Shown here: positions 1 to 64,000 of the stretch, in pieces
How positions within the stretch are numbered: position 1 is the stretch's first letter
How the letters are laid out: every line of letters starts with the position of its first letter
Source of the DNA: a virus
Taxonomy: Duplodnaviria > Caudoviricetes
Strand: one strand, 5' to 3'
DNA: 64,000 bases
IMG/VR virus record: IMGVR_UViG_3300020477_000013
Coordinates: 137,586 to 201,585 of that record
Made by a program: the position numbers and the translations under genes
The notes under the pieces: generated by a model
What the model saw: only the letters and a program-made list of their open reading frames with translations
The model's database searches: none
What the model was told of the DNA's origin: nothing

Positions 1-159
1 CTGTGGTTCATACTCACATGATTCAGGAGGTTAACCAGATGCTGAGGGCTTTTAATATATAGTTATCTTTGTGAGATACATGTGTATAATCAACATGTCT
101 TTCGTGTCAAAAGAATGTGAAGGTACTAATTATACAAGGCGCAACATGGGAGCTAAGTC

Positions 160-609
160 ATGAGTTTAAATTGGGCAAATAATAATCATAATTACGTTCC
201 AGCGTATCAGATGTCGGGCCTTCCGTTTGCGACCGGATCCGCCTCTACGTCAGAGCTGGCCAACAACGTTGTCGTAAAGGTCAAATTTCCATACGTGACA
301 AGGTGGATTTATGTTCGGAATAATGGTTCAGGCGATCTTCGCTTAGGTTTTAGCGAGAATGGTGTTAATGCAAATAATGCAAATACATACAATGTGACAG
401 GTTCAAACAGGAACTACATTGTTATCCCTGCGGCCGCGGCCGGTAAATTTAGTCACCTTGGACCCCTGGAGGTTAAGTGTACATCTGTTTATCTCCGGCG
501 CGATGCTAGTACTTCTACTGGGTTCGAACTCATGGCAGGGTATACTGCTATTCCGGAAAATCAATTCCTTGTACTGACTGGGTCGAATGACTTCCAGGGT
601 GTTGGATAA
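160..609 (+). CDS. Hypothetical protein, possibly virion-associated
   Basis: 149-aa beta-rich ORF with RBS; YQMSGLPF start resembles small structural proteins of large phages (recall only). Confidence 0.5.
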   Translation: MSLNWANNNHNYVPAYQMSGLPFATGSASTSELANNVVVKVKFPYVTRWIYVRNNGSGDLRLGFSENGVNANNANTYNVTGSNRNYIVIPAAAAGKFSHLGPLEVKCTSVYLRRDASTSTGFELMAGYTAIPENQFLVLTGSNDFQGVG

Positions 610-649
610 TTTTTTTATAAATCTTATTGTCTCTCTATAGAATTGGCAT

Positions 650-1696
650 ATGGAAAAAGATTATTATGATATCTTAGGCGTATCTAGATCAGCGAATTCT
701 GATGATATAAAAAAAGCTTATCGAAAGCTAGCTGTTCAATTTCATCCGGATAAAAACCCGGACGATTCAGTTGCAGAAGAAAAATTCAAGGAGATAAGCG
801 AGGCATACAGCATTCTGTCTGATCCCACAAAGAGGTCACAATATGATTCACCTACGGGGTTTACACATGCCGAGGGCTTTAACACAGCGGGTGATTTCAA
901 CGATATCTTTCAGCAGTTTGGGTTTGACGATATTTTTTCTGGTTTTTTCGGCGGCCGCAGGAGGCGCCGTCAGCAGTCGAGGAACCCCAATATAGAGATG
1001 GAGATGGAGATCCCATTTCTCGACTCAGTACGCGGCGTGACGAATAAGATTCACCTGCAGCGCCGCGCGTCATGCGGCTCATGTCATGGCTCTGGTGCAA
1101 AGTTGGGTAGTAAGCCTGTGACATGCCCAACATGTAATGGCGCGGGAAGGACAGCACACAGGCAGGGGTTTATGTCTGTGACTATGGGATGCAGTACATG
1201 TTCTGGCTCCGGGAAAATTCTTACTGACCCTTGTTTGTCATGCTCTGGCACAGGCGTAACGCTGGAGACTGAAGAATTTGATATTAGGGTTCCTGCTGGG
1301 ATTCATGAAGGAGAATGTGTTGCTATAAGGGGGATGGGTGAGGTAGTGGATCCCTCTCTTCCACAAGGCGACTTAAATATTTTCATAAAAGTAAAGAAGA
1401 CAAAAGATTTTGACCGCCGAGGTAATGATATTTTCTCCGATGTATCAGTACCGTTTGAGATTGCTACGCTGGGAGGTACTGTAGATCTTACGACTATCCA
1501 CGGGACAAAAAAAGTGACTGTGCCGAAAGGTACACAGACAGGAAAGACAATTCGTGTAGCAGGTATGGGGGTTCACCATGAAACAGACTCTGCAAAGGGT
1601 GATCATTTTGCAAGGGTAATGATATCTGTTCCCACTACACTTACTGAGGATCAAGAGAATGTTTTGAGGATGTATTTTTCTTTGAACAATACATGA
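650..1696 (+). CDS. dnaJ: Chaperone DnaJ
   Basis: J-domain with HPD, G/F region, four CxxCxGxG repeats, C-terminal substrate domain. Confidence 0.95.
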
Positions 1697-1741
1697 TAAC
1701 GGTTTAATTTTTTAACTAAGAAGCAAAAGGAGCCGCAAGGG

Positions 1742-1960
1742 ATGGATACCATCGAAGATCTCAAGAAGCTTAATAAAGAGCTCAATGAAGAGATTAATAA
1801 CTTAGAGTCTGATCTTGAATTTTGCCGAAGGGAACTAGCCGAATCCGTACGGGACGACATAGAATACCAGGCGACAATTCGAAAATTGCGTGCAGAAGTC
1901 AATAATTTAAAAAACAAGATTAAAGTTCTAGAGAGCCCTAACACAGGAGGAGATGAGTAA
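1742..1960 (+). CDS. Coiled-coil hypothetical protein
   Basis: 72 aa, heptad pattern, RBS AAGG, TAATG overlap with next gene. Confidence 0.7.
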   Translation: MDTIEDLKKLNKELNEEINNLESDLEFCRRELAESVRDDIEYQATIRKLRAEVNNLKNKIKVLESPNTGGDE

Positions 1961-2145
1961 TGGCAATGTCAGTAAAGAAGATGACAGGAATGCCTAGCCC
2001 AAAGAAGAAGACGTCACAGGGGTGTGGGAAATACACAAAGACATCCCATGCTGGGGGCGAGACTTATTACGGGCATGTGAGGTCTGGGTCACCACCAGGC
2101 AAAGCACATAGGAGAAAGAAGCCTTATAGGGGACAAGGTAGATAA
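1960..2145 (+). CDS. Small basic protein (KKTSQG...KKPYRGQGR type)
   Basis: 61 aa, RBS AGGAG; motif typical of small basic proteins of large marine phages. Confidence 0.7.
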   Translation: MAMSVKKMTGMPSPKKKTSQGCGKYTKTSHAGGETYYGHVRSGSPPGKAHRRKKPYRGQGR

Positions 2146-2414
2146 TGCAAGGCCAACCCTGGAAAGTCGAAAAGATATTTGATACATTTGAGCTAGCTGA
2201 TAAGAAGCGCAAGAATATTCTCCGAAATTCAGAAAATGTAAGTGTGAAGGTTAAGAGGATGTCAACCGGTAAATTTGCCGTGAAGACTAGGACACAGCAC
2301 GTTGATGCCTCCGCGGTGGCTAGGGAAGATAAGCAGCCCCTTAGTCCAAAAAAGCTTAGGCAGGAAAAGAAGCGCAAAAATCGAGAACGTCGAGCTAAGA
2401 AAATGCCGTCCTAA
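2145..2414 (+). CDS. Basic hypothetical protein
   Basis: 89 aa, translationally coupled (TAATG). Confidence 0.65.
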   Translation: MQGQPWKVEKIFDTFELADKKRKNILRNSENVSVKVKRMSTGKFAVKTRTQHVDASAVAREDKQPLSPKKLRQEKKRKNRERRAKKMPS

Positions 2415-2427
2415 TACCTTCCACTTA

Positions 2428-2456
2428 GTGCAAAAATCGAATATTTATTTTATAAT
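2428..2456 (+). promoter_or_regulatory. Early-type promoter GTGCAA-N17-TATAAT
   Basis: Exact motif, followed by GGAGG RBS and ATG 2482. Confidence 0.8.
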
Positions 2457-2481
2457 AATATTGTAAGGCACGGAGGATACC

Positions 2482-3306
2482 ATGGCACGAAAGTCAAGAG
2501 AATTGAGACTTTCACAATCTAGAGACCTAATGCTTGCTTACGAAGAAGCATGTATGGACTCTGATTATCGATATCGGTTTATCGGTGACATGGTAAGGAG
2601 GCTTGAACGCCCTAAGGCCCTAAGTCAAAAGCAACGAAAGTGGCTGGATTCTCTTATCGACGAGGGGGCCCCCGCGCCTAAAGGCGACCCAGTTCTCATA
2701 CAGAAGATTAAAGATGCTGCTGAGCTTGACGGGATGCAGCATCGCCGTCAGGTTCTATGTGATTTTGCCGGAACGATTTGTAGAGGATATACCCTCAGCG
2801 AAAAGCAGTTTAAATTTTTGGATATCATGTTATCTGAGGCGGAAGAGATTAGGCAGAATGGAAGGTATCGCCCTGCGGATCCTGGCCGGTTAGCCACCGC
2901 AAGTTCGCTGTTGTCAGGTAAGTCAGAGTGGTATTGGGCTCACCGCCGTGGTACAGCGAAAGCCTATCATAAAGTTCAATCATGGCTTAAGTGGAACACC
3001 ATGCGAGAGGTGATTGAAGAAGTTAAGCTGCTTGGCAAAGAAACAAACCACGTTTTAGGTGAAGAGCCGGTTATCGATGAGTGGTCGTGCGAAAAGGTTT
3101 TGAAGGCAGCAAAAACCGGTTTGTCTGAGATTGACTCTCCTCGTCATGAGGTCGGTGCACTACGTTATGTGGTCCTCGCCGGAAAAAGCATTCCCGGCAT
3201 GGTAATGACTGAACCAAAAGTTATGGGTAATGATGTTAAGCAACAAATCCTGGTGGGGGGTGAAATGATTACATGCTCCACTACAGATATTCGTAAAAGA
3301 AAATAA
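2482..3306 (+). CDS. Hypothetical protein (putative early)
   Basis: 274 aa ORF downstream of promoter, strong RBS. Confidence 0.75.
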   Translation: MARKSRELRLSQSRDLMLAYEEACMDSDYRYRFIGDMVRRLERPKALSQKQRKWLDSLIDEGAPAPKGDPVLIQKIKDAAELDGMQHRRQVLCDFAGTICRGYTLSEKQFKFLDIMLSEAEEIRQNGRYRPADPGRLATASSLLSGKSEWYWAHRRGTAKAYHKVQSWLKWNTMREVIEEVKLLGKETNHVLGEEPVIDEWSCEKVLKAAKTGLSEIDSPRHEVGALRYVVLAGKSIPGMVMTEPKVMGNDVKQQILVGGEMITCSTTDIRKRK

Positions 3307-3404
3307 ATGCAGTAAAAAAGGTTTATACACTTAGCACAGTATAGATAGAATATTCACAACCTGGGGTCACTTGGCCCCTTTGTTATATTAAAAAAGGTAT
3401 TAAA

Positions 3405-3767
3405 ATGTTGAGAATAATTTTGGTAATAGCGATGATTGCTGTCTCTCTTCTGTTGATGGGTTGCAGTGATGATGTTGTCAATGAGGTATCAGATACCCAG
3501 GGGGTTTCTGTATCGGAGGACGCTTTGGGCTCGGATGCATCTGGGTTAGATGCTGAGGGTTCTCCAGCAGATGCTGGTGAAGCTTCCACCGACGTTGACG
3601 AGCAAGATAGTGCTGCCTCAGAGGGTGGTGATTCTGTACCAGCAGAGCCCATTGGCGATGATGCCGAGGAACTACCCTCAGATCCAACTGAGAATCCTGG
3701 TGATCAGTCAGCACATTATTCATTTCCCGCTTGGGAAATTCCACCTTCAAATGACGATAACAGATAG
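3405..3767 (+). CDS. Putative lipoprotein with acidic low-complexity body
   Basis: Hydrophobic N-terminus ending LLMGC (lipobox), Asp/Glu/Ser-rich remainder. Confidence 0.6.
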   Translation: MLRIILVIAMIAVSLLLMGCSDDVVNEVSDTQGVSVSEDALGSDASGLDAEGSPADAGEASTDVDEQDSAASEGGDSVPAEPIGDDAEELPSDPTENPGDQSAHYSFPAWEIPPSNDDNR

Positions 3768-3777
3768 GAGGTTTATC

Positions 3778-4113
3778 ATGAAGGAATTTTTAAAGAAGAA
3801 TGGTATTTGGGTCGTTGCAGTTACGGTAATTGTTGCAGTTTTGCTTTGGGTATCTGGTATCGTGGGTAGTTTTGTGCCTGGTGTAGCTACTAACACTAAC
3901 ACAGCCACTGATACTACTATCACTGCGCCTGCGTCGACATCTACTTCTGGTGAGAATACAGGTACAACCACAGGTACAACCACAGGTACAACCACAGGTA
4001 CAACCACAGGTACGACGAATACGGGTACAACAACTACACCTGAGAATTCTGTGCCTACGATTGAGGGTACCTCCACGAATGCTGATAAGACGAATATTAA
4101 TACAGACAATTAA
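3778..4113 (+). CDS. Membrane-anchored Thr-rich protein
   Basis: RBS AGGAGG before ATG 3778; N-terminal TM helix; TTTG repeats. Confidence 0.7.
   Translation: MKEFLKKNGIWVVAVTVIVAVLLWVSGIVGSFVPGVATNTNTATDTTITAPASTSTSGENTGTTTGTTTGTTTGTTTGTTNTGTTTTPENSVPTIEGTSTNADKTNINTDN
3958..4017 (+). repeat. 12-bp tandem repeat ACAGGTACAACC x4 plus one degenerate copy
   Basis: Read directly; encodes TGTT repeats. Confidence 0.9.
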
Positions 4114-4135
4114 TATACGCTATTAAGCATGCCAT

Positions 4136-4170
4136 AAAAGGCATCCCCGGCATCGGGGATGCCTTTTTTA
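4136..4170 (+). terminator. Rho-independent terminator, probably bidirectional
   Basis: AAAAGGCATCCCCG-GCAT-CGGGGATGCCTTTT followed by T-run. Confidence 0.9.
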
Positions 4171-4246
4171 TTATAACCATGTCTATACCACGTAGTGCCA
4201 CACATGATGCTTGTACACTGTATGTGGGTTATATAAGGTTTAACAT

Positions 4247-4320
4247 GTTCTCGTAGCTCAGCTGGATAGAGCGACCGCCTCCTAAGCGGTAGGTCGCAGG
4301 TTCGAATCCTGCCGGGAACG
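4247..4320 (+). tRNA. tRNA-Arg(CCT)
   Basis: Cloverleaf, anticodon loop CTCCTAA, TTCGAAT T-loop, no encoded CCA. Confidence 0.93.
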
Positions 4321-4321
4321 A

Positions 4322-4654
4322 TTAATACTCACTATCGGAAGCATCAGGTAGTCTCATTGTTATCCTGCCGCTTTCAAGCTCGTCAGAAAGGAATTTTTGT
4401 GTATAAGATAATTCATGCCTAAATTTTTCGAGTTGCCGTTCGACATGATGATATTCTACGTTGACTAATTCTTCTATTTTGTTTAGCCTATCATGGACTC
4501 CGGCGTCCCATTCATATTCTGCTGACATTTTTTTTCTTTCTAAGATAATTCCTATAGAGAAGCCAAGAACAAATGCAGCCGCTACTGCGGCTACAAAAAC
4601 AATGACGTCCATTATTTCCAACCCAATCATGATTTTATAAATAAGCGATAGCAA
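4322..4654 (-). CDS. Hypothetical membrane protein
   Basis: 110 aa with one TM segment; start uncertain. Confidence 0.55.
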   Translation of the reverse strand: MLSLIYKIMIGLEIMDVIVFVAAVAAAFVLGFSIGIILERKKMSAEYEWDAGVHDRLNKIEELVNVEYHHVERQLEKFRHELSYTQKFLSDELESGRITMRLPDASDSEY

Positions 4655-4706
4655 TTAACTTATACACATAATGGAAAATTAAATCTTATTACGAGGTAGT
4701 AGGCTG

Positions 4707-5780
4707 ATGGCAGTAACTAAAATTCATTACAGCAGAACGAGCGAAGGGGGGGTGGAACGAGCAGTCGGTCACGCCCTGAAAGCTTACCCAGGTACACTTT
4801 TAATATTCGTGGCCGATTCGTCTAAAATATATGATGCAGTACGAGAGCGTTATCCTTTTCATGCTTGTATTCTTGCCGATAAGGAGCCTGATGAAGTCGT
4901 ACCTGATATACTTAAGGAAAAGCGTATTGACATCAAGCAAGCAACATTTGTAATTGCATGCAACAGCGACCAGAAAGCCTTAAGGTATGTTGTATATATC
5001 ACTGAGAATGGTGGGAAATATTTTCCCTGTGAAGACTCAAGGACGGCACAATATTTTCACATTAATGATAAGTGCTTTAGCATTGTAAATAGGCTGATGT
5101 GGATAGCACCAAGCCATGTATCGGTCGACCAGTGGTGTAACATTATTCAGGCTATCGATATGACTTCCGATCTCACTGGCTCATACGTCGAGATAGGTGT
5201 GTTTAGAGGTTCTAGTGCAAAAGTTGCGTATGATTATTATAATACCATATGTAGGGAACAGACATGCTATTTTTTAGATACGTTTGGAGGGTTTCTTTAT
5301 GATAGTGCTAAGGACAGCCCTGACGCTAGGTGGGCAGAGGCCGATTTGCATGTTGTAGAGGATCATCCTATTTTCGGTAATTTGAAAGAGCAAGTTGGGG
5401 CATATTTGGATGGTAAGGCGGTGACTGCACATGGCGTGCTAGTACCTCCAGCTTCATGTACTAGCGGCACCCCGGATTCAACATATGCGGAATATAAATT
5501 GGTATCATGTGATATTTGTGAAGATAACCTCCCTGGGGAGATAAAAAAGATCGCGGTATGTAATATCGACGTTGACCTCCAGGGTGCTATTGAGGCTGCT
5601 CTAAGAAAGTGTCATCCTGTGATGGAATCAGGTGGTATAATGATAGTTCAAGACCCCGGAAAGACTCCTAGGCTTATCGGCGCCCGCCACGGTCTAGATA
5701 AATTCATGCAAGAGTTTGGCTCTAATTATCACCAAGTATACCTTGAGTCGTCAGGTCAGACTTACCTTATCAAGAAATAA
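4707..5780 (+). CDS. Class I SAM-dependent methyltransferase (TylF/MycF-like) with N-terminal extension
   Basis: YVEIGVFRGSS, YFLDTFGG, NIDVD, GGIMIVQD motifs. Confidence 0.75.
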   Translation: MAVTKIHYSRTSEGGVERAVGHALKAYPGTLLIFVADSSKIYDAVRERYPFHACILADKEPDEVVPDILKEKRIDIKQATFVIACNSDQKALRYVVYITENGGKYFPCEDSRTAQYFHINDKCFSIVNRLMWIAPSHVSVDQWCNIIQAIDMTSDLTGSYVEIGVFRGSSAKVAYDYYNTICREQTCYFLDTFGGFLYDSAKDSPDARWAEADLHVVEDHPIFGNLKEQVGAYLDGKAVTAHGVLVPPASCTSGTPDSTYAEYKLVSCDICEDNLPGEIKKIAVCNIDVDLQGAIEAALRKCHPVMESGGIMIVQDPGKTPRLIGARHGLDKFMQEFGSNYHQVYLESSGQTYLIKK

Positions 5781-5794
5781 GAGGAAGGTGCTCA

Positions 5795-6409
5795 ATGATT
5801 AAGTTGCTAGGGAAGGTGCCACGCAAGATATACGTTGCTTGTTCTGGTGGTTCCGATTCGATTGCTGCTTTAGATTTTTTAAGGCGTGGCAATCGGGATG
5901 TGTCTGCATGTTATTTTGACCATGTGACAGATCACAGCCCTGTAGCATGTGATGCAGTCAGTTCATATTGTAGCGAGCATGGTTTATCACTCACTTTAGG
6001 TAGTTGTAAGCGCACGAAAAGCAAGGGGGAGAGCTGGGAGGAGTATTGGAGAAATGAGAGGCTAGATTTCTTTCACTCTTTAGATGCACCAGTGGTTACA
6101 GGACATACATTAGACGACGTGTGTGAGTGGTGGGTGTTTACTTCGCTGACTGGGGTTCCTCGATTGATCCCATATGCACATAAAAACGTCATTAGGCCAT
6201 TCATGCTAACACCAAAGGCTGATATGGTTTCGTGGTGTGAGAAGAAGGGAATCAAATTCGTTGAAGACCCGTCGAATTTTAGTGACAAGTATATGAGGTC
6301 GTTTATCAGAAAAAATATGATGCCTCATGCACTTTATGTGAACCCTGGGTTTTATAAAGTTATGAGAAAAAAGCTAATCGATGAAACATCACACTTGGGA
6401 AGTGTATAG
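5795..6409 (+). CDS. tilS: tRNA(Ile)-lysidine synthetase, PP-loop domain only
   Basis: ACSGGSDS PP-loop, R-x-x-R, TGHTLDD, IRP, DPSN, RSFIR motifs. Confidence 0.88.
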   Translation: MIKLLGKVPRKIYVACSGGSDSIAALDFLRRGNRDVSACYFDHVTDHSPVACDAVSSYCSEHGLSLTLGSCKRTKSKGESWEEYWRNERLDFFHSLDAPVVTGHTLDDVCEWWVFTSLTGVPRLIPYAHKNVIRPFMLTPKADMVSWCEKKGIKFVEDPSNFSDKYMRSFIRKNMMPHALYVNPGFYKVMRKKLIDETSHLGSV

Positions 6410-6437
6410 TTTGGTATACATTTTTTAAGCAATCTTC

Positions 6438-6515
6438 GGGCCCCTAGCTCAATCAGGTTAGAGCAAGCGGCTCATAACCGCTAGGTTCAGGGTTCAAGTC
6501 CCTGGGGGCCCACCA
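6438..6515 (+). tRNA. tRNA-CAT, likely tRNA-Ile2
   Basis: Cloverleaf with CCA; CGGCTCATAACCG arm like bacterial Ile2; C4:G69 and C5:G68; not an initiator; adjacent to tilS. Confidence 0.9.
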
Positions 6516-6540
6516 AAAACTATGAAGACAGGTTTTTATC

Positions 6541-7575
6541 TTGAGTAATATTACTAGCGCAATTTGTTTTGATGATGTCTTGCTTGTCCCTAAGTATTCT
6601 GATATCCATTCAAGAAAAGAGATCGACTTGAGCGTCCCGCTACCTCGTACTAACATGTCTTTGGAAGTACCTATCATCTCTAGCCCGATGGATACAGTTA
6701 CTGAAGATAACATGTCACATGCCATGTATGCATCAGGGGGCATGGGGATTATTCATAGGTATAATACTGTGGACAGGCAGGTCGAGATCTTAAATGATGC
6801 GATTATCGCCGGTGTGAAGCTGCCGGCTGCGGCTGTGGGTGTGTCTGGCGATTATCTAGATAGGGCAAGGGCATTGGCTGCCCATGGTGCAAAGGTTATA
6901 TGCATCGATATTGCTCACGGTCATCATATCCTTATGAAGAATGCATTGTATGAACTGAGATGCTCACTTGGTAAAAGCGTGCATATTATGGCAGGTAATG
7001 TTGCAACTCTTGATGCGTTTAATGATCTTGCAGACTGGGGTGCTGACAGTATCAGGGTAGGAATAGGGGGCGGTTCAATCTGCTCTACACGTGTCCAGAC
7101 TGGGCATGGAATGCCAACACTCCAGACAATTTTTCACTGCGCAAAATCAGATAGGGATGCGTTGCTTATCGCCGACGGAGGAATTCGAAATAGCGGAGAT
7201 ATCGTTAAGGCATTAGCGGCTGGAGCAGATGCGGTGATGCTGGGCTCTCTACTTGCAGGTACTGATGAGTCTCCTGGTGAGGTTATTTATATTCCCACCG
7301 AAGACAGGCGAGTCAAGGCTTATCGTGGTATGGCTTCAATAGAAGCCCAGGTTGATTGGCGGGGTCATACATCATCAGTGGAAGGTGTTTCAACGACCAT
7401 TGATTATAAGGGTCCTGTCGGGGTAGTCATTGGAGGCCTAGTAACAGGCATAAGGTCAGGCTTATCCTACTCTGGAGCAAGGGATGTAAGGGAGTTCCAA
7501 GCAGCAGCAGAATTTATAAGGCAAAGTGCAGCTGGGGCTGTTGAGAGTTCAACCCACATCCTAAAGTCTTCTTAG
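6541..7575 (+). CDS. guaB: IMP dehydrogenase / GMP reductase family, no CBS domains
   Basis: [19 protein letters not shown] catalytic Cys loop, ADGGI, YRGMAS, EGV; IMPDH versus GMPR not resolvable. Confidence 0.8.
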
Positions 7576-7616
7576 CCTACATATTTATATAACATAAATA
7601 ATGTGAGGAAAACACC

Positions 7617-8198
7617 ATGCAGGTTTTGGCATTAGACTTAAGCTATGTAATGGCACCTTCTATCTCGGAATATGATTCCTTCCCGTGCAGCACAAGAATA
7701 AGCCCTGAGAAGCACTGGGATGCCATTAGGCATTCAACTGGAAAAGATCGGTTTGCGTTTAGTCTAGAGAGATTAGGCGAATTAATACGGGTTTTTTCGA
7801 AAGCGCTTAAGAATATAGAGCAAGATCAAATACACTGGGTGATGCACCAGAGTGATGTTTTACCCGTTCTAGTGTCATGTGACCACCTAACAATACATAA
7901 TATTGACCATCACCATGATATAGAGTCTCAGTCACTCGATATGGCAGGGTGGGTACATGAGCTTGATAGGCAGAAATTAGTTGATGAATATACCTGGTGG
8001 CGAAATAGGAATTCTAAAAACATAAATGAGGATATGCTGAACTGCTCTTATGGTGAAACTACATTTTCAAAAAGGCAGCCCATGAAAAACCCGGATGTTG
8101 TTATTATTTCACGCTCACCCTTGATGGTACCACCCGAGTTACAAGGGCTTTACGATATTTTTCAAGGTATGGCATGTTCGTGGTTCAATTCTCACTGA
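7617..8198 (+). CDS. Hypothetical protein, possible arginase/deacetylase-like fold
   Basis: 193 aa; NIDHHHD metal-binding-like motif. Confidence 0.55.
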   Translation: MQVLALDLSYVMAPSISEYDSFPCSTRISPEKHWDAIRHSTGKDRFAFSLERLGELIRVFSKALKNIEQDQIHWVMHQSDVLPVLVSCDHLTIHNIDHHHDIESQSLDMAGWVHELDRQKLVDEYTWWRNRNSKNINEDMLNCSYGETTFSKRQPMKNPDVVIISRSPLMVPPELQGLYDIFQGMACSWFNSH

Positions 8199-8231
8199 TA
8201 TTTGCTTAGTGTTTTAGGATGATAGTTAATT

Positions 8232-8606
8232 ATGACGACGGGGAGTCGAGGCGTGGAATATACGAAGCACTTGCTTAAGGTTCTGATAGGTGAAATGATA
8301 GAGGCTAGAGACCCGTTAACGGTACCAGGTCCTGCTATGTGGCGTGCACAAGCCCAGAAAAGAAAAGATGCAGAGGCCGAAGCAGAAGAGAAGAAGAAAA
8401 AGCGAACACCTAAGTCCTCTACAGGTCATGAATACTCACCAGCCAGCGGGTTTGTTGACTACTATGGCGACACCAATGATGCATCATTTATGGATGATTA
8501 CGGTTACTATGGGTACCCAGAGGTGGGTGACTATGACGACTATGACGACTATGACGACTATGACGACTATGATGGTGGTTATGATATAGGTGAAGGCGAT
8601 TACTAG
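8232..8606 (+). CDS. Hypothetical protein with Asp/Tyr-rich tail
   Basis: 124 aa; LLKVLIGE resembles degenerate leader; DYD repeats. Confidence 0.65.
   Translation: MTTGSRGVEYTKHLLKVLIGEMIEARDPLTVPGPAMWRAQAQKRKDAEAEAEEKKKKRTPKSSTGHEYSPASGFVDYYGDTNDASFMDDYGYYGYPEVGDYDDYDDYDDYDDYDGGYDIGEGDY
8529..8573 (+). repeat. 9-bp tandem repeat GACTATGAC x4 plus one variant
   Basis: Read directly; encodes DYD. Confidence 0.9.
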
Positions 8607-8609
8607 TTT

Positions 8610-8783
8610 ATGAAGTTAGATATTAAAACGCTCATTACGCTTTTGTCCATCGCTGCTATGCTGGGGGGCTTCTATTATTCTACCGAGGTTCGTCTTGATA
8701 CATTGGAAAGTAATGTTGTTGAATTAAAGTCTGAAATTCAGGGGCTGAAAAAGCAAGTTAACAGACTTAAGAAAAGGAATTAA
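8610..8783 (+). CDS. Small TM plus coiled-coil protein (57 aa)
   Basis: Own translation MKLDIKTLITLLSIAAMLGGFYY...KKRN; below ORF-track cutoff. Confidence 0.65.
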   Translation: MKLDIKTLITLLSIAAMLGGFYYSTEVRLDTLESNVVELKSEIQGLKKQVNRLKKRN

Positions 8784-8786
8784 GGG

Positions 8787-8942
8787 ATGTCTGACACAGT
8801 AGTTGCATCATTAATAATTTTAGGATTCACTGTCACGGGTATATTTTTAGGTGCATGGTTTGCCGCACGGGGGTTCGAGAAATCGCTTATTCAAATGATG
8901 GATGATCCTGATGCACCGTGGAACAAGGAGGATGAAGAGTGA
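8787..8942 (+). CDS. Small membrane protein (51 aa)
   Basis: Own translation MSDTVVASLIILGFTVTGIFLGAWF...; overlaps next GTG. Confidence 0.6.
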   Translation: MSDTVVASLIILGFTVTGIFLGAWFAARGFEKSLIQMMDDPDAPWNKEDEE

Positions 8943-9313
8943 GAATTACAAAGAAGCAGCTAAGGCAAGTCATTCGTGAAGCAGTCGAAGAAAATGAGCT
9001 GCTCGGCCTTACGGGCCCATGGCATGAAGTCGTAGCTGCATACATAGCTCGTGGTCCCGGTAATGGGAGTCAGTCTGCAACAAATATGGTGCTTAATAAG
9101 TTACACATGGGCCCGGATCTATGGCGTATGCAAGAGGATGTTTTAGAGGACATGCTTATTGAGCTTGGGCCAAATGCCACCCCTGAACAAATTGATGCGG
9201 TGAGTATTGAATTTCGCGATGGCGTTCGTGCCAATAAGTGGATGCCTCAAACCAAGGAAGAAATGGAGGCTGATTGGGCCCGCGGCGGAAAGCCTCGTGC
9301 GGATTACAGTTAG
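8939..9313 (+). CDS. Leader-family protein (MRITKKQLRQVIRE)
   Basis: Shared N-terminal leader, RBS GGAGG. Confidence 0.8.
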   Translation: MRITKKQLRQVIREAVEENELLGLTGPWHEVVAAYIARGPGNGSQSATNMVLNKLHMGPDLWRMQEDVLEDMLIELGPNATPEQIDAVSIEFRDGVRANKWMPQTKEEMEADWARGGKPRADYS

Positions 9314-9321
9314 GGTGTTAG

Positions 9322-9567
9322 ATGAAAATTACACGTAGCCAACTTAGAAGAATCATCCGAGAAGCGATATTGCTAGAAGACAAAGAGGGAAAAGGAAAAT
9401 GCCCTGATGATGGTTGTGTTCAAAAGCGCTCGAAGGGCTGGGTTATTATCTCTAACAAGACCGGAGAATGCTGGGGCAGAAGTAAGAAGCAGGGAGGCGA
9501 GTGTACATATTATGGCTCAAGGGAAAAAGCTGAAGCAGCGCTTGGCGCTTATCATGCAGGTGGGTAA
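9322..9567 (+). CDS. Leader-family protein, Cys-containing cargo
   Basis: MKITRSQLRRIIRE; four Cys. Confidence 0.8.
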   Translation: MKITRSQLRRIIREAILLEDKEGKGKCPDDGCVQKRSKGWVIISNKTGECWGRSKKQGGECTYYGSREKAEAALGAYHAGG

Positions 9568-9816
9568 ATGAAGATGTCTGGCAAACAGTTGAGAAAGATT
9601 ATTCGAGAGACGTTATCATTGGACCTTGAGGTTGGTGACGTAATTCTAACAGGCCGATTCAAGAATAAGCGCACTGTCGTTAGGGAACTAGGGACTGATG
9701 ATCTAGGTCAACCAACCGTTAACGGGATGAAGGTCTTATCTTTTCGCATTGAAAAACTGATGCCAAAAAGTAAGTGGAGTAAGAAGACACTGGAAGAGAT
9801 AGGGGAAGACGAATGA
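9568..9816 (+). CDS. Leader-family protein
   Basis: MKMSGKQLRKIIRE. Confidence 0.8.
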   Translation: MKMSGKQLRKIIRETLSLDLEVGDVILTGRFKNKRTVVRELGTDDLGQPTVNGMKVLSFRIEKLMPKSKWSKKTLEEIGEDE

Positions 9817-10100
9817 GAATAGGGTTATCAAATTTGAGAATGTTGATTAGAGAGGCATTGGAGGTGTCTGATGAAGAGATTAGGGCATTTCTTTCTGACC
9901 AGGCTGCAACTTACCATCAGGACCACAGTCTAGACATTGATGGTGATGAAATTCCGGATGCATCCGCTATTCGTGAACTACTGCAGGCCGATTTTCTAAA
10001 TAACTTTAGTCATATCTCAATTAGCGATTATGCTGATCTTATTGACAGGTTATCTGTGATGCCTGACGTCAAGTGGTCACGCCCTGTGATGATGGTGTAG
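9813..10100 (+). CDS. Leader-family protein (divergent leader)
   Basis: MRIGLSNLRMLIRE. Confidence 0.75.
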   Translation: MRIGLSNLRMLIREALEVSDEEIRAFLSDQAATYHQDHSLDIDGDEIPDASAIRELLQADFLNNFSHISISDYADLIDRLSVMPDVKWSRPVMMV

Positions 10101-10107
10101 GTTATAG

Positions 10108-10404
10108 ATGTGGCCGAAGGGGTATCAACTTAAATGGTTTCGAAGGGAACTTCCAAGAAAAGAAGGTCCTGCCCCGCCTATGAGACCCGGTTTCGGCCAA
10201 ACACCCCTTAACGTAATACAGGATGGTGATAAATTTTACGTTGGGACCTACTTTGTTTTACCTGATGGGTCTAGGAAACCATATACAGTTGAGAGTCAAT
10301 ATTTCTCCACGGAGAAAGAAGCCAAAGTTGTATTGTCAAGAATGACAGGCGGAAAAATGAAGGAGTCACTACTGCGTGCTTATGTAAGAGAGATGCTGGG
10401 CTAA
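10108..10404 (+). CDS. Hypothetical protein
   Basis: 98 aa; ends with leader-like MKESLLRAYVRE. Confidence 0.65.
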   Translation: MWPKGYQLKWFRRELPRKEGPAPPMRPGFGQTPLNVIQDGDKFYVGTYFVLPDGSRKPYTVESQYFSTEKEAKVVLSRMTGGKMKESLLRAYVREMLG

Positions 10405-11562
10405 ATGAGTAATGATAAAATATCTGCATTTTACATAATGACAGAACCTGAGAAGATGGGTTACCCATATATTGAATCGATCACCTCTGTGCTGTCTTTT
10501 GCCGACGAGGTGGTTCTGGTGATGGGTAGAGATGAACCGGCTAGCGAGAAAAAGATTGACCAGTTGGCACGTTCTATTCCTCGGCAAAAGTCAGTTAAAA
10601 TAGTGAAGACCCATGCTTGGCCAGAATTCGGATGGAACTATAATATAATGAGAGATCATATTCAACGCGGTTTGGACGAGTGTACACATGACTTATGTTT
10701 AAAGGTGGATTGTGACTATGTCTTTAGAGATCAGCATTGTGATGAGATCCGTTCAGCAATTCAAATTCATGCACAGGATAATCATTTAGTAACCTTTGGC
10801 AGGGTCAATTTTTCATGTTTAGGAAAAGCAGATTATCAACCAGCGATAGATCACACGCCTTGTTACGTTATTAATAAACGTGCATTGAGAGATGATGGCA
10901 TAGAGTGTGCTATATCCAATGAGTCGGGATCGAACCAACCTATTTTCATGAAAGACGAAAGGGTCCTAGATGTGTCTTCCGGTAAGGACCTCAAGGTGCT
11001 ACCCCTAAGTCCTATGTTACCAGATAGCCTAGAATCCTGGGTTTATCATTACCTTGTGATATGTCCAGTAAATTATTCATACACTTTCATGACTGCATCA
11101 AGAATTGCTAAGACGTGGTCTGAGTGGCATAGGGCTATACATCTCAGGTTTGGTAATCTCCGCATGCCGAATTTCGATTTAGATGATATGCATCAATCAA
11201 TCAAGAATTTTGCGGCTTATCATTTCCAAGCAAAGATTCCATCCCTGGGGCATTGTAGAGACTGGGATGAAATAAGGGGTATTATTTTAGGCTCCAGCGG
11301 TGATACTTTAGCGGATATGGTCAACAGGGGTATTTTACATTGTAATGACAGAGGTGAACCCCAGGTGTCAGGGGCCATGACAATGCAACTTGTAGACCAC
11401 CCTGCATGTATGAGACATGTATTACAGGGCATTTCATCCGACAAGTGGGGATTTAATAACTTTAACCTGCCTGAACCTCCCTCGAGGGGATTAACGCATG
11501 AAGGTGCGGCTGCCATATATGAGAAGTGGTTAGGGGATATTGGTAGTTACTTGAATGAATAA
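10405..11562 (+). CDS. GT-A (family 2-like) glycosyltransferase
   Basis: YPYIESITSVLSFADEVVLV start, DCD (DxD) motif. Confidence 0.65.
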   Translation: MSNDKISAFYIMTEPEKMGYPYIESITSVLSFADEVVLVMGRDEPASEKKIDQLARSIPRQKSVKIVKTHAWPEFGWNYNIMRDHIQRGLDECTHDLCLKVDCDYVFRDQHCDEIRSAIQIHAQDNHLVTFGRVNFSCLGKADYQPAIDHTPCYVINKRALRDDGIECAISNESGSNQPIFMKDERVLDVSSGKDLKVLPLSPMLPDSLESWVYHYLVICPVNYSYTFMTASRIAKTWSEWHRAIHLRFGNLRMPNFDLDDMHQSIKNFAAYHFQAKIPSLGHCRDWDEIRGIILGSSGDTLADMVNRGILHCNDRGEPQVSGAMTMQLVDHPACMRHVLQGISSDKWGFNNFNLPEPPSRGLTHEGAAAIYEKWLGDIGSYLNE

Positions 11563-11684
11563 ATAAACCCCCCCGCAACAACCGGGATTTTAATTCATTT
11601 TTAAGTGTCCCTTATCGGTTGCATGTGATATTTATTTGCAGAATTGAATTATGGTATTCATATGATATCATCTAGGGGTTTAAA

Positions 11685-11792
11685 ATGAGTGAATTTTTAT
11701 GGGGCTTTGTTGCGGGTGCGGTTGCTTCTCCTTTTGCATGGGAAGGCCTTAAGTGGTGCTTCCGAAAGGTGAAGGAAGCCACTAGTAAATAA
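11685..11792 (+). CDS. Small membrane peptide (35 aa)
   Basis: Own translation MSEFLWGFVAGAVASPFAWEGLKW...; RBS AGGGG. Confidence 0.55.
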   Translation: MSEFLWGFVAGAVASPFAWEGLKWCFRKVKEATSK

Positions 11793-11858
11793 GTGGTATT
11801 ATATTAAAATTTGCGTTAGCGTGGGATAATTGGTCTGGGCCCACGAGGGGAAAATAAA

Positions 11859-12119
11859 ATGAGACTATCAAAAAATCAATTAAGACAAATCATTCGAGAA
11901 TCGCATAGTGAGTCGATGTCGGGTGTGAATAGTCAGGTTAGAGAGTCACTCAGCTCTCACGAAGAAAAAGCTCAGGCGGACTCCTTCGCCATGTTTCCCG
12001 GTAACACTATCATGGACTTGGAATCACTTCACGACTTGTGGTATGGTCGCTTTACAAGTGATGAAAACTTGATACTTGACCAGGCAATTGCACTTTTGAA
12101 CAGGGAGCTCAGGGGGTAA
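11859..12119 (+). CDS. Leader-family protein
   Basis: MRLSKNQLRQIIRE. Confidence 0.8.
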   Translation: MRLSKNQLRQIIRESHSESMSGVNSQVRESLSSHEEKAQADSFAMFPGNTIMDLESLHDLWYGRFTSDENLILDQAIALLNRELRG

Positions 12120-12121
12120 TA

Positions 12122-12403
12122 ATGCAAATATCACGTAAGAAGTTAAGAAGAATCATTAGGGAATCGTTGCTTCAAGAGTACGGTCCTGAATCTCGTGGGG
12201 AGCCCGGGCACAGAGGTGCAGATGGAAACTGGGTCGATCCTGGCATGGATGGTTACAATCCATACAAGGACAAGTCTCTGGCACCTGGTAACGGTTGGCC
12301 CCCTGAAGAGAGATCGGCAGCTATTAGAGCGTATACAGGCAGAGATGGTTACATTGCCAACTCTCAAGTGGACAAAAGCTGGGTGCATCCAGCATTTCGA
12401 TAA
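12122..12403 (+). CDS. Leader-family protein
   Basis: MQISRKKLRRIIRE. Confidence 0.8.
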   Translation: MQISRKKLRRIIRESLLQEYGPESRGEPGHRGADGNWVDPGMDGYNPYKDKSLAPGNGWPPEERSAAIRAYTGRDGYIANSQVDKSWVHPAFR

Positions 12404-12414
12404 GAGATAAACTA

Positions 12415-12777
12415 GTGAAAATCACAAAACGACAACTCAGACGAATTATTCGGGAATCAATCACGGGCACGACAATTTATGTCGAGAAGAGTCCATACGG
12501 TGGGACTATGATTGAAGATGAGAATGGCGAATATCTTTCTGTGGGAGAGATGGTAAAATCCTTATTAGACTCAGGTGAATCAGACTTCTTTCACGATGCT
12601 TTAGGGCTACAGGAACTCATGGCAGCCCATAGCCGTGGTGTTCAGGGTGGTATGCAGAAGTGGGACTCTGATGTGTTCGAACAATACTACAGCCTAGACA
12701 TGGATAAAATGATTGACACATATGCCGGTGCTAATGGATTACAAGTCAAATACATCCCCATGGGAGAGGATTACTAA
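12415..12777 (+). CDS. Leader-family protein
   Basis: GTG start, MKITKRQLRRIIRE. Confidence 0.82.
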   Translation: MKITKRQLRRIIRESITGTTIYVEKSPYGGTMIEDENGEYLSVGEMVKSLLDSGESDFFHDALGLQELMAAHSRGVQGGMQKWDSDVFEQYYSLDMDKMIDTYAGANGLQVKYIPMGEDY

Positions 12778-12778
12778 A

Positions 12779-13048
12779 ATGAAGATCACAAAAAGACAAC
12801 TTAGAAGAATCATCAAGGAAGAGAAAGCGAGGCTTCTTATAGAAATGAATCCCGCTGTTGAGGAGGGAATCTCACGTGGCGTGCAGAATGGCATTTGGGG
12901 CTGGCTCGAGCGCGAGTTTGCCCAAGACATGACCGGTGAAGATGTGTGGAATAATCCTACATACACCGAGAGTATTGCACACGCATTGGAAACAATTGCC
13001 AAGGAAGTACGGACCGCAGGGACGCAAGAAGGTACGTACGGGGGGTAA
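12779..13048 (+). CDS. Leader-family protein
   Basis: Start reassigned to leader ATG 12779. Confidence 0.82.
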   Translation: MKITKRQLRRIIKEEKARLLIEMNPAVEEGISRGVQNGIWGWLEREFAQDMTGEDVWNNPTYTESIAHALETIAKEVRTAGTQEGTYGG

Positions 13049-13049
13049 A

Positions 13050-13337
13050 ATGAAGATCACAAAAAGACAGCTCAGACGAATTATCAAAGAACAACTTCAA
13101 CTTCTTAGTGAGGAGGGCTATGATAGTTATCGTGATAGTAGGCGAGAGGCTGGCTATGGTGGAACAACTTGGAAGAGTAAGCAAGACTATAGGCGTCGAA
13201 GAGCCCAACAGATAAAGTATGCAGAGGAAGTCACAGCCCAGGGAAGAGAAGATGCCCTTGCCGGCCGGCCTAAAGACGCTAGCATAGGGCACCTTGCGTA
13301 CCATGAGGCATACGACGAAGCGCTCAAGGAAGCATGA
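13050..13337 (+). CDS. Leader-family protein
   Basis: Start reassigned to leader ATG 13050. Confidence 0.82.
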   Translation: MKITKRQLRRIIKEQLQLLSEEGYDSYRDSRREAGYGGTTWKSKQDYRRRRAQQIKYAEEVTAQGREDALAGRPKDASIGHLAYHEAYDEALKEA

Positions 13338-13338
13338 T

Positions 13339-13674
13339 ATGAAGATCACAAAGAGACAACTCAGAAGAATCATCAAGGAAGAGCTTCAATCCATGACAGT
13401 TGACAAGCGAGATCAGCTTATGGATGCGCTGGAAGATAAATACGGACTCCAGGTAAGAACTACCGAAGAGTTTGGTTCTGGTCCTGGGGGCGTATGGATT
13501 GCTGCTGAGTCAGCTTCCGCACAAACGCCGGACGGCTTACCACTGTTTGACTACTACTTGGACATGGATCCATATGAATTTGGTGTACACCCGGAATTTT
13601 CAAGGTTTATTGCACCTTATGGTTTTTATGCAGAGTGGAATGATCCAGGAACATTAATGTTGTGGAGGGTGTAA
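13339..13674 (+). CDS. Leader-family protein with globular cargo (YAEWNDPGT)
   Basis: Start reassigned to leader ATG 13339. Confidence 0.82.
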   Translation: MKITKRQLRRIIKEELQSMTVDKRDQLMDALEDKYGLQVRTTEEFGSGPGGVWIAAESASAQTPDGLPLFDYYLDMDPYEFGVHPEFSRFIAPYGFYAEWNDPGTLMLWRV

Positions 13675-13675
13675 C

Positions 13676-14023
13676 ATGAGAATCACAAAGAGGCAGCTAA
13701 GAAGAATTATTAAGGAAGAAAAGGCGAAGCTGATAAGAGAGTCATTTTCGCCTGATTCTATCGCTGAGTTTGATAGGGAAATTAATTCCAATCTGGAACA
13801 GGGGAAGTTGTACCTTGACATGGGTGATACTTCGATGGCTCAGATGTACGATGATGATGCATATTCTTTAGAGGCCATTAGAGATATGGCCATTCAAGAC
13901 AGGGCAGCTGGTGAGCCTATGGGATCAAATTCACTTCGTAATTTGGTTAGCCGTTTAGACACAGCCGCACGTGAAAAGATACCAGACGACTTCTATTACT
14001 GGATAATCGGCGAGGATTATTAA
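13676..14023 (+). CDS. Leader-family protein
   Basis: MRITKRQLRRIIKEEKAKLIRE. Confidence 0.82.
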   Translation: MRITKRQLRRIIKEEKAKLIRESFSPDSIAEFDREINSNLEQGKLYLDMGDTSMAQMYDDDAYSLEAIRDMAIQDRAAGEPMGSNSLRNLVSRLDTAAREKIPDDFYYWIIGEDY

Positions 14024-14024
14024 A

Positions 14025-14483
14025 ATGAGAATCACAAAGAGGCAGCTAAGAAGAATCATTAGGGAAGCTTATTATGAAGATGCCGAAGACCGAGGATATT
14101 TTGACCATGTTGGTGGTCTCAACGCTCCTAAGCATCCTGATAATGAAGAGTATATGGCTGGGTGGGATCAATCCATCATAGATGATAAGGTCTCCGCGGA
14201 CCACAAGGCAGAGAAGGAGATGGAAAGAAGGCTCCAGCCAGCACGCGATAGAACAATGGCAACACTCGATAGATCACGTCAGGAACTGGAGAGTGCCCAT
14301 GGAATCACTGACGACTTGGCCTACGAAGTTGAGATGGGAAGTCTCTTTCTGGCTAAGGAAGATGAGCTCCGTAAGCTGGCCAATGCAAGTGGTGCCCAAG
14401 GCCTAGCCGCTAAAAAGTTATTGGACATGACCCCCCAGCAACGTGCTGCATATAAAAGTTTAATGATTAGGACAACGATGTAG
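14025..14483 (+). CDS. Leader-family protein
   Basis: MRITKRQLRRIIRE. Confidence 0.82.
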   Translation: MRITKRQLRRIIREAYYEDAEDRGYFDHVGGLNAPKHPDNEEYMAGWDQSIIDDKVSADHKAEKEMERRLQPARDRTMATLDRSRQELESAHGITDDLAYEVEMGSLFLAKEDELRKLANASGAQGLAAKKLLDMTPQQRAAYKSLMIRTTM

Positions 14484-14502
14484 GTCGTAAATAAGATATT
14501 AC

Positions 14503-14763
14503 ATGAAAATCACTAAGAGACAACTAAGAAGAATCATCAAGGAAGAGAAGGCTAAGCTTCTTAATGAGTATACGCCTGCCGATACCAGCGGGTCAGCTCC
14601 TTATTCTAGCCCTGCAAACATTGAAGAAGAAATAGCAGAACTCGAAAATGCTCTTAACTCTCTATACGTCGCAGGCAGAGCACTTCCTTTTCCGATGGAT
14701 AGAAGAATCATGGATGCTACCGAGATGATCGAGAGGGCGCTCAATATATTACAAGGAAAGTAA
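14503..14763 (+). CDS. Leader-family protein
   Basis: MKITKRQLRRIIKEEKAKLLNE. Confidence 0.82.
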   Translation: MKITKRQLRRIIKEEKAKLLNEYTPADTSGSAPYSSPANIEEEIAELENALNSLYVAGRALPFPMDRRIMDATEMIERALNILQGK

Positions 14764-14764
14764 A

Positions 14765-15037
14765 ATGAAGATCACAAAGAGACAACTAAGAAGAATCATC
14801 AAAGAAGAGAAGGCCAGGCTCATGAATGAACAACCTACTCGCCGGCCTGACTATAAGTTTAATCAGGGCGTACAGGGTGAATATGCTCCCGGTGAATCAG
14901 TACTTGAGGATTTGATGGTCGCGGTTGACGAAGCTATTGCCAACGCCACGGGTCAGATCGATCTAGATTTTCAAGATGGTCCGCTATCGTCTAGACAAGT
15001 TGTCAATTTTGTTATTCGATCGTTACAGGAAAGATAA
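14765..15037 (+). CDS. Leader-family protein
   Basis: MKITKRQLRRIIKEEKARLMNE. Confidence 0.82.
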   Translation: MKITKRQLRRIIKEEKARLMNEQPTRRPDYKFNQGVQGEYAPGESVLEDLMVAVDEAIANATGQIDLDFQDGPLSSRQVVNFVIRSLQER

Positions 15038-15038
15038 A

Positions 15039-15428
15039 ATGAAAATCACCAAACGACAACTTAGAAGAATCATCAAAGAAGAGAAGGCCAGGCTCATGTC
15101 CGAAGCCGACACTGGAATGCGACCAGGGCCAGATGGCATTATCGTCGTCGATCGTGGAAATATGGGGAGAGAAAAAGATCGTTGGCTGGTACTGTTTGAG
15201 GTGGAAGATATTGTATCCCCCGAGCTATACACTTATCTCTCGCAAAGAAGCGATTGGAGAAAACTAACATCTGGCCCTAAGGCAACAGGCCCGACCGAAG
15301 AGGCAGCCCGGGCCAAGCTCAACAAGGCTATTGATAAGTTTCTGGCAATGCTATCTCAGAAAATCATTGAAGCACGAAACGAGGTCGGCATGCTGGACGA
15401 ATTCAGGGCAAGCTTGGAGAAACTATAA
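15039..15428 (+). CDS. Leader-family protein
   Basis: Start reassigned to leader ATG 15039. Confidence 0.82.
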   Translation: MKITKRQLRRIIKEEKARLMSEADTGMRPGPDGIIVVDRGNMGREKDRWLVLFEVEDIVSPELYTYLSQRSDWRKLTSGPKATGPTEEAARAKLNKAIDKFLAMLSQKIIEARNEVGMLDEFRASLEKL

Positions 15429-15429
15429 A

Positions 15430-15714
15430 ATGAAAATCACAAAACGACAACTTCGAAGAATCATCAAAGAAGAGAAGGCCAGGCTTCTATCTGAGGTGAC
15501 CCCCGGTGAACGTGATGATGCTAAGAGGCTTGATGCAGAGTGGGCAGCAAGGGTAAATGCAGAGCAAGGTGCCCTCCAATCTCAAGCTGATATCTCACGT
15601 GAGTTAGGCGAATTACATAATGCTATCGATCGATTGATTGACGTGATGGGCCGTGATGAAGTAGCCGCTGAGCTTGAGGGAATCGCAGAAGAGATTAGGA
15701 TGGGAATGGTATGA
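15430..15714 (+). CDS. Leader-family protein
   Basis: Start reassigned to leader ATG 15430. Confidence 0.82.
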   Translation: MKITKRQLRRIIKEEKARLLSEVTPGERDDAKRLDAEWAARVNAEQGALQSQADISRELGELHNAIDRLIDVMGRDEVAAELEGIAEEIRMGMV

Positions 15715-17366
15715 AAATCACAAAAAGACAACTCAGGCGAATCATCAAAGAAGAGAAGGCCAGGCTCATGGAGTATGGTGGCCGACCTTATGACCCAACT
15801 GTTCCTGGAGACTACGAGCGATATCGTGATAATCCGACCGGCGACGCGCCTCCGGGTGGCGAGTGGGATGCAAAACTGGAGAAGATGGCCGATGAAGTCG
15901 GTGATCGAGCCGCCGGTGGATACGAACCATCGATGGACGGTTCTCCTGAAGCGTATGCTGACCATATCCTTGATTGGTATGCTGAAGACCCACCACCTCC
16001 GCTCGACGAGATGGAGGGTTTAGCGTTTGCACTGTCAAAGCCCTATTATAGAAAGGTGATTAAGGCCGCGGTTCTCGAGTACATCGGAATGATGACAGAA
16101 GGAAGGGCTTTACATGAGCAATACCATTCCATGTCACCAGCCGGCAAATCCTTGTCTAGATCGATTAAAGGTAAATTCATGAGGATGTACCCCGACGCCT
16201 CGGTCGGGATTGACGGTCGTGAAGGGTGGATCACAGTCAATGGTAAAAAGGCTATCAATATGTCCCAGGCTAGCGGACGCGGAATGTCAGATGAAGAAAT
16301 GATAGACAAGATGCATGCAGTATATGCCCAGTCACAAGTAGATCCCGATATCCCAACCGCCGACACGAGAATGGATACGTTTATGGAGGGAAAAATGAAA
16401 ATCTCAAAACGACAACTCAGGCGAATCATCAAAGAAGAGAAGTCGAGGGTTTTATCTGAGCGCCGAATGCAAATTGCACCACGACGAAGGCGTAGCGTTC
16501 TGTTGACAGAGCGTAGTTTACGTTACGTAGCACGCCAGGCTATCATCGATCACAACCGAGGTGTTCGAATTGATGAGAATTGGTTTAGTGACGTAGCAAA
16601 GAAGGCCAAGGCCTTTGTCGCCGATAAAGTGGAAGACGCCCAGATAATGTTTAATGACTTCAAGAAGAAGCTCCCGGGTGGTATGGCAAAGCACATATCT
16701 AAGGCGTACAAGAAAATGATCAGAGATGTCAAAGAGATGACAGACAAGGTCGATTTTGGGCTATACGATTTGAAAGCTATCGAATGGCAGCCAGATTCCA
16801 TGGAGGAGGCACTAGAGAACGGCAAGATCGTCAAGAAGTTCTTTGATGACTTTAACATCGACATGGACATCAACGATCTAATGGGTCAAGAGAATTTTGA
16901 CGCTGATACCGAGTATGATCTCAATCAAAAATTTAAGAAATCCCTAAGGGATGTTATGCAACGAACAGAGTTTTACGTGTTCACTGATACTGAGATTGAG
17001 AAAACTAAAAAGAAGATTGTCGACGCCCTAGGGGAAAAGAAAGGAAAGGCAGTTGCTGAAGAGATGGCAGAAGAGCTAGTTGCAACAATGAAAGAGTACG
17101 AAGAAGACGTGCTTAGTCGCGATTATGCTGATGAAATATCGCTGGCAGTCCGTGGGTATGCCAAGTCCTTAGCCTATGCTGCTGAGCAAGAGTGGGCAAA
17201 GAAGATGGATGAGAAAGAGCGTCGATTAGCTGGCCTAGAGCGTATGAAGATAGCTGATGCCAACGAAAAAGCAGCTTGGAAGAAGGAGGAGCGACGAAAA
17301 GATCGCGCCGCTAAGAAGAAGTACAGCACTGAGCCGGAGGACCGGACAAGGTCTAAGTGGAGCTAA
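15711..17366 (+). CDS. Large leader-family protein with second in-frame leader at 16395
   Basis: 551 aa; internal MKISKRQLRRIIKEEKSRVLSE preceded by GGAGGG. Confidence 0.85.
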   Translation: MKITKRQLRRIIKEEKARLMEYGGRPYDPTVPGDYERYRDNPTGDAPPGGEWDAKLEKMADEVGDRAAGGYEPSMDGSPEAYADHILDWYAEDPPPPLDEMEGLAFALSKPYYRKVIKAAVLEYIGMMTEGRALHEQYHSMSPAGKSLSRSIKGKFMRMYPDASVGIDGREGWITVNGKKAINMSQASGRGMSDEEMIDKMHAVYAQSQVDPDIPTADTRMDTFMEGKMKISKRQLRRIIKEEKSRVLSERRMQIAPRRRRSVLLTERSLRYVARQAIIDHNRGVRIDENWFSDVAKKAKAFVADKVEDAQIMFNDFKKKLPGGMAKHISKAYKKMIRDVKEMTDKVDFGLYDLKAIEWQPDSMEEALENGKIVKKFFDDFNIDMDINDLMGQENFDADTEYDLNQKFKKSLRDVMQRTEFYVFTDTEIEKTKKKIVDALGEKKGKAVAEEMAEELVATMKEYEEDVLSRDYADEISLAVRGYAKSLAYAAEQEWAKKMDEKERRLAGLERMKIADANEKAAWKKEERRKDRAAKKKYSTEPEDRTRSKWS

Positions 17367-17370
17367 AACA

Positions 17371-17634
17371 ATGAAAATCACCAAACGACAACTTAGAAGA
17401 ATCATCAAAGAAGAGAAGGCACGAATCCTTAGGGAGATCCGAGATGAACGATCTCCCCAGGGCCGCCAATCTGCTCGTGGTCCCGCTAGCGCCTATGATC
17501 AGGGATATGAAGCAGGCACAAGGGGCGATCGATCTGAAATGCCACTCGAGCAATACGGTACACCTTTCTACGATGCATGGATGGAAGGCTGGGATGACGG
17601 ACTAGCTTCATTCCATGGTGGCGGAAGCTACTAA
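17371..17634 (+). CDS. Leader-family protein
   Basis: Start reassigned to leader ATG 17371. Confidence 0.82.
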   Translation: MKITKRQLRRIIKEEKARILREIRDERSPQGRQSARGPASAYDQGYEAGTRGDRSEMPLEQYGTPFYDAWMEGWDDGLASFHGGGSY

Positions 17635-17681
17635 ACGAAACAGGCAATTTTAGCCAACAATATTATAAAGGAGAAATTACA

Positions 17682-17780
17682 ATGAGAAAAGTATTACATA
17701 GATTAGTAAATTTATTCAATAACTCACACTGCTGCTGCTGCTGTGGTTGCTGTCCTCACCCTGAGAAGTCTTGCTGTTAG
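17682..17780 (+). CDS. Cys-rich metallothionein-like micropeptide (32 aa, 9 Cys)
   Basis: RBS AAGGAG; MRKVLHRLVNLFNNSHCCCCCGCCPHPEKSCC. Confidence 0.7.
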   Translation: MRKVLHRLVNLFNNSHCCCCCGCCPHPEKSCC

Positions 17781-17791
17781 GGGTACATGAT

Positions 17792-18046
17792 ATGAGAGTC
17801 ACTAAGCGGCAACTAAGGCAAATCATTAGAGAAGCTCTTGAAACCGAAATGGAAGAGGGGGATGTACTTGGTGAGGAAGACCTTGAGGAGTACTGGACAC
17901 CCGGCATAGATACTTCAGGCCGGGTAGATACCAGCAGGGCAGACAAAAAGCCTACAGGCCAGGAAATGGGTTGCAAAGATCGAAGGACCGGGAAGACTGT
18001 TGAGCCGTATTGGCAACAGAGAATGGGAAAATGGGTGTGCCCATAA
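17792..18046 (+). CDS. Leader-family protein
   Basis: MRVTKRQLRQIIRE at ATG 17792. Confidence 0.8.
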   Translation: MRVTKRQLRQIIREALETEMEEGDVLGEEDLEEYWTPGIDTSGRVDTSRADKKPTGQEMGCKDRRTGKTVEPYWQQRMGKWVCP

Positions 18047-18309
18047 TGAAAATTACAAAAAGACAATTAAGAAGAATCATCAAAGAAGAGAAAGCCAAGC
18101 TCGTCTCCGAGATATCGGCTGAACGGGGTGCTAGCCTGCCTCGTACCCATATGGGCGAGACAATCACACCAGAGAGCGTCGTTGCCGACCTGTTTAATTT
18201 AGCAGCTAAGGTAGAAGCTTTAGGTGAAGATTTCTTTTCTGACAGCGACAGCTTAGCTGATTGGGCGAATAATTTTATGTCCAGACATAACGTTATGCAG
18301 GAGAGATAA
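18046..18309 (+). CDS. Leader-family protein
   Basis: Start reassigned to ATG 18046. Confidence 0.82.
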   Translation: MKITKRQLRRIIKEEKAKLVSEISAERGASLPRTHMGETITPESVVADLFNLAAKVEALGEDFFSDSDSLADWANNFMSRHNVMQER

Positions 18310-18316
18310 CATTAAA

Positions 18317-18565
18317 ATGAAAATCACGAAGCGACAACTCAGAAGAATCATCAAGGAAGAGAGGGCCAGGTTACTTAATGAAGGGCCTAACCTAGCGCTT
18401 CGTAATGCGATCATGGATACTTACGAGGGCGTGTATGGAGATCTAATCTCACAAGGTGCCGATCCATCGGTTGCACAAGATCGAGCTAGTGATGCAGTTA
18501 TGTCAGAGGTTGAAGCCTGGTTGGATGCCGTAGGAATTCCACGCACATATGTGGGATTATCATAA
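18317..18565 (+). CDS. Leader-family protein
   Basis: MKITKRQLRRIIKEERARLLNE. Confidence 0.82.
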   Translation: MKITKRQLRRIIKEERARLLNEGPNLALRNAIMDTYEGVYGDLISQGADPSVAQDRASDAVMSEVEAWLDAVGIPRTYVGLS

Positions 18566-18816
18566 TGAAAATCGCCAAACGTCAGCTAAGAAGAATCATC
18601 AAAGAAGAGAAAGCACGATTGTTGACAGAGGATAGCATTAATGCTGCAGAAGATCGACTTTTCGCCGCTATAGATGACTTTGTACAAGTGGTAGATGAGG
18701 AACTAGGGTACGATGTTCCACTTCACGTGTTACGGCGGCAGGTTGATGATGTAGTTGGCTCAGCTTTTGCACAGTTTGAAGCGGACCAAAAAGCAGAGGA
18801 TGACTTAAGATCATGA
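18565..18816 (+). CDS. Leader-family protein
   Basis: MKIAKRQLRRIIKEEKARLLTE. Confidence 0.82.
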   Translation: MKIAKRQLRRIIKEEKARLLTEDSINAAEDRLFAAIDDFVQVVDEELGYDVPLHVLRRQVDDVVGSAFAQFEADQKAEDDLRS

Positions 18817-19175
18817 GAATCACAAAACGACAACTCAGACGAATCATTAAAGAAGCCATGGAAGATGAGCCCATCCGCATGATACCAGGTGATTCATTCC
18901 CTGCAGATGCGCTTAAATCAAGGCGCTCCAGGAAACCCCAACCCTCCGGCGAATTCAGAGACACAATCGTTATGAGTCCAACCGGCGATACTCTCCTAGT
19001 CGGTGGGCAGGAAGTGGCTCTTCAAAATGCTGTAAAAGAACTCGAGATACAGTCAGGTCAGCCAGTGTCGGCCATACAAGCAGGTGATATCAACGCGAAG
19101 CTATTAAGACAGTATGGTCAAGGATACGTTGAGCTTCCAATATCTTGGTCGCCCAATACAGGATGGAAATTCTAA
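18813..19175 (+). CDS. Leader-family protein
   Basis: MRITKRQLRRIIKEA. Confidence 0.82.
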   Translation: MRITKRQLRRIIKEAMEDEPIRMIPGDSFPADALKSRRSRKPQPSGEFRDTIVMSPTGDTLLVGGQEVALQNAVKELEIQSGQPVSAIQAGDINAKLLRQYGQGYVELPISWSPNTGWKF

Positions 19176-19432
19176 TGAAAATCACGAAAAGACAGTTAAA
19201 GCAGATCATCAAAGAAGAGAAGGCAAAGCTCAATGAAGGTGGATGGAGTAAGGGTCCAGAGCGCCTTAGGGAGATTAGGGAAGGAATGCTAGAGGCCTTA
19301 TTCCAGTCCATCGATGCTCAAGCCTCTTATGATCCAGAAGCCCTGGGAATTATTAAGTCTGAAATAATGATGCGAGGCCTAGATTTTAGAAAAGAGGCAC
19401 TGGCTTACTTACGAGAACTAGAGGGTTATTAA
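19175..19432 (+). CDS. Leader-family protein
   Basis: Start reassigned to ATG 19175. Confidence 0.82.
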   Translation: MKITKRQLKQIIKEEKAKLNEGGWSKGPERLREIREGMLEALFQSIDAQASYDPEALGIIKSEIMMRGLDFRKEALAYLRELEGY

Positions 19433-19433
19433 A

Positions 19434-19748
19434 ATGAAAATTACAAAGAGACAGCTTAGAAGAATCATCAAGGAAGAGAAAGCCCGGCTTGTAAATGAGA
19501 TCCAGGCTGAGAAAGACGTCAGGCAGCTGACCCTTAATCAAGGTGAGGTTGATAAGGTTGAGGCCATGCGATCAGCACTGGATAGAATGTTCTTTGAGTA
19601 TCGAAAAATAAATTCAATACCCCCACAATGGCTTGATGACTCCAACGGGTTCGGTACATCCAGGTATGATAAACTAGAAGAACTGTTGATGGATGCAGGC
19701 GAAGAAATGTCAGACTTGGTACATGATATGAAGAAAGTGGGAATATAA
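19434..19748 (+). CDS. Leader-family protein
   Basis: MKITKRQLRRIIKEEKARLVNE. Confidence 0.82.
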   Translation: MKITKRQLRRIIKEEKARLVNEIQAEKDVRQLTLNQGEVDKVEAMRSALDRMFFEYRKINSIPPQWLDDSNGFGTSRYDKLEELLMDAGEEMSDLVHDMKKVGI

Positions 19749-19758
19749 GACTCAGAGT

Positions 19759-19779
19759 GAGGTTCAAAGGTTGAACCTC
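19759..19779 (+). other. Intergenic 9-bp stem hairpin
   Basis: GAGGTTCAA-AGG-TTGAACCTC, no U-tract. Confidence 0.6.
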
Positions 19780-19828
19780 GTATCATTAACAAAAAATTAT
19801 CTATATTAAAAAATGGGAGGCACCTAAA

Positions 19829-20410
19829 ATGATAGTTACAAAGAGACAATTGAGAAGAATAATCAAGGAAGAAGCACGCCGTCTAATGGAGGACAGCATT
19901 GACAGTGAGCTTGATCACCTTAAGAAAAATGTGCATGATGATATTGAGCACATTCGTGATCTAAAAGATGACATTAGGGATGATCATGAAGAAGAGCTTC
20001 GTGCGGAGAAGGCACGCAAGGATGAGTCGCGCCGGAGGACAAAGTCTAAGCTACGCAGGATTGTTCGTCGTACTATCAACGAAGAGCATGCAGACTGGGG
20101 CATGGGAAAAGATGAAGATTCACGTACACACCATGGCGAAAAAGATTATACAGGCCATAAGGGTGATCATTCAAAGACTCATCCAGGTGAATTAGACTAT
20201 GAAGATGATGCAGCTGGAAGAGCACATGATGCAATTGCTGCTATTCATGACCTGGCATCTGCAGCAGGCGTTGAGCTTGATGTTACGGCCGGGGATGCTC
20301 TTGACAGTGAGGATGCAACGATCATCGCTATGGAAGGCAGGCTCCGCCGACAGGCACTAAAGAAGCGTATTAAAAGATTGACGAGGGATGCGATCCGCCG
20401 AGGACTATAA
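19829..20410 (+). CDS. Leader-family protein, His/Asp-rich
   Basis: MIVTKRQLRRIIKEE; internal KLRRIVRRTINEE; RBS GGGAGG. Confidence 0.82.
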   Translation: MIVTKRQLRRIIKEEARRLMEDSIDSELDHLKKNVHDDIEHIRDLKDDIRDDHEEELRAEKARKDESRRRTKSKLRRIVRRTINEEHADWGMGKDEDSRTHHGEKDYTGHKGDHSKTHPGELDYEDDAAGRAHDAIAAIHDLASAAGVELDVTAGDALDSEDATIIAMEGRLRRQALKKRIKRLTRDAIRRGL

Positions 20411-20411
20411 G

Positions 20412-20654
20412 ATGAAAATCTCAAAACGACAACTAAGAAGAATTATCAAAGAAGAGAAGGCCAAGTTACTAAAAGAGGCACCGACTCCTGAATTTGGTAT
20501 ATTCGATCAGTATTACCTAGCTGATCTACTGATGGAAGAGGTCGAAAGTTTTATGGACCAGACAGGGGTGGATAGCTTCGGGCCGGCCGAGGTCGAGGAT
20601 ATGCGTAATGCAGTCATGGCGGCACTTGATACGATTGTGAAACAGGTGAGCTAA
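20412..20654 (+). CDS. Leader-family protein
   Basis: Start reassigned to ATG 20412. Confidence 0.82.
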   Translation: MKISKRQLRRIIKEEKAKLLKEAPTPEFGIFDQYYLADLLMEEVESFMDQTGVDSFGPAEVEDMRNAVMAALDTIVKQVS

Positions 20655-20674
20655 ACCTAAGTGAGGTTAAAATT

Positions 20675-21067
20675 ATGAGAATTTCAAAACAACAATTAAG
20701 AAGAATCATCAAAGAAGAGCGCATGCGAATTCTTTATGAGGAAGTTGAAGAGATGGAGATCAAGGTAGACACTAATGAACACCACTGGCCTCGTGTAGAG
20801 TGGTCGAACATTGGTGAGCTTACCGATAAGTGGGCAGACCAAGAGAGAAATGCTTGGGATAAAGGTGATACGTCTATGCTTCCGGAGAAGCCGGAAGACG
20901 TCAGCATATCCGCATGGGAAGCAGAGCATAAGGCTGCTTGGGAAGACCAGGTAGAAAATGCTGCATTAGATTTAGAGGCGGAGTTAACCACACGGATCCG
21001 CAGGCTAGCTCTTAAAACGATGCAGGAATTTACTGATTCGCTGATAGCGGGTGATTATTCTGCCTAG
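20675..21067 (+). CDS. Leader-family protein
   Basis: MRISKQQLRRIIKEE. Confidence 0.82.
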   Translation: MRISKQQLRRIIKEERMRILYEEVEEMEIKVDTNEHHWPRVEWSNIGELTDKWADQERNAWDKGDTSMLPEKPEDVSISAWEAEHKAAWEDQVENAALDLEAELTTRIRRLALKTMQEFTDSLIAGDYSA

Positions 21068-21075
21068 TTTGGTAA

Positions 21076-21921
21076 ATGGGGGTGAAGCAGATGCCTAAAG
21101 ACAACCACAAGAAATTTCTATCAGAACTTAAGGACTTATCACCGACAGAGCGCCGTGTTGCTTTAAAACTAGCACGCTCATCACGTCCTTCAGCGCGAAG
21201 GTATATAAGGCTTGTCTTAGAGAATAAGAAATCCTACAGCAAAGCCGGTACGGGTAGTATGTCTGCTAAGGAGGGTGATTCTCGGCACTCCGCCAAAAGA
21301 AAAGGGGATTATTTTCAAGCTAATGTCATCGCTGAGGGAATTTTTGGGTGGTCTGGCGAAAAGATAATGAAGAAGATTGTTGGTAGGAATTATGCACCCC
21401 CTATCCGAGTAGATGCTGCTGCAAAAAATCTCGAGGTTGCGCTTGGGCAGTATGCGACGTCTTATGCGAGGAAGGCTACGCCTCGCCGTGTATCTCCTGA
21501 TGAATTTGCTCAAGAAGCAAAGGCAGGTTTAGCTAAGGGCCTGCGGCTATGTACTTCATTTGCAAGGCACGTTGCTACTTCTTTAGACGCTAAAACTGAA
21601 CCTGCTCAAATCAAGAGGGAATCTACGGATATTCGGGAAAAAATTCTGCGTGCAAAGATTAGGGAGCTTCTTGTAAAAGAGCAAGTTGTTGGGTATACGG
21701 CGCCGCAAGAAAAAAAGTCTGATGGTGGGGGATACTTGAGCGTAGGTGACATGGGTGTTGATACAACACTCGGTGATGATTCAACGGACGAAGATCAGGC
21801 ATCAGCTAACCAGGTAAGAAAGCTAACACAGCAACGCCAACAAGATTTAGATTCTGGTGATACAGTTGATGCAGAAAATGTGGGTCAACAGCTTGGCATG
21901 GCCAGGAAGATGAGAGGGTAA
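21076..21921 (+). CDS. Hypothetical protein inside array with internal leader-like motif
   Basis: 281 aa; KILRAKIRELLVKE internal. Confidence 0.75.
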   Translation: MGVKQMPKDNHKKFLSELKDLSPTERRVALKLARSSRPSARRYIRLVLENKKSYSKAGTGSMSAKEGDSRHSAKRKGDYFQANVIAEGIFGWSGEKIMKKIVGRNYAPPIRVDAAAKNLEVALGQYATSYARKATPRRVSPDEFAQEAKAGLAKGLRLCTSFARHVATSLDAKTEPAQIKRESTDIREKILRAKIRELLVKEQVVGYTAPQEKKSDGGGYLSVGDMGVDTTLGDDSTDEDQASANQVRKLTQQRQQDLDSGDTVDAENVGQQLGMARKMRG

Positions 21922-21922
21922 A

Positions 21923-22564
21923 ATGAGGGTCACACGAAAGCAACTAAGAAGAATTATTAGAGAAACATGGGCCGATGATGATAGAGATTTCTCTGCACCC
22001 CCAGGCGAAGAAGACTACTACGCTCCCGGTGGAGAAGGTGAGCAGGTTACGGATACACAGCTCAAAAGAGGCTGGGGTTCATGGCTAGAAGAAAGAGGCC
22101 TGGAATTTGAAGACTTGGACGATCTCGCCCTCGCGGCCGGCGCACCTAACAGGACATGGCTAGATTCCATCCCTCCGCATGATGGTTTCATCGGCCCGTT
22201 GGATGTTGGGGTGTGGGTAAAAGATATACAGGCTGCTAAGGAAATATTGTCAACAAGAGCAGGAGACTACAGTTCGTCGCCACATGGTAAGAAGATGAAT
22301 GAAGGCGTTGACCCCCGAGGCCTTAAGACATATCTCAAAAGCCTGGGGGTCAAGCGAAGCTTCGGCAACTTGACCGATGTTCTATCAACAGTGTTTAACG
22401 AATTCGAGGGTGATGCTGTAGACATGAAGGAAGAGGTTGAGATCGTTAATGGCATACGTGATGATAACGGGCAGGCGATCAATTGGCCCATTGAAGTCTA
22501 CCAAGACATCTACGGGCTATATAAAAAGCACCGGCGGGGATTCCGCGCTCAAAGGAGATGGTAG
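21923..22564 (+). CDS. Leader-family protein
   Basis: MRVTRKQLRRIIRE. Confidence 0.82.
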   Translation: MRVTRKQLRRIIRETWADDDRDFSAPPGEEDYYAPGGEGEQVTDTQLKRGWGSWLEERGLEFEDLDDLALAAGAPNRTWLDSIPPHDGFIGPLDVGVWVKDIQAAKEILSTRAGDYSSSPHGKKMNEGVDPRGLKTYLKSLGVKRSFGNLTDVLSTVFNEFEGDAVDMKEEVEIVNGIRDDNGQAINWPIEVYQDIYGLYKKHRRGFRAQRRW

Positions 22565-22566
22565 TA

Positions 22567-23001
22567 ATGAAGATATCTAAAAAAAAGATTCAACAAATCG
22601 TAGCTGAAAATATATTTGATTTGTTTATCGCACCAAAAAAAGTACATACGATGAAAATTTCCCAGCGGCAATTAAAAAGAATGATAAAAGAAGAGAAGGC
22701 AAAGCTCAAAGAAGCCGGCCCAAATTATCCCAAGCATGCATTTCCAGAGAAGACGCCGGCCAAACAAGGCGCTGCTATGACAACCTCTGGAGACCCACAG
22801 TCATACCATGACTTAGCGACACGCATGGATAAGATTACTTTATTGATTGAAGATCTTTCTATGGACTACGTCGATAGTGGCTGGTTGAAGGGAGGTGATC
22901 ATGCTTCTTTGGCTAATGATTTAGATAATCTCTTCTCTAACTCAGATAGGCTAGCTATGGCGGTTATGGGATTAGCACGATCAATGGGAGATATAGAGTG
23001 A
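22567..23001 (+). CDS. Leader-family protein with two tandem leaders
   Basis: MKISKKKIQQIVAE then MKISQRQLKRMIKEE at 22651. Confidence 0.78.
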   Translation: MKISKKKIQQIVAENIFDLFIAPKKVHTMKISQRQLKRMIKEEKAKLKEAGPNYPKHAFPEKTPAKQGAAMTTSGDPQSYHDLATRMDKITLLIEDLSMDYVDSGWLKGGDHASLANDLDNLFSNSDRLAMAVMGLARSMGDIE

Positions 23002-23336
23002 GAATCACCCGCAGGCAACTAGGAATAATTATCCGGGAAGAGATAGAGAAGTCGGCCCCCTTTGGAAGTGGCATGGAGCAGGCTGATCTCGACCCTGAAG
23101 AGAAAGAACTGATTGGGCACACATGACTGACACATGCCAAGCTGAAGTCTTCAGCTTTACAGGAATCTTACGGGATACGAGGGAATATGGCAGGAAAGGT
23201 TGTTTGGCACTCTTTAAAGAAGGACGGGTCAATCACTAAATATGATATAAGGTTCGGGGGTAAGATCCTTAGGGGGATTCCTGCTGCCCTTGTGGAGTCA
23301 ATTAAAGAAGTACAACATGAACATGAGGAGAGATAA
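22998..23336 (+). CDS. Leader-family protein with in-frame UGA at 23124 (candidate selenoprotein, 112 aa)
   Basis: GTG start MRITRRQLGIIIRE...IGHT*LTHAK...WHSL...YDIRF...HEHEER in one frame; SECIS-like hairpin 23139-23157. Confidence 0.65.
23139..23157 (+). promoter_or_regulatory. Candidate bacterial SECIS element
   Basis: AAGCTGAA-GTC-TTCAGCTT starting 12 nt after UGA, GU in apical loop. Confidence 0.55.
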
Positions 23337-23337
23337 G

Positions 23338-23583
23338 TTGAAAATTTCAAAAAAACAACTAAGAAGAATTATAAAGGAAGAATTCGACAATATGCTGAGT
23401 GAGCCGACTCCGGAGGATGTTGTGCCGGTAGAGGATGCATGGGCAGGTGGGGAAGATTTGGTGATGCCGATAGACCACTCAGAGGCCGGCGGGTCTGAAC
23501 CTGTAACTAGTTTTCCAGAGACGCTAGACATTGTCGACTCGATAACCGAAAGGGTAATGAGAAGATTAAGAGGGAATAGGTGA
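23338..23583 (+). CDS. Leader-family protein
   Basis: TTG start, MKISKKQLRRIIKEE, RBS GAGGAG. Confidence 0.8.
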   Translation: MKISKKQLRRIIKEEFDNMLSEPTPEDVVPVEDAWAGGEDLVMPIDHSEAGGSEPVTSFPETLDIVDSITERVMRRLRGNR

Positions 23584-24260
23584 GATATAAATTATCAGAA
23601 TCATCTCTTCGTTACATTATTCGAAATCTATTAATAGAGAAGAGGTGGGTGGATCTTGGCGCAAAAAAAGGCGTTGTCATCGATCTCCACCCTTCTGATT
23701 TTGAGGATGAGGAGTGCCTTGAAGAACCATGTCCTGAGGGTGTCCGCGATTTAGATGATGAGATATTTGACCTGATTCAGAACGCATACAGGGATGTTGA
23801 GTTGGAACCTGGCAAGTTTGGAAATGCAAAAGTTAGGTCTCCCTCTGATTTACCTGGTGGGTATACTATAATGCAGGCCGCTGATTTAGATGATGATCCT
23901 GATCCGGATTTTTTTCGTGGTGGAAAGATGAGGGGTGGAAGGTACAAGCTAGGGATTGTGGGCCACGATGGTTCACAGGCTGCTATCGATAAATATCTTG
24001 AAGAAACAGCTAGCCAGCTAATGTCAGGGGCAATGGCTGAAATGTCTGGTAAGATAGCACATATCATGATTACAAGGTATGGTGTACCGGCAGTTACTTC
24101 CCATGCTGCTGTACAGTCAATGCTAGGTAAGGATGTATCATGGGTGGGACGCCATCCGGATGATCACTACGCCGACCGCTATGGTCCTGAGTACGAGGGA
24201 TTTTATGATCGTGTTATTGGGGGTAAGTCCCATATGAAAATTTTATTAGGGGGCACTTGA
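23580..24260 (+). CDS. Hypothetical protein with divergent leader
   Basis: MRYKLSESSLRYIIRNLLIE; 226 aa. Confidence 0.78.
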   Translation: MRYKLSESSLRYIIRNLLIEKRWVDLGAKKGVVIDLHPSDFEDEECLEEPCPEGVRDLDDEIFDLIQNAYRDVELEPGKFGNAKVRSPSDLPGGYTIMQAADLDDDPDPDFFRGGKMRGGRYKLGIVGHDGSQAAIDKYLEETASQLMSGAMAEMSGKIAHIMITRYGVPAVTSHAAVQSMLGKDVSWVGRHPDDHYADRYGPEYEGFYDRVIGGKSHMKILLGGT

Positions 24261-24324
24261 TTTTTTAATTAACTAGTATACTTATTCACGTAGAATTTTG
24301 CCTTTTACGAGAGGAGCCTATGTG

Positions 24325-24597
24325 ATGAAGAGATATCTATCTTTATTTTACTGGTTATTATTACTAGGTTTTTTGATGATGTTCCTGGTTGCTCTTGACT
24401 CCGCGGTTGTTAGGGCCGCGCAACCAAAAAGCAAATTTTACGATTTCAGTGAGCAATTAATAGACGGCGAAATTAAAAAGCCCACAACCCTTTATACAGA
24501 TGCTCGAGAAAGTGTAAGATTTGATAGGTTACTTAAGTTAAAGAAGTCGTTTATCCCCGATCTCCTTGATACTGCCAAGGAGAGGGTATTTAAGTAA
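24325..24597 (+). CDS. Exported protein resembling myxobacterial GltF/CglF
   Basis: Signal peptide then YDFSEQLIDGEIKKP...RFDRLLKLKKSFIPDL pattern (recall, unverified). Confidence 0.55.
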   Translation: MKRYLSLFYWLLLLGFLMMFLVALDSAVVRAAQPKSKFYDFSEQLIDGEIKKPTTLYTDARESVRFDRLLKLKKSFIPDLLDTAKERVFK

Positions 24598-24606
24598 TGT
24601 GATGAG

Positions 24607-24897
24607 ATGGAAAAAAGGGATGATGAAAATCGCGCCGACCAAGCTATAAAGAAAATCGATTCTTTATTAAGCCGCATAGGGTCTGGTACAATTCCATCCG
24701 GAATGTACGTTGAGAATTCGTTAAACGAAATTAGGGATGTAATTATAGAGTTGCAACATGAGAATGAATCGTTGTGGTTTATGCTAGATGAAATACGCGA
24801 CTCTGACATTGAAGAGCATTCTGATACATTGAATAAGGCTCTAGAGCAAATTAAGCTGGAGTCTTTAATGAAAAATATGAAACCCGTAGAAGCATGA
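24607..24897 (+). CDS. Hypothetical coiled-coil protein
   Basis: 96 aa ORF. Confidence 0.65.
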   Translation: MEKRDDENRADQAIKKIDSLLSRIGSGTIPSGMYVENSLNEIRDVIIELQHENESLWFMLDEIRDSDIEEHSDTLNKALEQIKLESLMKNMKPVEA

Positions 24898-24907
24898 GGG
24901 GCTTTAG

Positions 24908-25105
24908 ATGTTGAGAGTGGGAAACCGTGTTTCTCCCTTTTTCGATATGGGAAAAAAGGGAACCATAATAGACATGATACAAACTAGTCACCAGACATGG
25001 ATGGTCGATGGCTCTGCTAGCCACTCATGGGTCATTAGGGTGAAATTTGACAATGGTGATATATTTGAATATTCACCAGGCGACCTCATGCCGATAGACG
25101 ACTAA
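24908..25105 (+). CDS. Small SH3-like hypothetical protein
   Basis: MLRVGNRV start, beta-rich. Confidence 0.65.
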   Translation: MLRVGNRVSPFFDMGKKGTIIDMIQTSHQTWMVDGSASHSWVIRVKFDNGDIFEYSPGDLMPIDD

Positions 25106-25117
25106 GCAGAAATAGAA

Positions 25118-25786
25118 TTGAATAAATTTAGACTGGTATTTTTTATATCACTTACCTTTGTGCTACTTCAATATCCAGAAGGCCATGCACATAAGGGTGA
25201 TTATATGAATCGTGATATGTCATGTGACCATGGTCCTGGAGATGAAATCTCATATGAAGAAATTCGCCGTATAGCCATTCACGGATGTCCACTTCGAAAA
25301 TCAAGTAGCGTGAATATTGAGCTTATAGATAAGTTGATTTCTATTGAGAAGAAGTTCGGCTTACCGTCCTCGGTACGAGGCCTTCTACTATCTGCAGCAT
25401 GTTCAGAGTCCGGCTACAACCCCAAGGCCCGTGGTGATTATAGAAAGAGCAAAAAGACAAAAAGAAAGATCGCCAAGGCCCACGGTCTACTGCAGTTTTG
25501 GCCATGGGCTAAGAAGTATATAGATAGAGATGACCCCGTCCAGTCTGCTGATTTCTGGCTTAAACGAATTAAGAGACAAATTCCATTCGTTAAAAAGAGA
25601 TGCAAGTTTAAGAATAAGAGGAAGATCTGGTTTGCATCACATGTCACAGCCGTACGTGCTCCAAAGAAAACGGGGAGGTGTTATGAGTCAAGCCGGCACC
25701 ACAGGTTACTGAAGGGATGGCACCGATCGATTATCAGGGACCGTAAAGCATGCCATGACAGAATGTTGAATAATAATGGGTGCTGA
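25118..25786 (+). CDS. Lytic transglycosylase (SLT-like) with N-terminal hydrophobic segment
   Basis: AACSESGYNPKA catalytic Glu helix and GLLQ motif. Confidence 0.65.
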   Translation: MNKFRLVFFISLTFVLLQYPEGHAHKGDYMNRDMSCDHGPGDEISYEEIRRIAIHGCPLRKSSSVNIELIDKLISIEKKFGLPSSVRGLLLSAACSESGYNPKARGDYRKSKKTKRKIAKAHGLLQFWPWAKKYIDRDDPVQSADFWLKRIKRQIPFVKKRCKFKNKRKIWFASHVTAVRAPKKTGRCYESSRHHRLLKGWHRSIIRDRKACHDRMLNNNGC

Positions 25787-26126
25787 GGATACAATGGGGG
25801 GTTACTGTAACGTGTTAAGGGCACATGAGGATTATCTTCTTAAGTCAAAGGAAGCTGCTTTGGAGCTTAAGTCGTATCTAACTAAGCTGCATATGTCTTT
25901 AGAGAAAGACATTGCTAAGCGGAAAGAGCTTCTAGACTTTAGCGAAGGAGAAGCTGTATGCTCACCTGAAGAGATTAAAAAAGAGAAAGAGGAAATAGCA
26001 TTTCTTGAATCCATATGCCATGAGCAGTTATACAGGCAACTTACAAGGTGGATCAAGTTTCAGGAGAAAATAAAAGATGGACCACCAAGAAAAAAAAGAA
26101 AGCGCGGCCGTAATAGATCTCGTTAA
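25776..26126 (+). CDS. Hypothetical protein
   Basis: 116 aa helical ORF. Confidence 0.6.
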   Translation: MGAEDTMGGYCNVLRAHEDYLLKSKEAALELKSYLTKLHMSLEKDIAKRKELLDFSEGEAVCSPEEIKKEKEEIAFLESICHEQLYRQLTRWIKFQEKIKDGPPRKKRKRGRNRSR

Positions 26127-26430
26127 GTATAAGATAGAAAAATATATAAAATTTTTACCTCCGGGAAGTACTGAGAGGAAGATTAACGAAAAGATTTTGG
26201 AGTTATATGAGGATGGAAAAGTTACCGTATACTGGTCTGATGAGGACCTCTGGGTAGCAATGACTGATGGTTCACCTGTTTCACCCGAGCTCCTAGGGTT
26301 ACCTGAGACAGGTGATGATGAAGTTGAGATTATATACCGGGACCTATCTTATGACGATTTTCCGGAGATAGAATTTACCCCCGATTTCGGTTCTTCTGAC
26401 GATGGGGATGACGAGCCGATTGATGAGTGA
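26077..26430 (+). CDS. Hypothetical acidic protein
   Basis: 117 aa, RBS AGGAG. Confidence 0.65.
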   Translation: MDHQEKKESAAVIDLVKYKIEKYIKFLPPGSTERKINEKILELYEDGKVTVYWSDEDLWVAMTDGSPVSPELLGLPETGDDEVEIIYRDLSYDDFPEIEFTPDFGSSDDGDDEPIDE

Positions 26431-26545
26431 TTTATTGAAGTTGGTAACACTTACATTTTGTGGTGTTATACTGGTTCAGGTGGTATGTATATTTTCTTTT
26501 TTTGTTAGTTTTCTGCTTATTGCATGGGCAGTATCAGGGCTATGA
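26423..26545 (+). CDS. Small membrane peptide (40 aa)
   Basis: Own translation, hydrophobic. Confidence 0.5.
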   Translation: MSDLLKLVTLTFCGVILVQVVCIFSFFVSFLLIAWAVSGL

Positions 26546-26563
26546 TATACAGGGTGAAGTAGT

Positions 26564-26698
26564 ATGATAAAAAATATTAAGCATATGACATTTAAGAGCA
26601 CTGATGGATCTCTTAATACGTTTGGGTTTGTTACGCTAATTGTTGCGTCGATAGTGGGAGCGCTGTCGCCTTTTTTACTATCATTATTTTTTAATTAA
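26564..26698 (+). CDS. Small membrane peptide (44 aa)
   Basis: Own translation, C-terminal TM helix. Confidence 0.5.
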   Translation: MIKNIKHMTFKSTDGSLNTFGFVTLIVASIVGALSPFLLSLFFN

Positions 26699-26847
26699 AC
26701 ACAGCTCTTCTGTGCATTAGATTTAATGATATTGATGTACAGTACAAAATAATGCCCGTATCGTTCAAGGGCATTGCAAATAGATTTAGGTGAAACGATA
26801 GTCGCGATACATTTTCTTAGTAACTTTTTTATTTTATAGGAGCTGAT

Positions 26848-28314
26848 ATGGGAAAGCTTAAGCAACTAAGAGGCAATTTGATTAGGGATTCCCTATCATC
26901 TGGAGCGAATAATGCATACCAGCTAGATACCGGCGCTATCTCTGTACAGACAGGAGAACATACAGGCAGGTCGCCTGATGCAAAGTGTATAGTAAGGGAT
27001 TCTAATACTGAGGGTGTCGTTGATTGGGAGAATAACCAGGCGTGTACACCATCTGAGTTTCTATCTTTACGCGATAAGATGCTGGCCTATTCTGGGACCA
27101 TTCACACATATAAGCAGGCCTTGTTTGCGGGCCGAGATGAAGACTACCAGATAGGTATTTCTGTTAATACTTCAACTGCATGGCAAGCATTATTTGCGAA
27201 TAATATGTTTGTGAGATGCAGGGAAAAAACAACCCCCCCTCAGGTCAGGTGGGAGATTTTTTGCTTTCCTGAATTCCAAGAAGAAGCTAGGGTGATGATA
27301 AGTTTTACACATCGCCAAATTCTCCTAACAGGTACCCATTATGCAGGGGAAATTAAGAAAAGTATTTTTACGGTTTTAAATTATATCCTCCCTGGGTTGA
27401 ACGTCCTCCCGATGCATTGCTCAGTCAATGCTGGTTCTGACCTCAAGAATTCTGCTGTATTTTTCGGCCTTTCGGGGACCGGAAAAACTACGTTGTCTGC
27501 ATCTCCAGGTCGTGTTTTGATCGGCGACGATGAGCATGGCTGGTCACCTGACGGGCTTTTTAATTTTGAGGGTGGCTGTTATGCAAAAGTCATAAATTTA
27601 TCAAGAGAGTCTGAGCCAGAGATTTGGGATGCTGTTAATCGAGAAGGCGCAATTCTCGAGAATGTTGTTGCCGATGAGTCAGGTGTACCAGATTTTTCCA
27701 GGAGTGACCTAACAGAAAATACGAGAGGCTCTTACCCTATTTCACATATTGATAATGCATCGCTAGAAGGTACAGCACCTCACCCTCAAAATATTATTTT
27801 TCTTACGTGTGATGCTTTTGGTGTGTTACCTCCTGTATCTAGATTGAGTAAAGAAGAAGCAGTTGAACATTTCTTGCTGGGGTATACTGCCAAGGTTGCC
27901 GGTACTGAGCGGGGTATATCTAGTCCAGTTGCAACGTTTTCACACTGTTTTGGCGCACCATTTATGCCTCACAAGCCGTCGGTATACGCAGATATTTTAC
28001 GAGATAAAATTAGCGATCATGATGTTGACTGTTGGCTTGTCAATACGGGGTGGGTAGCAGGAAACTATAACGACGGTCATAGGATTCCTCTGGGCGTTTC
28101 CAGAAAGATTGTCGACATGATACTTGCCGGTACTTTAGCTAATGAACAATTTTGCAAACATGAATATACTGGATTATCGATTCCATCTGGCACTAAAGAA
28201 ATACTGGGCTGTAAGCTTCAGCCTGAACTAAATTGGAAAGATGAATCTAAATATCAACGTGAGGTTATTTCACTAATGGAGAAATGGTCAAGCGTTCTAC
28301 AAAAACTGCGTTAG
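26848..28314 (+). CDS. pckA: Phosphoenolpyruvate carboxykinase (ATP)
   Basis: TGRSP, YAGEIKK, FFGLSGTGKTTLS, LIGDDEHGW, NFEGGCYAK, ENTR motifs. Confidence 0.96.
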   Translation: MGKLKQLRGNLIRDSLSSGANNAYQLDTGAISVQTGEHTGRSPDAKCIVRDSNTEGVVDWENNQACTPSEFLSLRDKMLAYSGTIHTYKQALFAGRDEDYQIGISVNTSTAWQALFANNMFVRCREKTTPPQVRWEIFCFPEFQEEARVMISFTHRQILLTGTHYAGEIKKSIFTVLNYILPGLNVLPMHCSVNAGSDLKNSAVFFGLSGTGKTTLSASPGRVLIGDDEHGWSPDGLFNFEGGCYAKVINLSRESEPEIWDAVNREGAILENVVADESGVPDFSRSDLTENTRGSYPISHIDNASLEGTAPHPQNIIFLTCDAFGVLPPVSRLSKEEAVEHFLLGYTAKVAGTERGISSPVATFSHCFGAPFMPHKPSVYADILRDKISDHDVDCWLVNTGWVAGNYNDGHRIPLGVSRKIVDMILAGTLANEQFCKHEYTGLSIPSGTKEILGCKLQPELNWKDESKYQREVISLMEKWSSVLQKLR

Positions 28315-28332
28315 TATTTTTAGGGACAAATA

Positions 28333-28848
28333 ATGGGTGATGTCAAGGTAGGGGATAACGTTAACATCGGTGAGAATGTAGCTATTGCAAAATCGCCGTA
28401 TGAGAATGATTCTCCGAATACAATCATTGGATTTACATGCGGCGCGTTCGATCTCTTACATGCAGGGCATGCATTAATGCTTGAAGAAGCGAGAAGTAAA
28501 TGTGACTACTTAATAGTAGGTGTACAGTCTGATCCAACTCTTGACCGACCAGAAAAAAACCAGCCAGTGCAGAGTTACGACGAGAGAATAACCATGGTTA
28601 GGTCTATAAGATATGTAGATGAGGTTGTCTTATACGATACTGAAAATGATTTAATCGACGTACTTCAGAAATTAATGCCTGACGTAAGGATAGTAGGTGC
28701 TGACTGGGAAGGTAAAGAATTTACCGGTAGTGATTTACCTATCGATGTATATTTTAACTCTAGGGACCATGGGTGGTCGACAAGCGATTTAAGGCGAAGG
28801 GTATACAATGCAGAGAAGTCTAATGTTAGCAGGGGATCTATAAGTTGA
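28333..28848 (+). CDS. Cytidylyltransferase (TagD-like)
   Basis: GAFDLLHAGH HxGH motif, GVQSD, R-x-H-x-x-S-T-S. Confidence 0.85.
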   Translation: MGDVKVGDNVNIGENVAIAKSPYENDSPNTIIGFTCGAFDLLHAGHALMLEEARSKCDYLIVGVQSDPTLDRPEKNQPVQSYDERITMVRSIRYVDEVVLYDTENDLIDVLQKLMPDVRIVGADWEGKEFTGSDLPIDVYFNSRDHGWSTSDLRRRVYNAEKSNVSRGSIS

Positions 28849-29120
28849 ATGTTGACCTAGGTTCTTCAAGTTGGCATAATTTTTCTACACCTTCAAAGCC
28901 TCTGGGGGTTAGGGAGTCGCAACAGTCTGGTGAGAGTTTTACTGGGAATGCGTATCTCAACTCGCGTAGGGAAAAGAAGGCCTCCCGGAATGCCAAGAAG
29001 AAATATGCCCCGGCGGTGATATGCAATATTTCTGGCATCCACCCGGATTCCCTAAAGAGGTCTGTGTTAACATATAATAGATTCGGGGGGCTGTGTTATA
29101 CGTATGATATCATTAAATGA
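28845..29120 (+). CDS. Hypothetical basic protein
   Basis: TTG start overlapping upstream stop; fills gap. Confidence 0.4.
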   Translation: MNVDLGSSSWHNFSTPSKPLGVRESQQSGESFTGNAYLNSRREKKASRNAKKKYAPAVICNISGIHPDSLKRSVLTYNRFGGLCYTYDIIK

Positions 29121-29973
29121 TAGATTTAGCTATGTTGGTAATACACCACTCATGCGATTGGGCGAAAATCTTTGGGCAAAACTTGAAACCTTTAGTCTAA
29201 CCGGGTCCGTTAAAGACAGGCTAATTAGCTTTATTCTTGCCCGTGCTATTTCTAGGGGTGATATTGATGAGAATTCTGTACTCGTTGAAGCCACATCGGG
29301 GAACACCGGTATATCGCTAGCTGCGCACGGAGCCAAGCTCGGCCTTAAAGTTAAGATCATTATGCCTAAAAATATGAGTGCTGAACGTAAGCAAATGATG
29401 AGTATCTACGGGGCAGAGATAATAGAGGTGGGGGATAGCGATTTTGAAGGTGCAATTGTTGCCCGTAATAATCTCGTGGCCTCGAATACTAGGTACTGGT
29501 CACCAAATCAATTTGAGAATTTAGACAACATACTGTGCCATCGTCTAACTACTGCACCTGAAATTTCATCTCAATTACCTCCAGGCGTTAAATGGGAAGC
29601 ATTTGTTTCGGGCGCTGGAACGGGAGGTACGATTATGGGTGTACAGCAATATGTTAATGCGGTAGGATCATTAGACACTAAGGTAATAATGGTTATGCCT
29701 GCTGAGGACTCAAAAAAACATGGCATCCAAGGAATTAATGATGGGGCTGATTTTTTGGTAGATCATACATGCATTGATGAATCGATTAGTATTAAGACTA
29801 CCGATGCAAAGAACAGGGCGCGCCGACTAGCCAGTGAGAATGGCTTGTTAGTAGGGATTAGCGCCGGTGCGAATGTTTTAGCTGCTGAAATGTGGATCCG
29901 AAAAAATAAGCCAAAAGGTGCAGTGGTTACAATATTATGTGATCGTGGCGAGAGATACCTTAGTATTCTATAG
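29104..29973 (+). CDS. cysK: Cysteine synthase (PLP-dependent, CysK/CysM family)
   Basis: GNTPL, GSVKDR, EATSGNTG, GAGTGGT, GISAGA, CDRGERYLS. Confidence 0.88.
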   Translation: MISLNDRFSYVGNTPLMRLGENLWAKLETFSLTGSVKDRLISFILARAISRGDIDENSVLVEATSGNTGISLAAHGAKLGLKVKIIMPKNMSAERKQMMSIYGAEIIEVGDSDFEGAIVARNNLVASNTRYWSPNQFENLDNILCHRLTTAPEISSQLPPGVKWEAFVSGAGTGGTIMGVQQYVNAVGSLDTKVIMVMPAEDSKKHGIQGINDGADFLVDHTCIDESISIKTTDAKNRARRLASENGLLVGISAGANVLAAEMWIRKNKPKGAVVTILCDRGERYLSIL

Positions 29974-29995
29974 GTTGCTGCATATATAGATTATA

Positions 29996-30190
29996 ATGAA
30001 GTTGACCATAACAGAGCTTAGGGCGTTGATTAGAGAGTCATTTATCTCTATAATTAATGAGGGCCTCCCTTATCCGGATAAAGGAGCACCTGATATTAAT
30101 ATCCCTGACCCTGACCCAGATGTCGGAGATGCTGAAGATCTTCCAGGCGAAGGTGATGTCAATAGGCTCATCGCAACGGTTTATCCCTAA
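29996..30190 (+). CDS. Leader-family protein (divergent)
   Basis: MKLTITELRALIRE. Confidence 0.7.
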   Translation: MKLTITELRALIRESFISIINEGLPYPDKGAPDINIPDPDPDVGDAEDLPGEGDVNRLIATVYP

Positions 30191-30913
30191 TTATTTTATC
30201 CCTTGAGCCTTAGGGTACCTTTTTGTGGCGTATGAGAGATACTCTTTTCTAATCATAGACATTAAGCTATGGAGTTCTTCTTCATCATAGCCTTCCCTTA
30301 ATCCTCTCTCATAAATGAAAGTTAGTTCTTCATCTATAATTTTACCTAGGGGAAGCCGATTTCTTTTTGCTCGTTTCATAAATCCAGCTATATGGCCTGC
30401 GATCTCCCCGGGACACATATAGTATGATGCAGCGTTAGATAAAGACGCCCAAATATCTTCTTCTCCGGATAGGTGTTTAGAGCAGTCCATTAATTCTGAT
30501 GTCTCTTGTCCAGAGTGCTCTAGTTCATGCCGAAGTGCATCAGTTAATTCTTCATCAATGAACCCCAGCATGCTATCTTTAAAGTCTCGTGGTAGCCTGA
30601 GAAAAACCCTAATATCAGAATTTTTTCTTTGCTTTTCTGTTGCATCAATGTCGAATTCATAAGCTGCTGAGGCGCTTGGCGTACCTTCGCTAATATCGAT
30701 TATCACATATCGTAAATACTCGATATCGTCAAGCTCGGGGACATCCTGGAGCATAAAGCTCACGTTTCCGATTTCCATAAAGTGTTCACGTACTTCAGGA
30801 TCTTTTATCGCTTTCATAACATGGCGCTTGATTGTTGTTGTGTACCTATCAAGCTTTCTACCCGTTATAATAGCTTCTGATATAACAAGGCGTAAGAGTT
30901 TTAATCCTTTCAT
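30191..30913 (-). CDS. Putative Zn-metallopeptidase-like protein
   Basis: LRHELEH (HExxH) plus downstream E; N-terminal LLRLVISE. Confidence 0.65.
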   Translation of the reverse strand: MKGLKLLRLVISEAIITGRKLDRYTTTIKRHVMKAIKDPEVREHFMEIGNVSFMLQDVPELDDIEYLRYVIIDISEGTPSASAAYEFDIDATEKQRKNSDIRVFLRLPRDFKDSMLGFIDEELTDALRHELEHSGQETSELMDCSKHLSGEEDIWASLSNAASYYMCPGEIAGHIAGFMKRAKRNRLPLGKIIDEELTFIYERGLREGYDEEELHSLMSMIRKEYLSYATKRYPKAQGIK

Positions 30914-30935
30914 GTTTTTAAATATATGTTGTGTT

Positions 30936-30964
30936 GTGCAAAATGGCTCTTCTTAGAATATAAT
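30936..30964 (+). promoter_or_regulatory. Early-type promoter GTGCAA-N17-TATAAT
   Basis: Exact motif. Confidence 0.8.
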
Positions 30965-30990
30965 ATGAATATAAGGCAAAGGAAAACTTT

Positions 30991-31440
30991 ATGGCAAGCA
31001 TTTCCAAGAAAACACTTGCGGCGGCAAAAGCCAATATTAGAGAAAAAACGCCTGATGTGTGTGAAGACGAACGTGTTAACAATACACGTGCACGTAAGAA
31101 AGATATGCAAAATGCTAGGGCTGCTGCACGCGCTATGAGGCCCGACCGGTCTTTCTCTAGAAAGGTAGTAACCGGCCCAAATTCTTTAAAGCGGCGCCGG
31201 CCTAAGACTAGCTTTAATTACTCTGAGGGCTCTCTTGTTGAGGTTCGAAAGTCATTTTCGAATTACAATACGCAATACATTTCCGTAGATAAAGGTACCA
31301 TTGCTATGGTTGTCAATGGTCCATATGAGACAGGACATTCTACATATGGGGTAGACATTCTCATTGGTGGAATGATGGTTAAAAATGTTAATCCCAAGTA
31401 TCTCATAATGCATATGGCACCGGGGAGAGATCATGAATAA
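30991..31440 (+). CDS. Hypothetical protein with C-terminal SH3-like domain
   Basis: 149 aa downstream of promoter. Confidence 0.7.
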   Translation: MASISKKTLAAAKANIREKTPDVCEDERVNNTRARKKDMQNARAAARAMRPDRSFSRKVVTGPNSLKRRRPKTSFNYSEGSLVEVRKSFSNYNTQYISVDKGTIAMVVNGPYETGHSTYGVDILIGGMMVKNVNPKYLIMHMAPGRDHE

Positions 31441-31714
31441 AGACTTTAATACCAGGTCGGCAGTTGAACCTCTGCTACTGGAAGGGTATGCTTTGAAAGA
31501 GAAGTGTGGACGTACATCATTGTGTATCGGCTCAAGGCTAAAAAGCTTGCGTGCACCCCAGGTTTCTAATGAGAAATATGCTCGTCTAGACGCACCCAGC
31601 ATTCCTGTATACGAATACAAGATGTTTGATGAGGGAATGATATCATATATAGATTCAGATGACGTTGTTGAGATGTTATCAGGGGGCGCTAGAATTGTCA
31701 TCACGGAAATCTAG
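31433..31714 (+). CDS. Hypothetical protein
   Basis: 93 aa, RBS GGGGAG. Confidence 0.6.
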   Translation: MNKDFNTRSAVEPLLLEGYALKEKCGRTSLCIGSRLKSLRAPQVSNEKYARLDAPSIPVYEYKMFDEGMISYIDSDDVVEMLSGGARIVITEI

Positions 31715-31931
31715 TAAAAGAAGGCAAGCTGGTCACAAGTCGCAAAAAGACCTTCCTCCTAAATTTAAGTTGGGTCATAGGATTGCACTTGATACACCGG
31801 CCGGTGATGTGATAGGTGAGATAAAAGAATGTGATTTAACTCATGCGGTAATGGTTAGCGATTTAGACAACACGATACGTTATCGGCTGCCTCATGAAAT
31901 GATTAAGCGAGGAAAGGTTAGATTTTTATAG
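31659..31931 (+). CDS. Hypothetical SH3-like protein
   Basis: FKLGHRIAL...; start uncertain. Confidence 0.45.
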   Translation: MTLLRCYQGALELSSRKSSKRRQAGHKSQKDLPPKFKLGHRIALDTPAGDVIGEIKECDLTHAVMVSDLDNTIRYRLPHEMIKRGKVRFL

Positions 31932-31998
31932 CATGTGAGATGCGAATATCTAGTTAGGAGATTAGTTATAAAATAGGGATTTAGTAATTCTGTTTTTT

Positions 31999-32340
31999 AT
32001 GTCACTTACTATTAAAAATTTTATCTCAGAAAGATATGAATATGCTACTTTTTACTTTTTGCTATTTTTCATTGTCGCTGCAAATGCTTTCGATGCACTG
32101 TGTACGATAAGCTGGATTGAGTCCGGCCTAGCCGTCGAGGCGAATCCTCTTATGGCATATCTTTTAGAGCGTGGGCATAACTTATTTTTTGTTGTAAAGA
32201 TGTCTGTCGTTTGTGTAGCTACATGGATTCTTTATTTGAGGCGGCACTTTAGGCTAACCCGGATTCTGGTCGTACCGGTTTCATTGGTTTACGCAGTTGT
32301 GTTAATGATTCACTTAAGTATGATAGGCTTACCAGGCTAG
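31999..32340 (+). CDS. Membrane protein (DUF5658-like)
   Basis: NAFDALCT...EANPLM motif, three TM helices. Confidence 0.7.
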   Translation: MSLTIKNFISERYEYATFYFLLFFIVAANAFDALCTISWIESGLAVEANPLMAYLLERGHNLFFVVKMSVVCVATWILYLRRHFRLTRILVVPVSLVYAVVLMIHLSMIGLPG

Positions 32341-32354
32341 GAGAAAATTAATTT

Positions 32355-32579
32355 ATGGTGACATGGATTATTATTGCTATCGCTTTTTCGATTCTACTTC
32401 ACAGTATATACCACTCTTACAGGCGCGCGAAGTATGAGTCTGACATCACTTCTTATCTTGAGGAATGCCGCCGGCGAAGAATCGATGCCTTATACGGTCG
32501 GCTTTCTATTGCGGACGACAGGGATGCGGTTTACCAGGTGGTAGAAAATGAAGATGAAAAGCCTAACGGGGAGTTTTGA
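32355..32579 (+). CDS. Small membrane-anchored protein
   Basis: N-terminal TM, RBS AGGAG. Confidence 0.65.
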   Translation: MVTWIIIAIAFSILLHSIYHSYRRAKYESDITSYLEECRRRRIDALYGRLSIADDRDAVYQVVENEDEKPNGEF

Positions 32580-32754
32580 TTTGTGCACCCGCGATTGCCT
32601 ACTGGATTATGATATCATGACCTGCATGGGTTGTGGAAGAACGCTGGACGAAATCAGTAACTGGTTTTTCATGTCAGCTCAAGAAAAGTATGCAGTCGCT
32701 CAGAGAATTGATAGGGCCAAGTCATGTGGCGATAACAAGAAAGGGGGTAAGTAA
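32548..32754 (+). CDS. DUF1289-like Cys-cluster protein
   Basis: C-x3-C...C-x-G-C-G-R-T-L-D-E-I-x-x-W. Confidence 0.75.
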   Translation: MKMKSLTGSFDLCTRDCLLDYDIMTCMGCGRTLDEISNWFFMSAQEKYAVAQRIDRAKSCGDNKKGGK

Positions 32755-32756
32755 GT

Positions 32757-33005
32757 ATGGAAGCCCCAGGTGTCGAAAATAACCTCAGTCATATCATAAG
32801 AGATATCGACGATTCTTTAAAGAAGTTTTCCGAAGTGTACATGACCATTAATAGTTCAATACAGTCTGCAGGTGACCTAGATGTTGACAAGGCTTTTATC
32901 ATAAGGGCTGAAATGATGCTAGGTCGTATGCATTCGCTTAGGGAAGATATACAGAAGGTTAGAGATGGCCTTAGGGAGATATCTACTTCTGCTAGTGCAA
33001 TTTGA
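32757..33005 (+). CDS. Hypothetical helical protein
   Basis: 82 aa ORF. Confidence 0.6.
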   Translation: MEAPGVENNLSHIIRDIDDSLKKFSEVYMTINSSIQSAGDLDVDKAFIIRAEMMLGRMHSLREDIQKVRDGLREISTSASAI

Positions 33006-33055
33006 AATAACGCATGGTATAATATAAATGTGGTAAGGGGATTACCACACAGGAG
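32995..33055 (+). promoter_or_regulatory. Promoter plus stem-loop plus RBS cassette
   Basis: GTGCAA-N17-TATAAT, hairpin GTGGTAA-GGGGA-TTACCAC, AGGAG. Confidence 0.8.
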
Positions 33056-33060
33056 ATATC

Positions 33061-33177
33061 ATGATTAGGTTTTTAACAGATTGTGTTTGTGCTTTTTTCT
33101 TGGGCCAACTAGCCGCCTTAGGCTTTGTCGTCGGTTCTTGTTTGGGTATCGCGCTTCTGTTGGCTATGGTGTTTTAG
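33061..33177 (+). CDS. Small hydrophobic peptide (38 aa)
   Basis: Directly after cassette RBS; MIRFLTDCVCAFFLGQLAALG... Confidence 0.55.
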   Translation: MIRFLTDCVCAFFLGQLAALGFVVGSCLGIALLLAMVF

Positions 33178-33852
33178 CTCTTTGCGCCTTGCAAACCTGG
33201 TTAACAATCTTCTGGTTAGTGCACTCGGTTTCTCCCATGCCCTATGCGAAGTGGGGAGTGTAGCACAGTAATTCATGAATCTAATGAAGCTAAAAAATTC
33301 AGGCCGTAAGTAAGAAGGAATATCACGGTCTTTTTCGTATTGTAGCCTTTGGGCTTTATCAATCCACCCATTTTTTTCTATGAATTTTTTTCTATATTCA
33401 CTGTGTTCAGGGATGATGAGCTCAGCTAGCTTTCTTCTCTTCTTTGCCCATGGTGAATTTTCATATTCAATACGCTCCATGTAGCTGCGAAATTTTTCCA
33501 ATCCTTTATCATGGGTTTGTAGGAGTTGTAGATCGTATGACGGAAACACTTGGTGGTGCACTAGATTGAGGTGTCGGCATATGCTAATTGCTTTTGCCCC
33601 AAGGCCAGACCCTATGTGAAAATGATCCATGCCTATGTGATTGAGGATGATCATCGTTCGCAATATTGGGTTTCCGAATTTCGCCCCCGCATATCTTTCT
33701 GAATCATCAATATCAGGTATGATAACATAGGGGGCCATTTCGAAATTCCCCTGGATTAACTGCCACTTATTCGGAACGGTTTTAATGAGGCCGGCATCAA
33801 TGAATACCTGTAGTCTGTCTTCAAGCATCACTTTAAATGCATCGGTACCCAT
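33118..33852 (-). CDS. Hypothetical protein
   Basis: 244 aa ORF, RBS AAGGA on minus strand. Confidence 0.75.
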   Translation of the reverse strand: MGTDAFKVMLEDRLQVFIDAGLIKTVPNKWQLIQGNFEMAPYVIIPDIDDSERYAGAKFGNPILRTMIILNHIGMDHFHIGSGLGAKAISICRHLNLVHHQVFPSYDLQLLQTHDKGLEKFRSYMERIEYENSPWAKKRRKLAELIIPEHSEYRKKFIEKNGWIDKAQRLQYEKDRDIPSYLRPEFFSFIRFMNYCATLPTSHRAWEKPSALTRRLLTRFARRKELKHHSQQKRDTQTRTDDKA

Positions 33853-33933
33853 TCCACTATTCCTTAAGAAAGATCGAAGGCGCTACCCTTCTTATTAATA
33901 GATATGGGATATCAAAATAAATGTATACAGCAC

Positions 33934-33962
33934 GTGTAAAAAACTGTGATTTATAATATGAT
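33934..33962 (+). promoter_or_regulatory. Promoter variant GTGTAA-N17-TATGAT
   Basis: Upstream of tRNA-Leu. Confidence 0.6.
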
Positions 33963-33981
33963 TGCTATGTAAAGATAATAT

Positions 33982-34068
33982 GGCACCGTGGCGGAATTGG
34001 TATACGCATCAGACTTAAAATCTGACGCCCGTACGGGATTGAGGGTTCGAGTCCCTCCGGTGCTACCA
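33982..34068 (+). tRNA. tRNA-Leu(TAA)
   Basis: Cloverleaf with long variable arm, CTTAAAA loop, CCA. Confidence 0.95.
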
Positions 34069-34107
34069 CACATGTTACAGACTTGGTCGGTAAATTTTTG
34101 AGAGAAA

Positions 34108-34731
34108 ATGATTATATTTAGATACGAGGGTATACCAGTACGTCTTCATTTTAGTTTCTGGATTTTAGTTGCTTTTTTAGTACTTCCCGAGATGGTCACT
34201 GGAAGTATGGGAAGTGCTTTTTTATTGGTGCTAATGCTTACTGGGCTTTTCGGCTCTGTCGTTCTTCATGAGTTTGGGCATGCCTTGATGGCCAGAAGGT
34301 TTGGTATTGACACAACTTCAATTACATTATACCCCTTTGGGGGTATTGCTGCTCTTAAGAGTGAGCCCCAGACGAGTAGGTCAGAATTTTATATAGCAGT
34401 CGCCGGTCCGGCTGTTAACATCGTTTTGTGCGTTATGCTTTTTCCATTTTATATGATAGACATGCCTTTAGCTGCGGAGCTAATTACTGTTAATCTAGTT
34501 TTGGGTATTTTTAATCTAATTCCCGCTTTTCCGATGGACGGGGGCAGAATATTGAGGGCATATTTGTCACAAAAAATGTCACGTAAGGGTGCAACGATCA
34601 TTTCTTTAAGGGTCTCTAGGGTATTTGCATGGGTGTTTATTGCCCTCGGTTTGGTCACCAGTGGCGTTAACCTAGTGTTGATTGGGGGATTCTTGCTTCT
34701 ATTCATTAGCCAAATAGAGCGTCAGGTTTAG
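34108..34731 (+). CDS. Site-2 protease (peptidase M50)
   Basis: LHEFGH, AGP, NLIPAFPMDGG, multiple TM helices. Confidence 0.92.
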   Translation: MIIFRYEGIPVRLHFSFWILVAFLVLPEMVTGSMGSAFLLVLMLTGLFGSVVLHEFGHALMARRFGIDTTSITLYPFGGIAALKSEPQTSRSEFYIAVAGPAVNIVLCVMLFPFYMIDMPLAAELITVNLVLGIFNLIPAFPMDGGRILRAYLSQKMSRKGATIISLRVSRVFAWVFIALGLVTSGVNLVLIGGFLLLFISQIERQV

Positions 34732-34806
34732 GTTAACCAAAGGCATATGCCCTAAACATGTTTACAATATTGTAATCATGATGGATATTATGTGTTCTAA
34801 TAGAGA

Positions 34807-34998
34807 TTGAGGATGAATTTTATGAGATATGTACTTATGATTATTTTGATGTTTGTTGCACTAACAATGGGTTCGTGCTATGTCCCAATGCCATCAGTTG
34901 GTGTTAGGTCGACTCCCATTAAGCATACTAAGAGGTGTGTACACACTTCAGGCGGCTCAATTAAATGTGAGCATACTCAGACGTACGTTAGGTATTAA
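34807..34998 (+). CDS. Putative small lipoprotein
   Basis: Hydrophobic N-terminus ending MGSC. Confidence 0.55.
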   Translation: MRMNFMRYVLMIILMFVALTMGSCYVPMPSVGVRSTPIKHTKRCVHTSGGSIKCEHTQTYVRY

Positions 34999-35003
34999 TC
35001 ACA

Positions 35004-35330
35004 ATGCGTATATGGACAATATCAACGATAGGGAAATGTGTTCTCTTAGCATTGTTTTATTTATCTTTGTCTTCATGTATAGATGTCAGTATAGATCCGC
35101 TAGACCCCCTAGGGCACCCACCACATGATGGAATGTACATATCCCTTTATGCGGATGCCCACTATACACACCCCCAGTGTTATGCCGACATTGTTTTTGA
35201 GTATGATCATCCTATAGATTGTGATGATGAATGTTGCTATTGGGAAGATGGGTATTGTGAGTTACTATATTGCACCGATGATGTCTTGGATTGCGATTGG
35301 AAGTTAGTATCGGATTCATGCGTGACTTAA
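35004..35330 (+). CDS. Putative Cys-rich lipoprotein
   Basis: LSSC lipobox, several C-terminal Cys. Confidence 0.6.
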   Translation: MRIWTISTIGKCVLLALFYLSLSSCIDVSIDPLDPLGHPPHDGMYISLYADAHYTHPQCYADIVFEYDHPIDCDDECCYWEDGYCELLYCTDDVLDCDWKLVSDSCVT

Positions 35331-35457
35331 TAACCCCATGGGAAGGGGCAAAGTGAGTTATGCGGTTTTGCGTGTGTAGTCCCGTTATAAGAACACTAGT
35401 GTTCTTCTTCCGTGCCTCTCATCCGCGTTTCGCAAATCGAGGGATATAGTTATATGT

Positions 35458-36093
35458 ATGCAAGGAGAAGAACCAGAGACAGGCTTTCAAGAGCTGCTAG
35501 TGCTTGCCGACGTCGCCCGTCTCGAGTTCGAACAGTTTAGTGAGAGAGACAAGCTTTATCGACGTGAGTTCAATCGAGAATTTGCGGATGAACTAGCATA
35601 CCTCGTTTCACAGGATGCACTTCCCAAGGAAGAAAAGGGTGCTAAGATTGATGGGGAAGACGAGAGGGAAGCTGTGTCTAAAAAGACCCTCAAGAAAATG
35701 CACCGAAAACTAGCAAGGTTGACCCACCCCGACCTCACGGATGCAGAGGATGACACAGAGTTTAAAAAGATCCAGGAGGCATATGAGGCCGGTGACGTTG
35801 CAACGATCGTCGCGGCCTGCAAGCAACACAATGTCAACGTTGACCTGACCGCCCTAGAGTCTCGCTCTCTCCGAAAACAGATAGAATCAAGGAGACAACA
35901 TGTTGCTGCTGGAATGGCCACCGCTCACTGGATCTGGTGTGAGTCTGACAAGACTGATAGCATCCGACGCCACATGTGGACATACATGAACATTGACCCC
36001 GCTGAATATGAAAAGTGGTTATCTGATAATGACATAGTCGTTCTTAAGGAGCTAAAAGAAGATGAGATTTTGGTCAGTTTTAGTGTGGAATAG
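35458..36093 (+). CDS. J-domain-containing protein
   Basis: HRKLARLTHPD...FKKIQEAY. Confidence 0.75.
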   Translation: MQGEEPETGFQELLVLADVARLEFEQFSERDKLYRREFNREFADELAYLVSQDALPKEEKGAKIDGEDEREAVSKKTLKKMHRKLARLTHPDLTDAEDDTEFKKIQEAYEAGDVATIVAACKQHNVNVDLTALESRSLRKQIESRRQHVAAGMATAHWIWCESDKTDSIRRHMWTYMNIDPAEYEKWLSDNDIVVLKELKEDEILVSFSVE

Positions 36094-36250
36094 CGAGACA
36101 GAGAGTGAAGAGAGTTTCCGCGTTGCCGGACCCAGCACGAATACCGCGAAGACAATAAAGGATACATTTCGACAAGTGCATCCAGAGTGGAAGAACATCC
36201 GCATGCGACGGGTAAAGAAGCCGACCTGGTGGAAATATGGCGAGAAGTAG
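36062..36250 (+). CDS. Hypothetical protein
   Basis: 62 aa ORF. Confidence 0.6.
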   Translation: MRFWSVLVWNSETESEESFRVAGPSTNTAKTIKDTFRQVHPEWKNIRMRRVKKPTWWKYGEK

Positions 36251-36294
36251 CAATGCTTAAACTTTCGGCAGATCTCGCGTAGGGTTAATCACAT

Positions 36295-36876
36295 ATGGCT
36301 GATGGCACACAGGTCCTGAAAATAATTGATGATATGAACCTAGGCGCGGGTTCTGTCTTTATCGATGCAGGTGCACAGACGGGCCAGGAGCTTCACTACT
36401 TGGCCAACACTGATATCGAGGTGCACTCTTTTGAGTGTCACCCTGAACACTTTAAGCAACTGAATAAAGTGTACGGAGGCTGTCGTAATATTGAGCTATA
36501 TCATGCATGTGTGTATATTCATGATGAGATGATCCCGGTATACTTTAAGCATGGAGACTCTATGGGTTCAATGTCCCTGTGCGAAGCGAAGATTAACGTG
36601 AATGAGAGAGATGGAATTATGGTGCGCTCGATTGACATATGCAATTTTGTCTCTAGCCTAGGGAGACATGTCGATGTGCTCAAGTTAGATGTAGAGGGCG
36701 CTGAGTTTGATATTATAGAAAAGCTCATCACCTCCCACAAGATTAACAACATATCACGCATATACTTCGAGGATCACCTACATAAATTCCACGATCACGC
36801 CTGGCACCAGAAGAGAGAGAAGGTTCTTGAAATGATGACTGCTTTCCCTAATAGTAAATTCGGTGTGTGGTATTAA
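36295..36876 (+). CDS. FkbM-family methyltransferase
   Basis: FIDAGAQTG, VHSFECHP, LKLDVEGAE. Confidence 0.85.
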   Translation: MADGTQVLKIIDDMNLGAGSVFIDAGAQTGQELHYLANTDIEVHSFECHPEHFKQLNKVYGGCRNIELYHACVYIHDEMIPVYFKHGDSMGSMSLCEAKINVNERDGIMVRSIDICNFVSSLGRHVDVLKLDVEGAEFDIIEKLITSHKINNISRIYFEDHLHKFHDHAWHQKREKVLEMMTAFPNSKFGVWY

Positions 36877-36900
36877 TTTTTCAATTTTAGTAATTTAATT

Positions 36901-36929
36901 GTGTAAAATGCGCCAGTATTGGGTAGAAT
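36901..36929 (+). promoter_or_regulatory. Promoter variant GTGTAA-N17-TAGAAT
   Basis: ATG 36937 lies 7 nt downstream, possibly a leaderless mRNA. Confidence 0.6.
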
Positions 36930-36936
36930 AGTACAC

Positions 36937-37392
36937 ATGGATAATAAAAAGCCAGAGACTGTCATCGTTGCCTTGAGCGGAGGGTTTGACCCCCCCACCC
37001 CGGGGCACGTCTCGATGATTCGAGATGCCAAGAATATTGGTGACGTCATTATTATCCTGAATAGCGATGGATGGTGCGACAAGGCACGGTGGTCGGGCAA
37101 GAGGTTCCTACCTTTTGAGACCAGGAAGAGGTGCTTGGAGCTAATCCCCGGGGTTGTGGGGGTCATTGAGGCAAAGGATGCCGATGGTACTGTATGCGAA
37201 TCCTTACGTGAGCTCAAGCCGGACTTTTTTGGAAACGGCGGGAACCGTACGGTAAAGAATACTCCGGAGGTTGAGATGTGTAAGGATCTCGGAATTGGGA
37301 TGTTGTGGTTCCTGGGTGATAATGTCAAGCAGGAGGATCATGACGTCCTTAAGGAGGCCGTGATGGAGGCCAACAGGGTGAGAGGCCTATAG
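36937..37392 (+). CDS. Cytidylyltransferase-like protein (RfaE/TagD family)
   Basis: SGGFDPPTPGH, ILNSD, F-x-N-G-G-x-R, E-x-x-x-C. Confidence 0.8.
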   Translation: MDNKKPETVIVALSGGFDPPTPGHVSMIRDAKNIGDVIIILNSDGWCDKARWSGKRFLPFETRKRCLELIPGVVGVIEAKDADGTVCESLRELKPDFFGNGGNRTVKNTPEVEMCKDLGIGMLWFLGDNVKQEDHDVLKEAVMEANRVRGL

Positions 37393-37533
37393 TATGGGAG
37401 CAAATATGTTTTTTTTGTAATGGAGCTATGACGTTTTGTATTGGGGATTTTTAGTATCCCCGCATGTAAATTAATTTAGGTGAAAATGCATATGCAGAGT
37501 AACCGCTGTTCTTTTTAAAATAAAGCAATATTT

Positions 37534-37609
37534 GCCCTCGTAACTCAGCAGGCAGAGTAGCGGGCTTTTAACCCGAAAGTCGTAGGTTCGAAACCTACCG
37601 GGGGCACCA
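37534..37609 (+). tRNA. tRNA-Lys(TTT)
   Basis: Cloverleaf, CTTTTAA loop, CCA. Confidence 0.93.
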
Positions 37610-37655
37610 AACACTTCTGTTCCAGGTATCAAAATGATATATCATGCCATGATAT

Positions 37656-37818
37656 GTCACGCCGAGGATGGAAGCCTTAAGGAACGACAATCCTAACTGT
37701 TGAGCTGCTACTCCAGTTAGACAAATCGTTCGCCGTTGCAGCGGAAACCGGAGCCTTGGCACAGCCACCCGGGCAAGCGGTGACGGGGGCATGCGCCGGT
37801 TAGCCCGGCGTGTCCCCC
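37656..37818 (+). ncRNA. Unclassified multi-helix structured RNA
   Basis: Nested complementary segments of 5-14 bp; GC-rich island without a credible ORF. Confidence 0.55.
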
Positions 37819-37872
37819 TAGCTTGTTTGTTTAGAGACTAAGACATAAATTTTTAAAATTAGGAGTTTAACC

Positions 37873-38127
37873 ATGTCCGTAGGAAGACAATTACATAGGG
37901 CAGCTGTTGCCCACTTTGAATCCCAGAGGGAAGAAGCTATCGCTGTGCTTCAGCTTTACTTCACTTCGCCTAGTGCAGTTGGAGATCATCCAGGCCTCGT
38001 CGGCGATATCGTTGAATGGACCTCAAAGATAGCTGAAGCAGAGGATGCCCTCAGGGTCTTGAGTACCATGTTCAGGTTTGAGGAAAATTCACAGGCACCC
38101 ATGGGTAAATCCGAACCAGGCTCCTGA
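37873..38127 (+). CDS. Conserved-looking phage hypothetical protein
   Basis: 84 aa, RBS AGGAG, AVGDHPG motif. Confidence 0.7.
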   Translation: MSVGRQLHRAAVAHFESQREEAIAVLQLYFTSPSAVGDHPGLVGDIVEWTSKIAEAEDALRVLSTMFRFEENSQAPMGKSEPGS

Positions 38128-38139
38128 TAACCCAGATAT

Positions 38140-38215
<76 letters not shown>

Positions 38216-38275
38216 CATATTGATCTTGTACATTTATTCATTGTCTTTTAATTTTTCTTAGGAGGATTTTTTAAA

Positions 38276-38518
38276 TTGAATAGAATTTGGACTGCAGTTA
38301 GTACTAATCGTTCTACCGGCCAGCGATGCCGCAATGTCTTCAACGGCGGGTTTGACTATGACGTGGCACTTAAGGAATTTAATGAAGAATTCCCAGGCCA
38401 CATGCTAGAAGTGCTAGCACCTGGTACAGTGGAAATGAAAACGTTTAGTACCGGTAAATCGCGTAGTGGGCAATCCCTCCGTGTTAACCCTCTAAATGAT
38501 ATGCCTTCGGGATTTTAG
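38276..38518 (+). CDS. Hypothetical protein
   Basis: TTG start, RBS AGGAGG. Confidence 0.6.
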   Translation: MNRIWTAVSTNRSTGQRCRNVFNGGFDYDVALKEFNEEFPGHMLEVLAPGTVEMKTFSTGKSRSGQSLRVNPLNDMPSGF

Positions 38519-38526
38519 GAGAAAAT

Positions 38527-39000
38527 ATGAACAAGTTGGACAAGCTAAATTCTGCACTTACGGATGGTACCATGGACGTTGTGATGATCTATGAAGATCG
38601 TTGCGATGTATGGCACTGTACGGATGAATACGTTGCGGAGGCAGTTGAGCAAACTAGCACCGCTGATGCACTGGCACAGCTAATTACACTGTCACCAGAA
38701 ATAACGGATCAGTGGGGTAATCCCATCCTTGATAACATGCGTGATAGTGGTTATCTTGAGGATTATCAGCGTGGCGGCGGGACTTTTTGCGAACATGTTG
38801 CTAGTTCGATTCGCCAAAATTTTTATGAGGGTGATTGGCTAGAGTATAACACAGAAAAGTACGATCACAAACGTGGGTGTACAACCATTTCTGCTACTGT
38901 TAAGCTTCCTATGCGTGACGTTATTAAGCTTGATGAGGCTGCATTATCAGGGTGGACGCTACAGGTAACAACTGACCTAGGCAACCTGATTATTGAGTAA
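38527..39000 (+). CDS. Hypothetical protein
   Basis: 157 aa, RBS AGGAG. Confidence 0.75.
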   Translation: MNKLDKLNSALTDGTMDVVMIYEDRCDVWHCTDEYVAEAVEQTSTADALAQLITLSPEITDQWGNPILDNMRDSGYLEDYQRGGGTFCEHVASSIRQNFYEGDWLEYNTEKYDHKRGCTTISATVKLPMRDVIKLDEAALSGWTLQVTTDLGNLIIE

Positions 39001-39004
39001 TCTT

Positions 39005-39033
39005 GTGCAAATCTCCTGCCTGTATGTTACAAT
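39005..39033 (+). promoter_or_regulatory. Promoter GTGCAA-N17-TACAAT
   Basis: Followed by AAGGAGG RBS. Confidence 0.75.
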
Positions 39034-39057
39034 GTACATACAAGGCAAGGAGGCCAC

Positions 39058-39459
39058 ATGAGTAAGAAACTCTCGAAAGGTTGTTTAGTTCGTCTCGATC
39101 CGCAAGTGTGCTTCACTAAGAAGCATGGTGGTGGTCTTCAATACCCTAGAACGAACTACCTAAATGATGAGCGCGGGACAGTCGAGAGTTCTCGGCCTGT
39201 GACACCCGAAGAGACTAAGGCTTGGTATGCGTCTGACGCATCGAAAGGCATGAATAGTGCCGGCGAGTCGAAGCTGCCACCTCAGTCGGCCTATGTTCTC
39301 TTGCACCGTGATCGTACATATCAAGTACTTCGTGCTCGATGTCGAGTCCGACTGGGCTGGGGTAATCCGACGCCTGGCTTGACTAAGATTCTTTGTACGC
39401 ATACGGGTGAAGAGACATACGTTAAGCGAGAGTTGCTTGAGGTTGTCTGTGAAGGATAA
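39058..39459 (+). CDS. Hypothetical early protein, SH3-like with insertion
   Basis: KGCLVRL...LLEVV. Confidence 0.75.
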   Translation: MSKKLSKGCLVRLDPQVCFTKKHGGGLQYPRTNYLNDERGTVESSRPVTPEETKAWYASDASKGMNSAGESKLPPQSAYVLLHRDRTYQVLRARCRVRLGWGNPTPGLTKILCTHTGEETYVKRELLEVVCEG

Positions 39460-39637
39460 GTTGCTCAAGGTAATAGCATGGAGGTTGATATCTATCACTA
39501 TAACTCTCATCATCCTGGCTGTCGTCATGGGTGATGTAGGGTCTGCAACTGGGATTACATTTTTTCTTCATGGATTTTTAACCGTATGTCATTTTGCATT
39601 TGAAAATTTATGGGAGAAATTTCATGAAAGAGGGTGA
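39449..39637 (+). CDS. DUF2061-like membrane protein
   Basis: K-x-x-x-W-R...F-E-x-x-W pattern, two TM helices. Confidence 0.6.
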   Translation: MKDKLLKVIAWRLISITITLIILAVVMGDVGSATGITFFLHGFLTVCHFAFENLWEKFHERG

Positions 39638-39851
39638 TATCGTAAGGGTGAAAAACCCGACTAATCTTTGGCCTGAGGATAATGAAGAAAAGGCTCGATC
39701 TCTGTATCCGTGGAAGTTTGAGGTGGGGATTGTGACATGTACGAAACCATACGGGGGATTTCCAGGTAAAGAAGTTTATGTGCACTTCCCCAGCTATCCT
39801 GAAAAGACTATCTTAGCCGACGCCCTAATTGTTGTACATGAAGGTGGGTGA
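39624..39851 (+). CDS. KVGDLV-family SH3/KOW-like protein
   Basis: MKEGDIVRV. Confidence 0.7.
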   Translation: MKEGDIVRVKNPTNLWPEDNEEKARSLYPWKFEVGIVTCTKPYGGFPGKEVYVHFPSYPEKTILADALIVVHEGG

Positions 39852-40020
39852 TCTAGTTGTACCCCTCCGCACTAAAGAAGAGGCTGGTTTGGGGTTTGGG
39901 TTAATCATTGAATCATATTTCAATGACTCAGACTTAACTGAGTATTTCTATGTTGCTTGGAAACATGAGGCCCAGTGGTGGTCTGAGCTTGAGCTTAAGG
40001 TAATTGATGAACCTGCTTGA
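39838..40020 (+). CDS. KVGDLV-family protein
   Basis: MKVGDLVV...LKVIDE. Confidence 0.75.
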   Translation: MKVGDLVVPLRTKEEAGLGFGLIIESYFNDSDLTEYFYVAWKHEAQWWSELELKVIDEPA

Positions 40021-40300
40021 ATTTGACGATAACGATTGGGATATATGGTCCGGCTGTGAATCTCCTCGCCCATTGAGGTGCGAGGTTGAATGTCTTACCG
40101 GCGACCCAATTACAGTAATCATCGATGGTGTAGATGTTATCATATGCGGAGATGAATCCGAGGTAGGAATTCTGGGCAATCACTTTTCCTATCATTCAGA
40201 GGGAATAGCAATGATAGCTGTTCTGTCATTGGGACAGCCTAGCGTGCCGGCATGTATTAATGAACTACGAAATATTTTGTTGTCATTTGTGCAAACATGA
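40004..40300 (+). CDS. Hypothetical protein
   Basis: 98 aa ORF. Confidence 0.6.
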   Translation: MMNLLEFDDNDWDIWSGCESPRPLRCEVECLTGDPITVIIDGVDVIICGDESEVGILGNHFSYHSEGIAMIAVLSLGQPSVPACINELRNILLSFVQT

Positions 40301-40345
40301 TAATATCGTATTATAATATACTTGTGGTTAGGGGAAATAGCCACT
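40289..40345 (+). promoter_or_regulatory. Promoter plus stem-loop cassette
   Basis: GTGCAA-N17-TATAAT, hairpin GTGGTTA-GGGGAAA-TAGCCAC. Confidence 0.78.
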
Positions 40346-40371
40346 AAGATAACGGACTTGGAGCTTAGAAA

Positions 40372-41049
40372 GTGAAAGCTAGTGAACGTGACGCAATCAT
40401 CGATGACCTTCTCCTTAAGCGCCCTGTAGGGCCGAAGGGCGTGAATCTTACATTCACTACGACGGAAGAGTACTGCTATGATACCGGCAGGTACCGCAAT
40501 ATTCAACGCTGTGATACGCCCCATTACGGTTACGACGTTGAAACGCTCTTTGACCTTGGCCTTCATGATAGCTCTAGCGTTTCAAAGTATGTCAGGGATC
40601 GATGGTTCGCCGGAAAGTCTTCTTGGGAAATTGGCCGAAGGAAGTCGACGATAACACGCCGCGCAAATCGCATCTGGGAACGTATCGGCCAGGGTGTTCG
40701 TCACATGAAGCGTGAGGGAGGCCGAGGTATCTACGCAGTCCGTCCCGCATATGGGGGAGACACGATTGCATACATCTTCGGTAGCAATCCCCAAGAGGCC
40801 ATCAGCGTCGCTGCGACGTTCATCCCTCCCACAGACGGTAGGAGCTACCGCGCGGATTTCAAAGAGCTTGGAGGCGTAGAGAAACTGCGGTCTTACAACG
40901 AGAAGCTCCAGAAGTATCTACAGAATGAAGTCAAGCGTTGCGAAGAGCAGCTCAAGACTTATGAAAAAAAGATGAGTGACTGCACAAATCGGATGACAAT
41001 GCTCAATGTTTTGGCCGGGCACCAGGTTGCTCTAGAAACTGATGTTTAA
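40372..41049 (+). CDS. Hypothetical early protein
   Basis: 225 aa, GC-rich codon usage. Confidence 0.75.
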   Translation: MKASERDAIIDDLLLKRPVGPKGVNLTFTTTEEYCYDTGRYRNIQRCDTPHYGYDVETLFDLGLHDSSSVSKYVRDRWFAGKSSWEIGRRKSTITRRANRIWERIGQGVRHMKREGGRGIYAVRPAYGGDTIAYIFGSNPQEAISVAATFIPPTDGRSYRADFKELGGVEKLRSYNEKLQKYLQNEVKRCEEQLKTYEKKMSDCTNRMTMLNVLAGHQVALETDV

Positions 41050-41060
41050 TCACCATCTCT

Positions 41061-41150
41061 GTGCAAATATTTTCCCCATGTGATACTATATAAATGTTGG
41101 TGGGGAAAACCAACCCAGTATAACGAAGCTTTAACTTTCGACCAAGGAGA
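41061..41150 (+). promoter_or_regulatory. Promoter plus stem-loop plus RBS cassette
   Basis: GTGCAA-N17-TACTAT, hairpin GTTGGT-GGGGAAA-ACCAAC, AAGGAG. Confidence 0.75.
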
Positions 41151-41154
41151 TATC

Positions 41155-41910
41155 GTGAAGCTAAACGTTAAGAATAATGAGGTACCTTTTGGCACTAACA
41201 TTCTTGAGGTAAAGGTACCCAAGCAATTGCGCAACAAGGTCAAGTCAGGCCTTGAGTACATTGACTGCGCACTGGGAGGTGAGGGCTTTACACCTTCAGC
41301 TGTCACATTCTTTACAGGCACCCCGGGGTCAGGCAAGACCACGATGATGCTCAAGCTGGCAGATAGCCTGACTAAGCAGGGGGCCGTGGTCCTCTTCAAC
41401 ACTGCTGAGGAGAGTCTCTTCCAGGTCAAGCTGGTCGCTGAGCGACTCGGACTCCGAAACGGGTTCGTCGCCGGCCAGGAGAACCACATCCCTACGCTGC
41501 TTGAAAATTGTGACAAGCTTCGAGCCAAGCGTGGCAACAAGAAGAAGCCGTTCTTCCTCATCGTCGACAGTCTCCAGTGTATGGACGACGGTAAGTACAA
41601 GGATGGCCACGTTAATCGAGCTTCTGCTGAACGTAGCCTAGGTATGATTACCGATTACTGTAAGGAGAATTTCTGTAACGCTGTCGTCATTGGACAGGTC
41701 AACAAATCCGGACAAATGGCGGGTACCAATAAGCTTAAGCATATGGTTGACGCCATGATGGAATTGAGCGTTGAAGAGAAAGACCGCGACCTTGAGGGTT
41801 GCCGAGTTCTTCAGACAACGAAAAATCGGTTTGGGGGATGTGGTCATACATTTTTCCTCCAGCTCAACCGCAGAGGGTTTACTGAGGTTGCTCGGGTTAG
41901 TGCTGCCTAG
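41155..41910 (+). CDS. RadA/Sms-like RecA-fold ATPase (no Zn finger or Lon domain)
   Basis: GTPGSGKT Walker A, IVDSLQ Walker B, KHMVD, KNRFG; start reassigned to GTG 41155. Confidence 0.85.
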   Translation: MKLNVKNNEVPFGTNILEVKVPKQLRNKVKSGLEYIDCALGGEGFTPSAVTFFTGTPGSGKTTMMLKLADSLTKQGAVVLFNTAEESLFQVKLVAERLGLRNGFVAGQENHIPTLLENCDKLRAKRGNKKKPFFLIVDSLQCMDDGKYKDGHVNRASAERSLGMITDYCKENFCNAVVIGQVNKSGQMAGTNKLKHMVDAMMELSVEEKDRDLEGCRVLQTTKNRFGGCGHTFFLQLNRRGFTEVARVSAA

Positions 41911-42004
41911 GTAAGCTAGCTCAAATAGATGGGCTAGGAGTGGTTATTTACATTTACAAGTGTACGTGTGAACATAATAATAGTTAAGAAATTAAGGTGA
42001 CATC

Positions 42005-42577
42005 ATGAAGGTAATGTTTTTGCATGGGCTCGAGGGTAGCCCTGAGGGCCTAAAGGCAACTTATTTGTGTGAAAAATACAATGCGGTTGTACCGAAACTA
42101 GATATGAGCGAATTGATTCGGCTCAAGGGGGATTCTAAAAACTGGAGCCTCGTTGATCGATATGATATCTTGTGGGCATCTAGGATTCCTCTCCGGCAAG
42201 TTCGTGAAGCTATAACAGAGAATAAACCTGACATCATTGTTGGGTCTTCGATGGGCGGCGCGCTACTGGCGAAAATGATTATAGAAAATGCATGGTCAGG
42301 TCCATCAGTTTTTCTTGCGTCTGCTTCAAAAATGATGTTTGATATCTCGAAGGTTTCACCTGCAACAGGTAAGAAGTGCAGGTGGATCCACGGGTCCATG
42401 GATGATGTTGTACCCCTAGACGACAGTATCGACATCTCAAAGGCGTCTGGGGGTAGCCTAGAGGTAATTGATGACGACCATCGCCTAGAAAAAATTATTG
42501 AACTTGGCAGCCTAGATGAAGCTATCATGCATGCAGGAAATTACGTTGAAAGAAGTCTGGAAAAAAATACTGGCTAA
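42005..42577 (+). CDS. Alpha/beta hydrolase (YqiA-like esterase)
   Basis: LHGLEGSP, GSSMGG, HG-x-x-DD, DH catalytic elements. Confidence 0.85.
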   Translation: MKVMFLHGLEGSPEGLKATYLCEKYNAVVPKLDMSELIRLKGDSKNWSLVDRYDILWASRIPLRQVREAITENKPDIIVGSSMGGALLAKMIIENAWSGPSVFLASASKMMFDISKVSPATGKKCRWIHGSMDDVVPLDDSIDISKASGGSLEVIDDDHRLEKIIELGSLDEAIMHAGNYVERSLEKNTG

Positions 42578-42729
42578 TCTGACATCATATGAATTTATGG
42601 TGTATACCTTCGCTGCCAATGTCACACTGTTGCTCATCTTTGCCCTGATGATCCAATATTGTTAGGAGGCATCATCTCGTGGGCTCTGAGTGGCGTTACA
42701 TAACAGCATTGAGCTACGGTGCCTGGTAC

Positions 42730-42984
42730 ATGTATGTAGTGGAGTGTGCTGATACTACTCTATATACCGGAATCACCAAGTGCATCGATAGAAGGCTACG
42801 AGAACATAATGGAAGTAATCGCGGGGCGAAGTATACACGCTCACGCCGGCCGGTAAAATTAGTGTATTACAAGCAGTATCAAGATCAGTCATCAGCTCTA
42901 AAGGCAGAGTCAAAATTTAAGAAGATGACTAGATTTCAGAAACTACAAATAGTTAAGGGATTTTACAAAAATGGAAAAGACTGA
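42730..42984 (+). CDS. GIY-YIG nuclease (YhbQ/UPF0213-like)
   Basis: YVVECADTTLYTGIT...RRL-x-EHN...GAKYT...ALKAE. Confidence 0.88.
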   Translation: MYVVECADTTLYTGITKCIDRRLREHNGSNRGAKYTRSRRPVKLVYYKQYQDQSSALKAESKFKKMTRFQKLQIVKGFYKNGKD

Positions 42985-43162
42985 CGTCAAGAATTTAATG
43001 CAGTTGAGGGAGTATATACGCAACTACTATCAGGAGTTGCCCAAGAAATATGTCGCAGGAAATGTCGAACATGACGTTGCATTTAGGGAAGTAACGACAT
43101 TCTGTGCGACACTTATCAATAGCTTAGACGATCTGCTCAAAGATCATGTAGATTTTACGTAG
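42971..43162 (+). CDS. Hypothetical protein
   Basis: 63 aa ORF. Confidence 0.6.
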   Translation: MEKTDVKNLMQLREYIRNYYQELPKKYVAGNVEHDVAFREVTTFCATLINSLDDLLKDHVDFT

Positions 43163-43171
43163 TAGATATCA

Positions 43172-44380
43172 ATGGATCATTCGAAGAAAACGGGTGTACT
43201 GCTGTGTTTGGATGAAGACCGTACCCTTGAATTCGAGGCCGGCCTAGAGTCCCTTATTCCAGGCTACAGGTACATTGATTGGAGAATAACACCCATCCTT
43301 AAGCCCTCACGATCTTGTGGGGAAGATGCTTTTAGGTGGGACCACACATGGAAAGCAAAGATAGGCTTGCATGATGAGTCTGTAATAACAGATTCCAGCA
43401 TAGGAATAAAGACAAGAGACTATCTATCGAAGTATGCAGATGAATTTGGATGGCATCTTGTAACTAATTTAAAGCAAGAGTTTCCTGTACCATGGGATAA
43501 CTCTTCTTTTTTTATAACGCTATACAAGGGCCACAAGTCATGGGATAAATCGCTAATCCCTACCCCTCAGCGCACATGGAGTCACTCTGTTGGGGTAGGC
43601 ACACCTAGGCGAATCGTTGGGGTAATGCAGGTAAAAAATTCAGAGCTAATAGTCGAGAAGACTATAGAGAATATTATGCCCTTACTTGACTGGCTTATCG
43701 TATTAGACAACGAGTCGTCTGATTCGACACCATCAATCGTACGAGAGATTGCCTCTCACGACCCGCGTATTCTGACAAAGGATATCCTCACGACAGAATC
43801 AGGTGCAAGGTATCTTCATTCGCTATGTGGAACAGACACAGTCATAGTTAAGGTTGATGCTGATGAAATTTGGAACCCTTTTTACGTAACATGGTTGCGG
43901 GATTACCTTTTGTGTGCTAATGTAGTTAACACATGCGAATTTGAAATTCCATCCGGCCAGATATACGTCAACGGAGTAGATTTAAACAATAATGTATGTA
44001 CAGGTAAGCCTGAATCGTGGAATGGCATGCATTATTTTGGAAATATTATAGCATGGCCTCAACAATCAGAAAGGCTGCACGGACCTAAGAAGAAGATCCG
44101 GGCAGGAACACGGTCTCAACCTGTTCAGCTGGGTGGGCCTAGGGGTTCCTACCCTATTTTGCATTTCCCATTTTTCCAGTTTTCCAAAGAAAAGACCTGG
44201 GGTAAGAAACTTGGTTGGGAACAGCACAAGGTTTCATATGTAGAGCCTGACCCCAAGAAATGGAAAGTTGAATCTCTGGATGAATTCGGCGTTACTTCCG
44301 TCATGTCACAATTGTTGGGGAATGAAAAAATGTGGGTCGTACCGGGTGAATTTATAAATGCAGCATTGGAGAGAGAATAG
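43172..44380 (+). CDS. Protein with GT2-like glycosyltransferase domain
   Basis: MQVKNSE...IVLDNESSDST...DADE. Confidence 0.65.
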   Translation: MDHSKKTGVLLCLDEDRTLEFEAGLESLIPGYRYIDWRITPILKPSRSCGEDAFRWDHTWKAKIGLHDESVITDSSIGIKTRDYLSKYADEFGWHLVTNLKQEFPVPWDNSSFFITLYKGHKSWDKSLIPTPQRTWSHSVGVGTPRRIVGVMQVKNSELIVEKTIENIMPLLDWLIVLDNESSDSTPSIVREIASHDPRILTKDILTTESGARYLHSLCGTDTVIVKVDADEIWNPFYVTWLRDYLLCANVVNTCEFEIPSGQIYVNGVDLNNNVCTGKPESWNGMHYFGNIIAWPQQSERLHGPKKKIRAGTRSQPVQLGGPRGSYPILHFPFFQFSKEKTWGKKLGWEQHKVSYVEPDPKKWKVESLDEFGVTSVMSQLLGNEKMWVVPGEFINAALERE

Positions 44381-44617
44381 ATGAAGAACTATATAGCCTG
44401 CGGTGTAGCAGGTCTTGTCATGGGATTTTTGGTGAGCTGGTTTGTGATGACTGTTTGGGATGGGCTTATTCCTGCTCCACCCGAGAACGTTATTATCCGG
44501 CAGGCTCTTATGAGCCATTGTCAAGATACACCTGTGAGGGTATTATCCTGCCCCGGTCGGGTAGATACGTGTGTTTGTGGAAATCTTACAGAGAAGGATC
44601 TAAAGGGTGGAAAATAA
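44381..44617 (+). CDS. Small membrane-anchored protein
   Basis: N-terminal TM, Cys-containing C-terminus. Confidence 0.6.
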   Translation: MKNYIACGVAGLVMGFLVSWFVMTVWDGLIPAPPENVIIRQALMSHCQDTPVRVLSCPGRVDTCVCGNLTEKDLKGGK

Positions 44618-46118
44618 TATTTTAGACGCTGGCGCCGAAGAGTTTATAACTGAGCTTGCGGGTGTTTTTCATACGAGTCTTAAGGTTTTGCTAGGTGCCC
44701 GCAGGGATAGACAACTACAATATGACAGCGGGCACCTACCTGATTTTCTGCAAGAGACAGAAGGTATTAGAAATTCAACATGGGAAGTTTCACCCGTACC
44801 TGAAGATATTCATGATAGAAGGGTAGAGATCACAGGCCCACCTGATAGAAAAATGGTGATTAATGCACTCAATTCTGGTGCGAATGTCTTCATGGCTGAT
44901 TTTGAGGATAGCATGTCGCCCACATGGGAGAATGTGCTAAGTGGTCAGCAAAATTTATATGACGCAGTTCGAGGCACTATAACTTATGAGCACCCCACAA
45001 AGGGGACATACAGATTGTGCTCCAATCCCGCAGTTTTATTTGTCAGGCCTAGGGGGTTACACCTACCGGAGTCTCATTTTAAAGTAGGGGGAGAGGATGT
45101 ACCAGCGTGCTTGTTCGACTTTGGTATTTTTATGTATAATAATGCCAGGTACCTTGTTGATAGTGGGCGCGCTCCGTATTTTTACCTGCCAAAGCTAGAG
45201 CATTATTTGGAGGCAAGGTGGTGGAACAGCGTATTCACCTGGACCCAGGAGAAATTAGGCATTGAGCCCGGTACGATCAAGGCAACAGTTTTGCTAGAGA
45301 CCCTTCCTGCTGCATTTCAAATGAATGAAATTCTTTATGAGCTTAAGGAGCACTCAGCAGGCTTGAATTGTGGTAGGTGGGACTACATCTTTAGCTATAT
45401 TAAGACGCTGGGGGGTGATCCTTCATATGTGCTACCTGATAGGTCACAGGTTACGATGGAATCCTCTTTTATGACTGCGTATTCAAATTTGGTCGTTCAC
45501 ACATGTCATAAAAGAGGAATTCATGCCATGGGAGGAATGGCGGCTCAGATCCCCATTAGGGATGATGCTGCAGCAAATGCCTCAGCAATGGAAAAAGTTT
45601 ACCAGGATAAGCGCAGAGAAGTCGCCGCCGGACATGACGGCACATGGGTAGCTCATCCTGGCCTTATATCCATAGCAAAAGATGTATTTAATGAATTCAT
45701 GCCTGGTAAAAACCAAATATCTTTAAAGACAGAGTGCTCATGTTCACAGAGCGATTTGCTGCAACCGTCGCAGGGAACTATCACCCGACAGGGCCTACAG
45801 CAAAATGTTGATGTAGGTATTCGATATATTTCTGCATGGCTTAACGGGAATGGGTGCGTGCCTCTTTATAATTTAATGGAAGATGCAGCTACTGCAGAGA
45901 TATCTCGCACGCAGATTTGGCAATGGATAAAGCATGGTGCAACCCTGGACGACGGCACACCGGTTAGCCACGGTTTGCTGGAGGCAATTACAGGAAAAAT
46001 TGTATGGGATAATCCATCATTGAAAGATGGCGCAAATTTATTTTTAGACATGTGTTTAAATGAAACCGTGGTAGAGTTTTTAACCATACCTGCATATAAA
46101 AGGATTATGAATGGGTAA
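44607..46118 (+). CDS. aceB: Malate synthase A
   Basis: [59 protein letters not shown]. Confidence 0.96.
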
Positions 46119-47355
46119 TAATGATGATCGTTGGCATGGTATATCCAGGCCGTATTCTACAGAAGATGTTGTACGTTTGAGGGGATCACTTCCGGAACGT
46201 TATGTCCTTGCCGAAAGGACGTCAAAGAAACTATGGAGGCTGCTCAACGAAAAGGACTATACACATGCTATGGGTGCCGTTACAGGCAATCAAGCTATGC
46301 AGATGGTGAAGGGTGGCTTGCCGGCAATATACTGTTCGGGGTGGCAAGTTGCAGCTGATGCTAACGATTCACATGAAATGTATCCCGATCAAAGTCTTTA
46401 TGCGGTCCACAGCGTTCCCATGCTAGTCCAAAAAATAAACAATGCTTTGAGGAGAGCAGACCAGGTTGAGTGGTCCGAGAATAGCTCATCTACGTCAAGG
46501 GACTGGTTTGTACCGATCGTAGCAGATGCCGAAGCTGGGTTTGGGGGATCACTTAACGCGTTTGAATTAATGAAATCTATGATCAGGGCAGGTGCGGCGG
46601 GTGTACACTTTGAAGATCAGTTAAGCTCTGCGAAAAAGTGCGGTCATCTCGGTGGTAAGGTCTTAGTGCCAGGCAGCGAATTTATCAAAAAACTAGTTGC
46701 GGCCCGCCTGGCTGCTGACGTGATGGGAACGGACACCATATTGATAGCAAGGACTGATGCCAATAGCGCAAAACTATTAACGTCAGACATAGATCCGGAA
46801 GATAAGCCATTCATTACTTCAAGTGACAGGACGCCAGAGGGATTTTATCGAATCACCGGTGGTCTAGATCTAGCTATTTCTAGAGGGCTAAGATATGCAC
46901 CCTACGCAGACCTAATTTGGTGTGAGACTGGAAAGCCTGACTTAGAAGAAGCAAAGAGATTCGCAGATGCTATTCATGAGAAGTATCCTGGAAAACTGCT
47001 GGCGTACAATTGTTCACCGAGCTTTAACTGGAAGAAAAATCTGGATGATGAAACAATAGCAAAGTTCCAACGTGAGCTAGGGAAGATGGGTTACAAGTTT
47101 CAATTCATTACCCTGGCTGGTTTTCATAATCTCAATTACCACATGTTTCAGTTAGCTCGAAATTATGAAGAAAAAGATATGACGGCATACTCTGAATTAC
47201 AGGAGAGTGAATTTGAGGCAGAGGTTAATGGGTATACGGCAACTAAGCATCAGAGAGAAGTTGGGACCGGATACTTTGACGCGGTTGCTCAGGTGATATC
47301 AAGCGATTCATCTACGCTAGCATTAAAAGAGTCAACAGAGGCGGAGCAGTTTTAG
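46111..47355 (+). CDS. aceA: Isocitrate lyase
   Basis: [46 protein letters not shown]. Confidence 0.97.
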
Positions 47356-47357
47356 AA

Positions 47358-48155
47358 ATGTCATATGCTTCTTATATTCCCTTTGTTTCAATGTATTGTC
47401 ACAATTTTAAAACAGCCAATATTTTAGAGGTTGGTACCGAATATGGAACATCTTTTATTTCTTTGTTGCATCGGCTGGTAAATAGCAATCGATCTTTTAA
47501 TATGGTGGGTGTAGATATTTGGATTAGGGATTCATTTAATGCTACGGTTCAATCAATCCCGCGCGATCAGGAAAAACAAAGAGTCACACTTTTAGAGGCT
47601 AACAGCCTAGATATCCTAGGTCATGTCTTACAGCCGGGCCGCCTAGGCGGCCCATCAGGGCGCTCAATATTAGAGATGCCTATATCCGTAGCACTGGTGG
47701 ACGGCGATCATAATTACTATACTGTTAGTAAAGAGTTAGAGCTAATCGGTAAGTATTCATCACCAGAAACGATTATCGTTTGTGATGACTATAGTACTCG
47801 ATATGGTGATAAAGACATGTTTTACTCTGAGGTGGCTGAGTATAAGCACGTCGACGAAGGTTCATTTACACCCCGTGTATCCCTTGAAAAAGAAGGTGTC
47901 CGACCTGCTGTTGACGATTTTCTGGAAAACAATAATATGTGGGAAAAGCTAGATGATCCCCCTGATTTGACACACGATGGCTGCTTGTTGTATAGGAAAG
48001 ATAATAGGATATTTAACTCGCTATTCCAGGCGTATCCAGATCTACCTGTACAAATAAGAAATATCCAGGCTATTGATTCGGGTAACGGTGCAATCATCGA
48101 CATGACGGGAGACAAAGCTGTTAGTATCATACAGCAATTAAATTCCGCACCATGA
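47358..48155 (+). CDS. Class I SAM-dependent methyltransferase
   Basis: LEVGTEYG, VDGDH-x-Y, IVCDDY. Confidence 0.75.
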   Translation: MSYASYIPFVSMYCHNFKTANILEVGTEYGTSFISLLHRLVNSNRSFNMVGVDIWIRDSFNATVQSIPRDQEKQRVTLLEANSLDILGHVLQPGRLGGPSGRSILEMPISVALVDGDHNYYTVSKELELIGKYSSPETIIVCDDYSTRYGDKDMFYSEVAEYKHVDEGSFTPRVSLEKEGVRPAVDDFLENNNMWEKLDDPPDLTHDGCLLYRKDNRIFNSLFQAYPDLPVQIRNIQAIDSGNGAIIDMTGDKAVSIIQQLNSAP

Positions 48156-48218
48156 GATGAATGAGCTCTTTTCACGATATATTTAAATTTGTAGCACGTT
48201 GCTGTGCTGTAGCTCTAT

Positions 48219-48719
48219 TTGACAATAAGCAGTGGGGGGCAGGGTATTGTGTTGAGCGCGATAATCCAGATAATGATAGCAATTATAGTCGCTAATCTTT
48301 ACGAATGGGTTATCCACAAACATGTTTTACACGGCCTCGGAAAAAAGAAAAATTCTTCATGGAGTTCACACTGGTCAGTGCACCACAGAAACTGTCGTCA
48401 AAATGAAAATTTTGACCAAGACTACCTAGATGTTTTTGGCGGCGGCTGGAGCGAAGGAGCAAAAGAGATAGTAGGCGTTTTGTTTTTGGCTATTATTCAA
48501 ATTCCTACATTTTTTGTGTTTCCCTGGTACGCTGGAACATCTATCATGATGGCTGGGCTATATTTCTTCATACACCGAAAAGCCCATCTAGATATTGATT
48601 GGTGTAAAAAATGGGTACCGTGGCACTATGATCACCACATGGGAAAAGACCAGGACAAAAACTGGGGTGTTACCCTCCCGCTGTGGGACTATATCTTGGG
48701 CACTAGGGTAAAGTTATAA
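48219..48719 (+). CDS. Fatty acid hydroxylase/desaturase superfamily membrane protein
   Basis: His boxes EWVIHKHVLH, HWSVHH, HRKAH, HYDHH. Confidence 0.78.
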   Translation: MTISSGGQGIVLSAIIQIMIAIIVANLYEWVIHKHVLHGLGKKKNSSWSSHWSVHHRNCRQNENFDQDYLDVFGGGWSEGAKEIVGVLFLAIIQIPTFFVFPWYAGTSIMMAGLYFFIHRKAHLDIDWCKKWVPWHYDHHMGKDQDKNWGVTLPLWDYILGTRVKL

Positions 48720-48769
48720 AATCTGTGATTACTTTTTTATAACGAGTTATTCTTTCGTTATAGTTTGGT

Positions 48770-49102
48770 ATGTACGGATTAATCATTTCACTGTTGTTGC
48801 TCGGCGCGCCAGACATGCATGACCCCACCTGGGAAAGGGCTGATGTTCGATCATTCGAAAGATACGATGCAGGTAATACATGCATTTTTAATTTTTATTC
48901 TCCAAAAATATTGAAGAAATATGAGGTCTGGATTAAGCCCAAGTGGAGGAAGTATCGGCACTCCAGAAGTATAGAGAGACTGGTGATTATTCACCCCATA
49001 TGTAATGATCGCAACTGGTATGCACATGGTGGTATGTATGAGACTCATACCATGAACAAGTATTTGAGAAAGTTTGGAGCGAAGTTTAAAAAAGTTAATT
49101 AA
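48770..49102 (+). CDS. Hypothetical exported protein
   Basis: Short hydrophobic N-terminus. Confidence 0.55.
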   Translation: MYGLIISLLLLGAPDMHDPTWERADVRSFERYDAGNTCIFNFYSPKILKKYEVWIKPKWRKYRHSRSIERLVIIHPICNDRNWYAHGGMYETHTMNKYLRKFGAKFKKVN

Positions 49103-49190
49103 TTTCTGTACACCTTCAGCGTTTCAGATAATATTATCACATAACCAATTGGCGACATCGCCACCAACTATCTTTTAAAGGAGATACTAC

Positions 49191-49391
49191 ATGAGCTATT
49201 TGAATTCTAAGAGCACCAAGCGTTTCGATTTTACAATTAACCAGAACAAGACGTCCAAGAAGGCTGGATCCAACCAGCTGACGATTAGCACACGCCCCTA
49301 TGGCGACCGCTACAGCGTGGGTACCAGCACCCTCCAGATGACTGTGAAGGAAGCGCAGACTCTCAAGAATTTCCTGAATGAGAACCTCTAG
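49191..49391 (+). CDS. Small hypothetical protein, probably highly expressed
   Basis: RBS AAGGAG, biased codons, own terminator. Confidence 0.75.
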   Translation: MSYLNSKSTKRFDFTINQNKTSKKAGSNQLTISTRPYGDRYSVGTSTLQMTVKEAQTLKNFLNENL

Positions 49392-49420
49392 GGTACTTGC
49401 TTAGGCATTTGCTTAATATG

Positions 49421-49457
49421 AAAGGACACCCAGTTAACTGGGTGTCCTTTTTTTATT
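49421..49457 (+). terminator. Rho-independent terminator
   Basis: Perfect 30-bp palindrome AAAGGACACCCAGTT/AACTGGGTGTCCTTT plus T-run. Confidence 0.9.
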
Positions 49458-49547
49458 TGGTGAATAATAAAATATACATCTGTTGTCTAGAGGGTATCTT
49501 TAGTATGTCCCTAGGGACATTGGACACACACACACAAGGAGAAAAAA

Positions 49548-49751
49548 ATGGGTGATTCAAAAAAGAGTGGATACGAGCTTCGTACCGACTTACTAGGAAT
49601 GGCAATCGGAATTGTTTCCGACAAGACTAATCGCCAGTTTGAGAACGAGCATCTTAAGCCGGAAGGACAGCGTAATGCTGTTGCTCCATATACGACTGAA
49701 GATATTATTGCAGAAGCTGAAAAGCTGTATGCGTTCGTCCAGAAGAAGTAA
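49548..49751 (+). CDS. Conserved-looking phage hypothetical protein
   Basis: GYELRTDLLGMA...AEKLYAFV; RBS AAGGAG. Confidence 0.75.
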   Translation: MGDSKKSGYELRTDLLGMAIGIVSDKTNRQFENEHLKPEGQRNAVAPYTTEDIIAEAEKLYAFVQKK

Positions 49752-49822
49752 TATTATATGCCGCAGGGGGGCACGGGCTAAAAGGTGTCTCATTTCTTAA
49801 CACACAACAAAATTGGAAAAAA

Positions 49823-50260
49823 ATGAAAGTAGAAGTAGGGCAGAATGTCAGTGTACATTACATGGGTACGCTTGAAGATGGAACTGAATTTGACAATTCT
49901 CGTACAAAGGGTACACCCCTAGATTTCACAGTGGGTTCAGGACAGTTGATTCCTGGGTTTGACAGTGCGGTCGTTGGAATGGGCGTAGGAGAAGTTAAGA
50001 GTATCAAGGTAGCTCCCGGTGAGGCTTACGGTGATTTTATACCAGAGGCGATCGTTAGCGTACCTAAGTCTCAGTTTCCCGAAGGGTTCCAATTTGAGGT
50101 AGGCGCCGTGGTACATGGTAAAAACCCAGACGGATCTATAGCTGCGGCTACGATAGCATCTCAAGATGGATTTACTGTTACATTAGATTGCAATCATCCC
50201 CTTGCAGGAAAGAACCTCAATTTCGAAATTGAAGTGGTAAGCATTAATGAAAACCAATAA
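49823..50260 (+). CDS. slyD: FKBP-type peptidyl-prolyl isomerase (SlyD-like, no His tail)
   Basis: VSVHYMG, FD-S, GQLIPGF, AYG, DCNHPLAGK-x-L-x-F. Confidence 0.88.
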   Translation: MKVEVGQNVSVHYMGTLEDGTEFDNSRTKGTPLDFTVGSGQLIPGFDSAVVGMGVGEVKSIKVAPGEAYGDFIPEAIVSVPKSQFPEGFQFEVGAVVHGKNPDGSIAAATIASQDGFTVTLDCNHPLAGKNLNFEIEVVSINENQ

Positions 50261-50573
50261 GAGAAGCCGGCCGTCCCGTAAGGGGTACCGCAATAAGTCT
50301 GAGCTTGAAAGAATAGGCGAAATTGTAGCTTCAATTGCCGGCCTGGACAACGATGAGATAGTGAGCTTGTACGAAGAACATGAGTCAATTCGTGACCGGC
50401 GTATTAACAAGAATGACGACCCAATCAGGAGTGAGACCCGCAATAAGAAGCTAACGGGATGGTCATCTTGGATGAAAGCTGGGGGCATGGATCCTGATAA
50501 TAAGCATGTAAAGAATTTTTGCCAAATGCTGATTAAGGCGAGCAATAAACCCCACGCTACATTTGACGGATAA
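50247..50573 (+). CDS. Hypothetical protein
   Basis: 108 aa ORF. Confidence 0.6.
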   Translation: MKTNKRSRPSRKGYRNKSELERIGEIVASIAGLDNDEIVSLYEEHESIRDRRINKNDDPIRSETRNKKLTGWSSWMKAGGMDPDNKHVKNFCQMLIKASNKPHATFDG

Positions 50574-50925
50574 AATGATATCGTCTAAGTTAGCCTTAGG
50601 CATATTACTTTACACATTAATGCACGTCTTTGTTTGGTTTGGCACCAATTCTCAATTCATGAAAAGTGCTGAGAATGTTAATACATTAATGTTAGCGCTA
50701 ATTTTATCGATACCCATAACGCTGTGTGCTTATTATGCTAGCAGATATACATATGATGAGCTTGGCGAATCAATTTGGGCTGCTCGCTTTATAGGGTTTG
50801 GCGTTTCTTACCTAGTGTTTCCCGTGTTAACATGGGTCCTACTAGGCGAGTCCATGTTAACATATAAGACAATATCATGTGTATTCCTGTCATTCCTGAT
50901 GATATACATACAAGTTTTTTCATGA
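50563..50925 (+). CDS. Four-TM membrane protein (DMT/SMR-like)
   Basis: Four hydrophobic helices. Confidence 0.65.
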   Translation: MTDKMISSKLALGILLYTLMHVFVWFGTNSQFMKSAENVNTLMLALILSIPITLCAYYASRYTYDELGESIWAARFIGFGVSYLVFPVLTWVLLGESMLTYKTISCVFLSFLMIYIQVFS

Positions 50926-50938
50926 TAGGAGAGATGAA

Positions 50939-52114
50939 ATGAAGACACTTTTTGATCTAGGCGCATGCGTCGGCGACTTTACAACTAGTTGGTTAGAGAA
51001 AAACCCCGACGGAAACGTCGTCTGTGTAGAACCTGATCCAGAAAATTTACGGATCCTTAAAGAAAAATTTGGTATGCATGCGAATGTAAAAATCATACAT
51101 GCGTGTATTTCAACAGAGTCAGGTACTTCTACTTTTTATCGTGGTACATCTACCACAAATGGCTCAATGGACCTAGAGACAGAAGCGCTACGGAGGTTAG
51201 ATGCCCCTGAGGAAATTAGCGTCCGAACCCTATCGGTGCCTGAATTATTCCATGAATGTGGCGTTTCTCACTCTAATAGTGTAGTAAAGATTGATATTGA
51301 GGGGTTTGAACACAGGGTGCTATGTCAAATGTTGGATCAAGACATCATTCCCCTAGATGTCTATATGGAAGACGGGTGTAGAAAAACGACCACGTTGGAA
51401 GAATGGAAAGCTCGTCTGGATTTTTATAAAAAGGTTGAGAAGCTGAATATTCTTGACAGGTTTGCCTTTGAGACTAGCGCTGAAGCCGGTACACGTCATC
51501 TGCTAATGCCACGAGATAGCAGGGACAACCCCGGGCGTATAATTGGGTATGTCGGCGTTAACGGGTGGTATGCATATAAGAAGATCAAGAATCCAGAATT
51601 TGCAATTGCGGAATTCTTAGACGAGGGGCGCTGTCTCTTTACGAATGCTATTGAACTTGTGGCACAGCGAAATGTATACCCCGGGGTTGTGGATTATGAT
51701 ACAGCACACTCTTTTTTGGCTGATGCTAACGAATACGCGTTCTGCTTATTTGCCGGGCCCTTTAAACAGTTAGTCGCATGCCCCAACGCCGCCCCGGGCG
51801 AAGAACATCACGTCCTTCTGCATACATTACGAGAACTAGATTTTAACACCGGTAGGTCTGACCTGGTTACTGAAATTCCCTTAGGGATGGCTATGATTCC
51901 GGAGAAGGGAGGCAGTTTTAGTTGCATGCCCCTCTTGACAACTGCGATAAATGTGACAGTCGATGAAGTACTTGATAGCAGGATATGGAAAGCAGCCGCT
52001 AAAGCATATTTTGATCTCCATCCGGAATATCATACCATTACTCGTCATATGCTTAAGATGGTAGGCGTCCCCGAGGATCGAATTCCCTACCCTTCTATGC
52101 AGAGTTTTAAATAA
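50939..52114 (+). CDS. FkbM-family methyltransferase with C-terminal extension
   Basis: FDLGACVG, VEPDP, KIDIEG. Confidence 0.8.
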   Translation: MKTLFDLGACVGDFTTSWLEKNPDGNVVCVEPDPENLRILKEKFGMHANVKIIHACISTESGTSTFYRGTSTTNGSMDLETEALRRLDAPEEISVRTLSVPELFHECGVSHSNSVVKIDIEGFEHRVLCQMLDQDIIPLDVYMEDGCRKTTTLEEWKARLDFYKKVEKLNILDRFAFETSAEAGTRHLLMPRDSRDNPGRIIGYVGVNGWYAYKKIKNPEFAIAEFLDEGRCLFTNAIELVAQRNVYPGVVDYDTAHSFLADANEYAFCLFAGPFKQLVACPNAAPGEEHHVLLHTLRELDFNTGRSDLVTEIPLGMAMIPEKGGSFSCMPLLTTAINVTVDEVLDSRIWKAAAKAYFDLHPEYHTITRHMLKMVGVPEDRIPYPSMQSFK

Positions 52115-52142
52115 GATAATCAGGGTTATTATTTTTAGAATT

Positions 52143-52171
52143 GTGTAAATTGCTCTTGTGTATTGTATAAT
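52143..52171 (+). promoter_or_regulatory. Promoter variant GTGTAA-N17-TATAAT
   Basis: Upstream of tRNA. Confidence 0.7.
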
Positions 52172-52207
52172 GATATCATAAGGGGCAAGGAAATCTTGTC
52201 ACGCTAC

Positions 52208-52285
52208 GGGCTCTTAGCTCAATCAGGTTAGAGCGTCGGCCTCATAAGCCGCAGGTTCAGGGTTCAAGTCCCTGAGGGCCCACCA
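52208..52285 (+). tRNA. tRNA-CAT (elongator Met or Ile2)
   Basis: Cloverleaf, CTCATAA loop, CCA; D and T arms identical to tRNA at 6438. Confidence 0.9.
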
Positions 52286-52312
52286 TTCATAGTTTGCAAG
52301 GGAGAATGAGTA

Positions 52313-52564
52313 ATGATGAGAAAGCTTGAAGAAGAAGTAAGAGATGATGTCTCAAGGCTGTTAGCAATGCTCAACCCCGGAGTAGAAGAAAGCTCCGAGA
52401 CGTATCAGTTTGTGAGAGATCGGCTTACTCGAATGGCAATTATGGGTACTCTTCCTCCTGCTAGCCGACCGAAGCATAGTTCATCTCAAATGACTAGTCG
52501 ATCGAGTGATAAAAATCCCATGATCGATTTTAGTGCTGAGAAGGAAAAGTTTATTGCCCCATAG
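52313..52564 (+). CDS. Hypothetical protein
   Basis: 83 aa, RBS GGGAG. Confidence 0.55.
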   Translation: MMRKLEEEVRDDVSRLLAMLNPGVEESSETYQFVRDRLTRMAIMGTLPPASRPKHSSSQMTSRSSDKNPMIDFSAEKEKFIAP

Positions 52565-52632
52565 GGGACGCTTCATTTTTGATAAGCTTTCGAAAAGTAA
52601 TGAGTTACAAACGCACATTACTTTTTATACAC

Positions 52633-52661
52633 GTGCAAATCCATCCTACATGTAGTATAAT
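52633..52661 (+). promoter_or_regulatory. Promoter GTGCAA-N17-TATAAT
   Basis: Exact motif, RBS AAGGAGG follows. Confidence 0.8.
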
Positions 52662-52682
52662 GTACATGTAAGGAGGGGTAGC

Positions 52683-52796
52683 ATGGCGCACCTGATGATG
52701 ACAATATTGGTCCTCGGTATCTTGAGTGTGGGTGGCGTACGCCCTATTAGTCCCTCTACTGGTAGCGTTAACACATTCTTGGTGGAGCTAGTTTAA
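52683..52796 (+). CDS. Small hydrophobic peptide (37 aa)
   Basis: Strong RBS; TAATG overlap with next gene. Confidence 0.55.
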   Translation: MAHLMMTILVLGILSVGGVRPISPSTGSVNTFLVELV

Positions 52797-52984
52797 TGAA
52801 AGTAGGTGACTTGGTGAAAATTAACGATCTCTGTGCCCAGCTTGATTTAGTCGGTACAATGGGGACAGTCGTCGAAACTGGAATCAAAGAAGAATGGCAT
52901 TCATGGCTCCTCGCCGGTGTGTTAACGAATAAAGGCGTTATCCGGTTCCGCGAAGACACACCTCAGCTTGAGGTGATTGAATGA
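52796..52984 (+). CDS. KVGDLV-family protein
   Basis: MKVGDLVK...LEVIE. Confidence 0.78.
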   Translation: MKVGDLVKINDLCAQLDLVGTMGTVVETGIKEEWHSWLLAGVLTNKGVIRFREDTPQLEVIE

Positions 52985-53187
52985 ACGAGCTGCCGCTGTT
53001 TCTTGATGTTGGTTCTTTGGTTCGGTCTAACGCCGGCACTAAACATCATGGAAAGCTGGGGATCGTCACCCATGTGAAATATCGCTGGAGCGACCCTCGT
53101 GAAGAAGAGTTAGAGGTCGCGGTTCTCTACCCTGAGACGGGTGAAGAGATGTGGTGGAGTGAGTATAACCTTGAGGTGGTTCAGTGA
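52981..53187 (+). CDS. KVGDLV-family protein
   Basis: DVGSLVR...LEVVQ. Confidence 0.75.
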   Translation: MNELPLFLDVGSLVRSNAGTKHHGKLGIVTHVKYRWSDPREEELEVAVLYPETGEEMWWSEYNLEVVQ

Positions 53188-53402
53188 AAGTCGGTGATTT
53201 GGTGAAGTTCAATAAGACCGGGGTCTTTGCCTTGATTCTTCAAGCCTCCGATGAGGGTGGGTATACATCTATGGAGCTACACGTTCTTGGCGATGTCTTG
53301 GCCCACCCAGCATTGAGAGCTGGTACTCTACAAAACCCCATTGACATCACTTGGATGTCTGAGCATATGCTCAAAAGAACTGCGGAGGTGGTAAATGTCT
53401 AG
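53184..53402 (+). CDS. KVGDLV-family protein
   Basis: MKVGDLVKF. Confidence 0.78.
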   Translation: MKVGDLVKFNKTGVFALILQASDEGGYTSMELHVLGDVLAHPALRAGTLQNPIDITWMSEHMLKRTAEVVNV

Positions 53403-53616
53403 GGATCAGATGGCAATTCGAGAAGCGTTTAGTGCGCTATGCGAATATCAAAACCCATCAAGCTCTGAAGAAAGAAAACAGATGAGCCTTATTCGATGTT
53501 GGCAAATTCTTGCTGCAGCAGTTCAGGCGGACCGGCCTGCTCATGAGTATGTTCACGACCAATTGAATAATTGGTCTTATGGAAAAGAAGAGGAGTTGTA
53601 TGATGAAGGTGGGTGA
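53395..53616 (+). CDS. Hypothetical protein
   Basis: 73 aa ORF. Confidence 0.6.
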   Translation: MSRDQMAIREAFSALCEYQNPSSSEERKQMSLIRCWQILAAAVQADRPAHEYVHDQLNNWSYGKEEELYDEGG

Positions 53617-53800
53617 TTTGGTAAAGATGAAGGGCCCTAAGTCAGAGTATAGGTGGCGGACTGGTTATGGCGAAGGAATCGGCGTTATTCTAGAAGCACC
53701 ACATCGCACCCAGCGAACAATGCGTGGGTGCACTGTGATGTGGACAGCTGGGGACATTAAGGATGTTCCGGAAGACTGGATTGAGGCGATCAGTGATTAA
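53600..53800 (+). CDS. KVGDLV-family protein
   Basis: MMKVGDLVKM. Confidence 0.78.
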   Translation: MMKVGDLVKMKGPKSEYRWRTGYGEGIGVILEAPHRTQRTMRGCTVMWTAGDIKDVPEDWIEAISD

Positions 53801-53891
53801 GCATTTCTTTAGGTTTATGGCAGATGTTTTTATGGGCGGTAGGTGCTGCTCACAGTGTAGTTGCTGGAATGCAAAGAGTAGAGACGATTAA
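53793..53891 (+). CDS. Cys-cluster micropeptide (32 aa)
   Basis: GTG start; MIKHFFRFMADVFMGGRCCSQCSCWNAKSRDD; fills gap, TAATG overlap. Confidence 0.5.
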   Translation: MIKHFFRFMADVFMGGRCCSQCSCWNAKSRDD

Positions 53892-54097
53892 TGAAAGTTG
53901 GTGACTTGGTTCGATGTATATGGCAACCTCGTACATCGCGTATCGAAAAAGGTTGTGCGGTACAAATGGAGCACTATATCAAGGGTGAGCTGGGTATTAT
54001 TGTGAGCTTAAGTAAGTACGGTACACCACATGTTTTGTTTCCGAAATTTATGTACGAGCATCCTTTGGCACATACTGCGCTGGAGGCAGTGGCATGA
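53891..54097 (+). CDS. KVGDLV-family protein
   Basis: MKVGDLVR...LEAV. Confidence 0.78.
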   Translation: MKVGDLVRCIWQPRTSRIEKGCAVQMEHYIKGELGIIVSLSKYGTPHVLFPKFMYEHPLAHTALEAVA

Positions 54098-54152
54098 TAC
54101 TGTTTTTAGTACTCGCACTCCTTTTTGCACTGTGCTATATGGAGGACATGTC

Positions 54153-54248
54153 ATGAAGTTTGGTGATGTTGTCTACTACACCTTCGGCTGGGGTTTGGCA
54201 ATTGCCATCATGGCCTCGATTATTACGATGATTGTGGTGACGCTATGA
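54153..54248 (+). CDS. Short TM peptide with KFGDVV start
   Basis: RBS GGAGG; 31 aa. Confidence 0.45.
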   Translation: MKFGDVVYYTFGWGLAIAIMASIITMIVVTL

Positions 54249-54439
54249 AAGCAGGCGATCTTGTGAAGATGAAGTCTAGCGTGAAATCAAAGCTGAGTCC
54301 CCACAATCCGAAGACTAGTCCAACCGATCAGGTTGGCCTGGTGTATAGTACTCATGCTAGAGGAATCAAGGTACTTATGCCTGACAGCACCATCAAGCTG
54401 GGCTTGGTTGATCATTGGGAAATTGTACAAGAAAGTTAG
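54245..54439 (+). CDS. KVGDLV-family protein
   Basis: MKAGDLVKM. Confidence 0.75.
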   Translation: MKAGDLVKMKSSVKSKLSPHNPKTSPTDQVGLVYSTHARGIKVLMPDSTIKLGLVDHWEIVQES

Positions 54440-54467
54440 GAATATTGTAATTAATTGCTAGCACCTC

Positions 54468-54535
54468 GTGCAAATTAATATAACGTGTATTATAATATAA
54501 ATGTTGGTTGGGGATTCCCCCCGAAATAGGAGCTG
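54468..54535 (+). promoter_or_regulatory. Promoter plus stem-loop plus RBS cassette
   Basis: GTGCAA-N17-TATAAT, GGGGATTCCCC hairpin, AGGAG. Confidence 0.8.
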
Positions 54536-54538
54536 ACA

Positions 54539-54922
54539 TTGGGTTACGGTTATCGCAGTCTGCGCCCGGAGTGGAAGAAGGACTGGGCCATGGAGGCCGA
54601 GTTCGACGCCGAGGGTGTGACGCTCACGCTGTTCAGCAGCGACATCTGGCACTACAACAAGTACTACCTCACCTTCGACGCCCTCAAGGAGTGGAGCAAG
54701 TCCAACAAGTTCCTCAATGACCTTGCATGGATTCGGTCGGAGTACACCCGGCAGGTCCTCAAGGACCCTGAGCGCGCGGACACCTTTCGGAATAGCGGTC
54801 CTCGTAGCTGGAGTTCGAGCGAGAACTGGCTTAAGCCGGTGCCGCTCCACGACCACATCGCCAAGTATGGGGAGCCGGCTAAGATGATCTGCCCTTACAC
54901 CGGCGTCGACAGGTTGGCCTGA
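54539..54922 (+). CDS. GC-rich hypothetical early protein
   Basis: TTG start after RBS; codons strongly C/G-ending. Confidence 0.75.
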   Translation: MGYGYRSLRPEWKKDWAMEAEFDAEGVTLTLFSSDIWHYNKYYLTFDALKEWSKSNKFLNDLAWIRSEYTRQVLKDPERADTFRNSGPRSWSSSENWLKPVPLHDHIAKYGEPAKMICPYTGVDRLA

Positions 54923-55134
54923 TGAAGGTCGGTGATCTGGTAAAGTTTGTGCCCGCACCCGGGCGCTGGAAAGGCGAGATGCCTCGTTGCCCCGGCGATC
55001 AGGTTGTGGGCAAGACTGCTATTGTCACGGCCTATGTTCCCGACGAGACCCACGATTGGGGAGGAAGGTGGACCGTGTTCTGCGATGGGTATACCTTTGA
55101 CCACTGGGGTGACTTTATGGAGGTCGCAGAATGA
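54922..55134 (+). CDS. KVGDLV-family protein
   Basis: MKVGDLVKF...MEVAE. Confidence 0.78.
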   Translation: MKVGDLVKFVPAPGRWKGEMPRCPGDQVVGKTAIVTAYVPDETHDWGGRWTVFCDGYTFDHWGDFMEVAE

Positions 55135-55352
55135 AAGTTGGTGACCTGGTAAAGTTCGTAGGCTGTGCGAAGTTCTACAAGGGGCGCATTGGGACTGTTG
55201 TTCAGACTTGGGACCACGCTCGCAACTCAGCGAATGTATATTTTCCCGGGGCTGAAGGTCAGGGTCGTGATCAGCCGGGACTAGGTCAAACAAGGAATGG
55301 GTTACACTGCATGGCATATGATGAGCTGGAGGTTGTCAGTGAAAGTTGGTGA
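55131..55352 (+). CDS. KVGDLV-family protein
   Basis: MKVGDLVKF...LEVVSE. Confidence 0.78.
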   Translation: MKVGDLVKFVGCAKFYKGRIGTVVQTWDHARNSANVYFPGAEGQGRDQPGLGQTRNGLHCMAYDELEVVSESW

Positions 55353-55518
55353 TATGGTTGTACTTCATGACTCGCAGCGCCGGAACGGGAGCTACGCCGG
55401 TAAGCTAGCGTTAATTGTTGGGGCTGGAGACTACAATGACTACGTGCTGAGTATAGACGGGGAAATACGAAAATTCCATGTATCCCAAATCGTAGGTTCC
55501 ATTAATGAAATCAGGTGA
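55339..55518 (+). CDS. KVGDLV-family protein
   Basis: GTG start MKVGDMVV. Confidence 0.75.
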   Translation: MKVGDMVVLHDSQRRNGSYAGKLALIVGAGDYNDYVLSIDGEIRKFHVSQIVGSINEIR

Positions 55519-55687
55519 CCTGATAAAGCTCCCACAGAACCAGGGGTACGCCATTGCCGTAAAGGTCGTTAGGCACCATGGTGACCCTGGGCTTCCTACT
55601 GGAGATACAGCGGTGCTGGTCATGCAGGAATGGGGCGAAGATTGGTGGGATGCCGACTGTTGTGAGGTTATTAGTGAAAGTGAATGA
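55505..55687 (+). CDS. KVGDLV-family protein
   Basis: MKSGDLIK...CEVISE. Confidence 0.75.
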   Translation: MKSGDLIKLPQNQGYAIAVKVVRHHGDPGLPTGDTAVLVMQEWGEDWWDADCCEVISESE

Positions 55688-55688
55688 T

Positions 55689-55883
55689 ATGGAAGTTGGC
55701 GATCTAGTAAAGACTAAAGTTCCAGGCTTCGGAACTGGAAATACTGTAAGGTTGGGCACAGTTGTTAACAACGAGAAATTTATGTTATATAACCATAATG
55801 GCCCTGTTTTCGTTATGCATGATGATGGAGAGATTCTAGAGTGGTACCCATGGCAATTAGAGGTGATTAATGAGGGTCGGTGA
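55689..55883 (+). CDS. KVGDLV-family protein
   Basis: MEVGDLVK...LEVINE. Confidence 0.75.
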   Translation: MEVGDLVKTKVPGFGTGNTVRLGTVVNNEKFMLYNHNGPVFVMHDDGEILEWYPWQLEVINEGR

Positions 55884-56073
55884 TCTGGTCGAGGGACCTG
55901 GGGTAATTGGTACCCTTATTCGAATTCATACAAAGACACAGGATCTGCTTATCCGTGACTCAGACGGGGATTTGCATGTAAGACTAATGGCATCTTGTGC
56001 TACAATAAGCAACCCAGGTGATACGCACGATACCCCTCAAGGCATCCTGGCTAACGAGGATAAGGTTACTTAG
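55870..56073 (+). CDS. KVGDLV-family protein
   Basis: MRVGDLVE. Confidence 0.72.
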   Translation: MRVGDLVEGPGVIGTLIRIHTKTQDLLIRDSDGDLHVRLMASCATISNPGDTHDTPQGILANEDKVT

Positions 56074-56095
56074 GCTAGCCTTAAGGTTGTCCCCT

Positions 56096-56332
56096 ATGAG
56101 GATTAATCCCGGAGATTTGGTGATTCATAAGGACGGCATGGGTGTGTGGGGAATAGGAATAGCAGTAGCTGAGGGACCTGTGTTACCTGTATCAGGAAAA
56201 CAGTGGGTAGTTATGTGGCCAGAAATGCCGGGCAGTATAGACACTGCATATGCACCTGAAAGCTTAGATTATTTTCCTGAGATATACTTGGTACCCATCA
56301 GCCCGAAGGGGACGCCATCAGCGGACAAGTGA
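56096..56332 (+). CDS. KVGDLV-family protein
   Basis: MRINPGDLVI. Confidence 0.7.
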   Translation: MRINPGDLVIHKDGMGVWGIGIAVAEGPVLPVSGKQWVVMWPEMPGSIDTAYAPESLDYFPEIYLVPISPKGTPSADK

Positions 56333-56466
56333 TTGCCATCATGACCCATGGGCAGAATACAACAATTATATTTCCTGTCACCCTTAAGTGTTGCGTTACA
56401 CTGCTGAATACAGTTGGGCGTATTTCCTAAGAGTCTTTTAATATACATGATTATTTTTTTAAGCAT
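56269..56466 (-). CDS. Small Cys/His-rich protein
   Basis: C-x3-C...CC-x-LP-x-GH-x-G-x-H; preceded by ATACTTA on minus strand. Confidence 0.55.
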   Translation of the reverse strand: MLKKIIMYIKRLLGNTPNCIQQCNATLKGDRKYNCCILPMGHDGNHLSADGVPFGLMGTKYISGK

Positions 56467-56549
56467 GTTGTTAAGTATTATATACTAGGCTTTAATCCTT
56501 TTTTGTCACCTATAGGTGATATCGTTACAACATTGAGCGGAGTAGAAAG

Positions 56550-56969
56550 ATGTCAGAACCAGCGAGTCCAGGTGTTTTACGGGTTAAAACTGAAACGTTT
56601 AAGGATATTCGTGATCTCCTTACCTCAAATCGTAAAATTCAAGCAATTAAATTGTTGCGAAGTGAACTTTCTATTTCATTGAAGGAAGCAAAATTTGCGA
56701 TAGATCGGCTTCAAGCTGAGATGGGTGGTACGGCAACAGGATTAGATTATTCCCATGCAAAGAAGCTGCTCACAGGCCCAGCTGTTCTTAACGTAACCCT
56801 TGATTACGGCGATGGCCCTGTGGAGCTGGATGTAGAGGGAATGCAGTTGCGTGCATTAACAGAACTGCAAACAATCGGGATCGAGTCTTGCAACCATATG
56901 CTTCACCTGGTTGATGTGTTTAAGGCAATTTCTGATGGTCATCAAGTATACATCCGCAAGTCATATTAG
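56550..56969 (+). CDS. Protein with ribosomal L7/L12 C-terminal-like domain
   Basis: RKIQAIKLLR...SLKEAK-x-x-ID. Confidence 0.6.
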   Translation: MSEPASPGVLRVKTETFKDIRDLLTSNRKIQAIKLLRSELSISLKEAKFAIDRLQAEMGGTATGLDYSHAKKLLTGPAVLNVTLDYGDGPVELDVEGMQLRALTELQTIGIESCNHMLHLVDVFKAISDGHQVYIRKSY

Positions 56970-57053
56970 CGATATGCTTTCTTTGTCATGCCATAAACAA
57001 ATTGGTACTTTATGCAATATTTACTTAATATTGGTAAAGGGATAATCAATATT

Positions 57054-57200
57054 ATGAGAATTACTGAATCTGAATTGAGATTATTTATTCGTCAACAGCT
57101 ATTGCTTCATGAAGAAAATCAGGTCGATGAAATTTACGAAGACGACGAAGGGCATGATGATGGCTTAGAAGAGGCAGAAGGTTCTCCTCCAGCCGGCTGA
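57054..57200 (+). CDS. Short acidic leader-family protein (possible UGA readthrough to 57206)
   Basis: MRITESELRLFIRQ; ends PPAG-UGA-ACT-TAG. Confidence 0.65.
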   Translation: MRITESELRLFIRQQLLLHEENQVDEIYEDDEGHDDGLEEAEGSPPAG

Positions 57201-57231
57201 ACTTAGACTATTTGTCGGGTCACGATAAAGC

Positions 57232-57768
57232 ATGAAAATAAAAAAATCAAAATTAAGAAGAATTATAAGTGAGCAAGTTGAAGACGCAATTGCCACTATA
57301 GAGGTGCCGAACATGTTCACCACGGCCCTTGTTCCTTACCTGGCTTCGTTAAGAGCCCTTCAGCTGTGGTTTCATTCTGCACATAACCTCACAAAGGGCA
57401 CTGGATTTGCTGGTGATCATACCGAGCTGTATGGAAAAATATACGTAGAACTGCAAGACAACTACGATGCAGCGGTAGAAAAAGCTATCGGTTTATCAGG
57501 TGATGAACAGGTCGCATGTCCTGTCCTAATTACCGGTGGCGCACTTGAGGTCTTGGGACAACATATGTCACCATCAGGTGCGTCATCCTTGGATATAGCT
57601 AAGGCAGCGCTAGGGTTACTAAATGCACACGTAGAGCTTTTGACATACACATTTTATTCGCTTGAAGATGGGGGGACTTTACCTCTAGGCTTGAATGATT
57701 TCCTAATGTCTTCTGCAAATGATTACGAGACATATATGTACATGTTGCAACAACGTGTCAAGGAATAA
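57232..57768 (+). CDS. Ferritin/Dps-like protein fused to the family leader
   Basis: MKIKKSKLRRIISE then H-x-x-H-x-x-x-x-G-x-x-F-x-x-D-H...D-x-x-x-EK ferritin-like motifs. Confidence 0.75.
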   Translation: MKIKKSKLRRIISEQVEDAIATIEVPNMFTTALVPYLASLRALQLWFHSAHNLTKGTGFAGDHTELYGKIYVELQDNYDAAVEKAIGLSGDEQVACPVLITGGALEVLGQHMSPSGASSLDIAKAALGLLNAHVELLTYTFYSLEDGGTLPLGLNDFLMSSANDYETYMYMLQQRVKE

Positions 57769-57775
57769 CAGGGTT

Positions 57776-58321
57776 ATGAAACGACGAAGAAGAACTATCA
57801 ATGAACTCCACCCTAGGGATGTAGCAGATGCAGAGTATGATCGCCTACAAGATCTAGGGGGAATGTATTCTGATATGCACAAAGAACTATACGGCCGTAG
57901 GCCTCGAATCCCAATGTTTGCGACAGTCGAAGAAGCAGAGGCTGCTGTTGAAGAAATTTGGGGAGAATATGCTGCACATAATCGAGCAGAGGAAGAGATG
58001 GTCCAACAGGACTTAGAGTATCAAGAGATGGAAAGAAAAATACAAGAGTTGATGCCCGGTGAATATGATATAGAGTTACCTATGCAATCAGGCATGGGAC
58101 GTCGTGTAGAAGGGAACGTCTCAAAAAGAGAAATGGATCGCTTGATTACTGAGGACTTTATTTACGAGGCTGCCAAGGATTTTTCCTACGAAGGAAGTGC
58201 ACAGCAAGAAATAGATGACATTATGGCTGCTGTTGCCGGTGACCTAGGCTTCAGTGACGGAGCTGATCTTGAAGAGCACCTCATACGTCTATTCATTAGA
58301 GCTGGCCACTTATCCGGGTAA
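57776..58321 (+). CDS. Hypothetical acidic protein
   Basis: 181 aa; SDMHKELYGRRPR motif. Confidence 0.7.
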   Translation: MKRRRRTINELHPRDVADAEYDRLQDLGGMYSDMHKELYGRRPRIPMFATVEEAEAAVEEIWGEYAAHNRAEEEMVQQDLEYQEMERKIQELMPGEYDIELPMQSGMGRRVEGNVSKREMDRLITEDFIYEAAKDFSYEGSAQQEIDDIMAAVAGDLGFSDGADLEEHLIRLFIRAGHLSG

Positions 58322-58385
58322 GTATTAAACTATTTTTTCTATAAGATGATTTTTGCATTAAGTTGACAAAAGTAACCCTTAATGC

Positions 58386-58455
58386 GTGCAAAATACTTTC
58401 TTCCATGGTATAATATAAATGTCTGGAGGGGATGGACCCCGGAAGGCAAAGGAAA
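58386..58455 (+). promoter_or_regulatory. Promoter plus stem-loop plus RBS cassette
   Basis: GTGCAA-N17-TATAAT; 29 bp identical to the copy at 63786. Confidence 0.8.
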
Positions 58456-58458
58456 GAG

Positions 58459-58626
58459 ATGACAATCATTTTTCATCTGCCCACCGAAGAGGAGCTGGCG
58501 CGCGATCGAATGGATCTGTTGCCTGAGACCATTGAAGAGGTGGCGAACACTTACACCCGCAATCTCACTCGTGAGATGTATGGAAACATTGAGAACACGA
58601 TTCAGTTCGTAGTTCCCAACCGATAA
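58459..58626 (+). CDS. Small hypothetical early protein
   Basis: ATG after cassette. Confidence 0.6.
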   Translation: MTIIFHLPTEEELARDRMDLLPETIEEVANTYTRNLTREMYGNIENTIQFVVPNR

Positions 58627-58637
58627 AGGAGAAATAG

Positions 58638-58907
58638 ATGATTCAAGTTGGTGATCGAGTTCGTTCGTTTGATTTTGTCCAGGGTGACTTTGGTCGCGAC
58701 CTGGATGGCGAACGAGCGTGTTATGTGGAAGGTGTGGTCGAGGCATTCGTCGAGCGAGAGGGTTGTCCCCGTTACGAGCTCCGCGTTGAGCGAGAGGTCT
58801 TCGGCGGTGACCGGTTCTATCACCGAGTTGGCCGTCTGGTCTATCCTCCGGTTAATGGTACCCCTAAGCTCTTCGGTGGCGTTTGCGATAACGTCGAGCT
58901 GATTTAA
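58638..58907 (+). CDS. KVGDLV-related SH3-like protein
   Basis: MIQVGDRVR; RBS AAGGAG. Confidence 0.75.
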   Translation: MIQVGDRVRSFDFVQGDFGRDLDGERACYVEGVVEAFVEREGCPRYELRVEREVFGGDRFYHRVGRLVYPPVNGTPKLFGGVCDNVELI

Positions 58908-58930
58908 TAAAGTAAAAGTAGGAGAATAAG

Positions 58931-59095
58931 ATGGGATGGTCGCGTTATAACCGCTATGGCTACGGTAAAGATTACCACGACAGTGATGGTAATGATCTTC
59001 GGGGCGGGGCTGATGAATACTTCGTTGCTTATTGCTATTCCTGTGATAAGAAAACAGAGCATGATGTCTGCACTGATAAGTGCGTTGAATGCTAA
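58931..59095 (+). CDS. Small Zn-finger-like protein (54 aa)
   Basis: Own translation; CYSC...H..C...CVEC; RBS AGGAG. Confidence 0.6.
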   Translation: MGWSRYNRYGYGKDYHDSDGNDLRGGADEYFVAYCYSCDKKTEHDVCTDKCVEC

Positions 59096-59172
59096 CAGCC
59101 TTATTGACATTACTCTGTGCAACAAATGCCTGGGCACTTTTTCTATGTTGGGCATCAAAGTAAGGAGAAACA

Positions 59173-59421
59173 ATGTTTGATTACGAAGATTGGTGCGCGC
59201 GCCGTAACTATGTTCAGCCCGTGGCTGGTGATGAAGTCGTCCGGTACGACCCGGGCGGCGAGCTAGAGTCTCGTGTGGGCCTGCTGTATCATGTTGATGC
59301 TTATGCTGGTGGTCTCCCGCGAGGTCATGTGGTTTACGATGATGGGTACGAGCTTCATGACTGCCTGTTTATCTTCCAGCGCCCCGAGGACGCTGCTAAC
59401 GATCCGACTTGGTGGGAGTAA
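59173..59421 (+). CDS. Hypothetical protein
   Basis: 82 aa, RBS AAGGAG. Confidence 0.7.
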   Translation: MFDYEDWCARRNYVQPVAGDEVVRYDPGGELESRVGLLYHVDAYAGGLPRGHVVYDDGYELHDCLFIFQRPEDAANDPTWWE

Positions 59422-59515
59422 ATTTCATGGTGTGGGTAGGATATACGTTAATCAGCATTGGGGTATACATTGTGCTGAACCATATTCTCGACTATTTCGA
59501 CAAGGGACGATAAGA

Positions 59516-59776
59516 ATGAAATCTGTGCTTGATACTGTATTGCATTATAAAGAAATGGAGAGGCTATGTCCCGCTAGTGGAATGTTGCGTGAAGTTCAAC
59601 AACAATATGCAGACATGGCCACCGGTGGCGATGGCGGTGAGCTGGGGTATGTTCCCAACGACTATGAGGGTCCTCCGGCGGGGAAGTATGGCGTGACTTG
59701 CAGGGCCTACAACTATCCGAACCACCCAGATTCATTTTTTCAAGAGGTGTGTTCGTTGATGGGCTGGCGTTGGTAA
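59516..59776 (+). CDS. Hypothetical protein
   Basis: Start reassigned to ATG 59516. Confidence 0.6.
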   Translation: MKSVLDTVLHYKEMERLCPASGMLREVQQQYADMATGGDGGELGYVPNDYEGPPAGKYGVTCRAYNYPNHPDSFFQEVCSLMGWRW

Positions 59777-59778
59777 CA

Positions 59779-59973
59779 TTGAAAGTAGGAGACCTGGTCC
59801 GAATAGGGTATAACCAAACAATGAAGGGTCTCCCATGGGAAAACCGGGTGGGTATAGTAGTTGAGATCAATGAATCCTCACCCTCAGATCTCTTAATAGC
59901 AACAGTTAATTTTGGAGGAGACATCCTAGAGTATCCAACGAACAAGCTACGGGTTATTAGTGAGAATCGGTGA
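59779..59973 (+). CDS. KVGDLV-family protein
   Basis: TTG start KVGDLVR...LRVISE. Confidence 0.72.
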   Translation: MKVGDLVRIGYNQTMKGLPWENRVGIVVEINESSPSDLLIATVNFGGDILEYPTNKLRVISENR

Positions 59974-60145
59974 CCTGGTTAGGTTGAGCTGGTTTGGTAC
60001 TAGCTTTAATGACCCACCTGAGCTTAAAGGTGTAGGTGTCATAACGGACATTGAAGTATCTCAAGATGGTGATGAGCGGTATGAGGTGCACTGGCCCAAT
60101 ATCGGTACTCGTTATCATCATGAAAGATTGTTGGGTCTTCTTTGA
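59960..60145 (+). CDS. KVGDLV-family protein
   Basis: MRIGDLVR. Confidence 0.72.
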   Translation: MRIGDLVRLSWFGTSFNDPPELKGVGVITDIEVSQDGDERYEVHWPNIGTRYHHERLLGLL

Positions 60146-60169
60146 GATAAGTAAAATAGGGGGATTATA

Positions 60170-60502
60170 ATGTACGAGTACAAAGCGATTATAACGAAGG
60201 TCTATGATGGCGATACCCTGACAGCAGATGTGGATCTTGGGTTTAAGATGTGGGCAAAGAAAATAAAGCTCAGACTAATAGGTGTCGACACACCTGAAAT
60301 TCGAACGAAAGACCCGAAAGAAAAAGCTTTAGCGATTAAAGCTCGCGACAGAGTCAGGGAACTATGTCTAGGTAAAGAAGTAGTAATCGTTACCCGCAAA
60401 AAAGGAAAATATGGCAGGTGGCTCGCATCTGTGTATATCGAAGATGGTGACCTTGACATGGCGACATTCTTAATCAAAGAAGGCCTGGCGATGAAGTATT
60501 AG
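60170..60502 (+). CDS. Thermonuclease (SNase-like) family protein
   Basis: VYDGDT, RLIGVDTPE, GKYGRWLA. Confidence 0.88.
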   Translation: MYEYKAIITKVYDGDTLTADVDLGFKMWAKKIKLRLIGVDTPEIRTKDPKEKALAIKARDRVRELCLGKEVVIVTRKKGKYGRWLASVYIEDGDLDMATFLIKEGLAMKY

Positions 60503-60504
60503 TT

Positions 60505-60699
60505 ATGAAAGTTGGAAATCTTGTACGTTTCTGGGACTATGATGGGGGTGATGGCTTTGTCGTTGGTCTTGTCGTTGAAATGGGTAACTATAGATACACG
60601 TCTGATGGGAAAGAGGTTGCATCTTTAAAAATCTTGTATAAAAACTCGATTCAGGTAGTACCATTAGATAGCGAGTGGATTCCTGAGATAGTATGTTGA
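60505..60699 (+). CDS. KVGDLV-family protein
   Basis: MKVGNLVR. Confidence 0.75.
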   Translation: MKVGNLVRFWDYDGGDGFVVGLVVEMGNYRYTSDGKEVASLKILYKNSIQVVPLDSEWIPEIVC

Positions 60700-61319
60700 A
60701 TGCCATAGTAGTCACGCTATTGTTGTTGGGAGACTCCCAGACAGGCGGGGAGATGGGCCGTTTACTAGAAAAGCGCTATCATGATAATAATGTAGTTGTC
60801 CACAGGGAAGCATCCGGAGGAAAGGGCGTAGATTATTTTTTATCTGCCACCCGAAAACCTAGGGTGGCTAAAGAAAATTTACACGCCGATGTTTCATTAT
60901 CAAAAAAAAGGAAGATAAGAAAGCACCTCTCATTAGGCGTAGAGTATATAGTTTTCGGTTCATTGGGAGGAAATGATGCGAGGCCAGGATGCTGTTCGGG
61001 TCATGCAAGGAAAAAACTTAAGTTGAAATACCGAAGGCTATTTAAGCAGCTTTGTTCATACGGCGCGATTGTCATCTTTAATGGCTCACCTAGGGCCGAC
61101 AGCTCTAGATGGCCTAGGTTTGATAAGAGAAGAAAAGAAGTAGACAAAATTCAGGAGGAGGCGAGTGCTGGAACGTGCGTTATACGCAACAGTATCCGCC
61201 ATATGAGAATTCCGCCCGATCCGGATGGGTATCACTATAATAATTCAGCACCTCTCTACGTAGAGTATCTCATGAATCTTCCCGGCATGAAACTTCCTAT
61301 CATCGAGGCAACGCCATGA
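60693..61319 (+). CDS. SGNH/GDSL hydrolase-like protein
   Basis: LGDSQ block I, G block II, GGND block III, DGYH block V. Confidence 0.72.
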   Translation: MLNAIVVTLLLLGDSQTGGEMGRLLEKRYHDNNVVVHREASGGKGVDYFLSATRKPRVAKENLHADVSLSKKRKIRKHLSLGVEYIVFGSLGGNDARPGCCSGHARKKLKLKYRRLFKQLCSYGAIVIFNGSPRADSSRWPRFDKRRKEVDKIQEEASAGTCVIRNSIRHMRIPPDPDGYHYNNSAPLYVEYLMNLPGMKLPIIEATP

Positions 61320-61537
61320 AGTGTGGAGATTTAATTACATGTATGTTTGATGAAGTACACAAGCCTACATACGGATTAATAATTGATATTGCGTCAACGA
61401 CAAACCTGGGTTGCATGCATGAGACTGAGCCCCCCTTGTTGAGGGTTCTGTGGGCAAATGGGGAATTAGAAAATGTGTACTCAGATGACCTTAGTCTTGT
61501 AGCAGAAGCGATCTCTGTTTTAGGGGGTGAAAGCTAG
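61316..61537 (+). CDS. KVGDLV-family protein
   Basis: MKCGDLIT. Confidence 0.72.
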   Translation: MKCGDLITCMFDEVHKPTYGLIIDIASTTNLGCMHETEPPLLRVLWANGELENVYSDDLSLVAEAISVLGGES

Positions 61538-62228
61538 AATGTTTCCTTATATCCCAAGAAATTTTGTTCAGTTCATAAGCCTGTTTCTTTTTGGTGCTGG
61601 GGCAATCGTCATTGTAGCTGGCGGATGGGAGGATACAATGAGCCGTGCTATTGGGATATGTCTTATGGCTGGATCAATCTGGTTCGTCATGATGAGTGAA
61701 TCTGTTTTTCTAGGTAAGGTTCAAGCACAGATGCACCAAGTCCTAGATACGCTCAGCGCAAAGAGGGAAGCTGAGATTCAAGAGCTGCTAGATTTTCTTA
61801 AGGGGTCTAAGTTGGCATCAACCCCTATGGACAGCTGGGATGGTGTGAAGGCGATGGTGACCACTTTACCCTACCCAGCATTTTTACTTTCTCCGTCAAT
61901 GGAGATCATCAAGACGAACGATCATATGACAGACTTGCTAGGGTATGAACAAAATGCCCTAAACGGAAAGCCTGTTTATCTTATCAACGACATCACCCTC
62001 TTGTCTCATACTGCTAACGTTGCTCGGCGTGAAGAATATATAGATAAAGAACACCTCTCAATGAGATACATGTATATGCACAAAGATGGTAGCGGGGTGG
62101 TTGGTTCGCTTCACGTAATCAAGGTCATTGATGGCGCTTTTTTTATGGTCTTCCATCCGGACACTAACAACATGATCACTGACAATGACATGAATAGGAT
62201 ATTAACAAGAAAAAATGTGGCACCCTAG
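61527..62228 (+). CDS. Two-TM protein with a PAS domain
   Basis: PYPAFLL...N...LLGY...L-x-GK; HKDG...V-x-x-S. Confidence 0.7.
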   Translation: MKARMFPYIPRNFVQFISLFLFGAGAIVIVAGGWEDTMSRAIGICLMAGSIWFVMMSESVFLGKVQAQMHQVLDTLSAKREAEIQELLDFLKGSKLASTPMDSWDGVKAMVTTLPYPAFLLSPSMEIIKTNDHMTDLLGYEQNALNGKPVYLINDITLLSHTANVARREEYIDKEHLSMRYMYMHKDGSGVVGSLHVIKVIDGAFFMVFHPDTNNMITDNDMNRILTRKNVAP

Positions 62229-62296
62229 TGCAAAATGTCCTAGCATATTGTATAATATAAATGTTGGAGGGGAAAGGAATCAATCCCCAAGGAGAA
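62228..62296 (+). promoter_or_regulatory. Promoter plus stem-loop plus RBS cassette
   Basis: GTGCAA-N17-TATAAT, GGGGA...TCCCC, AAGGAG. Confidence 0.8.
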
Positions 62297-62303
62297 ACAA
62301 CGA

Positions 62304-62591
62304 ATGCTTCGAGGAATGATTAACGATCTTCAAGACATGACTGACAACCAGCTTCATGAGCTTAACAATGCGATTATCGCACAGCTTAAGTTTAATCGTG
62401 ACCGCAAGGCTGCTGCTAATCGAGCTGCCTTCCAGGCTGGCGATCGAGTCCAGTTTATCGGGCGGCATGGAAAGATGATTGGTACGATTAAGCGGGTCAA
62501 GCGAAAGAAGGCCATCGTCACCGTCAACGCTATCGATAACATCCATCACGGTAATTGGGACGTTCCTCTGGGCATGCTGTCTGCAGCCTAA
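62304..62591 (+). CDS. Early protein, helix plus SH3/KOW-like domain
   Basis: FQAGDRVQF; no ATA, TTA, AGR or AAA codons. Confidence 0.8.
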   Translation: MLRGMINDLQDMTDNQLHELNNAIIAQLKFNRDRKAAANRAAFQAGDRVQFIGRHGKMIGTIKRVKRKKAIVTVNAIDNIHHGNWDVPLGMLSAA

Positions 62592-62607
62592 ATAAATAAA
62601 ATGTGGG

Positions 62608-62725
62608 AGACACGGGCGATCTACCAGCATTCAAGATCACCGGGCACTTTCGGGTGGCATGCCGGTTGCGGTGCTGGAGTCGTTGCGGAAGCGGGGTCGA
62701 AGTACTGACCATTTAGGCCGTGTCT
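62608..62725 (+). ncRNA. Unclassified structured RNA (about 118 nt)
   Basis: 8-bp closing stem AGACACGG/CCGTGTCT enclosing several helices. Confidence 0.55.
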
Positions 62726-62792
62726 AGATAGAGAAGTTGGGAACTCTATCACTTTTGTTCTTTGATGTCATATTTGAAGAAGCCATGGGCCC

Positions 62793-62821
62793 GTGTAAAA
62801 ATACGGGTTTTGTTTTAGTAT
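62793..62821 (+). promoter_or_regulatory. Promoter variant GTGTAA-N17-TAGTAT
   Basis: Upstream of uvsE. Confidence 0.55.
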
Positions 62822-62837
62822 GGGGTATGGAGGCAGT

Positions 62838-63761
62838 ATGTCAGTTAATCTAGGATATGCGTGTATTAATACCACGCTACAAAAGCAATCAAAAATTATG
62901 TGTAATCGTGGTATGATCAAACGCACATGGCTAGCCAAAGGCATGCCGTATGCCAGCACGCTAGCTCTTTCAAATGTGCGAGGCCTGCGTGAGGTTGTCA
63001 AGTGGAACAACGCTAATGACATTAATGTATATCGCATTACATCTTGTCTATTCCCGTGGATGTCTGAGTATGACATTACACAGCTACCAGACTATAATGA
63101 TATCGCTGCTATTCTTGCCGATGTAGGTTGTATTGCACGCCAGTCCGGCCAGCGTCTCTCATTTCATCCAGGCCAGTTTTGTGTGTTGGCTAGTCCCAAC
63201 GAGTCTACTGTAGTCAAGTCCCTTCGCGAGCTTGATCAAACAGCACAGATTATGGACATGCTTGGCATGCCTAAATCACCAGCGGCCAAGATTAATATTC
63301 ATGTCGGTGGTGCATATGGTGAACGTGATAATGCATTAGCTCGTTTCTGTACAGCGTTTAAACGCCTTAGTTATTCCGCCCAGTCACGCCTTACGGTTGA
63401 GAATGACGATAAGCCTAATCTATATTCTACCAAAATGTTGTATGATGGTGTGCACAAGCGCATCGGCATTCCCATTGTGTTTGACTCGCACCATTTTGCC
63501 ATCGGCCCACAGGACCTTGACTATCATGACTCATATTATCTAGCGCGTAGCTCTTGGCCGACGGGCATCAAGCAACAGGCACACCACAGTAACAGCAGGC
63601 GTACGTACGAAGATCCTACTGCAAGCAAGCCGGCACACAGTACATGGTTCTATACGCCATTTGAGTCATATAACGAACCAACCGACGTTGTTCTCGAGTG
63701 TAAAGCTAAGGAGCTGGCGGTCTTCAAATACCGTAAGGATTTTATGAGAAAAGCCGCTTGA
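62838..63761 (+). CDS. uvsE: UV-damage endonuclease UvsE/UVDE
   Basis: LGYACIN, YRI, RLSFHPGQF, IHVGG, LTVEND, FDSHH, ECKAKE. Confidence 0.92.
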   Translation: MSVNLGYACINTTLQKQSKIMCNRGMIKRTWLAKGMPYASTLALSNVRGLREVVKWNNANDINVYRITSCLFPWMSEYDITQLPDYNDIAAILADVGCIARQSGQRLSFHPGQFCVLASPNESTVVKSLRELDQTAQIMDMLGMPKSPAAKINIHVGGAYGERDNALARFCTAFKRLSYSAQSRLTVENDDKPNLYSTKMLYDGVHKRIGIPIVFDSHHFAIGPQDLDYHDSYYLARSSWPTGIKQQAHHSNSRRTYEDPTASKPAHSTWFYTPFESYNEPTDVVLECKAKELAVFKYRKDFMRKAA

Positions 63762-63764
63762 CGC

Positions 63765-63835
63765 GTGCAAAATAATGATCCCCGGGGTATAATATAAATG
63801 TCTGGAGGGGATGGTCCCCAAAGGCAAGGAGAAAA
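63765..63835 (+). promoter_or_regulatory. Promoter plus stem-loop plus RBS cassette
   Basis: GTGCAA-N17-TATAAT, GGGGA-TGG-TCCCC, AAGGAG. Confidence 0.8.
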
Positions 63836-63836
63836 A

Positions 63837-64000
63837 ATGACTCGCTTCACGAAAGAAAACCTCGTCAAAGACGGAAAGTACGTTTACTACAGCCCAACCG
63901 GCAATCCCTACGCGGACGACGCCAAGTTCGTTGCTCGATTCAAGGTTGCTGGGATTGGTAGCTACATGACTCACCTCCGAAAGAACTGGACGGTCGAGGA
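63837..64000 (+). CDS. Partial early hypothetical protein (runs off window)
   Basis: ATG after cassette RBS; open frame MTRFTKENLVKDGK... Confidence 0.65.
   Translation, partial: MTRFTKENLVKDGKYVYYSPTGNPYADDAKFVARFKVAGIGSYMTHLRKNWTVE

What the first reader, a model, noticed from the sequence alone, without database searches (positions are those of the whole stretch)
8939..57768. About 36 unrelated cargo proteins share one N-terminal leader ending in I-x-E: a large putative capsid-packaged arsenal
Seen: MKITKRQLRRII(K/R)E, often extended by EKARL(L/M)xE, heads 28 of the genes in 11859-23583 and others at 8939-10100, 23580, 29996, 57054 and 57232. The bodies share no visible similarity and are mostly acidic. 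The leader DNA varies synonymously (AGA/CGA, CTT/CTC/CTA, AAA/AAG), pointing to selection on the peptide, yet it stays similar enough over 45-66 bp to act as a recombination anchor. Known: T4 internal proteins carry the capsid-targeting sequence MKTYQEFIAE, removed by gp21 after (I/L)-x-E. The T-even IPI locus swaps such cassettes, and IPI* inhibits GmrSD. Inference: a much larger, shuffleable library of head-packaged, co-injected effectors (anti-defence or host takeover) with two tandem cleavage sites.
Basis: partly seen in the sequence, partly recalled or inferred. Interest (0 to 1): 0.85.

Follow-up and report, generated by a model that had tools for sequence, protein, structure and literature searches.

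The report
Shared capsid-loading tag on phage genes
An uncultured marine T4-type phage of about 200 kb starts some 40-55 unrelated small proteins with the same 14-22 residue tag, which ends in the cut motif of its T4-type head protease; it is probably a much enlarged version of T4's system for loading proteins into the capsid, but packaging has not been shown.

Summary
The motif L-R-x-I-I-K/R-E occurs 34 times in the window, always on the + strand and 7 codons after a start codon; shuffles give about 0.3. The bodies are unrelated to each other. L8, I12 and E14 never vary although their codons do, so selection acts on the peptide.

The window is the last 64 kb of a 201.6-kb myovirus contig with a T4-type portal, gp23-type capsid protein and gp21-family (S77) prohead protease, which in T4 cuts after (L/I)-x-E. 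The conserved head-module protein just after the protease starts with a similar two-site leader. The scaffold and capsid proteins keep (I/L)-x-E sites where expected. Internal leaders that have lost their Met link modules in real fusion proteins.

The tag occurs on 421 ORFs in IMG/VR loci and on 7,543 50%-identity cluster representatives. A cultured relative, Flavobacterium phage immuto, has five related tags.

Best reading (about 0.65): a capsid-targeting propeptide removed by the head protease. Cleavage, packaging, ejection and anti-defence roles are untested. Most cargo bodies are acidic, unlike T4's basic internal proteins. The recombination-anchor idea is only weakly supported.

This scan has reported the same kind of system on other DNA and elsewhere in this genome.

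The parts
8939..10100 (+). Four back-to-back leader genes (8939-9313, 9322-9567, 9568-9816, 9813-10100)
   Evidence: Leader motif 7 codons after the start; bodies unrelated
11859..23583 (+). Main array: 28 leader genes plus one gene without a leader (21076-21921). 24 of 35 gene junctions across 8939-24260, which includes this array, are 2 nt or less or overlap
   Evidence: leader HMM scores of 17-47 bits per gene
15711..17366 (+). 551-aa fusion of at least three cargo modules. An intact internal leader sits at 16395, and a leader-like junction (…VLEYIGMMTE) ends the first module
   Evidence: Residues 133-201 are a separate 90-aa leader gene in L090. In L038 the same first module is joined after MMTE to a different module, homologous to the C-terminal part of gene 21923
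20675..21067 (+). Cargo family with more than 130 marine homologs, all carrying the leader. Layout: leader helix, variable linker, helical body
   Evidence: AF2 pLDDT 85 with leader helix 5-27, low-confidence linker roughly 26-43 (pLDDT <50 at 26-33) and body 45-124; no PDB fold match
22567..23001 (+). Gene with two tandem leaders (MKISKKKIQQIVAE at 22567, MKISQRQLKRMIKEE at 22651)
22998..23336 (+). Leader gene with a conserved in-frame TGA (23124-23126) followed by a covarying hairpin
23580..24260 (+). Well conserved 226-aa protein with a variant leader (…LRxxIRxxLxE20|K) and a weak GNAT-like fold
29996..30190 (+). Isolated leader gene (MKLTITELRALIRE…), 64 aa, acidic
30191..30913 (-). 240-aa protein with a leader-like start (MKGLKLLRLVISE) and an HExxH motif. 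This is the only candidate on the minus strand
   Evidence: read from the sequence only, not tested further
57054..57200 (+). Degenerate leader (MRITESELRLFIRQ, then LLLHE); acidic body
   Evidence: the leader HMM matches only residues 1-4
57232..57768 (+). Variant leader gene (MKIKKSKLRRIISE), 178 aa
   Evidence: leader HMM 12 bits

Best explanation
The 14-residue tag MKITKRQLRRIIKE, often extended by EKARLLxE, is an N-terminal capsid-targeting propeptide of the T4 CTS kind. The proposed mechanism has five steps, all inferred. (1) The basic amphipathic helix, with hydrophobic residues at P7, P4 and P3, binds the very acidic scaffolding core of the prohead, so the attached protein is built into the head before the shell closes. 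(2) The phage's gp21-family serine protease cuts after Glu14 (I-x-E) and, where present, after Glu22 (L-x-E), which frees the cargo from the core. (3) The same motif inside multi-module proteins lets the protease cut polyproteins into separate cargos. (4) The mature proteins stay in the head with the DNA and enter the host cell at infection, where they probably act in host takeover or counter-defence. (5) Because the tag is all a protein needs, cargo genes are gained, lost, fused, split and reordered freely, giving a very large pan-repertoire. What is shown directly: the tag is a peptide-level signal under strong purifying selection, it sits on unrelated bodies, the phage has the right protease family, and the tag is conserved across a large marine phage clade.
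For: (a) Head machinery is T4-type: Portal_T4 275.7 bits, Peptidase_S77 92.7 bits (cut-off 27) and Gp23 259.3 bits. The protease aligns to T4 gp21 (5JBL, E 1.9e-16) with His in ECDHP and Ser in GISSRG, both invariant in 26 relatives. (b) T4 gp21 cuts after L/I-X-E; in the T4 CTS, residues 4 and 7 target and residues 8 and 10 direct processing (PMC9026906). That places them at P7, P4, P3 and P1. Here P7 = L8 (40/40), P4 = I11 (34/40, the rest L/V/M), P3 = I12 (40/40) and P1 = E14 (40/40). These include the only invariant columns besides the start. (c) Selection acts on the peptide: 3394 synonymous against 3059 nonsynonymous codon differences in the leader, versus 461 against 10196 in codons 25-38. 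DNA conservation begins at a weak SD and ends at codon 14-15. (d) The protein directly downstream of the protease begins MSKISKSKLKTLIKE|CLVEILTE. It has the same P7/P4/P3/P1 pattern and the same 8-residue spacing to a second L-x-E, is conserved in 72 related head modules, and is the best non-family hit of the leader HMM (7.5 bits, E 0.11). The scaffold begins …EAIAE|A. The MCP keeps LLE|N and VLRE|A/S within about 6 residues of where the mature T4 gp23* N-terminus aligns. (e) Internal leaders: the 551-aa ORF here, a 1114-aa ORF at genome 78300-81644 with three clear type-2 leader motifs plus one weaker match between modules, and database proteins with 2-3 leaders that translate under table 11. 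Several of these internal leaders have lost the Met but keep K.Q..R.I.KEE. (f) In a 56-member cargo family the leader is over 90% conserved while the body is 45-60% identical, and a variable linker separates them. AF2 models the leader as a separate helix joined to the body by a low-confidence linker. (g) Clade-wide: 421 tagged ORFs in 103 IMG/VR stretches, forming 208 body clusters, and 7,543 cluster representatives at E <= 0.001. At least 10 large contigs hold both the tag arrays and this protease subclade.
Against: No virion, cleavage or ejection data exist for this phage or any relative; no virion proteome for immuto or Mel-JY01 turned up in the paper searches. Most mature bodies are acidic (25 of 34 with pI <= 5.5), whereas T4's CTS proteins are described as basic (PMC9026906). 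Acidic proteins may be expelled with the scaffold rather than kept next to DNA. P1' is Glu in most cargo leaders (25/40), while the head proteins have C, A or S there. Expression timing is unknown: the array is preceded by TATATTAAAA, which matches neither the candidate late motif ATATTTA nor the early-type TGnTATAATATAAATG. The leader has no significant sequence similarity to the T4 CTS, and similarity to the head-module protein is weak (E 0.11). (I/L)-x-E is a short motif that occurs often by chance, so its presence in MCP and scaffold is only suggestive.
Confidence: 0.65

Rival explanations
1. Prohead-core filler or assembly factors. The tag does target the proteins to the prohead core and is cut by the protease. 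However, the mostly acidic bodies behave like scaffold: they are expelled or degraded before or during DNA packaging and are never delivered to the host.
For: Bodies are mostly acidic, like the 597-aa D/E-rich scaffold. In T4 most cleaved core fragments leave the head (PMC9026906). All the evidence for targeting and cleavage listed for the best explanation applies equally.
Against: A scaffold role does not explain thousands of unrelated, fast-turning-over cargo families. It also does not explain folded, conserved bodies such as the family or the GNAT-like protein, nor cargos such as a pentapeptide-repeat protein. T4 does retain some acidic internal peptides (established knowledge).
Confidence: 0.13
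2. A shared functional N-terminal helix unrelated to the capsid. The basic amphipathic helix would bind a common cytoplasmic partner, for example a host or phage chaperone, nucleic acid, membrane, or a protease adaptor acting as a degron. It would bring many different effector domains to that partner.
For: The tag is a strongly basic helix (net charge about +5 in 14 residues) predicted as a separate element. The phage encodes a full DnaJ. No direct evidence ties the tag to the head.
Against: This does not explain why the only invariant residues form an I-x-E protease-type site at a fixed position. It does not explain why a second, different leader (MKLLREYIRSLLxE) has the same length and P7/P4/P3/P1 pattern. 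It does not explain why the head-module protein next to the protease shares the two-site leader, or why the motif is kept between modules of polyproteins after loss of Met. Pfam and PHROGs find no known domain in the tag.
Confidence: 0.12
3. A nucleic-acid-level cassette. The repeated gene start is kept mainly as DNA or RNA, serving as a recombination anchor for cassette shuffling (as PeSL elements do in T4-type phages) or as a shared translation-initiation or regulatory site. The peptide would be a by-product.
For: Gene order is scrambled relative to relatives, and fusions and splits map to leader boundaries. Junctions are 2 nt or less or overlapping in 24 of 35 cases, which suggests translational coupling. 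Synonymous codon identity is slightly higher between neighbours (0.63) than between distant genes (0.56). PeSL-mediated shuffling is known in T4-type phages (PMC2839356).
Against: Half of all codon differences in the leader are synonymous, and invariant residues use 3-5 codons. The median longest exact DNA match is 8 nt. Leaders are about 80% identical in protein between unrelated cargos from different genomes. Internal copies with no start codon are conserved. Shuffling is better seen as a consequence of the shared tag than as its purpose.
Confidence: 0.05

Closest known systems
Phage T4 capsid targeting sequence (CTS) on internal proteins IPI, IPII, IPIII and Alt, removed by prohead protease gp21
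   Same: A short N-terminal propeptide (10-20 aa in T4, 14-22 here) on otherwise unrelated proteins, ending in (L/I)-x-E. Hydrophobic residues are at P7, P4 and P3. The phage has a gp21-family protease, gp20-type portal and gp23-type capsid protein.
   Different: There are about 40-55 tagged genes per genome against about 4 in T4. The tag sequence is different, with no significant similarity, and strongly basic. A second tandem site is common. Bodies are mostly acidic rather than basic. The tag is used internally as a linker in polyproteins. Nothing has been tested experimentally here.
Polymorphic internal-protein (ip) loci of T-even phages, with IPI* as inhibitor of the GmrS/GmrD restriction enzyme
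   Same: Diverse cargos that share only a CTS and are exchanged between related phages (PMC3012670). Here order is scrambled, and cassettes from two arrays about 60 kb apart are neighbours in a relative.
   Different: The scale differs: 208 body clusters in the loci fetched and 7,543 representatives library-wide. No cargo here has a demonstrated anti-defence function. Only one pentapeptide-repeat protein, one RMF-like, one EF-hand, one DUF192 and one weak GNAT-like fold were recognised.
Propeptide-bearing ejection and inner-body proteins of giant phages phiKZ, 201phi2-1 and SPN3US
   Same: Dozens of head-internal proteins processed after Glu by a diverged gp21 homolog, with multiple sites per propeptide and N-terminal conservation between paralogs such as gp53/gp54 (PMC5694885, PMC9026906).
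   Different: Their propeptides are mostly longer than 100 residues and are not a single shared short tag. The phage here has a canonical T4-type head module, not a phiKZ-type one.
Phage P1 Dar system (packaged anti-restriction proteins)
   Same: Proteins are loaded into the head and delivered with the DNA to counter host defence (PMC9024508 and PMC12810830, listed).
   Different: P1 loading is ordered and protein-dependent, with no shared cleavable N-terminal tag and no gp21-type processing (established knowledge, not tested here).
PeSL mobile regulatory cassettes of T4-type phages
   Same: Repeated elements at gene starts that go with modular shuffling of accessory genes (PMC2839356).
   Different: PeSLs are non-coding promoter/stem-loop DNA. 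Here the repeat is coding and is conserved at the peptide level, not the DNA level.

Membership tests
T4-type CTS / internal-protein system | Phage encodes a gp21-family (Peptidase S77) prohead protease with catalytic His and Ser | tested here: met
   PF03420 92.7 bits against a cut-off of 27. Aligns to T4 gp21 5JBL at E 1.9e-16; His and Ser are present and invariant in 26 relatives.
T4-type CTS / internal-protein system | Short N-terminal propeptide (10-20 aa) ending in (L/I)-x-E | tested here: met
   I12-x-E14 in 40 of 40 canonical leaders; a second L-x-E22 in about half. This is a sequence pattern only; cleavage was not shown.
T4-type CTS / internal-protein system | Targeting determinants upstream of the cut site (T4 residues 4 and 7, i.e. 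P7 and P4, hydrophobic) | tested here: met
   P7 = L8 invariant; P4 = I11 in 34 of 40, otherwise L/V/M. T4 positions are from PMC9026906. The match is one of pattern, not of sequence.
T4-type CTS / internal-protein system | The same tag on proteins with unrelated mature parts | tested here: met
   No body pair below E 0.04; 208 clusters among 455 bodies.
T4-type CTS / internal-protein system | Sequence homology of the tag to the T4 CTS (MKTYQEFIAE) | tested here: inconclusive
   Only M-K-x-T at the start and the hydrophobic/Glu spacing are shared; the tags are too short for a significance test. Pfam and PHROGs give no hit.
T4-type CTS / internal-protein system | Tag removed by the prohead protease in vivo | not testable with these tools
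   Indirect support only: internal tags between modules and conserved (I/L)-x-E sites in MCP, scaffold and the head-module protein.
T4-type CTS / internal-protein system | Proteins present inside the mature head and ejected into the host | not testable with these tools
   No virion proteome exists for this clade. No virion proteome for the cultured relatives immuto and Mel-JY01 turned up in the paper searches.
T4-type CTS / internal-protein system | Mature internal proteins are small and basic | tested here: not met
   They are small (median about 90-105 aa), but 25 of 34 bodies have pI <= 5.5. T4-type IPs are described as basic.

The most novel reading that the evidence does not exclude
A whole clade of abundant marine T4-type jumbo phages uses a simple, transferable 14-residue address tag to load thousands of different protein families into the capsid, singly or as protease-cut polyproteins, and injects them with the DNA. 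On this reading, capsid-delivered effectors are a major, almost unexplored arm of phage counter-defence and host takeover in the ocean. The tag would also be a ready-made predictor of injected proteins and a packaging handle for engineering. One cargo would be a phage-encoded selenoprotein (conserved UGA plus a covarying hairpin).
Probability: 0.35. Interest if true: 0.85.

Novelty: new variant of a known kind. Interest (0 to 1): 0.7.

Why it matters
T4's capsid-targeting sequence is known from a handful of proteins in a few coliphages. If the tag here works the same way, one short peptide marks about a fifth of this phage's genes as virion cargo, and thousands of protein families across marine metagenomes with them. 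Anonymous 'hypothetical proteins' would become a defined functional class: proteins present in the cell at the very start of infection. These are prime candidates for anti-defence and takeover factors. The idea is testable, because a cultured relative (Flavobacterium phage immuto) carries five related tags and the same protease. The polyprotein use of the tag, and the sheer size of the repertoire, go beyond what is described for T4, phiKZ or SPN3US.

Tried and rejected
- **Complex prediction:** protease (alignment A2) with the leader (alignment A3) gave no answer, score 0.00 against a mark of 0.32. This is not evidence either way.
- **Family searches:** Pfam and PHROGs on 10 window cargos found nothing. 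Pfam on 80 foreign cargos gave only pentapeptide repeat, RMF-like and EF-hand, one each. Pfam on the polyprotein and the type-2 leader genes gave only DUF192.
- **Other similarity searches:** megablast of the array against 50,697 phage records found no match. tblastn of the 24-aa leader found one weak hit, in an uncultured 484-kb phage. The ESM Atlas gave no usable hit for the cargo at 21923. Foldseek against PDB for cargo 20675 found no match.
- **Timing:** the T4 late promoter TATAAATA occurs only 3 times on the + strand of the genome. The sigma-70 and terminator scan of 8000-25000 was not above shuffles. The candidate late (ATATTTA) and early (TGnTATAATATAAATG) motifs do not clearly classify the array's upstream TATATTAAAA, so timing stays open.
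- **Literature:** no paper holds the leader sequence or describes large CTS arrays. Nothing was found on Mel-JY01, and no virion proteome for immuto.
- **Considered and rejected:** a Sec/Tat signal (no hydrophobic core or twin-Arg context); a genome-wide alternative genetic code (only one gene needs TGA read-through); multi-leader database proteins being artefacts of code-4 gene calling (two that I checked translate under table 11, although the W at the TGA site of another family is such an artefact).


Full report
**What the DNA is.** The window is the last 64 kb (137586-201585) of a single 201,585-bp contig. Nearly all long ORFs are on the + strand (125 against 21 ORFs of 150 aa or more). 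The contig is a myovirus genome with a T4-type head module:
- large terminase at 25792-27396;
- portal at 27459-29441 (Portal_T4, 275.7 bits);
- a 200-aa prohead protease at 30278-30880 (Peptidase_S77, 92.7 bits against a cut-off of 27);
- a 597-aa very acidic scaffold-like protein at 33870-35663;
- a gp23-type capsid protein at 35707-37638 (259.3 bits);
- two tail-sheath paralogs.

The protease aligns with T4 gp21 (PDB 5JBL, E 1.9e-16). It has His in ECDHP and Ser in GISSRG, both invariant in 26 relatives. The nearest cultured phages by capsid protein are Flavobacterium phage immuto (about 49% identity), Microcystis phage Mel-JY01 and Rhodothermus phage RM378. Homologs of the cargos come from Tara and other marine metagenomes.

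**The observation.** The core motif L-R-x-I-I-K/R-E occurs 34 times in the window. All copies are on the + strand, and each lies exactly 7 codons after ATG, GTG or TTG. Shuffles give 0.1-0.3 hits. There are 4 genes in 8939-10100, 28 genes plus one internal copy in 11859-23583, and one at 29996. Variant or degenerate tags stand at 23580, 57054 and 57232, and I add 22567 and the minus-strand gene 30191-30913. Six more canonical copies and a second 14-residue tag, MKLLREYIRSLLxE, lie between 82 and 121 kb of the genome. With residues 1-24 removed, no two bodies are similar (best E 0.04). 25 of 34 bodies have pI <= 5.5. Genes are packed tightly: 24 of 35 junctions are 2 nt or less or overlap.

**Peptide or DNA?** L8, I12 and E14 are invariant in 40 of 40 leaders, yet L8 uses five codons and I12 three. 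Of all codon differences between leaders, 3394 are synonymous and 3059 are not. In codons 25-38 the figures are 461 and 10196. Conservation starts at a weak Shine-Dalgarno at -12 to -8 and stops after codon 14-15. The median longest exact DNA match between two leaders is 8 nt, and only 67 of 780 pairs share 20 nt or more. So the peptide is what is selected. The DNA is a poor but not impossible recombination substrate.

**Link to the head protease.** T4 gp21 cuts after L/I-X-E. In the 10-residue T4 CTS, residues 4 and 7 matter for targeting and residues 8 and 10 for processing (PMC9026906), which places them at P7, P4, P3 and P1. In the tag here, P7 (L8), P3 (I12) and P1 (E14) are the invariant residues, and P4 (I11) is I in 34 of 40, otherwise L, V or M. 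The second tag type has the same length and pattern.

The head module gives three further pointers.
- The 140-aa protein directly after the protease begins MSKISKSKLKTLIKE|CLVEILTE. It has the same pattern and the same 8-residue spacing to a second L-x-E, conserved in 72 related head modules. It is the best non-family hit of a leader HMM, though a weak one (7.5 bits, E 0.11).
- The scaffold begins …EAIAE|A in relatives.
- The capsid protein keeps LLE|N and VLRE|A/S within a few residues of where the N-terminus of mature T4 gp23* aligns.

These are sequence inferences, not cleavage data.

**Internal tags.** The 551-aa ORF 15711-17366 is a fusion of at least three modules.
- Residues 133-201 are a separate 90-aa tagged gene in L090.
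- Residue 229 starts an intact tag.
- In L038 the first module is joined, right after the conserved …VLEYIGMMTE, to a different module that is homologous to the C-terminal part of gene 21923.

A 1114-aa ORF at genome 78300-81644 carries three clear type-2 tag motifs, and one weaker match, between its parts. The library search returns many proteins with two or three tags. Two that I checked translate under table 11, and several internal tags have lost the Met while keeping the rest of the tag. A tag kept in the middle of a protein makes sense as a processing or targeting element, not as a gene start.

**Spread.** A degenerate DNA pattern for the tag hits 103 stretches of IMG/VR, on contigs up to 293 kb. 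These hold 421 tagged ORFs, and with this genome's they form 208 body clusters, 135 of them singletons. Tags are about 80% identical whether or not the bodies are related, while orthologous bodies fall to 30-40% identity (note that the set was picked by the motif). At least ten large contigs hold both tag arrays and this protease subclade; 517 stretches encode a relative of the protease. A profile of the tag finds 7,543 representatives of 50%-identity clusters at E <= 0.001. Order is scrambled between relatives: orthologs of genes from the 83-88 kb cluster and from the window array are interleaved in L058.

Cultured phage immuto has five related tags:
- MKKSQLRQIIKE;
- MKKSQLREIIRKE;
- MKKSELVKLIKEE;
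- MKKSQIVKAVQE, inside its head module;
- MKLDLLKKLIKE.

**What the cargos are.** They are almost all unknown. Pfam recognises one pentapeptide-repeat protein, one RMF-like protein, one EF-hand and one DUF192. The family of gene 20675 has more than 130 homologs, all tagged. AF2 (pLDDT 85) gives a tag helix, a low-confidence linker and a helical body with no PDB match. The well conserved 226-aa protein 23580-24260 has a variant tag with an invariant E20. Its fold weakly resembles GNAT acetyltransferases (PDB E 0.01-0.1; AFDB N-acetyltransferase cluster E 2e-7, TM about 0.5).

**Verdict.** The best reading is a T4-CTS-like capsid-targeting propeptide cut by the S77 protease (confidence about 0.65). 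Retention in the head, ejection and anti-defence roles are further inferences, which I put below 0.5.

Points against:
- the bodies are acidic;
- P1' is Glu in most tags;
- expression timing is unresolved;
- there is no virion data at all.

Rivals:
- prohead filler that is expelled (0.13);
- a shared cytoplasmic interaction helix (0.12);
- a DNA or RNA cassette (0.05).

It is a new variant of a known kind: the principle is T4's, but the tag, the scale, the polyprotein use and the clade are new, and no paper I could search describes it. Earlier notes of this scan reached similar readings for other parts of this genome and for other genomes. I re-tested the polyprotein, shuffling and TGA claims myself.

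Noticed in passing
window 22998-23336 (+), TGA at 23124-23126: This leader-family gene has an in-frame TGA (…IGHT*LTH…). All five orthologs checked at DNA level (own, L027, L082, L194, L195) keep TGA; none has TGG or a Cys codon. The W in database proteins comes from TGA=W gene calling. Each ortholog has a 7-8 bp hairpin with a 3-nt loop (GUC or GGA) starting 15-16 nt after the U of UGA, with compensatory stem changes. This fits a bacterial-type SECIS (selenocysteine) or obligatory hairpin-dependent read-through. The phage has no tRNA-Sec.
   Followed up: partly
window 4246-4321, 37534-37609; L007 13682-13758: The phage encodes tRNA-Arg(CCT), tRNA-Arg(TCT) and tRNA-Lys(TTT). The leader is rich in AGA (R9 29/40, R10 25/40) and AAA codons, so these tRNAs may serve the 40-plus leaders.
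   Followed up: no
window 5795-6409 and 6438-6515: A PP-loop ATPase (TilS-like, PF01171) sits directly before a tRNA with anticodon CAT. This is possibly a phage tRNA-Ile2 with its own lysidine synthase for ATA codons.
   Followed up: no
window 26848-28314, 44607-47355, 650-1696, 6541-7575, 29104-29973, 62820-63761: Auxiliary metabolic genes: PEP carboxykinase-like ORF and cysteine synthase-like ORF (both read from the translation only), malate synthase plus isocitrate lyase (glyoxylate shunt), full DnaJ, GMP reductase/IMPDH-family and UvdE.
   Followed up: no
window 30959, 33018, 40312, 54491, 58409, 62251: A repeated motif TG(G/T)TATAATATAAATGT lies 23-63 nt before gene starts and looks like an extended -10 early promoter. 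A different motif, ATATTTA, lies mostly 27-46 nt before the scaffold, sheath and other structural genes (candidate late promoter).
   Followed up: partly
window 23580-24260: A highly conserved 226-aa protein (60% identity or more in over 120 clusters) has a variant leader and a weak GNAT-acetyltransferase-like predicted fold. It could be an enzyme cargo, as Alt is in T4.
   Followed up: partly
window 30191-30913 (-): The only minus-strand candidate. It starts MKGLKLLRLVISE (I-S-E at 11-13) and has an HExxH motif (…RHELEHSG…), so it may be a metallopeptidase-like protein.
   Followed up: no
NC_055915.1 (L111-L113): 1803, 103806, 117631, 118632, 125241: Phage immuto has a second shared N-terminus, MENFDLKKFLVENKL, on five genes, one of them directly after its prohead protease. 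This may be a second tag type in the cultured relative.
   Followed up: no
window 8232-8606: A 124-aa protein with a D/Y-rich repetitive tail (DYDDYDDYDDYD…) and a leader-like LLKVLIGE near its N-terminus lies just upstream of the first leader genes.
   Followed up: no

What the first reader, a model, noticed from the sequence alone, without database searches (positions are those of the whole stretch)
22998..23336. Candidate phage-encoded selenoprotein: in-frame UGA plus SECIS-like hairpin in a leader-family gene
Seen: the leader-bearing ORF (GTG 22998) reads ...KELIGHT-UGA(23124)-LTHAKLKSSALQESYGIRGNMAGKVVWHSLKKDGSITKYDIRFGGKILRGIPAALVESIKEVQHEHEER-TAA(23334). The frame stays open for 69 sense codons past the UGA and ends just before the next gene. 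Twelve nt after the UGA is the perfect hairpin AAGCTGAA-GTC-TTCAGCTT, with loop GU at +24/+25. Known: the E. coli fdhF SECIS starts 11 nt after UGA with G23/U24 in the loop, read by SelB. Inference: H-T-U-L-T-H matches an H-x-C-x-x-H motif I recall in marine T4-like phage proteins that also have downstream YD(V/I) and terminal H-x-H (not verified). No selA/B/D or tRNA-Sec is in the window, so a selenium-using host would supply the machinery. An alternative is a separate 49-aa ORF from ATG 23187.
Basis: partly seen in the sequence, partly recalled or inferred. Interest (0 to 1): 0.9.

Follow-up and report, generated by a model that had tools for sequence, protein, structure and literature searches.

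The report
Phage gene encoding a selenocysteine protein
A small gene of an uncultured marine T4-like phage has an internal UGA "stop" that dozens of related phages keep at the same spot, next to a co-evolving RNA hairpin and where distant relatives have cysteine, so it is most likely read as selenocysteine, which I could not find reported for any virus of bacteria.

Summary

**What is there.** The ORF runs from GTG 22998 to TAA 23336. It has an in-frame TGA at 23124-23126. A perfect 8-bp hairpin (23139-23157, loop GUC) starts 12 nt after the TGA.

**Comparative evidence.**
- All 46 distinct homologous sequences whose DNA I read carry TGA at this column. None has TGG, TGC or TGT. They come from IMG/VR, TARA, ENA and JGI.
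- The "W" shown for this column in protein databases is an artefact of code-4 gene calling.
- Deeper homologues, including proteins of cultured Prochlorococcus and Synechococcus T4-like phages, have Cys there, in an H-x-C-x-x-H motif.
- The hairpin sits in the same register in every UGA form. It is 96% paired, and 6 of 8 pairs show compensatory changes.
- The hairpin is not explained by the amino-acid sequence, and it is absent from all five Cys forms examined.
- The frame after the UGA is under purifying selection and has no conserved start codon.
- The genome uses TGA as an ordinary stop elsewhere.

**Main gap.** Neither this phage record nor five large relatives encode selA, selB, selD or tRNA-Sec, so a selenium-using host must supply them. 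That host is unknown.

**Context.** The protein has no known family (a small beta-barrel with conserved His residues) and carries the phage's capsid-targeting-like leader. This scan has noted similar UGA/hairpin candidates in other phage protein families on other DNA.

The parts
22986..22990 (+). Shine-Dalgarno-like GGGAG, 7 nt before the GTG start
   Evidence: Read directly.
22998..23336 (+). Complete candidate selenoprotein gene: GTG start, 42 codons, UGA(Sec), 69 codons, TAA. The product is 112 residues.
   Evidence: Full-length homologues P0003 and P0007 align end to end.
22998..23042 (+). N-terminal leader (M/V)RITRRQLGIIIREE of the phage's leader-tagged gene family, a candidate capsid-targeting tag
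   Evidence: A regex finds 39 leader copies in the genome. T4-type gp23 and prohead protease are present. The capsid-targeting reading is a lead from earlier notes.
23118..23135 (+). H-T-U-L-T-H motif. It corresponds to H-x-C-x-x-H in the Cys homologues.
   Evidence: Alignments: H41 is invariant and H46 is present in at least 90% of sequences.
23124..23126 (+). In-frame UGA, the candidate selenocysteine codon, always followed by C
   Evidence: TGA in 46 of 46 distinct homologous DNA sequences. Cys in nine deeper homologues. Unchanged in contigs of runs from a different study.
23127..23138 (+). 12-nt spacer between the UGA and the stem, coding L-T-H-A
   Evidence: The spacer has the same length in all 44 aligned sequences, and variation there is at third codon positions.
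23139..23157 (+). SECIS-like hairpin: 8-bp stem (23139-23146 pairs with 23150-23157) and 3-nt loop GUC (23147-23149). The apical loop begins 20 nt after the UGA.
   Evidence: Folds. Covariation: 96.1% paired, 6 of 8 pairs compensatory, 0 of 500 shuffles reach this. Synonymous-recoding control. Absent from the Cys forms.
23205..23210 (+). Conserved W-H of the WHSL motif (H71 is invariant)
23316..23324 (+). C-terminal H-E-H motif (H107 and H109)
23334..23336 (+). TAA stop of the full-length product

Best explanation
The stretch 22998-23336 is one gene for a 112-residue protein whose codon 43 (UGA, 23124-23126) is decoded as selenocysteine. As the ribosome approaches the UGA, the mRNA hairpin 12 nt downstream (23139-23157) acts as a bacterial-type SECIS. 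It recruits the host's SelB-GTP-Sec-tRNA(Sec) complex, which out-competes release factor 2 at a weak UGA-C stop signal. Sec is inserted and translation runs on to TAA 23334. The phage encodes none of the machinery, so it relies on a host that has selA, selB, selC and selD. The product belongs to a virus-only family: a small beta-barrel with H-x-(U/C)-x-x-H, WH and H-x-H motifs. The Sec/Cys residue probably sits with the conserved histidines in a metal-binding or redox centre. It also carries the phage's N-terminal leader, so it is probably loaded into the T4-type prohead and trimmed there. Shown here: conservation of the UGA, the Sec/Cys pairing, hairpin covariation and its restriction to UGA forms, in-frame selection downstream, and ordinary use of TGA as a stop elsewhere. 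Inferred: SelB dependence, selenium incorporation, host capability, metal or redox function, and packaging.
For: (1) The UGA is conserved. Nine database homologues translate to their deposited protein only 'with_TGA=W' or are split at the TGA. A pattern scan of IMG/VR that allowed any TGN found 42 family members, all with TGA. The divergent members L167 (AHN-TGA-ATH) and L168 (GHT-TGA-ATH) also carry TGA. (2) There is a Sec/Cys pair. Nine deeper homologues have Cys at the same column in H-x-C-x-x-H, and five were confirmed as TGT or TGC in DNA. On a maximum-likelihood tree the UGA and Cys forms separate at a single branch (support 93/82). (3) The hairpin is present in the same register in all 44 sequences. 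It is 96.1% paired, 6 of 8 pairs show changes on both sides, and the covariation score is 0.440 against 0.125 in shuffles (0 of 500 reach it); slid controls give 37-61% pairing. (4) The hairpin is not a by-product of the peptide. Synonymous recoding gives 3.95 of 8 pairs and -1.0 kcal, against 7.68 of 8 and -7.2 kcal observed, with a median p of 0.003. Synonymous divergence drops to 0.19-0.34 in the hairpin codons, against 0.76-0.85 in the flanks. (5) The Cys forms lack it: 1-3 of 8 pairs and dG from 0 to -2.5. (6) The geometry fits the bacterial SECIS rule of 16-37 nt from the UGA to the apical loop (PMC10778597). Here the distance is 20 nt, and the first loop base is G in 46 of 46 sequences. 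(7) The downstream frame is coding: pN/pS is 0.26-0.39 over codons +12 to +40. No start codon is conserved after the UGA. (8) TGA is a normal stop in this genome: 59 of 207 long plus-strand frames end in TGA, including the gene immediately upstream. (9) Contigs of runs from a different study keep the TGA.
Against: No selD, selA, selB or tRNA-Sec was found in this record, which is about 73% complete. The five large relatives searched, two of them 96-100% complete, have no selD, tRNA-Sec or UCA-anticodon tRNA; they were not searched for selA or selB. The host is unknown, so its ability to decode Sec is untested. Capsid and PEPCK similarities gave no usable host signal. The hairpin is shorter and simpler than the E. 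coli fdhF SECIS: there is no bulged U, and the loop U is not conserved across clades. There is no expression, proteomic or selenium-labelling evidence. Codons +1 to +3 after the UGA were fixed by my search pattern, so their conservation in the IMG/VR set is partly ascertainment.
Confidence: 0.82

Rival explanations
1. Programmed read-through without selenium. The UGA is decoded at some frequency by a near-cognate tRNA (Trp or Cys), with the hairpin slowing the ribosome or hindering RF2. This would give a short 42-residue product and a long one, as with the UGA read-through that makes the Q-beta A1 protein.
For: Conservation of the UGA, the hairpin and the downstream frame would also be expected under this model. 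No Sec machinery was found in this phage, and no selD or tRNA-Sec in the five relatives searched. UGA-C is a leaky stop context (my own knowledge).
Against: The column is Cys, never Trp, in sense-codon homologues. If Trp or Cys insertion were the aim, a one-base change to TGG or TGY would do it at full efficiency, yet 0 of 46 sequences in a deep clade made that change. The fixed 12-nt spacing and the invariant loop G match what SelB-type SECIS elements require. No suppressor tRNA was found.
Confidence: 0.09
2. The UGA is a true stop and there are two separate small genes (42 aa and about 49-64 aa). The hairpin would then serve translational coupling, re-initiation or mRNA stability.
For: Standard gene callers annotate it this way. 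About three quarters of the 101 representative clusters end at residue 42 or start near residue 49-50 (my tally of that table).
Against: ATG 23187 is not conserved; homologues have K, R or P there. No in-frame ATG, GTG or TTG is conserved after the UGA. The residues directly after the UGA, including H46, are conserved and align with a continuous domain in the Cys homologues. The hairpin disappears exactly when the codon is Cys. The hairpin is not scored as a terminator.
Confidence: 0.04
3. The gene is broken by a nonsense mutation, the TGA is a sequencing or assembly error, or the phage uses a genetic code in which TGA is a sense codon (code 4 or 25).
For: A single in-frame TGA in one assembly would look like this. 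Some pipelines did translate the homologues with code 4.
Against: TGA stands in 46 distinct sequences from many samples and studies. There is purifying selection downstream. TGA ends 59 of 207 long plus-strand frames, including the neighbouring gene, and reading TGA as sense gains no more open frame than reading TAA or TAG as sense.
Confidence: 0.01

Closest known systems
Bacterial selenoprotein genes with an in-ORF SECIS read by SelB (prototype E. coli fdhF; bSECIS consensus of Zhang and Gladyshev 2005)
   Same: There is an in-frame UGA followed by C. A stem-loop lies inside the ORF just downstream. The UGA-to-apical-loop distance is 20 nt, within the 16-37 nt rule. There is a G in the apical loop (GU in this clade, at +24/+25, against G23/U24 in fdhF from my own knowledge). 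Homologues have Cys at the same column.
   Different: The gene is encoded by a virus that has none of the machinery itself. The hairpin is a plain 8-bp stem with a 3-nt loop and no bulged U. The loop U is not conserved across clades (GUC, GGG, GGA, GUU). The protein family is not among known or GOS-predicted selenoprotein families.
Poxvirus selenoproteins (glutathione peroxidase homologues of molluscum contagiosum virus and fowlpox virus)
   Same: These are virus-encoded proteins whose UGA is redefined as Sec by host machinery (PMC8310308).
   Different: They are eukaryotic viruses with eukaryotic SECIS/SBP2 decoding, and the genes are captured host enzymes of known function. Here it is a phage, the SECIS is of the bacterial type, and the family is virus-only with unknown function.
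Cys-form homologues in cultured T4-like cyanophages (P-HM2 PHM2_164, annotated 'possible cytitidyltransferase', T4-like gene cluster 534; also P-HM1, MED4-213, P-SSM7, S-ShM2, S-RIM14, S-SSM2)
   Same: They share the domain: H-S-C-A-T-x, then H-T-L, then G-N-I-T-H-Y-D-V, then H-E-H.
   Different: They use Cys (TGY) instead of UGA. The domain is embedded in much longer proteins. I did not examine these records themselves for a hairpin; the metagenomic Cys forms have none.
T4 internal proteins (IPI, IPII, IPIII, Alt) with the capsid-targeting sequence cut by the gp21 prohead protease
   Same: There is a short N-terminal basic amphipathic leader ending in (I/L)-x-E on many unrelated small proteins. 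The phage has T4-type gp23 and a gp21-type protease.
   Different: The leader family here is far larger (39 copies). Neither packaging nor cleavage has been shown. No T4 internal protein is a selenoprotein.

Membership tests
Bacterial-type selenoprotein gene (UGA + bSECIS) | In-frame UGA conserved at the same column across diverged homologues | tested here: met
   TGA in 46 of 46 distinct sequences, with 0 TGG and 0 TGY.
Bacterial-type selenoprotein gene (UGA + bSECIS) | Cys-containing homologues aligning with the UGA (Sec/Cys pair) | tested here: met
   Nine Cys forms with H-x-C-x-x-H. Five were confirmed as TGT or TGC in DNA. Cultured cyanophage proteins also have Cys.
Bacterial-type selenoprotein gene (UGA + bSECIS) | Coding frame continues past the UGA under purifying selection, with no new start codon | tested here: met
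   pN/pS is 0.26-0.39 for codons +12 to +40. No conserved ATG, GTG or TTG follows the UGA. Codons +1 to +3 are biased by the search pattern.
Bacterial-type selenoprotein gene (UGA + bSECIS) | Stem-loop downstream, 16-37 nt from the UGA to the apical loop, with a conserved G in the loop | tested here: met
   The distance is 20 nt and the first loop base is G in 46 of 46 sequences. The rule is quoted from PMC10778597.
Bacterial-type selenoprotein gene (UGA + bSECIS) | Structure supported by covariation and specific to the UGA forms | tested here: met
   Six of 8 pairs are compensatory and 0 of 500 shuffles reach the observed score. Synonymous-recoding control. Absent from 5 of 5 Cys forms.
Bacterial-type selenoprotein gene (UGA + bSECIS) | selA, selB, selC and selD available in the cell where the gene is translated | not testable with these tools
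   The host is unknown. This phage record lacks selA, selB, selD and tRNA-Sec. The five relatives lack selD and tRNA-Sec and were not searched for selA or selB.
Bacterial-type selenoprotein gene (UGA + bSECIS) | Selenium actually incorporated (75Se labelling or mass spectrometry) | not testable with these tools
   This needs an experiment.
E. coli fdhF-type SECIS specifically | Bulged U in the upper stem and GU in the loop recognised by E. coli SelB (my own knowledge) | tested here: not met
   The stem is perfect with no bulge. The loop is GUC in this clade but GGG or GGA in others. It works like a bSECIS but is not an fdhF-type copy.
T4-type capsid-targeting-sequence cargo | N-terminal leader ending in (I/L)-x-E, together with a T4-type prohead protease and capsid in the genome | tested here: met
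   The leader is MRITRRQLGIIIREE, with 39 copies in the genome. PF07068 scores 217.8 bits and PF03420 scores 92.3 bits.
T4-type capsid-targeting-sequence cargo | Protein found in the capsid and cleaved after the leader | not testable with these tools
   This needs virion proteomics.
Known selenoprotein families (GOS_A, GOS_B, GOS_C and other families of the GOS selenoproteome) | Sequence similarity to a listed family | tested here: not met
   The motifs GHTU and WHSL are absent from the held GOS supplementary sequences. The GOS_A, GOS_B and GOS_C sequences are unrelated. One supplementary file was truncated when stored.

The most novel reading that the evidence does not exclude
A whole clade of marine jumbo T4-like phages makes a selenocysteine-containing protein with a His-rich metal or redox centre. 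Its leader directs it into the capsid, and it is injected with the DNA. That would be a selenium-dependent virion cargo acting on the host at the start of infection. Phage Sec forms and Cys forms would then track whether the host can decode Sec, which would make the UGA a host-range marker.
Probability: 0.3. Interest if true: 0.92.

Novelty: new variant of a known kind. Interest (0 to 1): 0.86.

Why it matters
Selenocysteine recoding is known in cells and in two poxviruses. I found no report of it in a virus of bacteria, either in recent selenoproteome reviews or in full-text searches.

If the reading holds, it has four consequences.
- Phages would be shown to exploit the host's most specialised translation pathway. 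That would tie phage fitness and host range to host selenium metabolism.
- A new, virus-only selenoprotein family with a clean Sec/Cys contrast would be added to the known set.
- A systematic annotation error would be exposed. Gene callers either split these genes at the UGA or translate them with code 4 and write Trp.
- The 19-nt SECIS is very compact and has natural sequence variants, which could be useful for engineering Sec insertion.

Tried and rejected
- **DNA search against cultured phages.** A blastn search of the 4-kb neighbourhood found no match. A tblastn search with the 69-residue downstream part also found none.
- **Protein families.** Pfam gave nothing for the read-through product or its neighbours, and only sub-threshold hits for family members.
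- **RNA families.** Rfam gave nothing meaningful on 22900-23400.
- **Alignment-based locus search.** This failed for lack of a conserved stretch. A first DNA pattern had too few specified bases.
- **Structure.** The AlphaFold2 model is of medium quality (pLDDT 69, about 80 for the core at residues 46-100). It matches only generic small beta-barrels such as SH3, KOW and Tudor domains: best Foldseek E-value 0.1, best VIA Z-score 5.0. This gives no functional inference. The protein-atlas feature search returned only unnamed viral clusters.
- **Host inference.** The capsid is at most 54% identical to any record, and about 50% to a Flavobacterium phage and a Microcystis phage. PEPCK is at most 50% identical to a broad set of mostly Alphaproteobacteria. 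Neither identifies a host.
- **tRNA-Sec model hits.** All are below threshold and correspond to long-arm tRNA-Leu or tRNA-Ser.
- **Second candidate in the genome.** A TGA with a 6-bp hairpin at window 55142 translates to an implausible peptide and was dismissed as chance.
- **Paralogues.** There is no Cys-form paralogue in this genome.
- **Expression.** No RNA holder was listed among the sequencing runs.
- **Earlier selenoprotein predictions.** The new GOS families GOS_A, GOS_B and GOS_C are unrelated.
- **Rejected readings.** I rejected the separate 49-aa ORF from ATG 23187, the overlapping ATG 23123 frame, genome-wide code 4 or 25, a pseudogene, and an intrinsic terminator.

Full report
**1. 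The observation**

The window is the last 64 kb of a 201,585-bp IMG/VR virus record. The record is linear, estimated 73% complete, and has 43.6% GC.
- GTG at 22998, 7 nt after GGGAG, overlapping the TGA stop of the upstream gene.
- Forty-two codons ending ...ELIGHT.
- TGA at 23124-23126.
- Sixty-nine further sense codons.
- TAA at 23334-23336, with the next leader-bearing gene starting at TTG 23338.

Twelve nucleotides after the TGA lies AAGCTGAA-GTC-TTCAGCTT (23139-23157). A mechanical ORF list splits the stretch into a 42-aa and a 49-aa ORF. A scan of the whole record looked for in-frame TGAs with at least 30 open codons on each side and a nearby perfect hairpin. It found nine sites. This one has the longest stem (8 bp), and the only other plus-strand site, at window 55142, has a 6-bp stem and was dismissed.

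**2. Not a recoded genome, not an error**

TGA ends 59 of 207 long plus-strand frames, against 86 for TAA and 62 for TAG. Reading TGA as sense gains no more open frame than reading TAA or TAG as sense. Contigs from public runs of a different study cover the codon with no difference at 23124-23126. The only nearby variants are synonymous.

**3. The UGA is conserved**

A word-indexed protein search found seven close homologues that span the position. All show "W" there. Fetching their DNA showed that each translates to the deposited protein only with TGA read as Trp. These short contigs had been called under code 4. On a 56-kb JGI contig the same gene is split into 42-aa and 64-aa calls at a TGA.

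A full HMMER scan of 1.84 billion representative proteins gave 101 clusters. By my count of that table, about three quarters end at query residue 42 or begin near residue 49-50, which again means they were cut at the UGA.

I then scanned IMG/VR with a degenerate DNA pattern for G-H-T-(TGN)-L-T-H that allowed any base in the third position of TGN:
- All 42 true family members have TGA.
- None has TGG.
- The TGC and TGT hits are unrelated chance matches in closed frames.

Two more divergent members, AHN-TGA-ATH and GHT-TGA-ATH, also carry TGA. In total, 46 distinct sequences were read and all have TGA.

**4. A Sec/Cys pair**

Five of them were confirmed as TGT or TGC in DNA.

The Cys form also occurs in cultured T4-like cyanophages: P-HM1, P-HM2, MED4-213, P-SSM7, S-ShM2, S-RIM14 and S-SSM2. 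In P-HM2 it lies inside PHM2_164, annotated "possible cytitidyltransferase".

On a maximum-likelihood tree of 26 core domains, the UGA and Cys forms separate at a single branch (support 93/82). Path lengths within the UGA clade exceed one change per site, so the UGA has been held for a long time. Caveat: not every "W" row in that tree was checked at the DNA level.

**5. The hairpin**

In all 44 distinct sequences first collected, a stem starts exactly 12 nt after the UGA and closes a 3-nt loop whose first base is G. The loops are GUC, GGG or GGA. The two later divergent members fit the same register.

| Measure | UGA forms | Control |
|---|---|---|
| Cells paired on the ungapped alignment | 96.1% | 37-61% with the partner slid |
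| Pairs with changes on both sides | 6 of 8 | not reached in any of 500 shuffles |
| Covariation score | 0.440 | 0.125 in shuffles; 0 of 500 reach it |
| Pairs formed in register | 7.68 of 8 | 3.95 of 8 after synonymous recoding |
| Folding energy of the 19-mer | -7.2 kcal | -1.0 kcal after synonymous recoding |
| Synonymous divergence (pS) in hairpin codons | 0.19-0.34 | 0.76-0.85 in flanking codons |

The stem sequences differ widely, for example AAGCUGAA/UUCAGCUU, AAGGUUCA/UGAAUCUU and CGGAAGAA/UUCUUCCU. The peptide they encode changes with them (KLKSSAL, KVQSESL, RKKGSSL and KRKDSAL). The structure is not forced by the protein: for each sequence, a median of 0.3% of synonymous recodings reach the observed pairing.

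The five Cys-form genes form only 1-3 of 8 pairs in that register, with dG from 0 to -2.5 kcal. This includes one whose peptide there (HAKLKSISEQ) resembles the window's. So the hairpin goes with the UGA, as a SECIS should.

The geometry fits the published bacterial rule of 16-37 nt between the UGA and the apical loop (PMC10778597); here it is 20 nt. The element is not a copy of the E. coli fdhF SECIS. It has no bulged U, and the loop U is confined to this sub-clade.

**6. The frame is read through**

There is no conserved in-frame start after the UGA. The window's ATG 23187 is K, R or P in homologues. Directly after the UGA, variation falls on third codon positions (CTN ACN CAY). This part is biased by my search pattern. 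Codons +12 to +40, which were outside the pattern, have pN/pS of 0.26-0.39. The hairpin is not scored as a terminator.

**7. Machinery and host**

The record has no selD, selA or selB. It has no tRNA-Sec or UCA-anticodon tRNA. The best hit to the tRNA-Sec model, at 42.2 bits, is the long-arm tRNA-Leu(UAA) at 33982-34068.

Five large related records, two of them 96-100% complete, also lack selD and any tRNA-Sec. I did not search them for selA or selB.

The host therefore has to supply the pathway, and the host is unknown. The phage has a T4-type major capsid protein and prohead protease. Its capsid is at most 54% identical to any phage record, and about 50% to its nearest cultured relatives, a Flavobacterium phage and a Microcystis phage. 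Its PEPCK is at most 50% identical to a broad set of mostly alphaproteobacterial enzymes. This is the main open point. The Sec trait is reported to be relatively frequent in marine communities (PMC5029168).

**8. What the protein is**

There is no Pfam family. The nearest protein-atlas clusters are unnamed and, where taxa are recorded, viral. The AlphaFold2 model is of medium confidence. Residues 46-100 form a small beta-barrel that matches only generic SH3, KOW and Tudor-like domains, with a best Z-score of 5.0.

The invariant or nearly invariant residues are H41, the Sec/Cys at 43, H46, G66, H71, G77, Y82 and H107. H109 is invariant among the close homologues. I infer a metal-binding or redox centre built from Sec/Cys and histidines. 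This inference is weak.

The N-terminus is one of 39 copies of the phage's MKITKRQLRRIIKEE-type leader. Earlier notes of this scan read that leader as an expanded T4-like capsid-targeting tag. I confirmed only the leader array and the presence of the T4-type protease and capsid genes.

**9. Comparison with what is known, and novelty**

The mechanism proposed is the ordinary bacterial one: UGA plus an in-ORF SECIS read by SelB. Three things are new.
- The carrier is a bacteriophage, and indeed a whole clade of marine jumbo T4-like phages.
- The protein family is new. It is not among the GOS selenoprotein families, whose held supplementary sequences I checked.
- The SECIS is very compact.

Reviews and full-text searches up to 2026 name only poxvirus selenoproteins among viruses and none in phages. 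This scan's own notebook lists similar UGA/hairpin candidates in other phage protein families on other DNA. None is this family.

**10. Verdict**

My confidence that this is a Sec codon with a functional bacterial-type SECIS is about 0.82. The remainder goes mostly to selenium-independent read-through. The decisive missing items are host identity with selABCD, and direct detection of Sec in the product.

Noticed in passing
window 26848-28314, 44607-46118, 46111-47355: The phage encodes ATP-type PEP carboxykinase, malate synthase and isocitrate lyase. That is a complete glyoxylate shunt plus a gluconeogenic step, an unusual set of auxiliary metabolic genes.
   Followed up: partly
window 650-1696, 6541-7575, 62820-63761: The window also encodes a full-length DnaJ (J domain, CXXCXGXG and C-terminal domain), an IMPDH/GMP-reductase family enzyme and a UvdE UV endonuclease.
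   Followed up: no
protein databases: P0001-P0007, P0028-P0030, P0037, P0040, P0042 and others: Public protein collections hold this family either with a false Trp at the UGA (short contigs called under code 4) or cut into two pieces at the UGA. By my count, about three quarters of the 101 representative clusters are truncated there.
   Followed up: yes
L159:630-993 (related IMG/VR record estimated 100% complete): A related jumbo phage that carries the UGA form encodes a standard one-piece tmRNA (Rfam RF00023, 103.9 bits; tag ANDNVEYDYALAA) next to a tRNA cluster. The tag style may hint at a proteobacterial host.
   Followed up: partly
L157:216-428: A 70-aa gene with a weak precomputed hit to Pfam Rdx (the SelW/SelT-like family) lies about 850 bp upstream of a Cys-form homologue, with two genes between them, on a marine contig. 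Its sequence shows no in-frame UGA.
   Followed up: partly
window 33982-34068: tRNA-Leu(UAA) with a long variable arm scores 42.2 bits against the tRNA-Sec model, below the 47-bit threshold. Its anticodon is not UCA, so it is not a tRNA-Sec.
   Followed up: yes
window 22998-23001 and 23334-23340: The genes of the leader array are tightly coupled. The GTG start overlaps the upstream TGA stop (GTGA), and the next gene's TTG start lies 1 nt after the TAA.
   Followed up: no
P0031, P0039 (Cys forms): Some Cys-form proteins carry two leader-like motifs in tandem, one at the N-terminus and one just before the conserved domain. These may be fused cargo units or internal cleavage sites.
   Followed up: no
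window 55142: This is the only other plus-strand in-frame TGA with a nearby hairpin (6 bp, loop GGCTG). The surrounding frame translates to an implausible peptide in a GC-richer stretch, so it is probably chance.
   Followed up: partly

Follow-up and report, generated by a model that had tools for sequence, protein, structure and literature searches.

Structured RNAs other than tRNAs have been described beside the tRNA genes of phages. The species 1 and 2 RNAs of phage T4 (rnaC and rnaD), of ~120-140 nt, lie directly after tRNA-Arg in the T4-type tRNA cluster and are matured from tRNA precursor transcripts; we know of no function assigned to them over several decades. GOLLD and ROOL, RNAs of 500-800 nt, are phage or prophage encoded and often found near tRNAs, and the theta ribozymes are RNAs of ~60 nt. 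Theta ribozymes are minimal HDV-like ribozymes with nested double pseudoknots, which occur immediately 3' of phage tRNA genes with the cleavage site within 5 nt of the tRNA end, and have been proposed to mature tRNA 3' ends (PMC10879173). The manA and wcaG motifs (RF01745 and RF01761) of marine T4-like cyanophages are complex, conserved RNAs whose occurrence is almost confined to marine metagenomes and T4-like phages, the manA RNAs being located in the 5' UTRs of metabolic genes (PMC2864571).

Here we analyse a stretch of 64,000 nucleotides (the window; positions 137,586 to 201,585) of the 201.6-kb IMG/VR viral contig IMGVR_UViG_3300020477_000013, from the Caudoviricetes. A sequence-only reading had proposed an unclassified structured phage RNA beside tRNA-Lys, a description borne out by the lack of any Rfam 15 match and by strong covariation. 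The comparative evidence indicates that the flagged stretch is a genuine, widespread structured RNA family of phage tRNA islands that is uncatalogued in Rfam 15.

The likeness to the T4 species 1 and 2 RNAs is one of position only, the window RNA starting 4 nt after tRNA-Lys. There is no similarity in sequence or structure; rnaC has a tRNA-type T arm but the new family does not, and the latter is far more widespread, with a defined four-way-junction core. Homology to rnaC/rnaD was rejected, as model R1 matched nothing in the tRNA region of T4 (L023) with E<=1 and the folds differ. Like the theta ribozymes, the RNA is small, structured and adjoins a phage tRNA 3' end, but it has a ~115-nt core and variable tRNA spacing and order. 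With manA and wcaG it shares an occurrence in marine or T4-like phages without a known ligand or function, and a manA-like RNA follows two copies of the motif in one relative (L100); the consensus and fold differ, however, and the new family sits in tRNA islands whereas manA sits in 5' UTRs. GOLLD and ROOL (cf. PMC12286853) are likewise phage-borne, tRNA-proximal, elaborately conserved and of unexplained function, but they are in Rfam, gave no match here and are 5-7 times larger. The tRNA fold itself also has a closing helix and three arms; the size of the new RNA (~110 nt) and its arrays with tRNAs would allow shared processing or mimicry. Unlike tRNA, it lacks a T- or D-loop consensus and an anticodon-type loop of 7 nt, and no CCA was seen after P1 in the units read (L079, L113); its first arm consists of a long helix interrupted by a conserved A-rich internal loop.

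Genomic context and architecture of the RNA

All genes around the RNA are on the plus strand, in the order DnaJ-domain protein, FkbM-type methyltransferase, cytidylyltransferase-like protein, tRNA-Lys(UUU), RNA, 84-aa ORF and tRNA-Asn (Table 1). The RNA extends over ~220 nt (37614-37832) and its 3' end is a long hairpin followed by a U run. The region folds at -86.2 kcal/mol (z = -3.8), and none of 200 dinucleotide shuffles of the plus strand was as stable. The core of ~115 nt (37665-37779) comprises P3, the A-rich internal loop below P4, P5 and P6, and is flanked by 5' and 3' domains.

Table 1. Features of the window RNA and its surroundings, and settings of copies in other loci.
Feature	Record	Position	Strand	Description
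Cytidylyltransferase-like protein	window	36919-37392	+	
Second conserved element	window	37478-37525		upstream of tRNA-Lys
Second conserved element	L009	5572-5637		
Second conserved element	L014	2109-2190		
Second conserved element	L015	3052-3140		
Second conserved element	L018	3081-3160		
Second conserved element	L077	2088-2140		
Second conserved element	L020	2575-2634		
Second conserved element	L036	3524-3548		
tRNA-Lys(UUU)	window	37534..37609	+	ARAGORN; Rfam tRNA 64.4 bits; directly 5' of the RNA
5' domain	window	37614..37674	+	P1' (37614-37622 / 37666-37674) closes variable hairpin 37635-37659; predicted folds
Junction CCUUAAG before P3	window	37675..37681	+	alignments A9 and A12
P3	window	37682-37687 / 37726-37731	+	
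A-rich internal loop	window	37688-37692 / 37721-37725	+	CAAUC / ACAAA
P4	window	37693-37699 / 37714-37720	+	
Apical P4a	window	37702-37713	+	GAG/CUC, loop CUGCUA
P5 hairpin	window	37733..37744	+	CCGU, loop UGCA, GCGG
Linker AAA and P6	window	37745..37772	+	P6 = 37748-37751 / 37769-37772, around variable hairpin 37757-37767
3' domain	window	37773..37832	+	P8 GCAAGC 37773-37778 / GCUUGU 37821-37826
84-aa ORF	window	37873..38127	+	PHROG 1811, no known function; downstream of the RNA in the marine clade
RNA copies	L079			two copies 24 nt before tRNA-Lys
RNA copy	L084			before tRNA-Thr, Gly, Lys
RNA copy	L094			34 nt after tRNA-Lys(CUU)
RNA copy	L099			48 nt after tRNA-Val, inside a 14-tRNA array
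RNA copies	L100			two copies upstream of tRNA-Leu and tmRNA
RNA copy	L101			between tRNA-Thr and tmRNA gene

The first helix of the window RNA begins 4 nt past the CCA end of tRNA-Lys, and this distance is 4-12 nt in the window clade (five relatives). The order tRNA-Lys then RNA is repeated in L009, L014, L015 and L077. Among the relatives covering the region, these same four keep the equivalent of helix P1' just past the tRNA end with its sequence changed, relatives having the strands CUUCUGUCAC/GUGAUGGAAG, CUUCCGUCG/CGAUGGGAG and CUGUUGCUU/AAGCGACAG. Co-transcription with tRNA-Lys, as the sequence-only reading proposed, is plausible, since the 4-12 nt of spacing leaves no room for a separate promoter.

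In the 3' domain, P8 surrounds an asymmetric loop that is conserved and a G+C-rich hairpin, P9 (37785-37818), and is followed by the U run (37826-37832). This arrangement was derived from a consensus fold together with per-sequence folds of the window, L005, L009, L015, L018 and L077, and among the relatives covering the region the domain is kept with changed sequence in all five of these loci; P8 reads GCGGGU/GCUCGU in L077 and GCCGGC/GCCGGU in L018. The domain is probably an intrinsic terminator or a 3'-end module, judging from these modelled folds and the 3-7 U that follow it across the window clade. The domain was not called in a strict terminator scan, as its U run comes after P8 and not P9. 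The run is just 3-4 U in L077 and L009, and termination may therefore be leaky there.

Upstream of the tRNA-Lys/RNA unit, 8/8 marine-clade loci share a second conserved element (Table 1). It consists of AGGTGA(A), a variable 10-44-nt insert, often in the form of a hairpin, and (C)AGTAACC, and at most loci a GTTCTTTAAGAT-like sequence follows it, ~20 nt 5' of the tRNA. In L036 the element is only ~8 nt before the model match to the RNA (~25 nt before P3). From its sequence, the element could be either another small RNA motif or a phage promoter that has an upstream site and uses TAAGAT or TAAAAT as its -10 box.

Compensatory substitutions in the core helices

Pairing in the core was assessed in two alignments. 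In a MAFFT alignment of six sequences made blind to structure (A9), 97.2% of the pair cells in P3, P4/P4a, P5 and P6 are paired and nine pairs are changed on both sides; when the 3' partners were slid by 1-3 columns as a control, pairing dropped to 31-46% and double changes were almost gone. In a model-fitted alignment of 20 sequences (A12), which leans towards the model, 93.9% of cells are paired, with compensatory changes in 19 of 24 pairs and 30-50% pairing in the slid controls. P3 is fully paired in A9, with compensatory changes in three of its six pairs (four of six in A12), and P4 has five compensatory pairs in A9 and ten out of ten in A12. P5 is invariant inside the marine clade, and three of its four pairs are compensatory across the 20 sequences. 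P6 occurs as CCGG/CCGG, CCGA/UCGG and UCGG/CCGG and is 90% paired in the 20 sequences. The alignments show that the core helices P3, P4, P5 and P6 are each maintained by compensatory substitutions. P4 of L005 and L009 contains two G-U pairs, which would be C-A on the minus strand; the RNA is therefore placed on the plus strand, as are the tRNAs.

The near-invariant nucleotides are unpaired or at junctions. They are the AGG formed by the 3' AG of the junction CCUUAAG and the first G of P3, CAAA and ACAAA in the P3-P4 internal loop, a G between P3 and P5, and GAAA(C/U)CG joining P5 to P6. The collection scans used exact patterns taken from the conserved core, so the invariance of ACAAA, ACAAAU and GAAAYCG, like the sample of genomic contexts, was partly shaped by the search.

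The complementary segments listed in the sequence-only reading are all present, and its inner helices, GAACGA 37682/TCGTTC 37726 (P3) and CTAACTG 37693/CAGTTAG 37714 (P4), are kept in relatives with compensatory changes. So is the 3' hairpin at 37785-37818, for which the compensatory changes were seen in a pairwise consensus fold. Of two small hairpins it had placed further 3' of P4, the first, now mapped to 37733-37744, is P5, kept with compensatory changes. Its outer helices, GTCAC 37656/GTGAC 37780 and GCCGAGG 37661/CCTTGGC 37754, and its pseudoknot AGGAT/ATCCT were found in the window sequence only. The nested multi-helix topology that it drew from these is correct for the inner helices and wrong further out; in place of the outer pairings the comparative data support the 5' helix 37614-37622/37666-37674, P6, and the helix 37773-37778/37821-37826 around the 3' hairpin. 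When forced, the nested fold has an energy of -77.8 kcal/mol, compared with -86.3 kcal/mol for the comparative fold and -86.5 kcal/mol for the unconstrained optimum, a cost of ~9 kcal/mol for the outer helices and pseudoknot relative to the comparative fold. GCCGAGG/CCUUGGC was also considered as a conserved pseudoknot and rejected, as pairing between the 5' region and the P6 loop in relatives was no better than in shuffles. GUCAC/GUGAC has no counterpart in L005, L009, L015, L018 or L077 and was rejected as a conserved helix; it might be a vestige of the family closing helix P1. The overlapping palindromes noted upstream (37634-37659) make up the apical hairpin of the variable 5' domain. Since they are part of this domain, the RNA starts at ~37614, earlier than the 37634 first given.

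Comparison with known RNA families and coding tests

The search against Rfam that the sequence-only reading had suggested matched no known family. With Rfam 15 and relaxed filters, no family was matched on the window RNA at its gathering score or at E<=10, and the homologous loci gave no match at E<=10 in six marine-clade loci or at E<=5 in eight distant ones. Neither ARAGORN nor RF00005 called any copy of the RNA as a tRNA, and all flanking tRNAs were called. Candidate identities as tRNA-Sec, permuted tmRNA, SRP, 6S or RNase P RNA, and resemblances to CsrB-like RNAs, K-turns and the glutamine riboswitch, had no model match or failed on inspection. The manA RNA (RF01745) does not match the motif; the match in L100 (8014-8238; 50 bits and E = 7.5e-10, just below the gathering score of 55.2) is a separate neighbouring element. 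Exact core strings occur in no paper of the literature searched. A 2023 survey of viral structured RNAs (10,006 csRNAs), by its description, required several unique IMG/VR sequences per motif and contains motifs of 29-151 nt; judged by that description, it may overlap the wider family. Among the contigs of one metatranscriptome and three DNA runs, coverage was confined to the tRNAs, apart from a DNA contig of 153 nt that is identical to the window; these contigs are uninformative on expression.

The alternative that the locus is no RNA, but codes for a small protein or functions at the DNA level (for example as an origin, a site of recombination or an array bound by protein), is highly improbable. 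ORFs of 62-65 aa on the minus strand and 34-77 aa on the plus strand do run over the region, and some have been annotated by gene callers, including public calls of 45-77 aa across the RNA in L009 (5831-5968), L014 (2326-2463) and L015 (3277-3507). The frames of the minus-strand 65-aa ORF and of the plus-strand ORFs are, however, inconsistent among relatives, and these ORFs were rejected as genes. A 1-nt indel puts conserved blocks into different frames in different members of the family, and the window and L005 share identical blocks of 22 and 25 nt although the protein next to the RNA has just 53% identity between them, contrary to a codon-wise pattern; no synonymous-site pattern is seen. 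The frame shifts and the identical blocks show that the region is not coding, and the public calls are almost certainly false ORFs in G+C-rich non-coding sequence. The strand-specific G-U pairs, the compensatory changes that keep the helices and an orientation that always follows the neighbouring tRNAs also speak for an RNA.

Distribution of the family

Collection of relatives yielded at least 22 copies in at least 12 phage lineages, including jumbo phages of 267, 332 and 442 kb. The sequence-only reading had called for homologues and a test of covariation, and the relatives collected supplied the 20 sequences of A12. The 84-aa protein belongs to a 53-60% identical cluster in ENA assemblies, on contigs L005 and L009 (= L010 = L011), all of which carry a homologous RNA at the same place with respect to the downstream ORF. 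L009-L011 keep the window order of cytidylyltransferase, tRNA-Lys, RNA and ORF, and L005 is cut off upstream of the RNA. Outside the marine clade the ORF is not tied to the RNA: L008 has a homologue of the ORF and no RNA. In L018 two tRNAs lie between the RNA and the homologue of the 84-aa ORF. Relatives of the cytidylyltransferase-like protein led to L014, L015, L018 and L077. When the whole records of 47 other phages encoding the cytidylyltransferase-like gene were searched, the RNA was present in just one, L036, a 267-kb IMG/VR phage with a minimal copy. The region 5050-6294 of L036 encodes proteins starting MKITKKQLKRII and MRLTKRQLRKII.

Several searches gave no further homologues: the two flanking proteins as single queries had no match in IMG/VR viral contigs, a megablast-style phage search matched only tRNAs, and a scan of metagenome contigs with the 3' anchor CCGGGCAAGCG, a variable stretch, returned two chance coding matches (L006, L007). 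Strict patterns found no match in viral or genome contigs, but a looser core pattern did. The distant copies were retrieved with this loosened pattern and a covariance model built from marine-clade sequences, and lie in the unrelated large phages L094, L096, L097 (332 kb), L098 (two copies), L099, L100 (two copies) and L101 (442 kb). L084, a 576-nt scrap of a Planctomycetota MAG, also has a copy.

L079 and L113 belong to a 211-kb contig (G055 contig C2) of a 'Candidatus Woesearchaeota' MAG, with six copies of the RNA. The contig encodes a large-terminase homologue (46069-46755) and has dense tRNA clusters among small ORFs, and the RNA was not found in 60 searched relatives of the MAG. Given the terminase homologue and this absence, the contig is probably viral, and by its sequence content probably a jumbo phage or virus contig that was binned into an archaeal MAG. 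In L113, ~860 nt after the triple array (3150-4010) are AT-rich and contain no ORF of >=70 aa, with a long (A)nG purine repeat near 3700-3780.

L017 and L018 are near-identical JGI contigs of one lineage, and L017 has a clean 99-nt deletion (L017 3168-3253 against L018 3236-3392) by which P3, P4 and half of P5 are lost and P6 and the terminator kept. The deletion represents either natural loss of the RNA or variation in assembly, and the RNA is therefore dispensable at least in that variant or assembly.

Setting in tRNA islands and the closing helix P1

Most copies lie in tRNA or tmRNA islands, including copies retrieved by sequence pattern alone, and the orientation of the RNA is always that of the neighbouring tRNAs (Table 1). 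In the flanks examined of L096, L097 and L098 there is no tRNA within kilobases. Outside the marine clade, the flanks of many units (eight lineages) pair into a closing helix, P1, giving a four-way junction of ~105-115 nt. The evidence for P1 came from duplex tests with shuffled controls, from the L113 units as read directly, or from plain MFE folds (L079, L096, L097, L098, L101 and L113); it was not seen for L094, L099 and the second L100 copy. A U run often follows the P1-closed units. In the marine T4-like clade of the window, P1 is replaced by the 5' hairpin domain and the 3' hairpin with its U run. Tandem head-to-tail arrays of two or three units occur in L079, L100 and L113, and at least four of the five array units of L079 and L113 have their own P1.

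The copies lie 0 nt (L094), 10 nt (L036), 34 nt (L101) and 42 nt (L098) from a start codon. The genes downstream of the copies are unrelated, encoding an SNase, a dual-specificity phosphatase (DSPc), an HNH protein, unknowns and tRNAs, the last in L018, L079 and L084. No partner protein was found to co-occur with the RNA. An antitoxin role, as suggested in the sequence-only reading, is unsupported, as no toxin-like gene is linked and the scanned downstream genes differ between lineages.

Other structured RNAs were seen near some copies. In L100 the manA-like RNA lies directly after the two motif copies and before a 92-aa ORF, which is followed by tRNA-Leu, a tmRNA gene and tRNA-Met, making the region a dense island of structured RNAs; L101 also has a tmRNA gene. 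Sub-threshold matches to group I introns occur near the motif in L097 (10430-10648, 49.1 bits) and L101 (4556-4766, 33.9 bits; gathering score 50).

Discussion

We favour, at about an even chance, the view that window 37614-37832 is the gene for a stand-alone stable structured RNA that would be matured with its neighbouring tRNAs. The tRNA-island context, the arrays with their own P1 and the unrelated downstream genes together favour a discrete RNA gene whose product would be matured in the same way as the adjacent tRNAs. Grouping into arrays of two or three, as in L079, L113 and L100, is seen for RNA genes, and many units have their own closing helix, often with a U run after it. Under this model, the RNA would be transcribed together with tRNA-Lys from a promoter upstream of the tRNA, its 5' end would be freed by the nucleases that trim the tRNA 3' end, and its 3' end would be set at the terminator-like P8/P9 hairpin. 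It would then act in trans via its folded junction, the most plausible mode being that of a scaffold or decoy that binds a protein involved in tRNA or translation metabolism.

Against a stand-alone RNA stands the closeness of start codons to the copies in L094, L036, L101 and L098, which fits a 5'-UTR element. A cis-acting leader, either a riboswitch-like aptamer or a transcription or translation control element, is possible but doubtful. In such a leader, binding of a ligand or factor to the junction would determine read-through of the terminator in the window clade, or access to the start codon in L036 and L094. Aptamers typically combine a closed multi-stem junction, here closed by P1, with near-invariant nucleotides at the junction and peripheral hairpins that vary, and the window clade has the order core, hairpin and U run, ~40 nt, Shine-Dalgarno sequence and ORF; the motif ends 0-42 nt before an ORF in the four loci named above, and the two copies in L100 are just 5' of a manA-like RNA, a published riboswitch candidate (PMC2864571). 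The downstream genes, however, are a mixture with no common function, rather than the functionally related genes that a riboswitch would precede, and in three loci they are tRNAs. No conserved helix competing with the core was seen in a two-sequence helix survey and folds, nor any conserved alternative pairing between core and terminator, P6 and P8 being adjacent and mutually compatible. Three-unit arrays are unusual for riboswitches, and the window element is downstream of a tRNA and not at a transcript start.

By analogy with the HDV-like theta ribozymes, the RNA could be a self-cleaving or otherwise catalytic RNA that processes polycistronic tRNA-island transcripts, a reading that we consider improbable. 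Close and recurrent adjacency to tRNAs (4-12 nt from the tRNA-Lys 3' end in the window clade), the precedent of tRNA-associated ribozymes in phages (PMC10879173) and the conserved unpaired nucleotides in the internal loop and junctions are consistent with it. The distance and order relative to tRNAs vary, however, from 4 to 48 nt on either side to no tRNA within kilobases (L096, L097, L098), and the covariation describes serial hairpins or a four-way junction and not a nested double pseudoknot; the spacing and the fold both argue against an HDV-like theta ribozyme. No Rfam ribozyme family was matched, and release 15 is expected to include HDV-like, hammerhead, twister, pistol and hatchet models.

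More speculatively, we suggest that the family may constitute a new functional class of phage RNA, as a tRNA-protecting decoy, a ligand sensor or a self-processing tRNA-island RNA, although this is rather unlikely. In the decoy form proposed here, a tRNA-sized four-way junction would shield phage translation from host enzymes that target or cleave tRNAs. Copies of the RNA are repeatedly found beside tRNA-Lys, and tRNA-Lys is a favoured target of anticodon nucleases.

Large phages give kilobases to their tRNA islands, and ever since the discovery of the T4 species 1 and 2 RNAs the non-tRNA RNAs in them have lacked an explanation. The new family is a tractable object in this respect: its core is small, sharply defined and backed by covariation, and the covariance model already retrieves copies from phages ranging from marine T4-like ones to one of 442 kb. 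The family is a candidate for a new Rfam entry, and its recognition also removes false small-ORF calls in three relatives. A decoy or scaffold for tRNA metabolism would have a bearing on how phages contend with host defences directed at tRNAs, and an aptamer or ribozyme would represent a new class.
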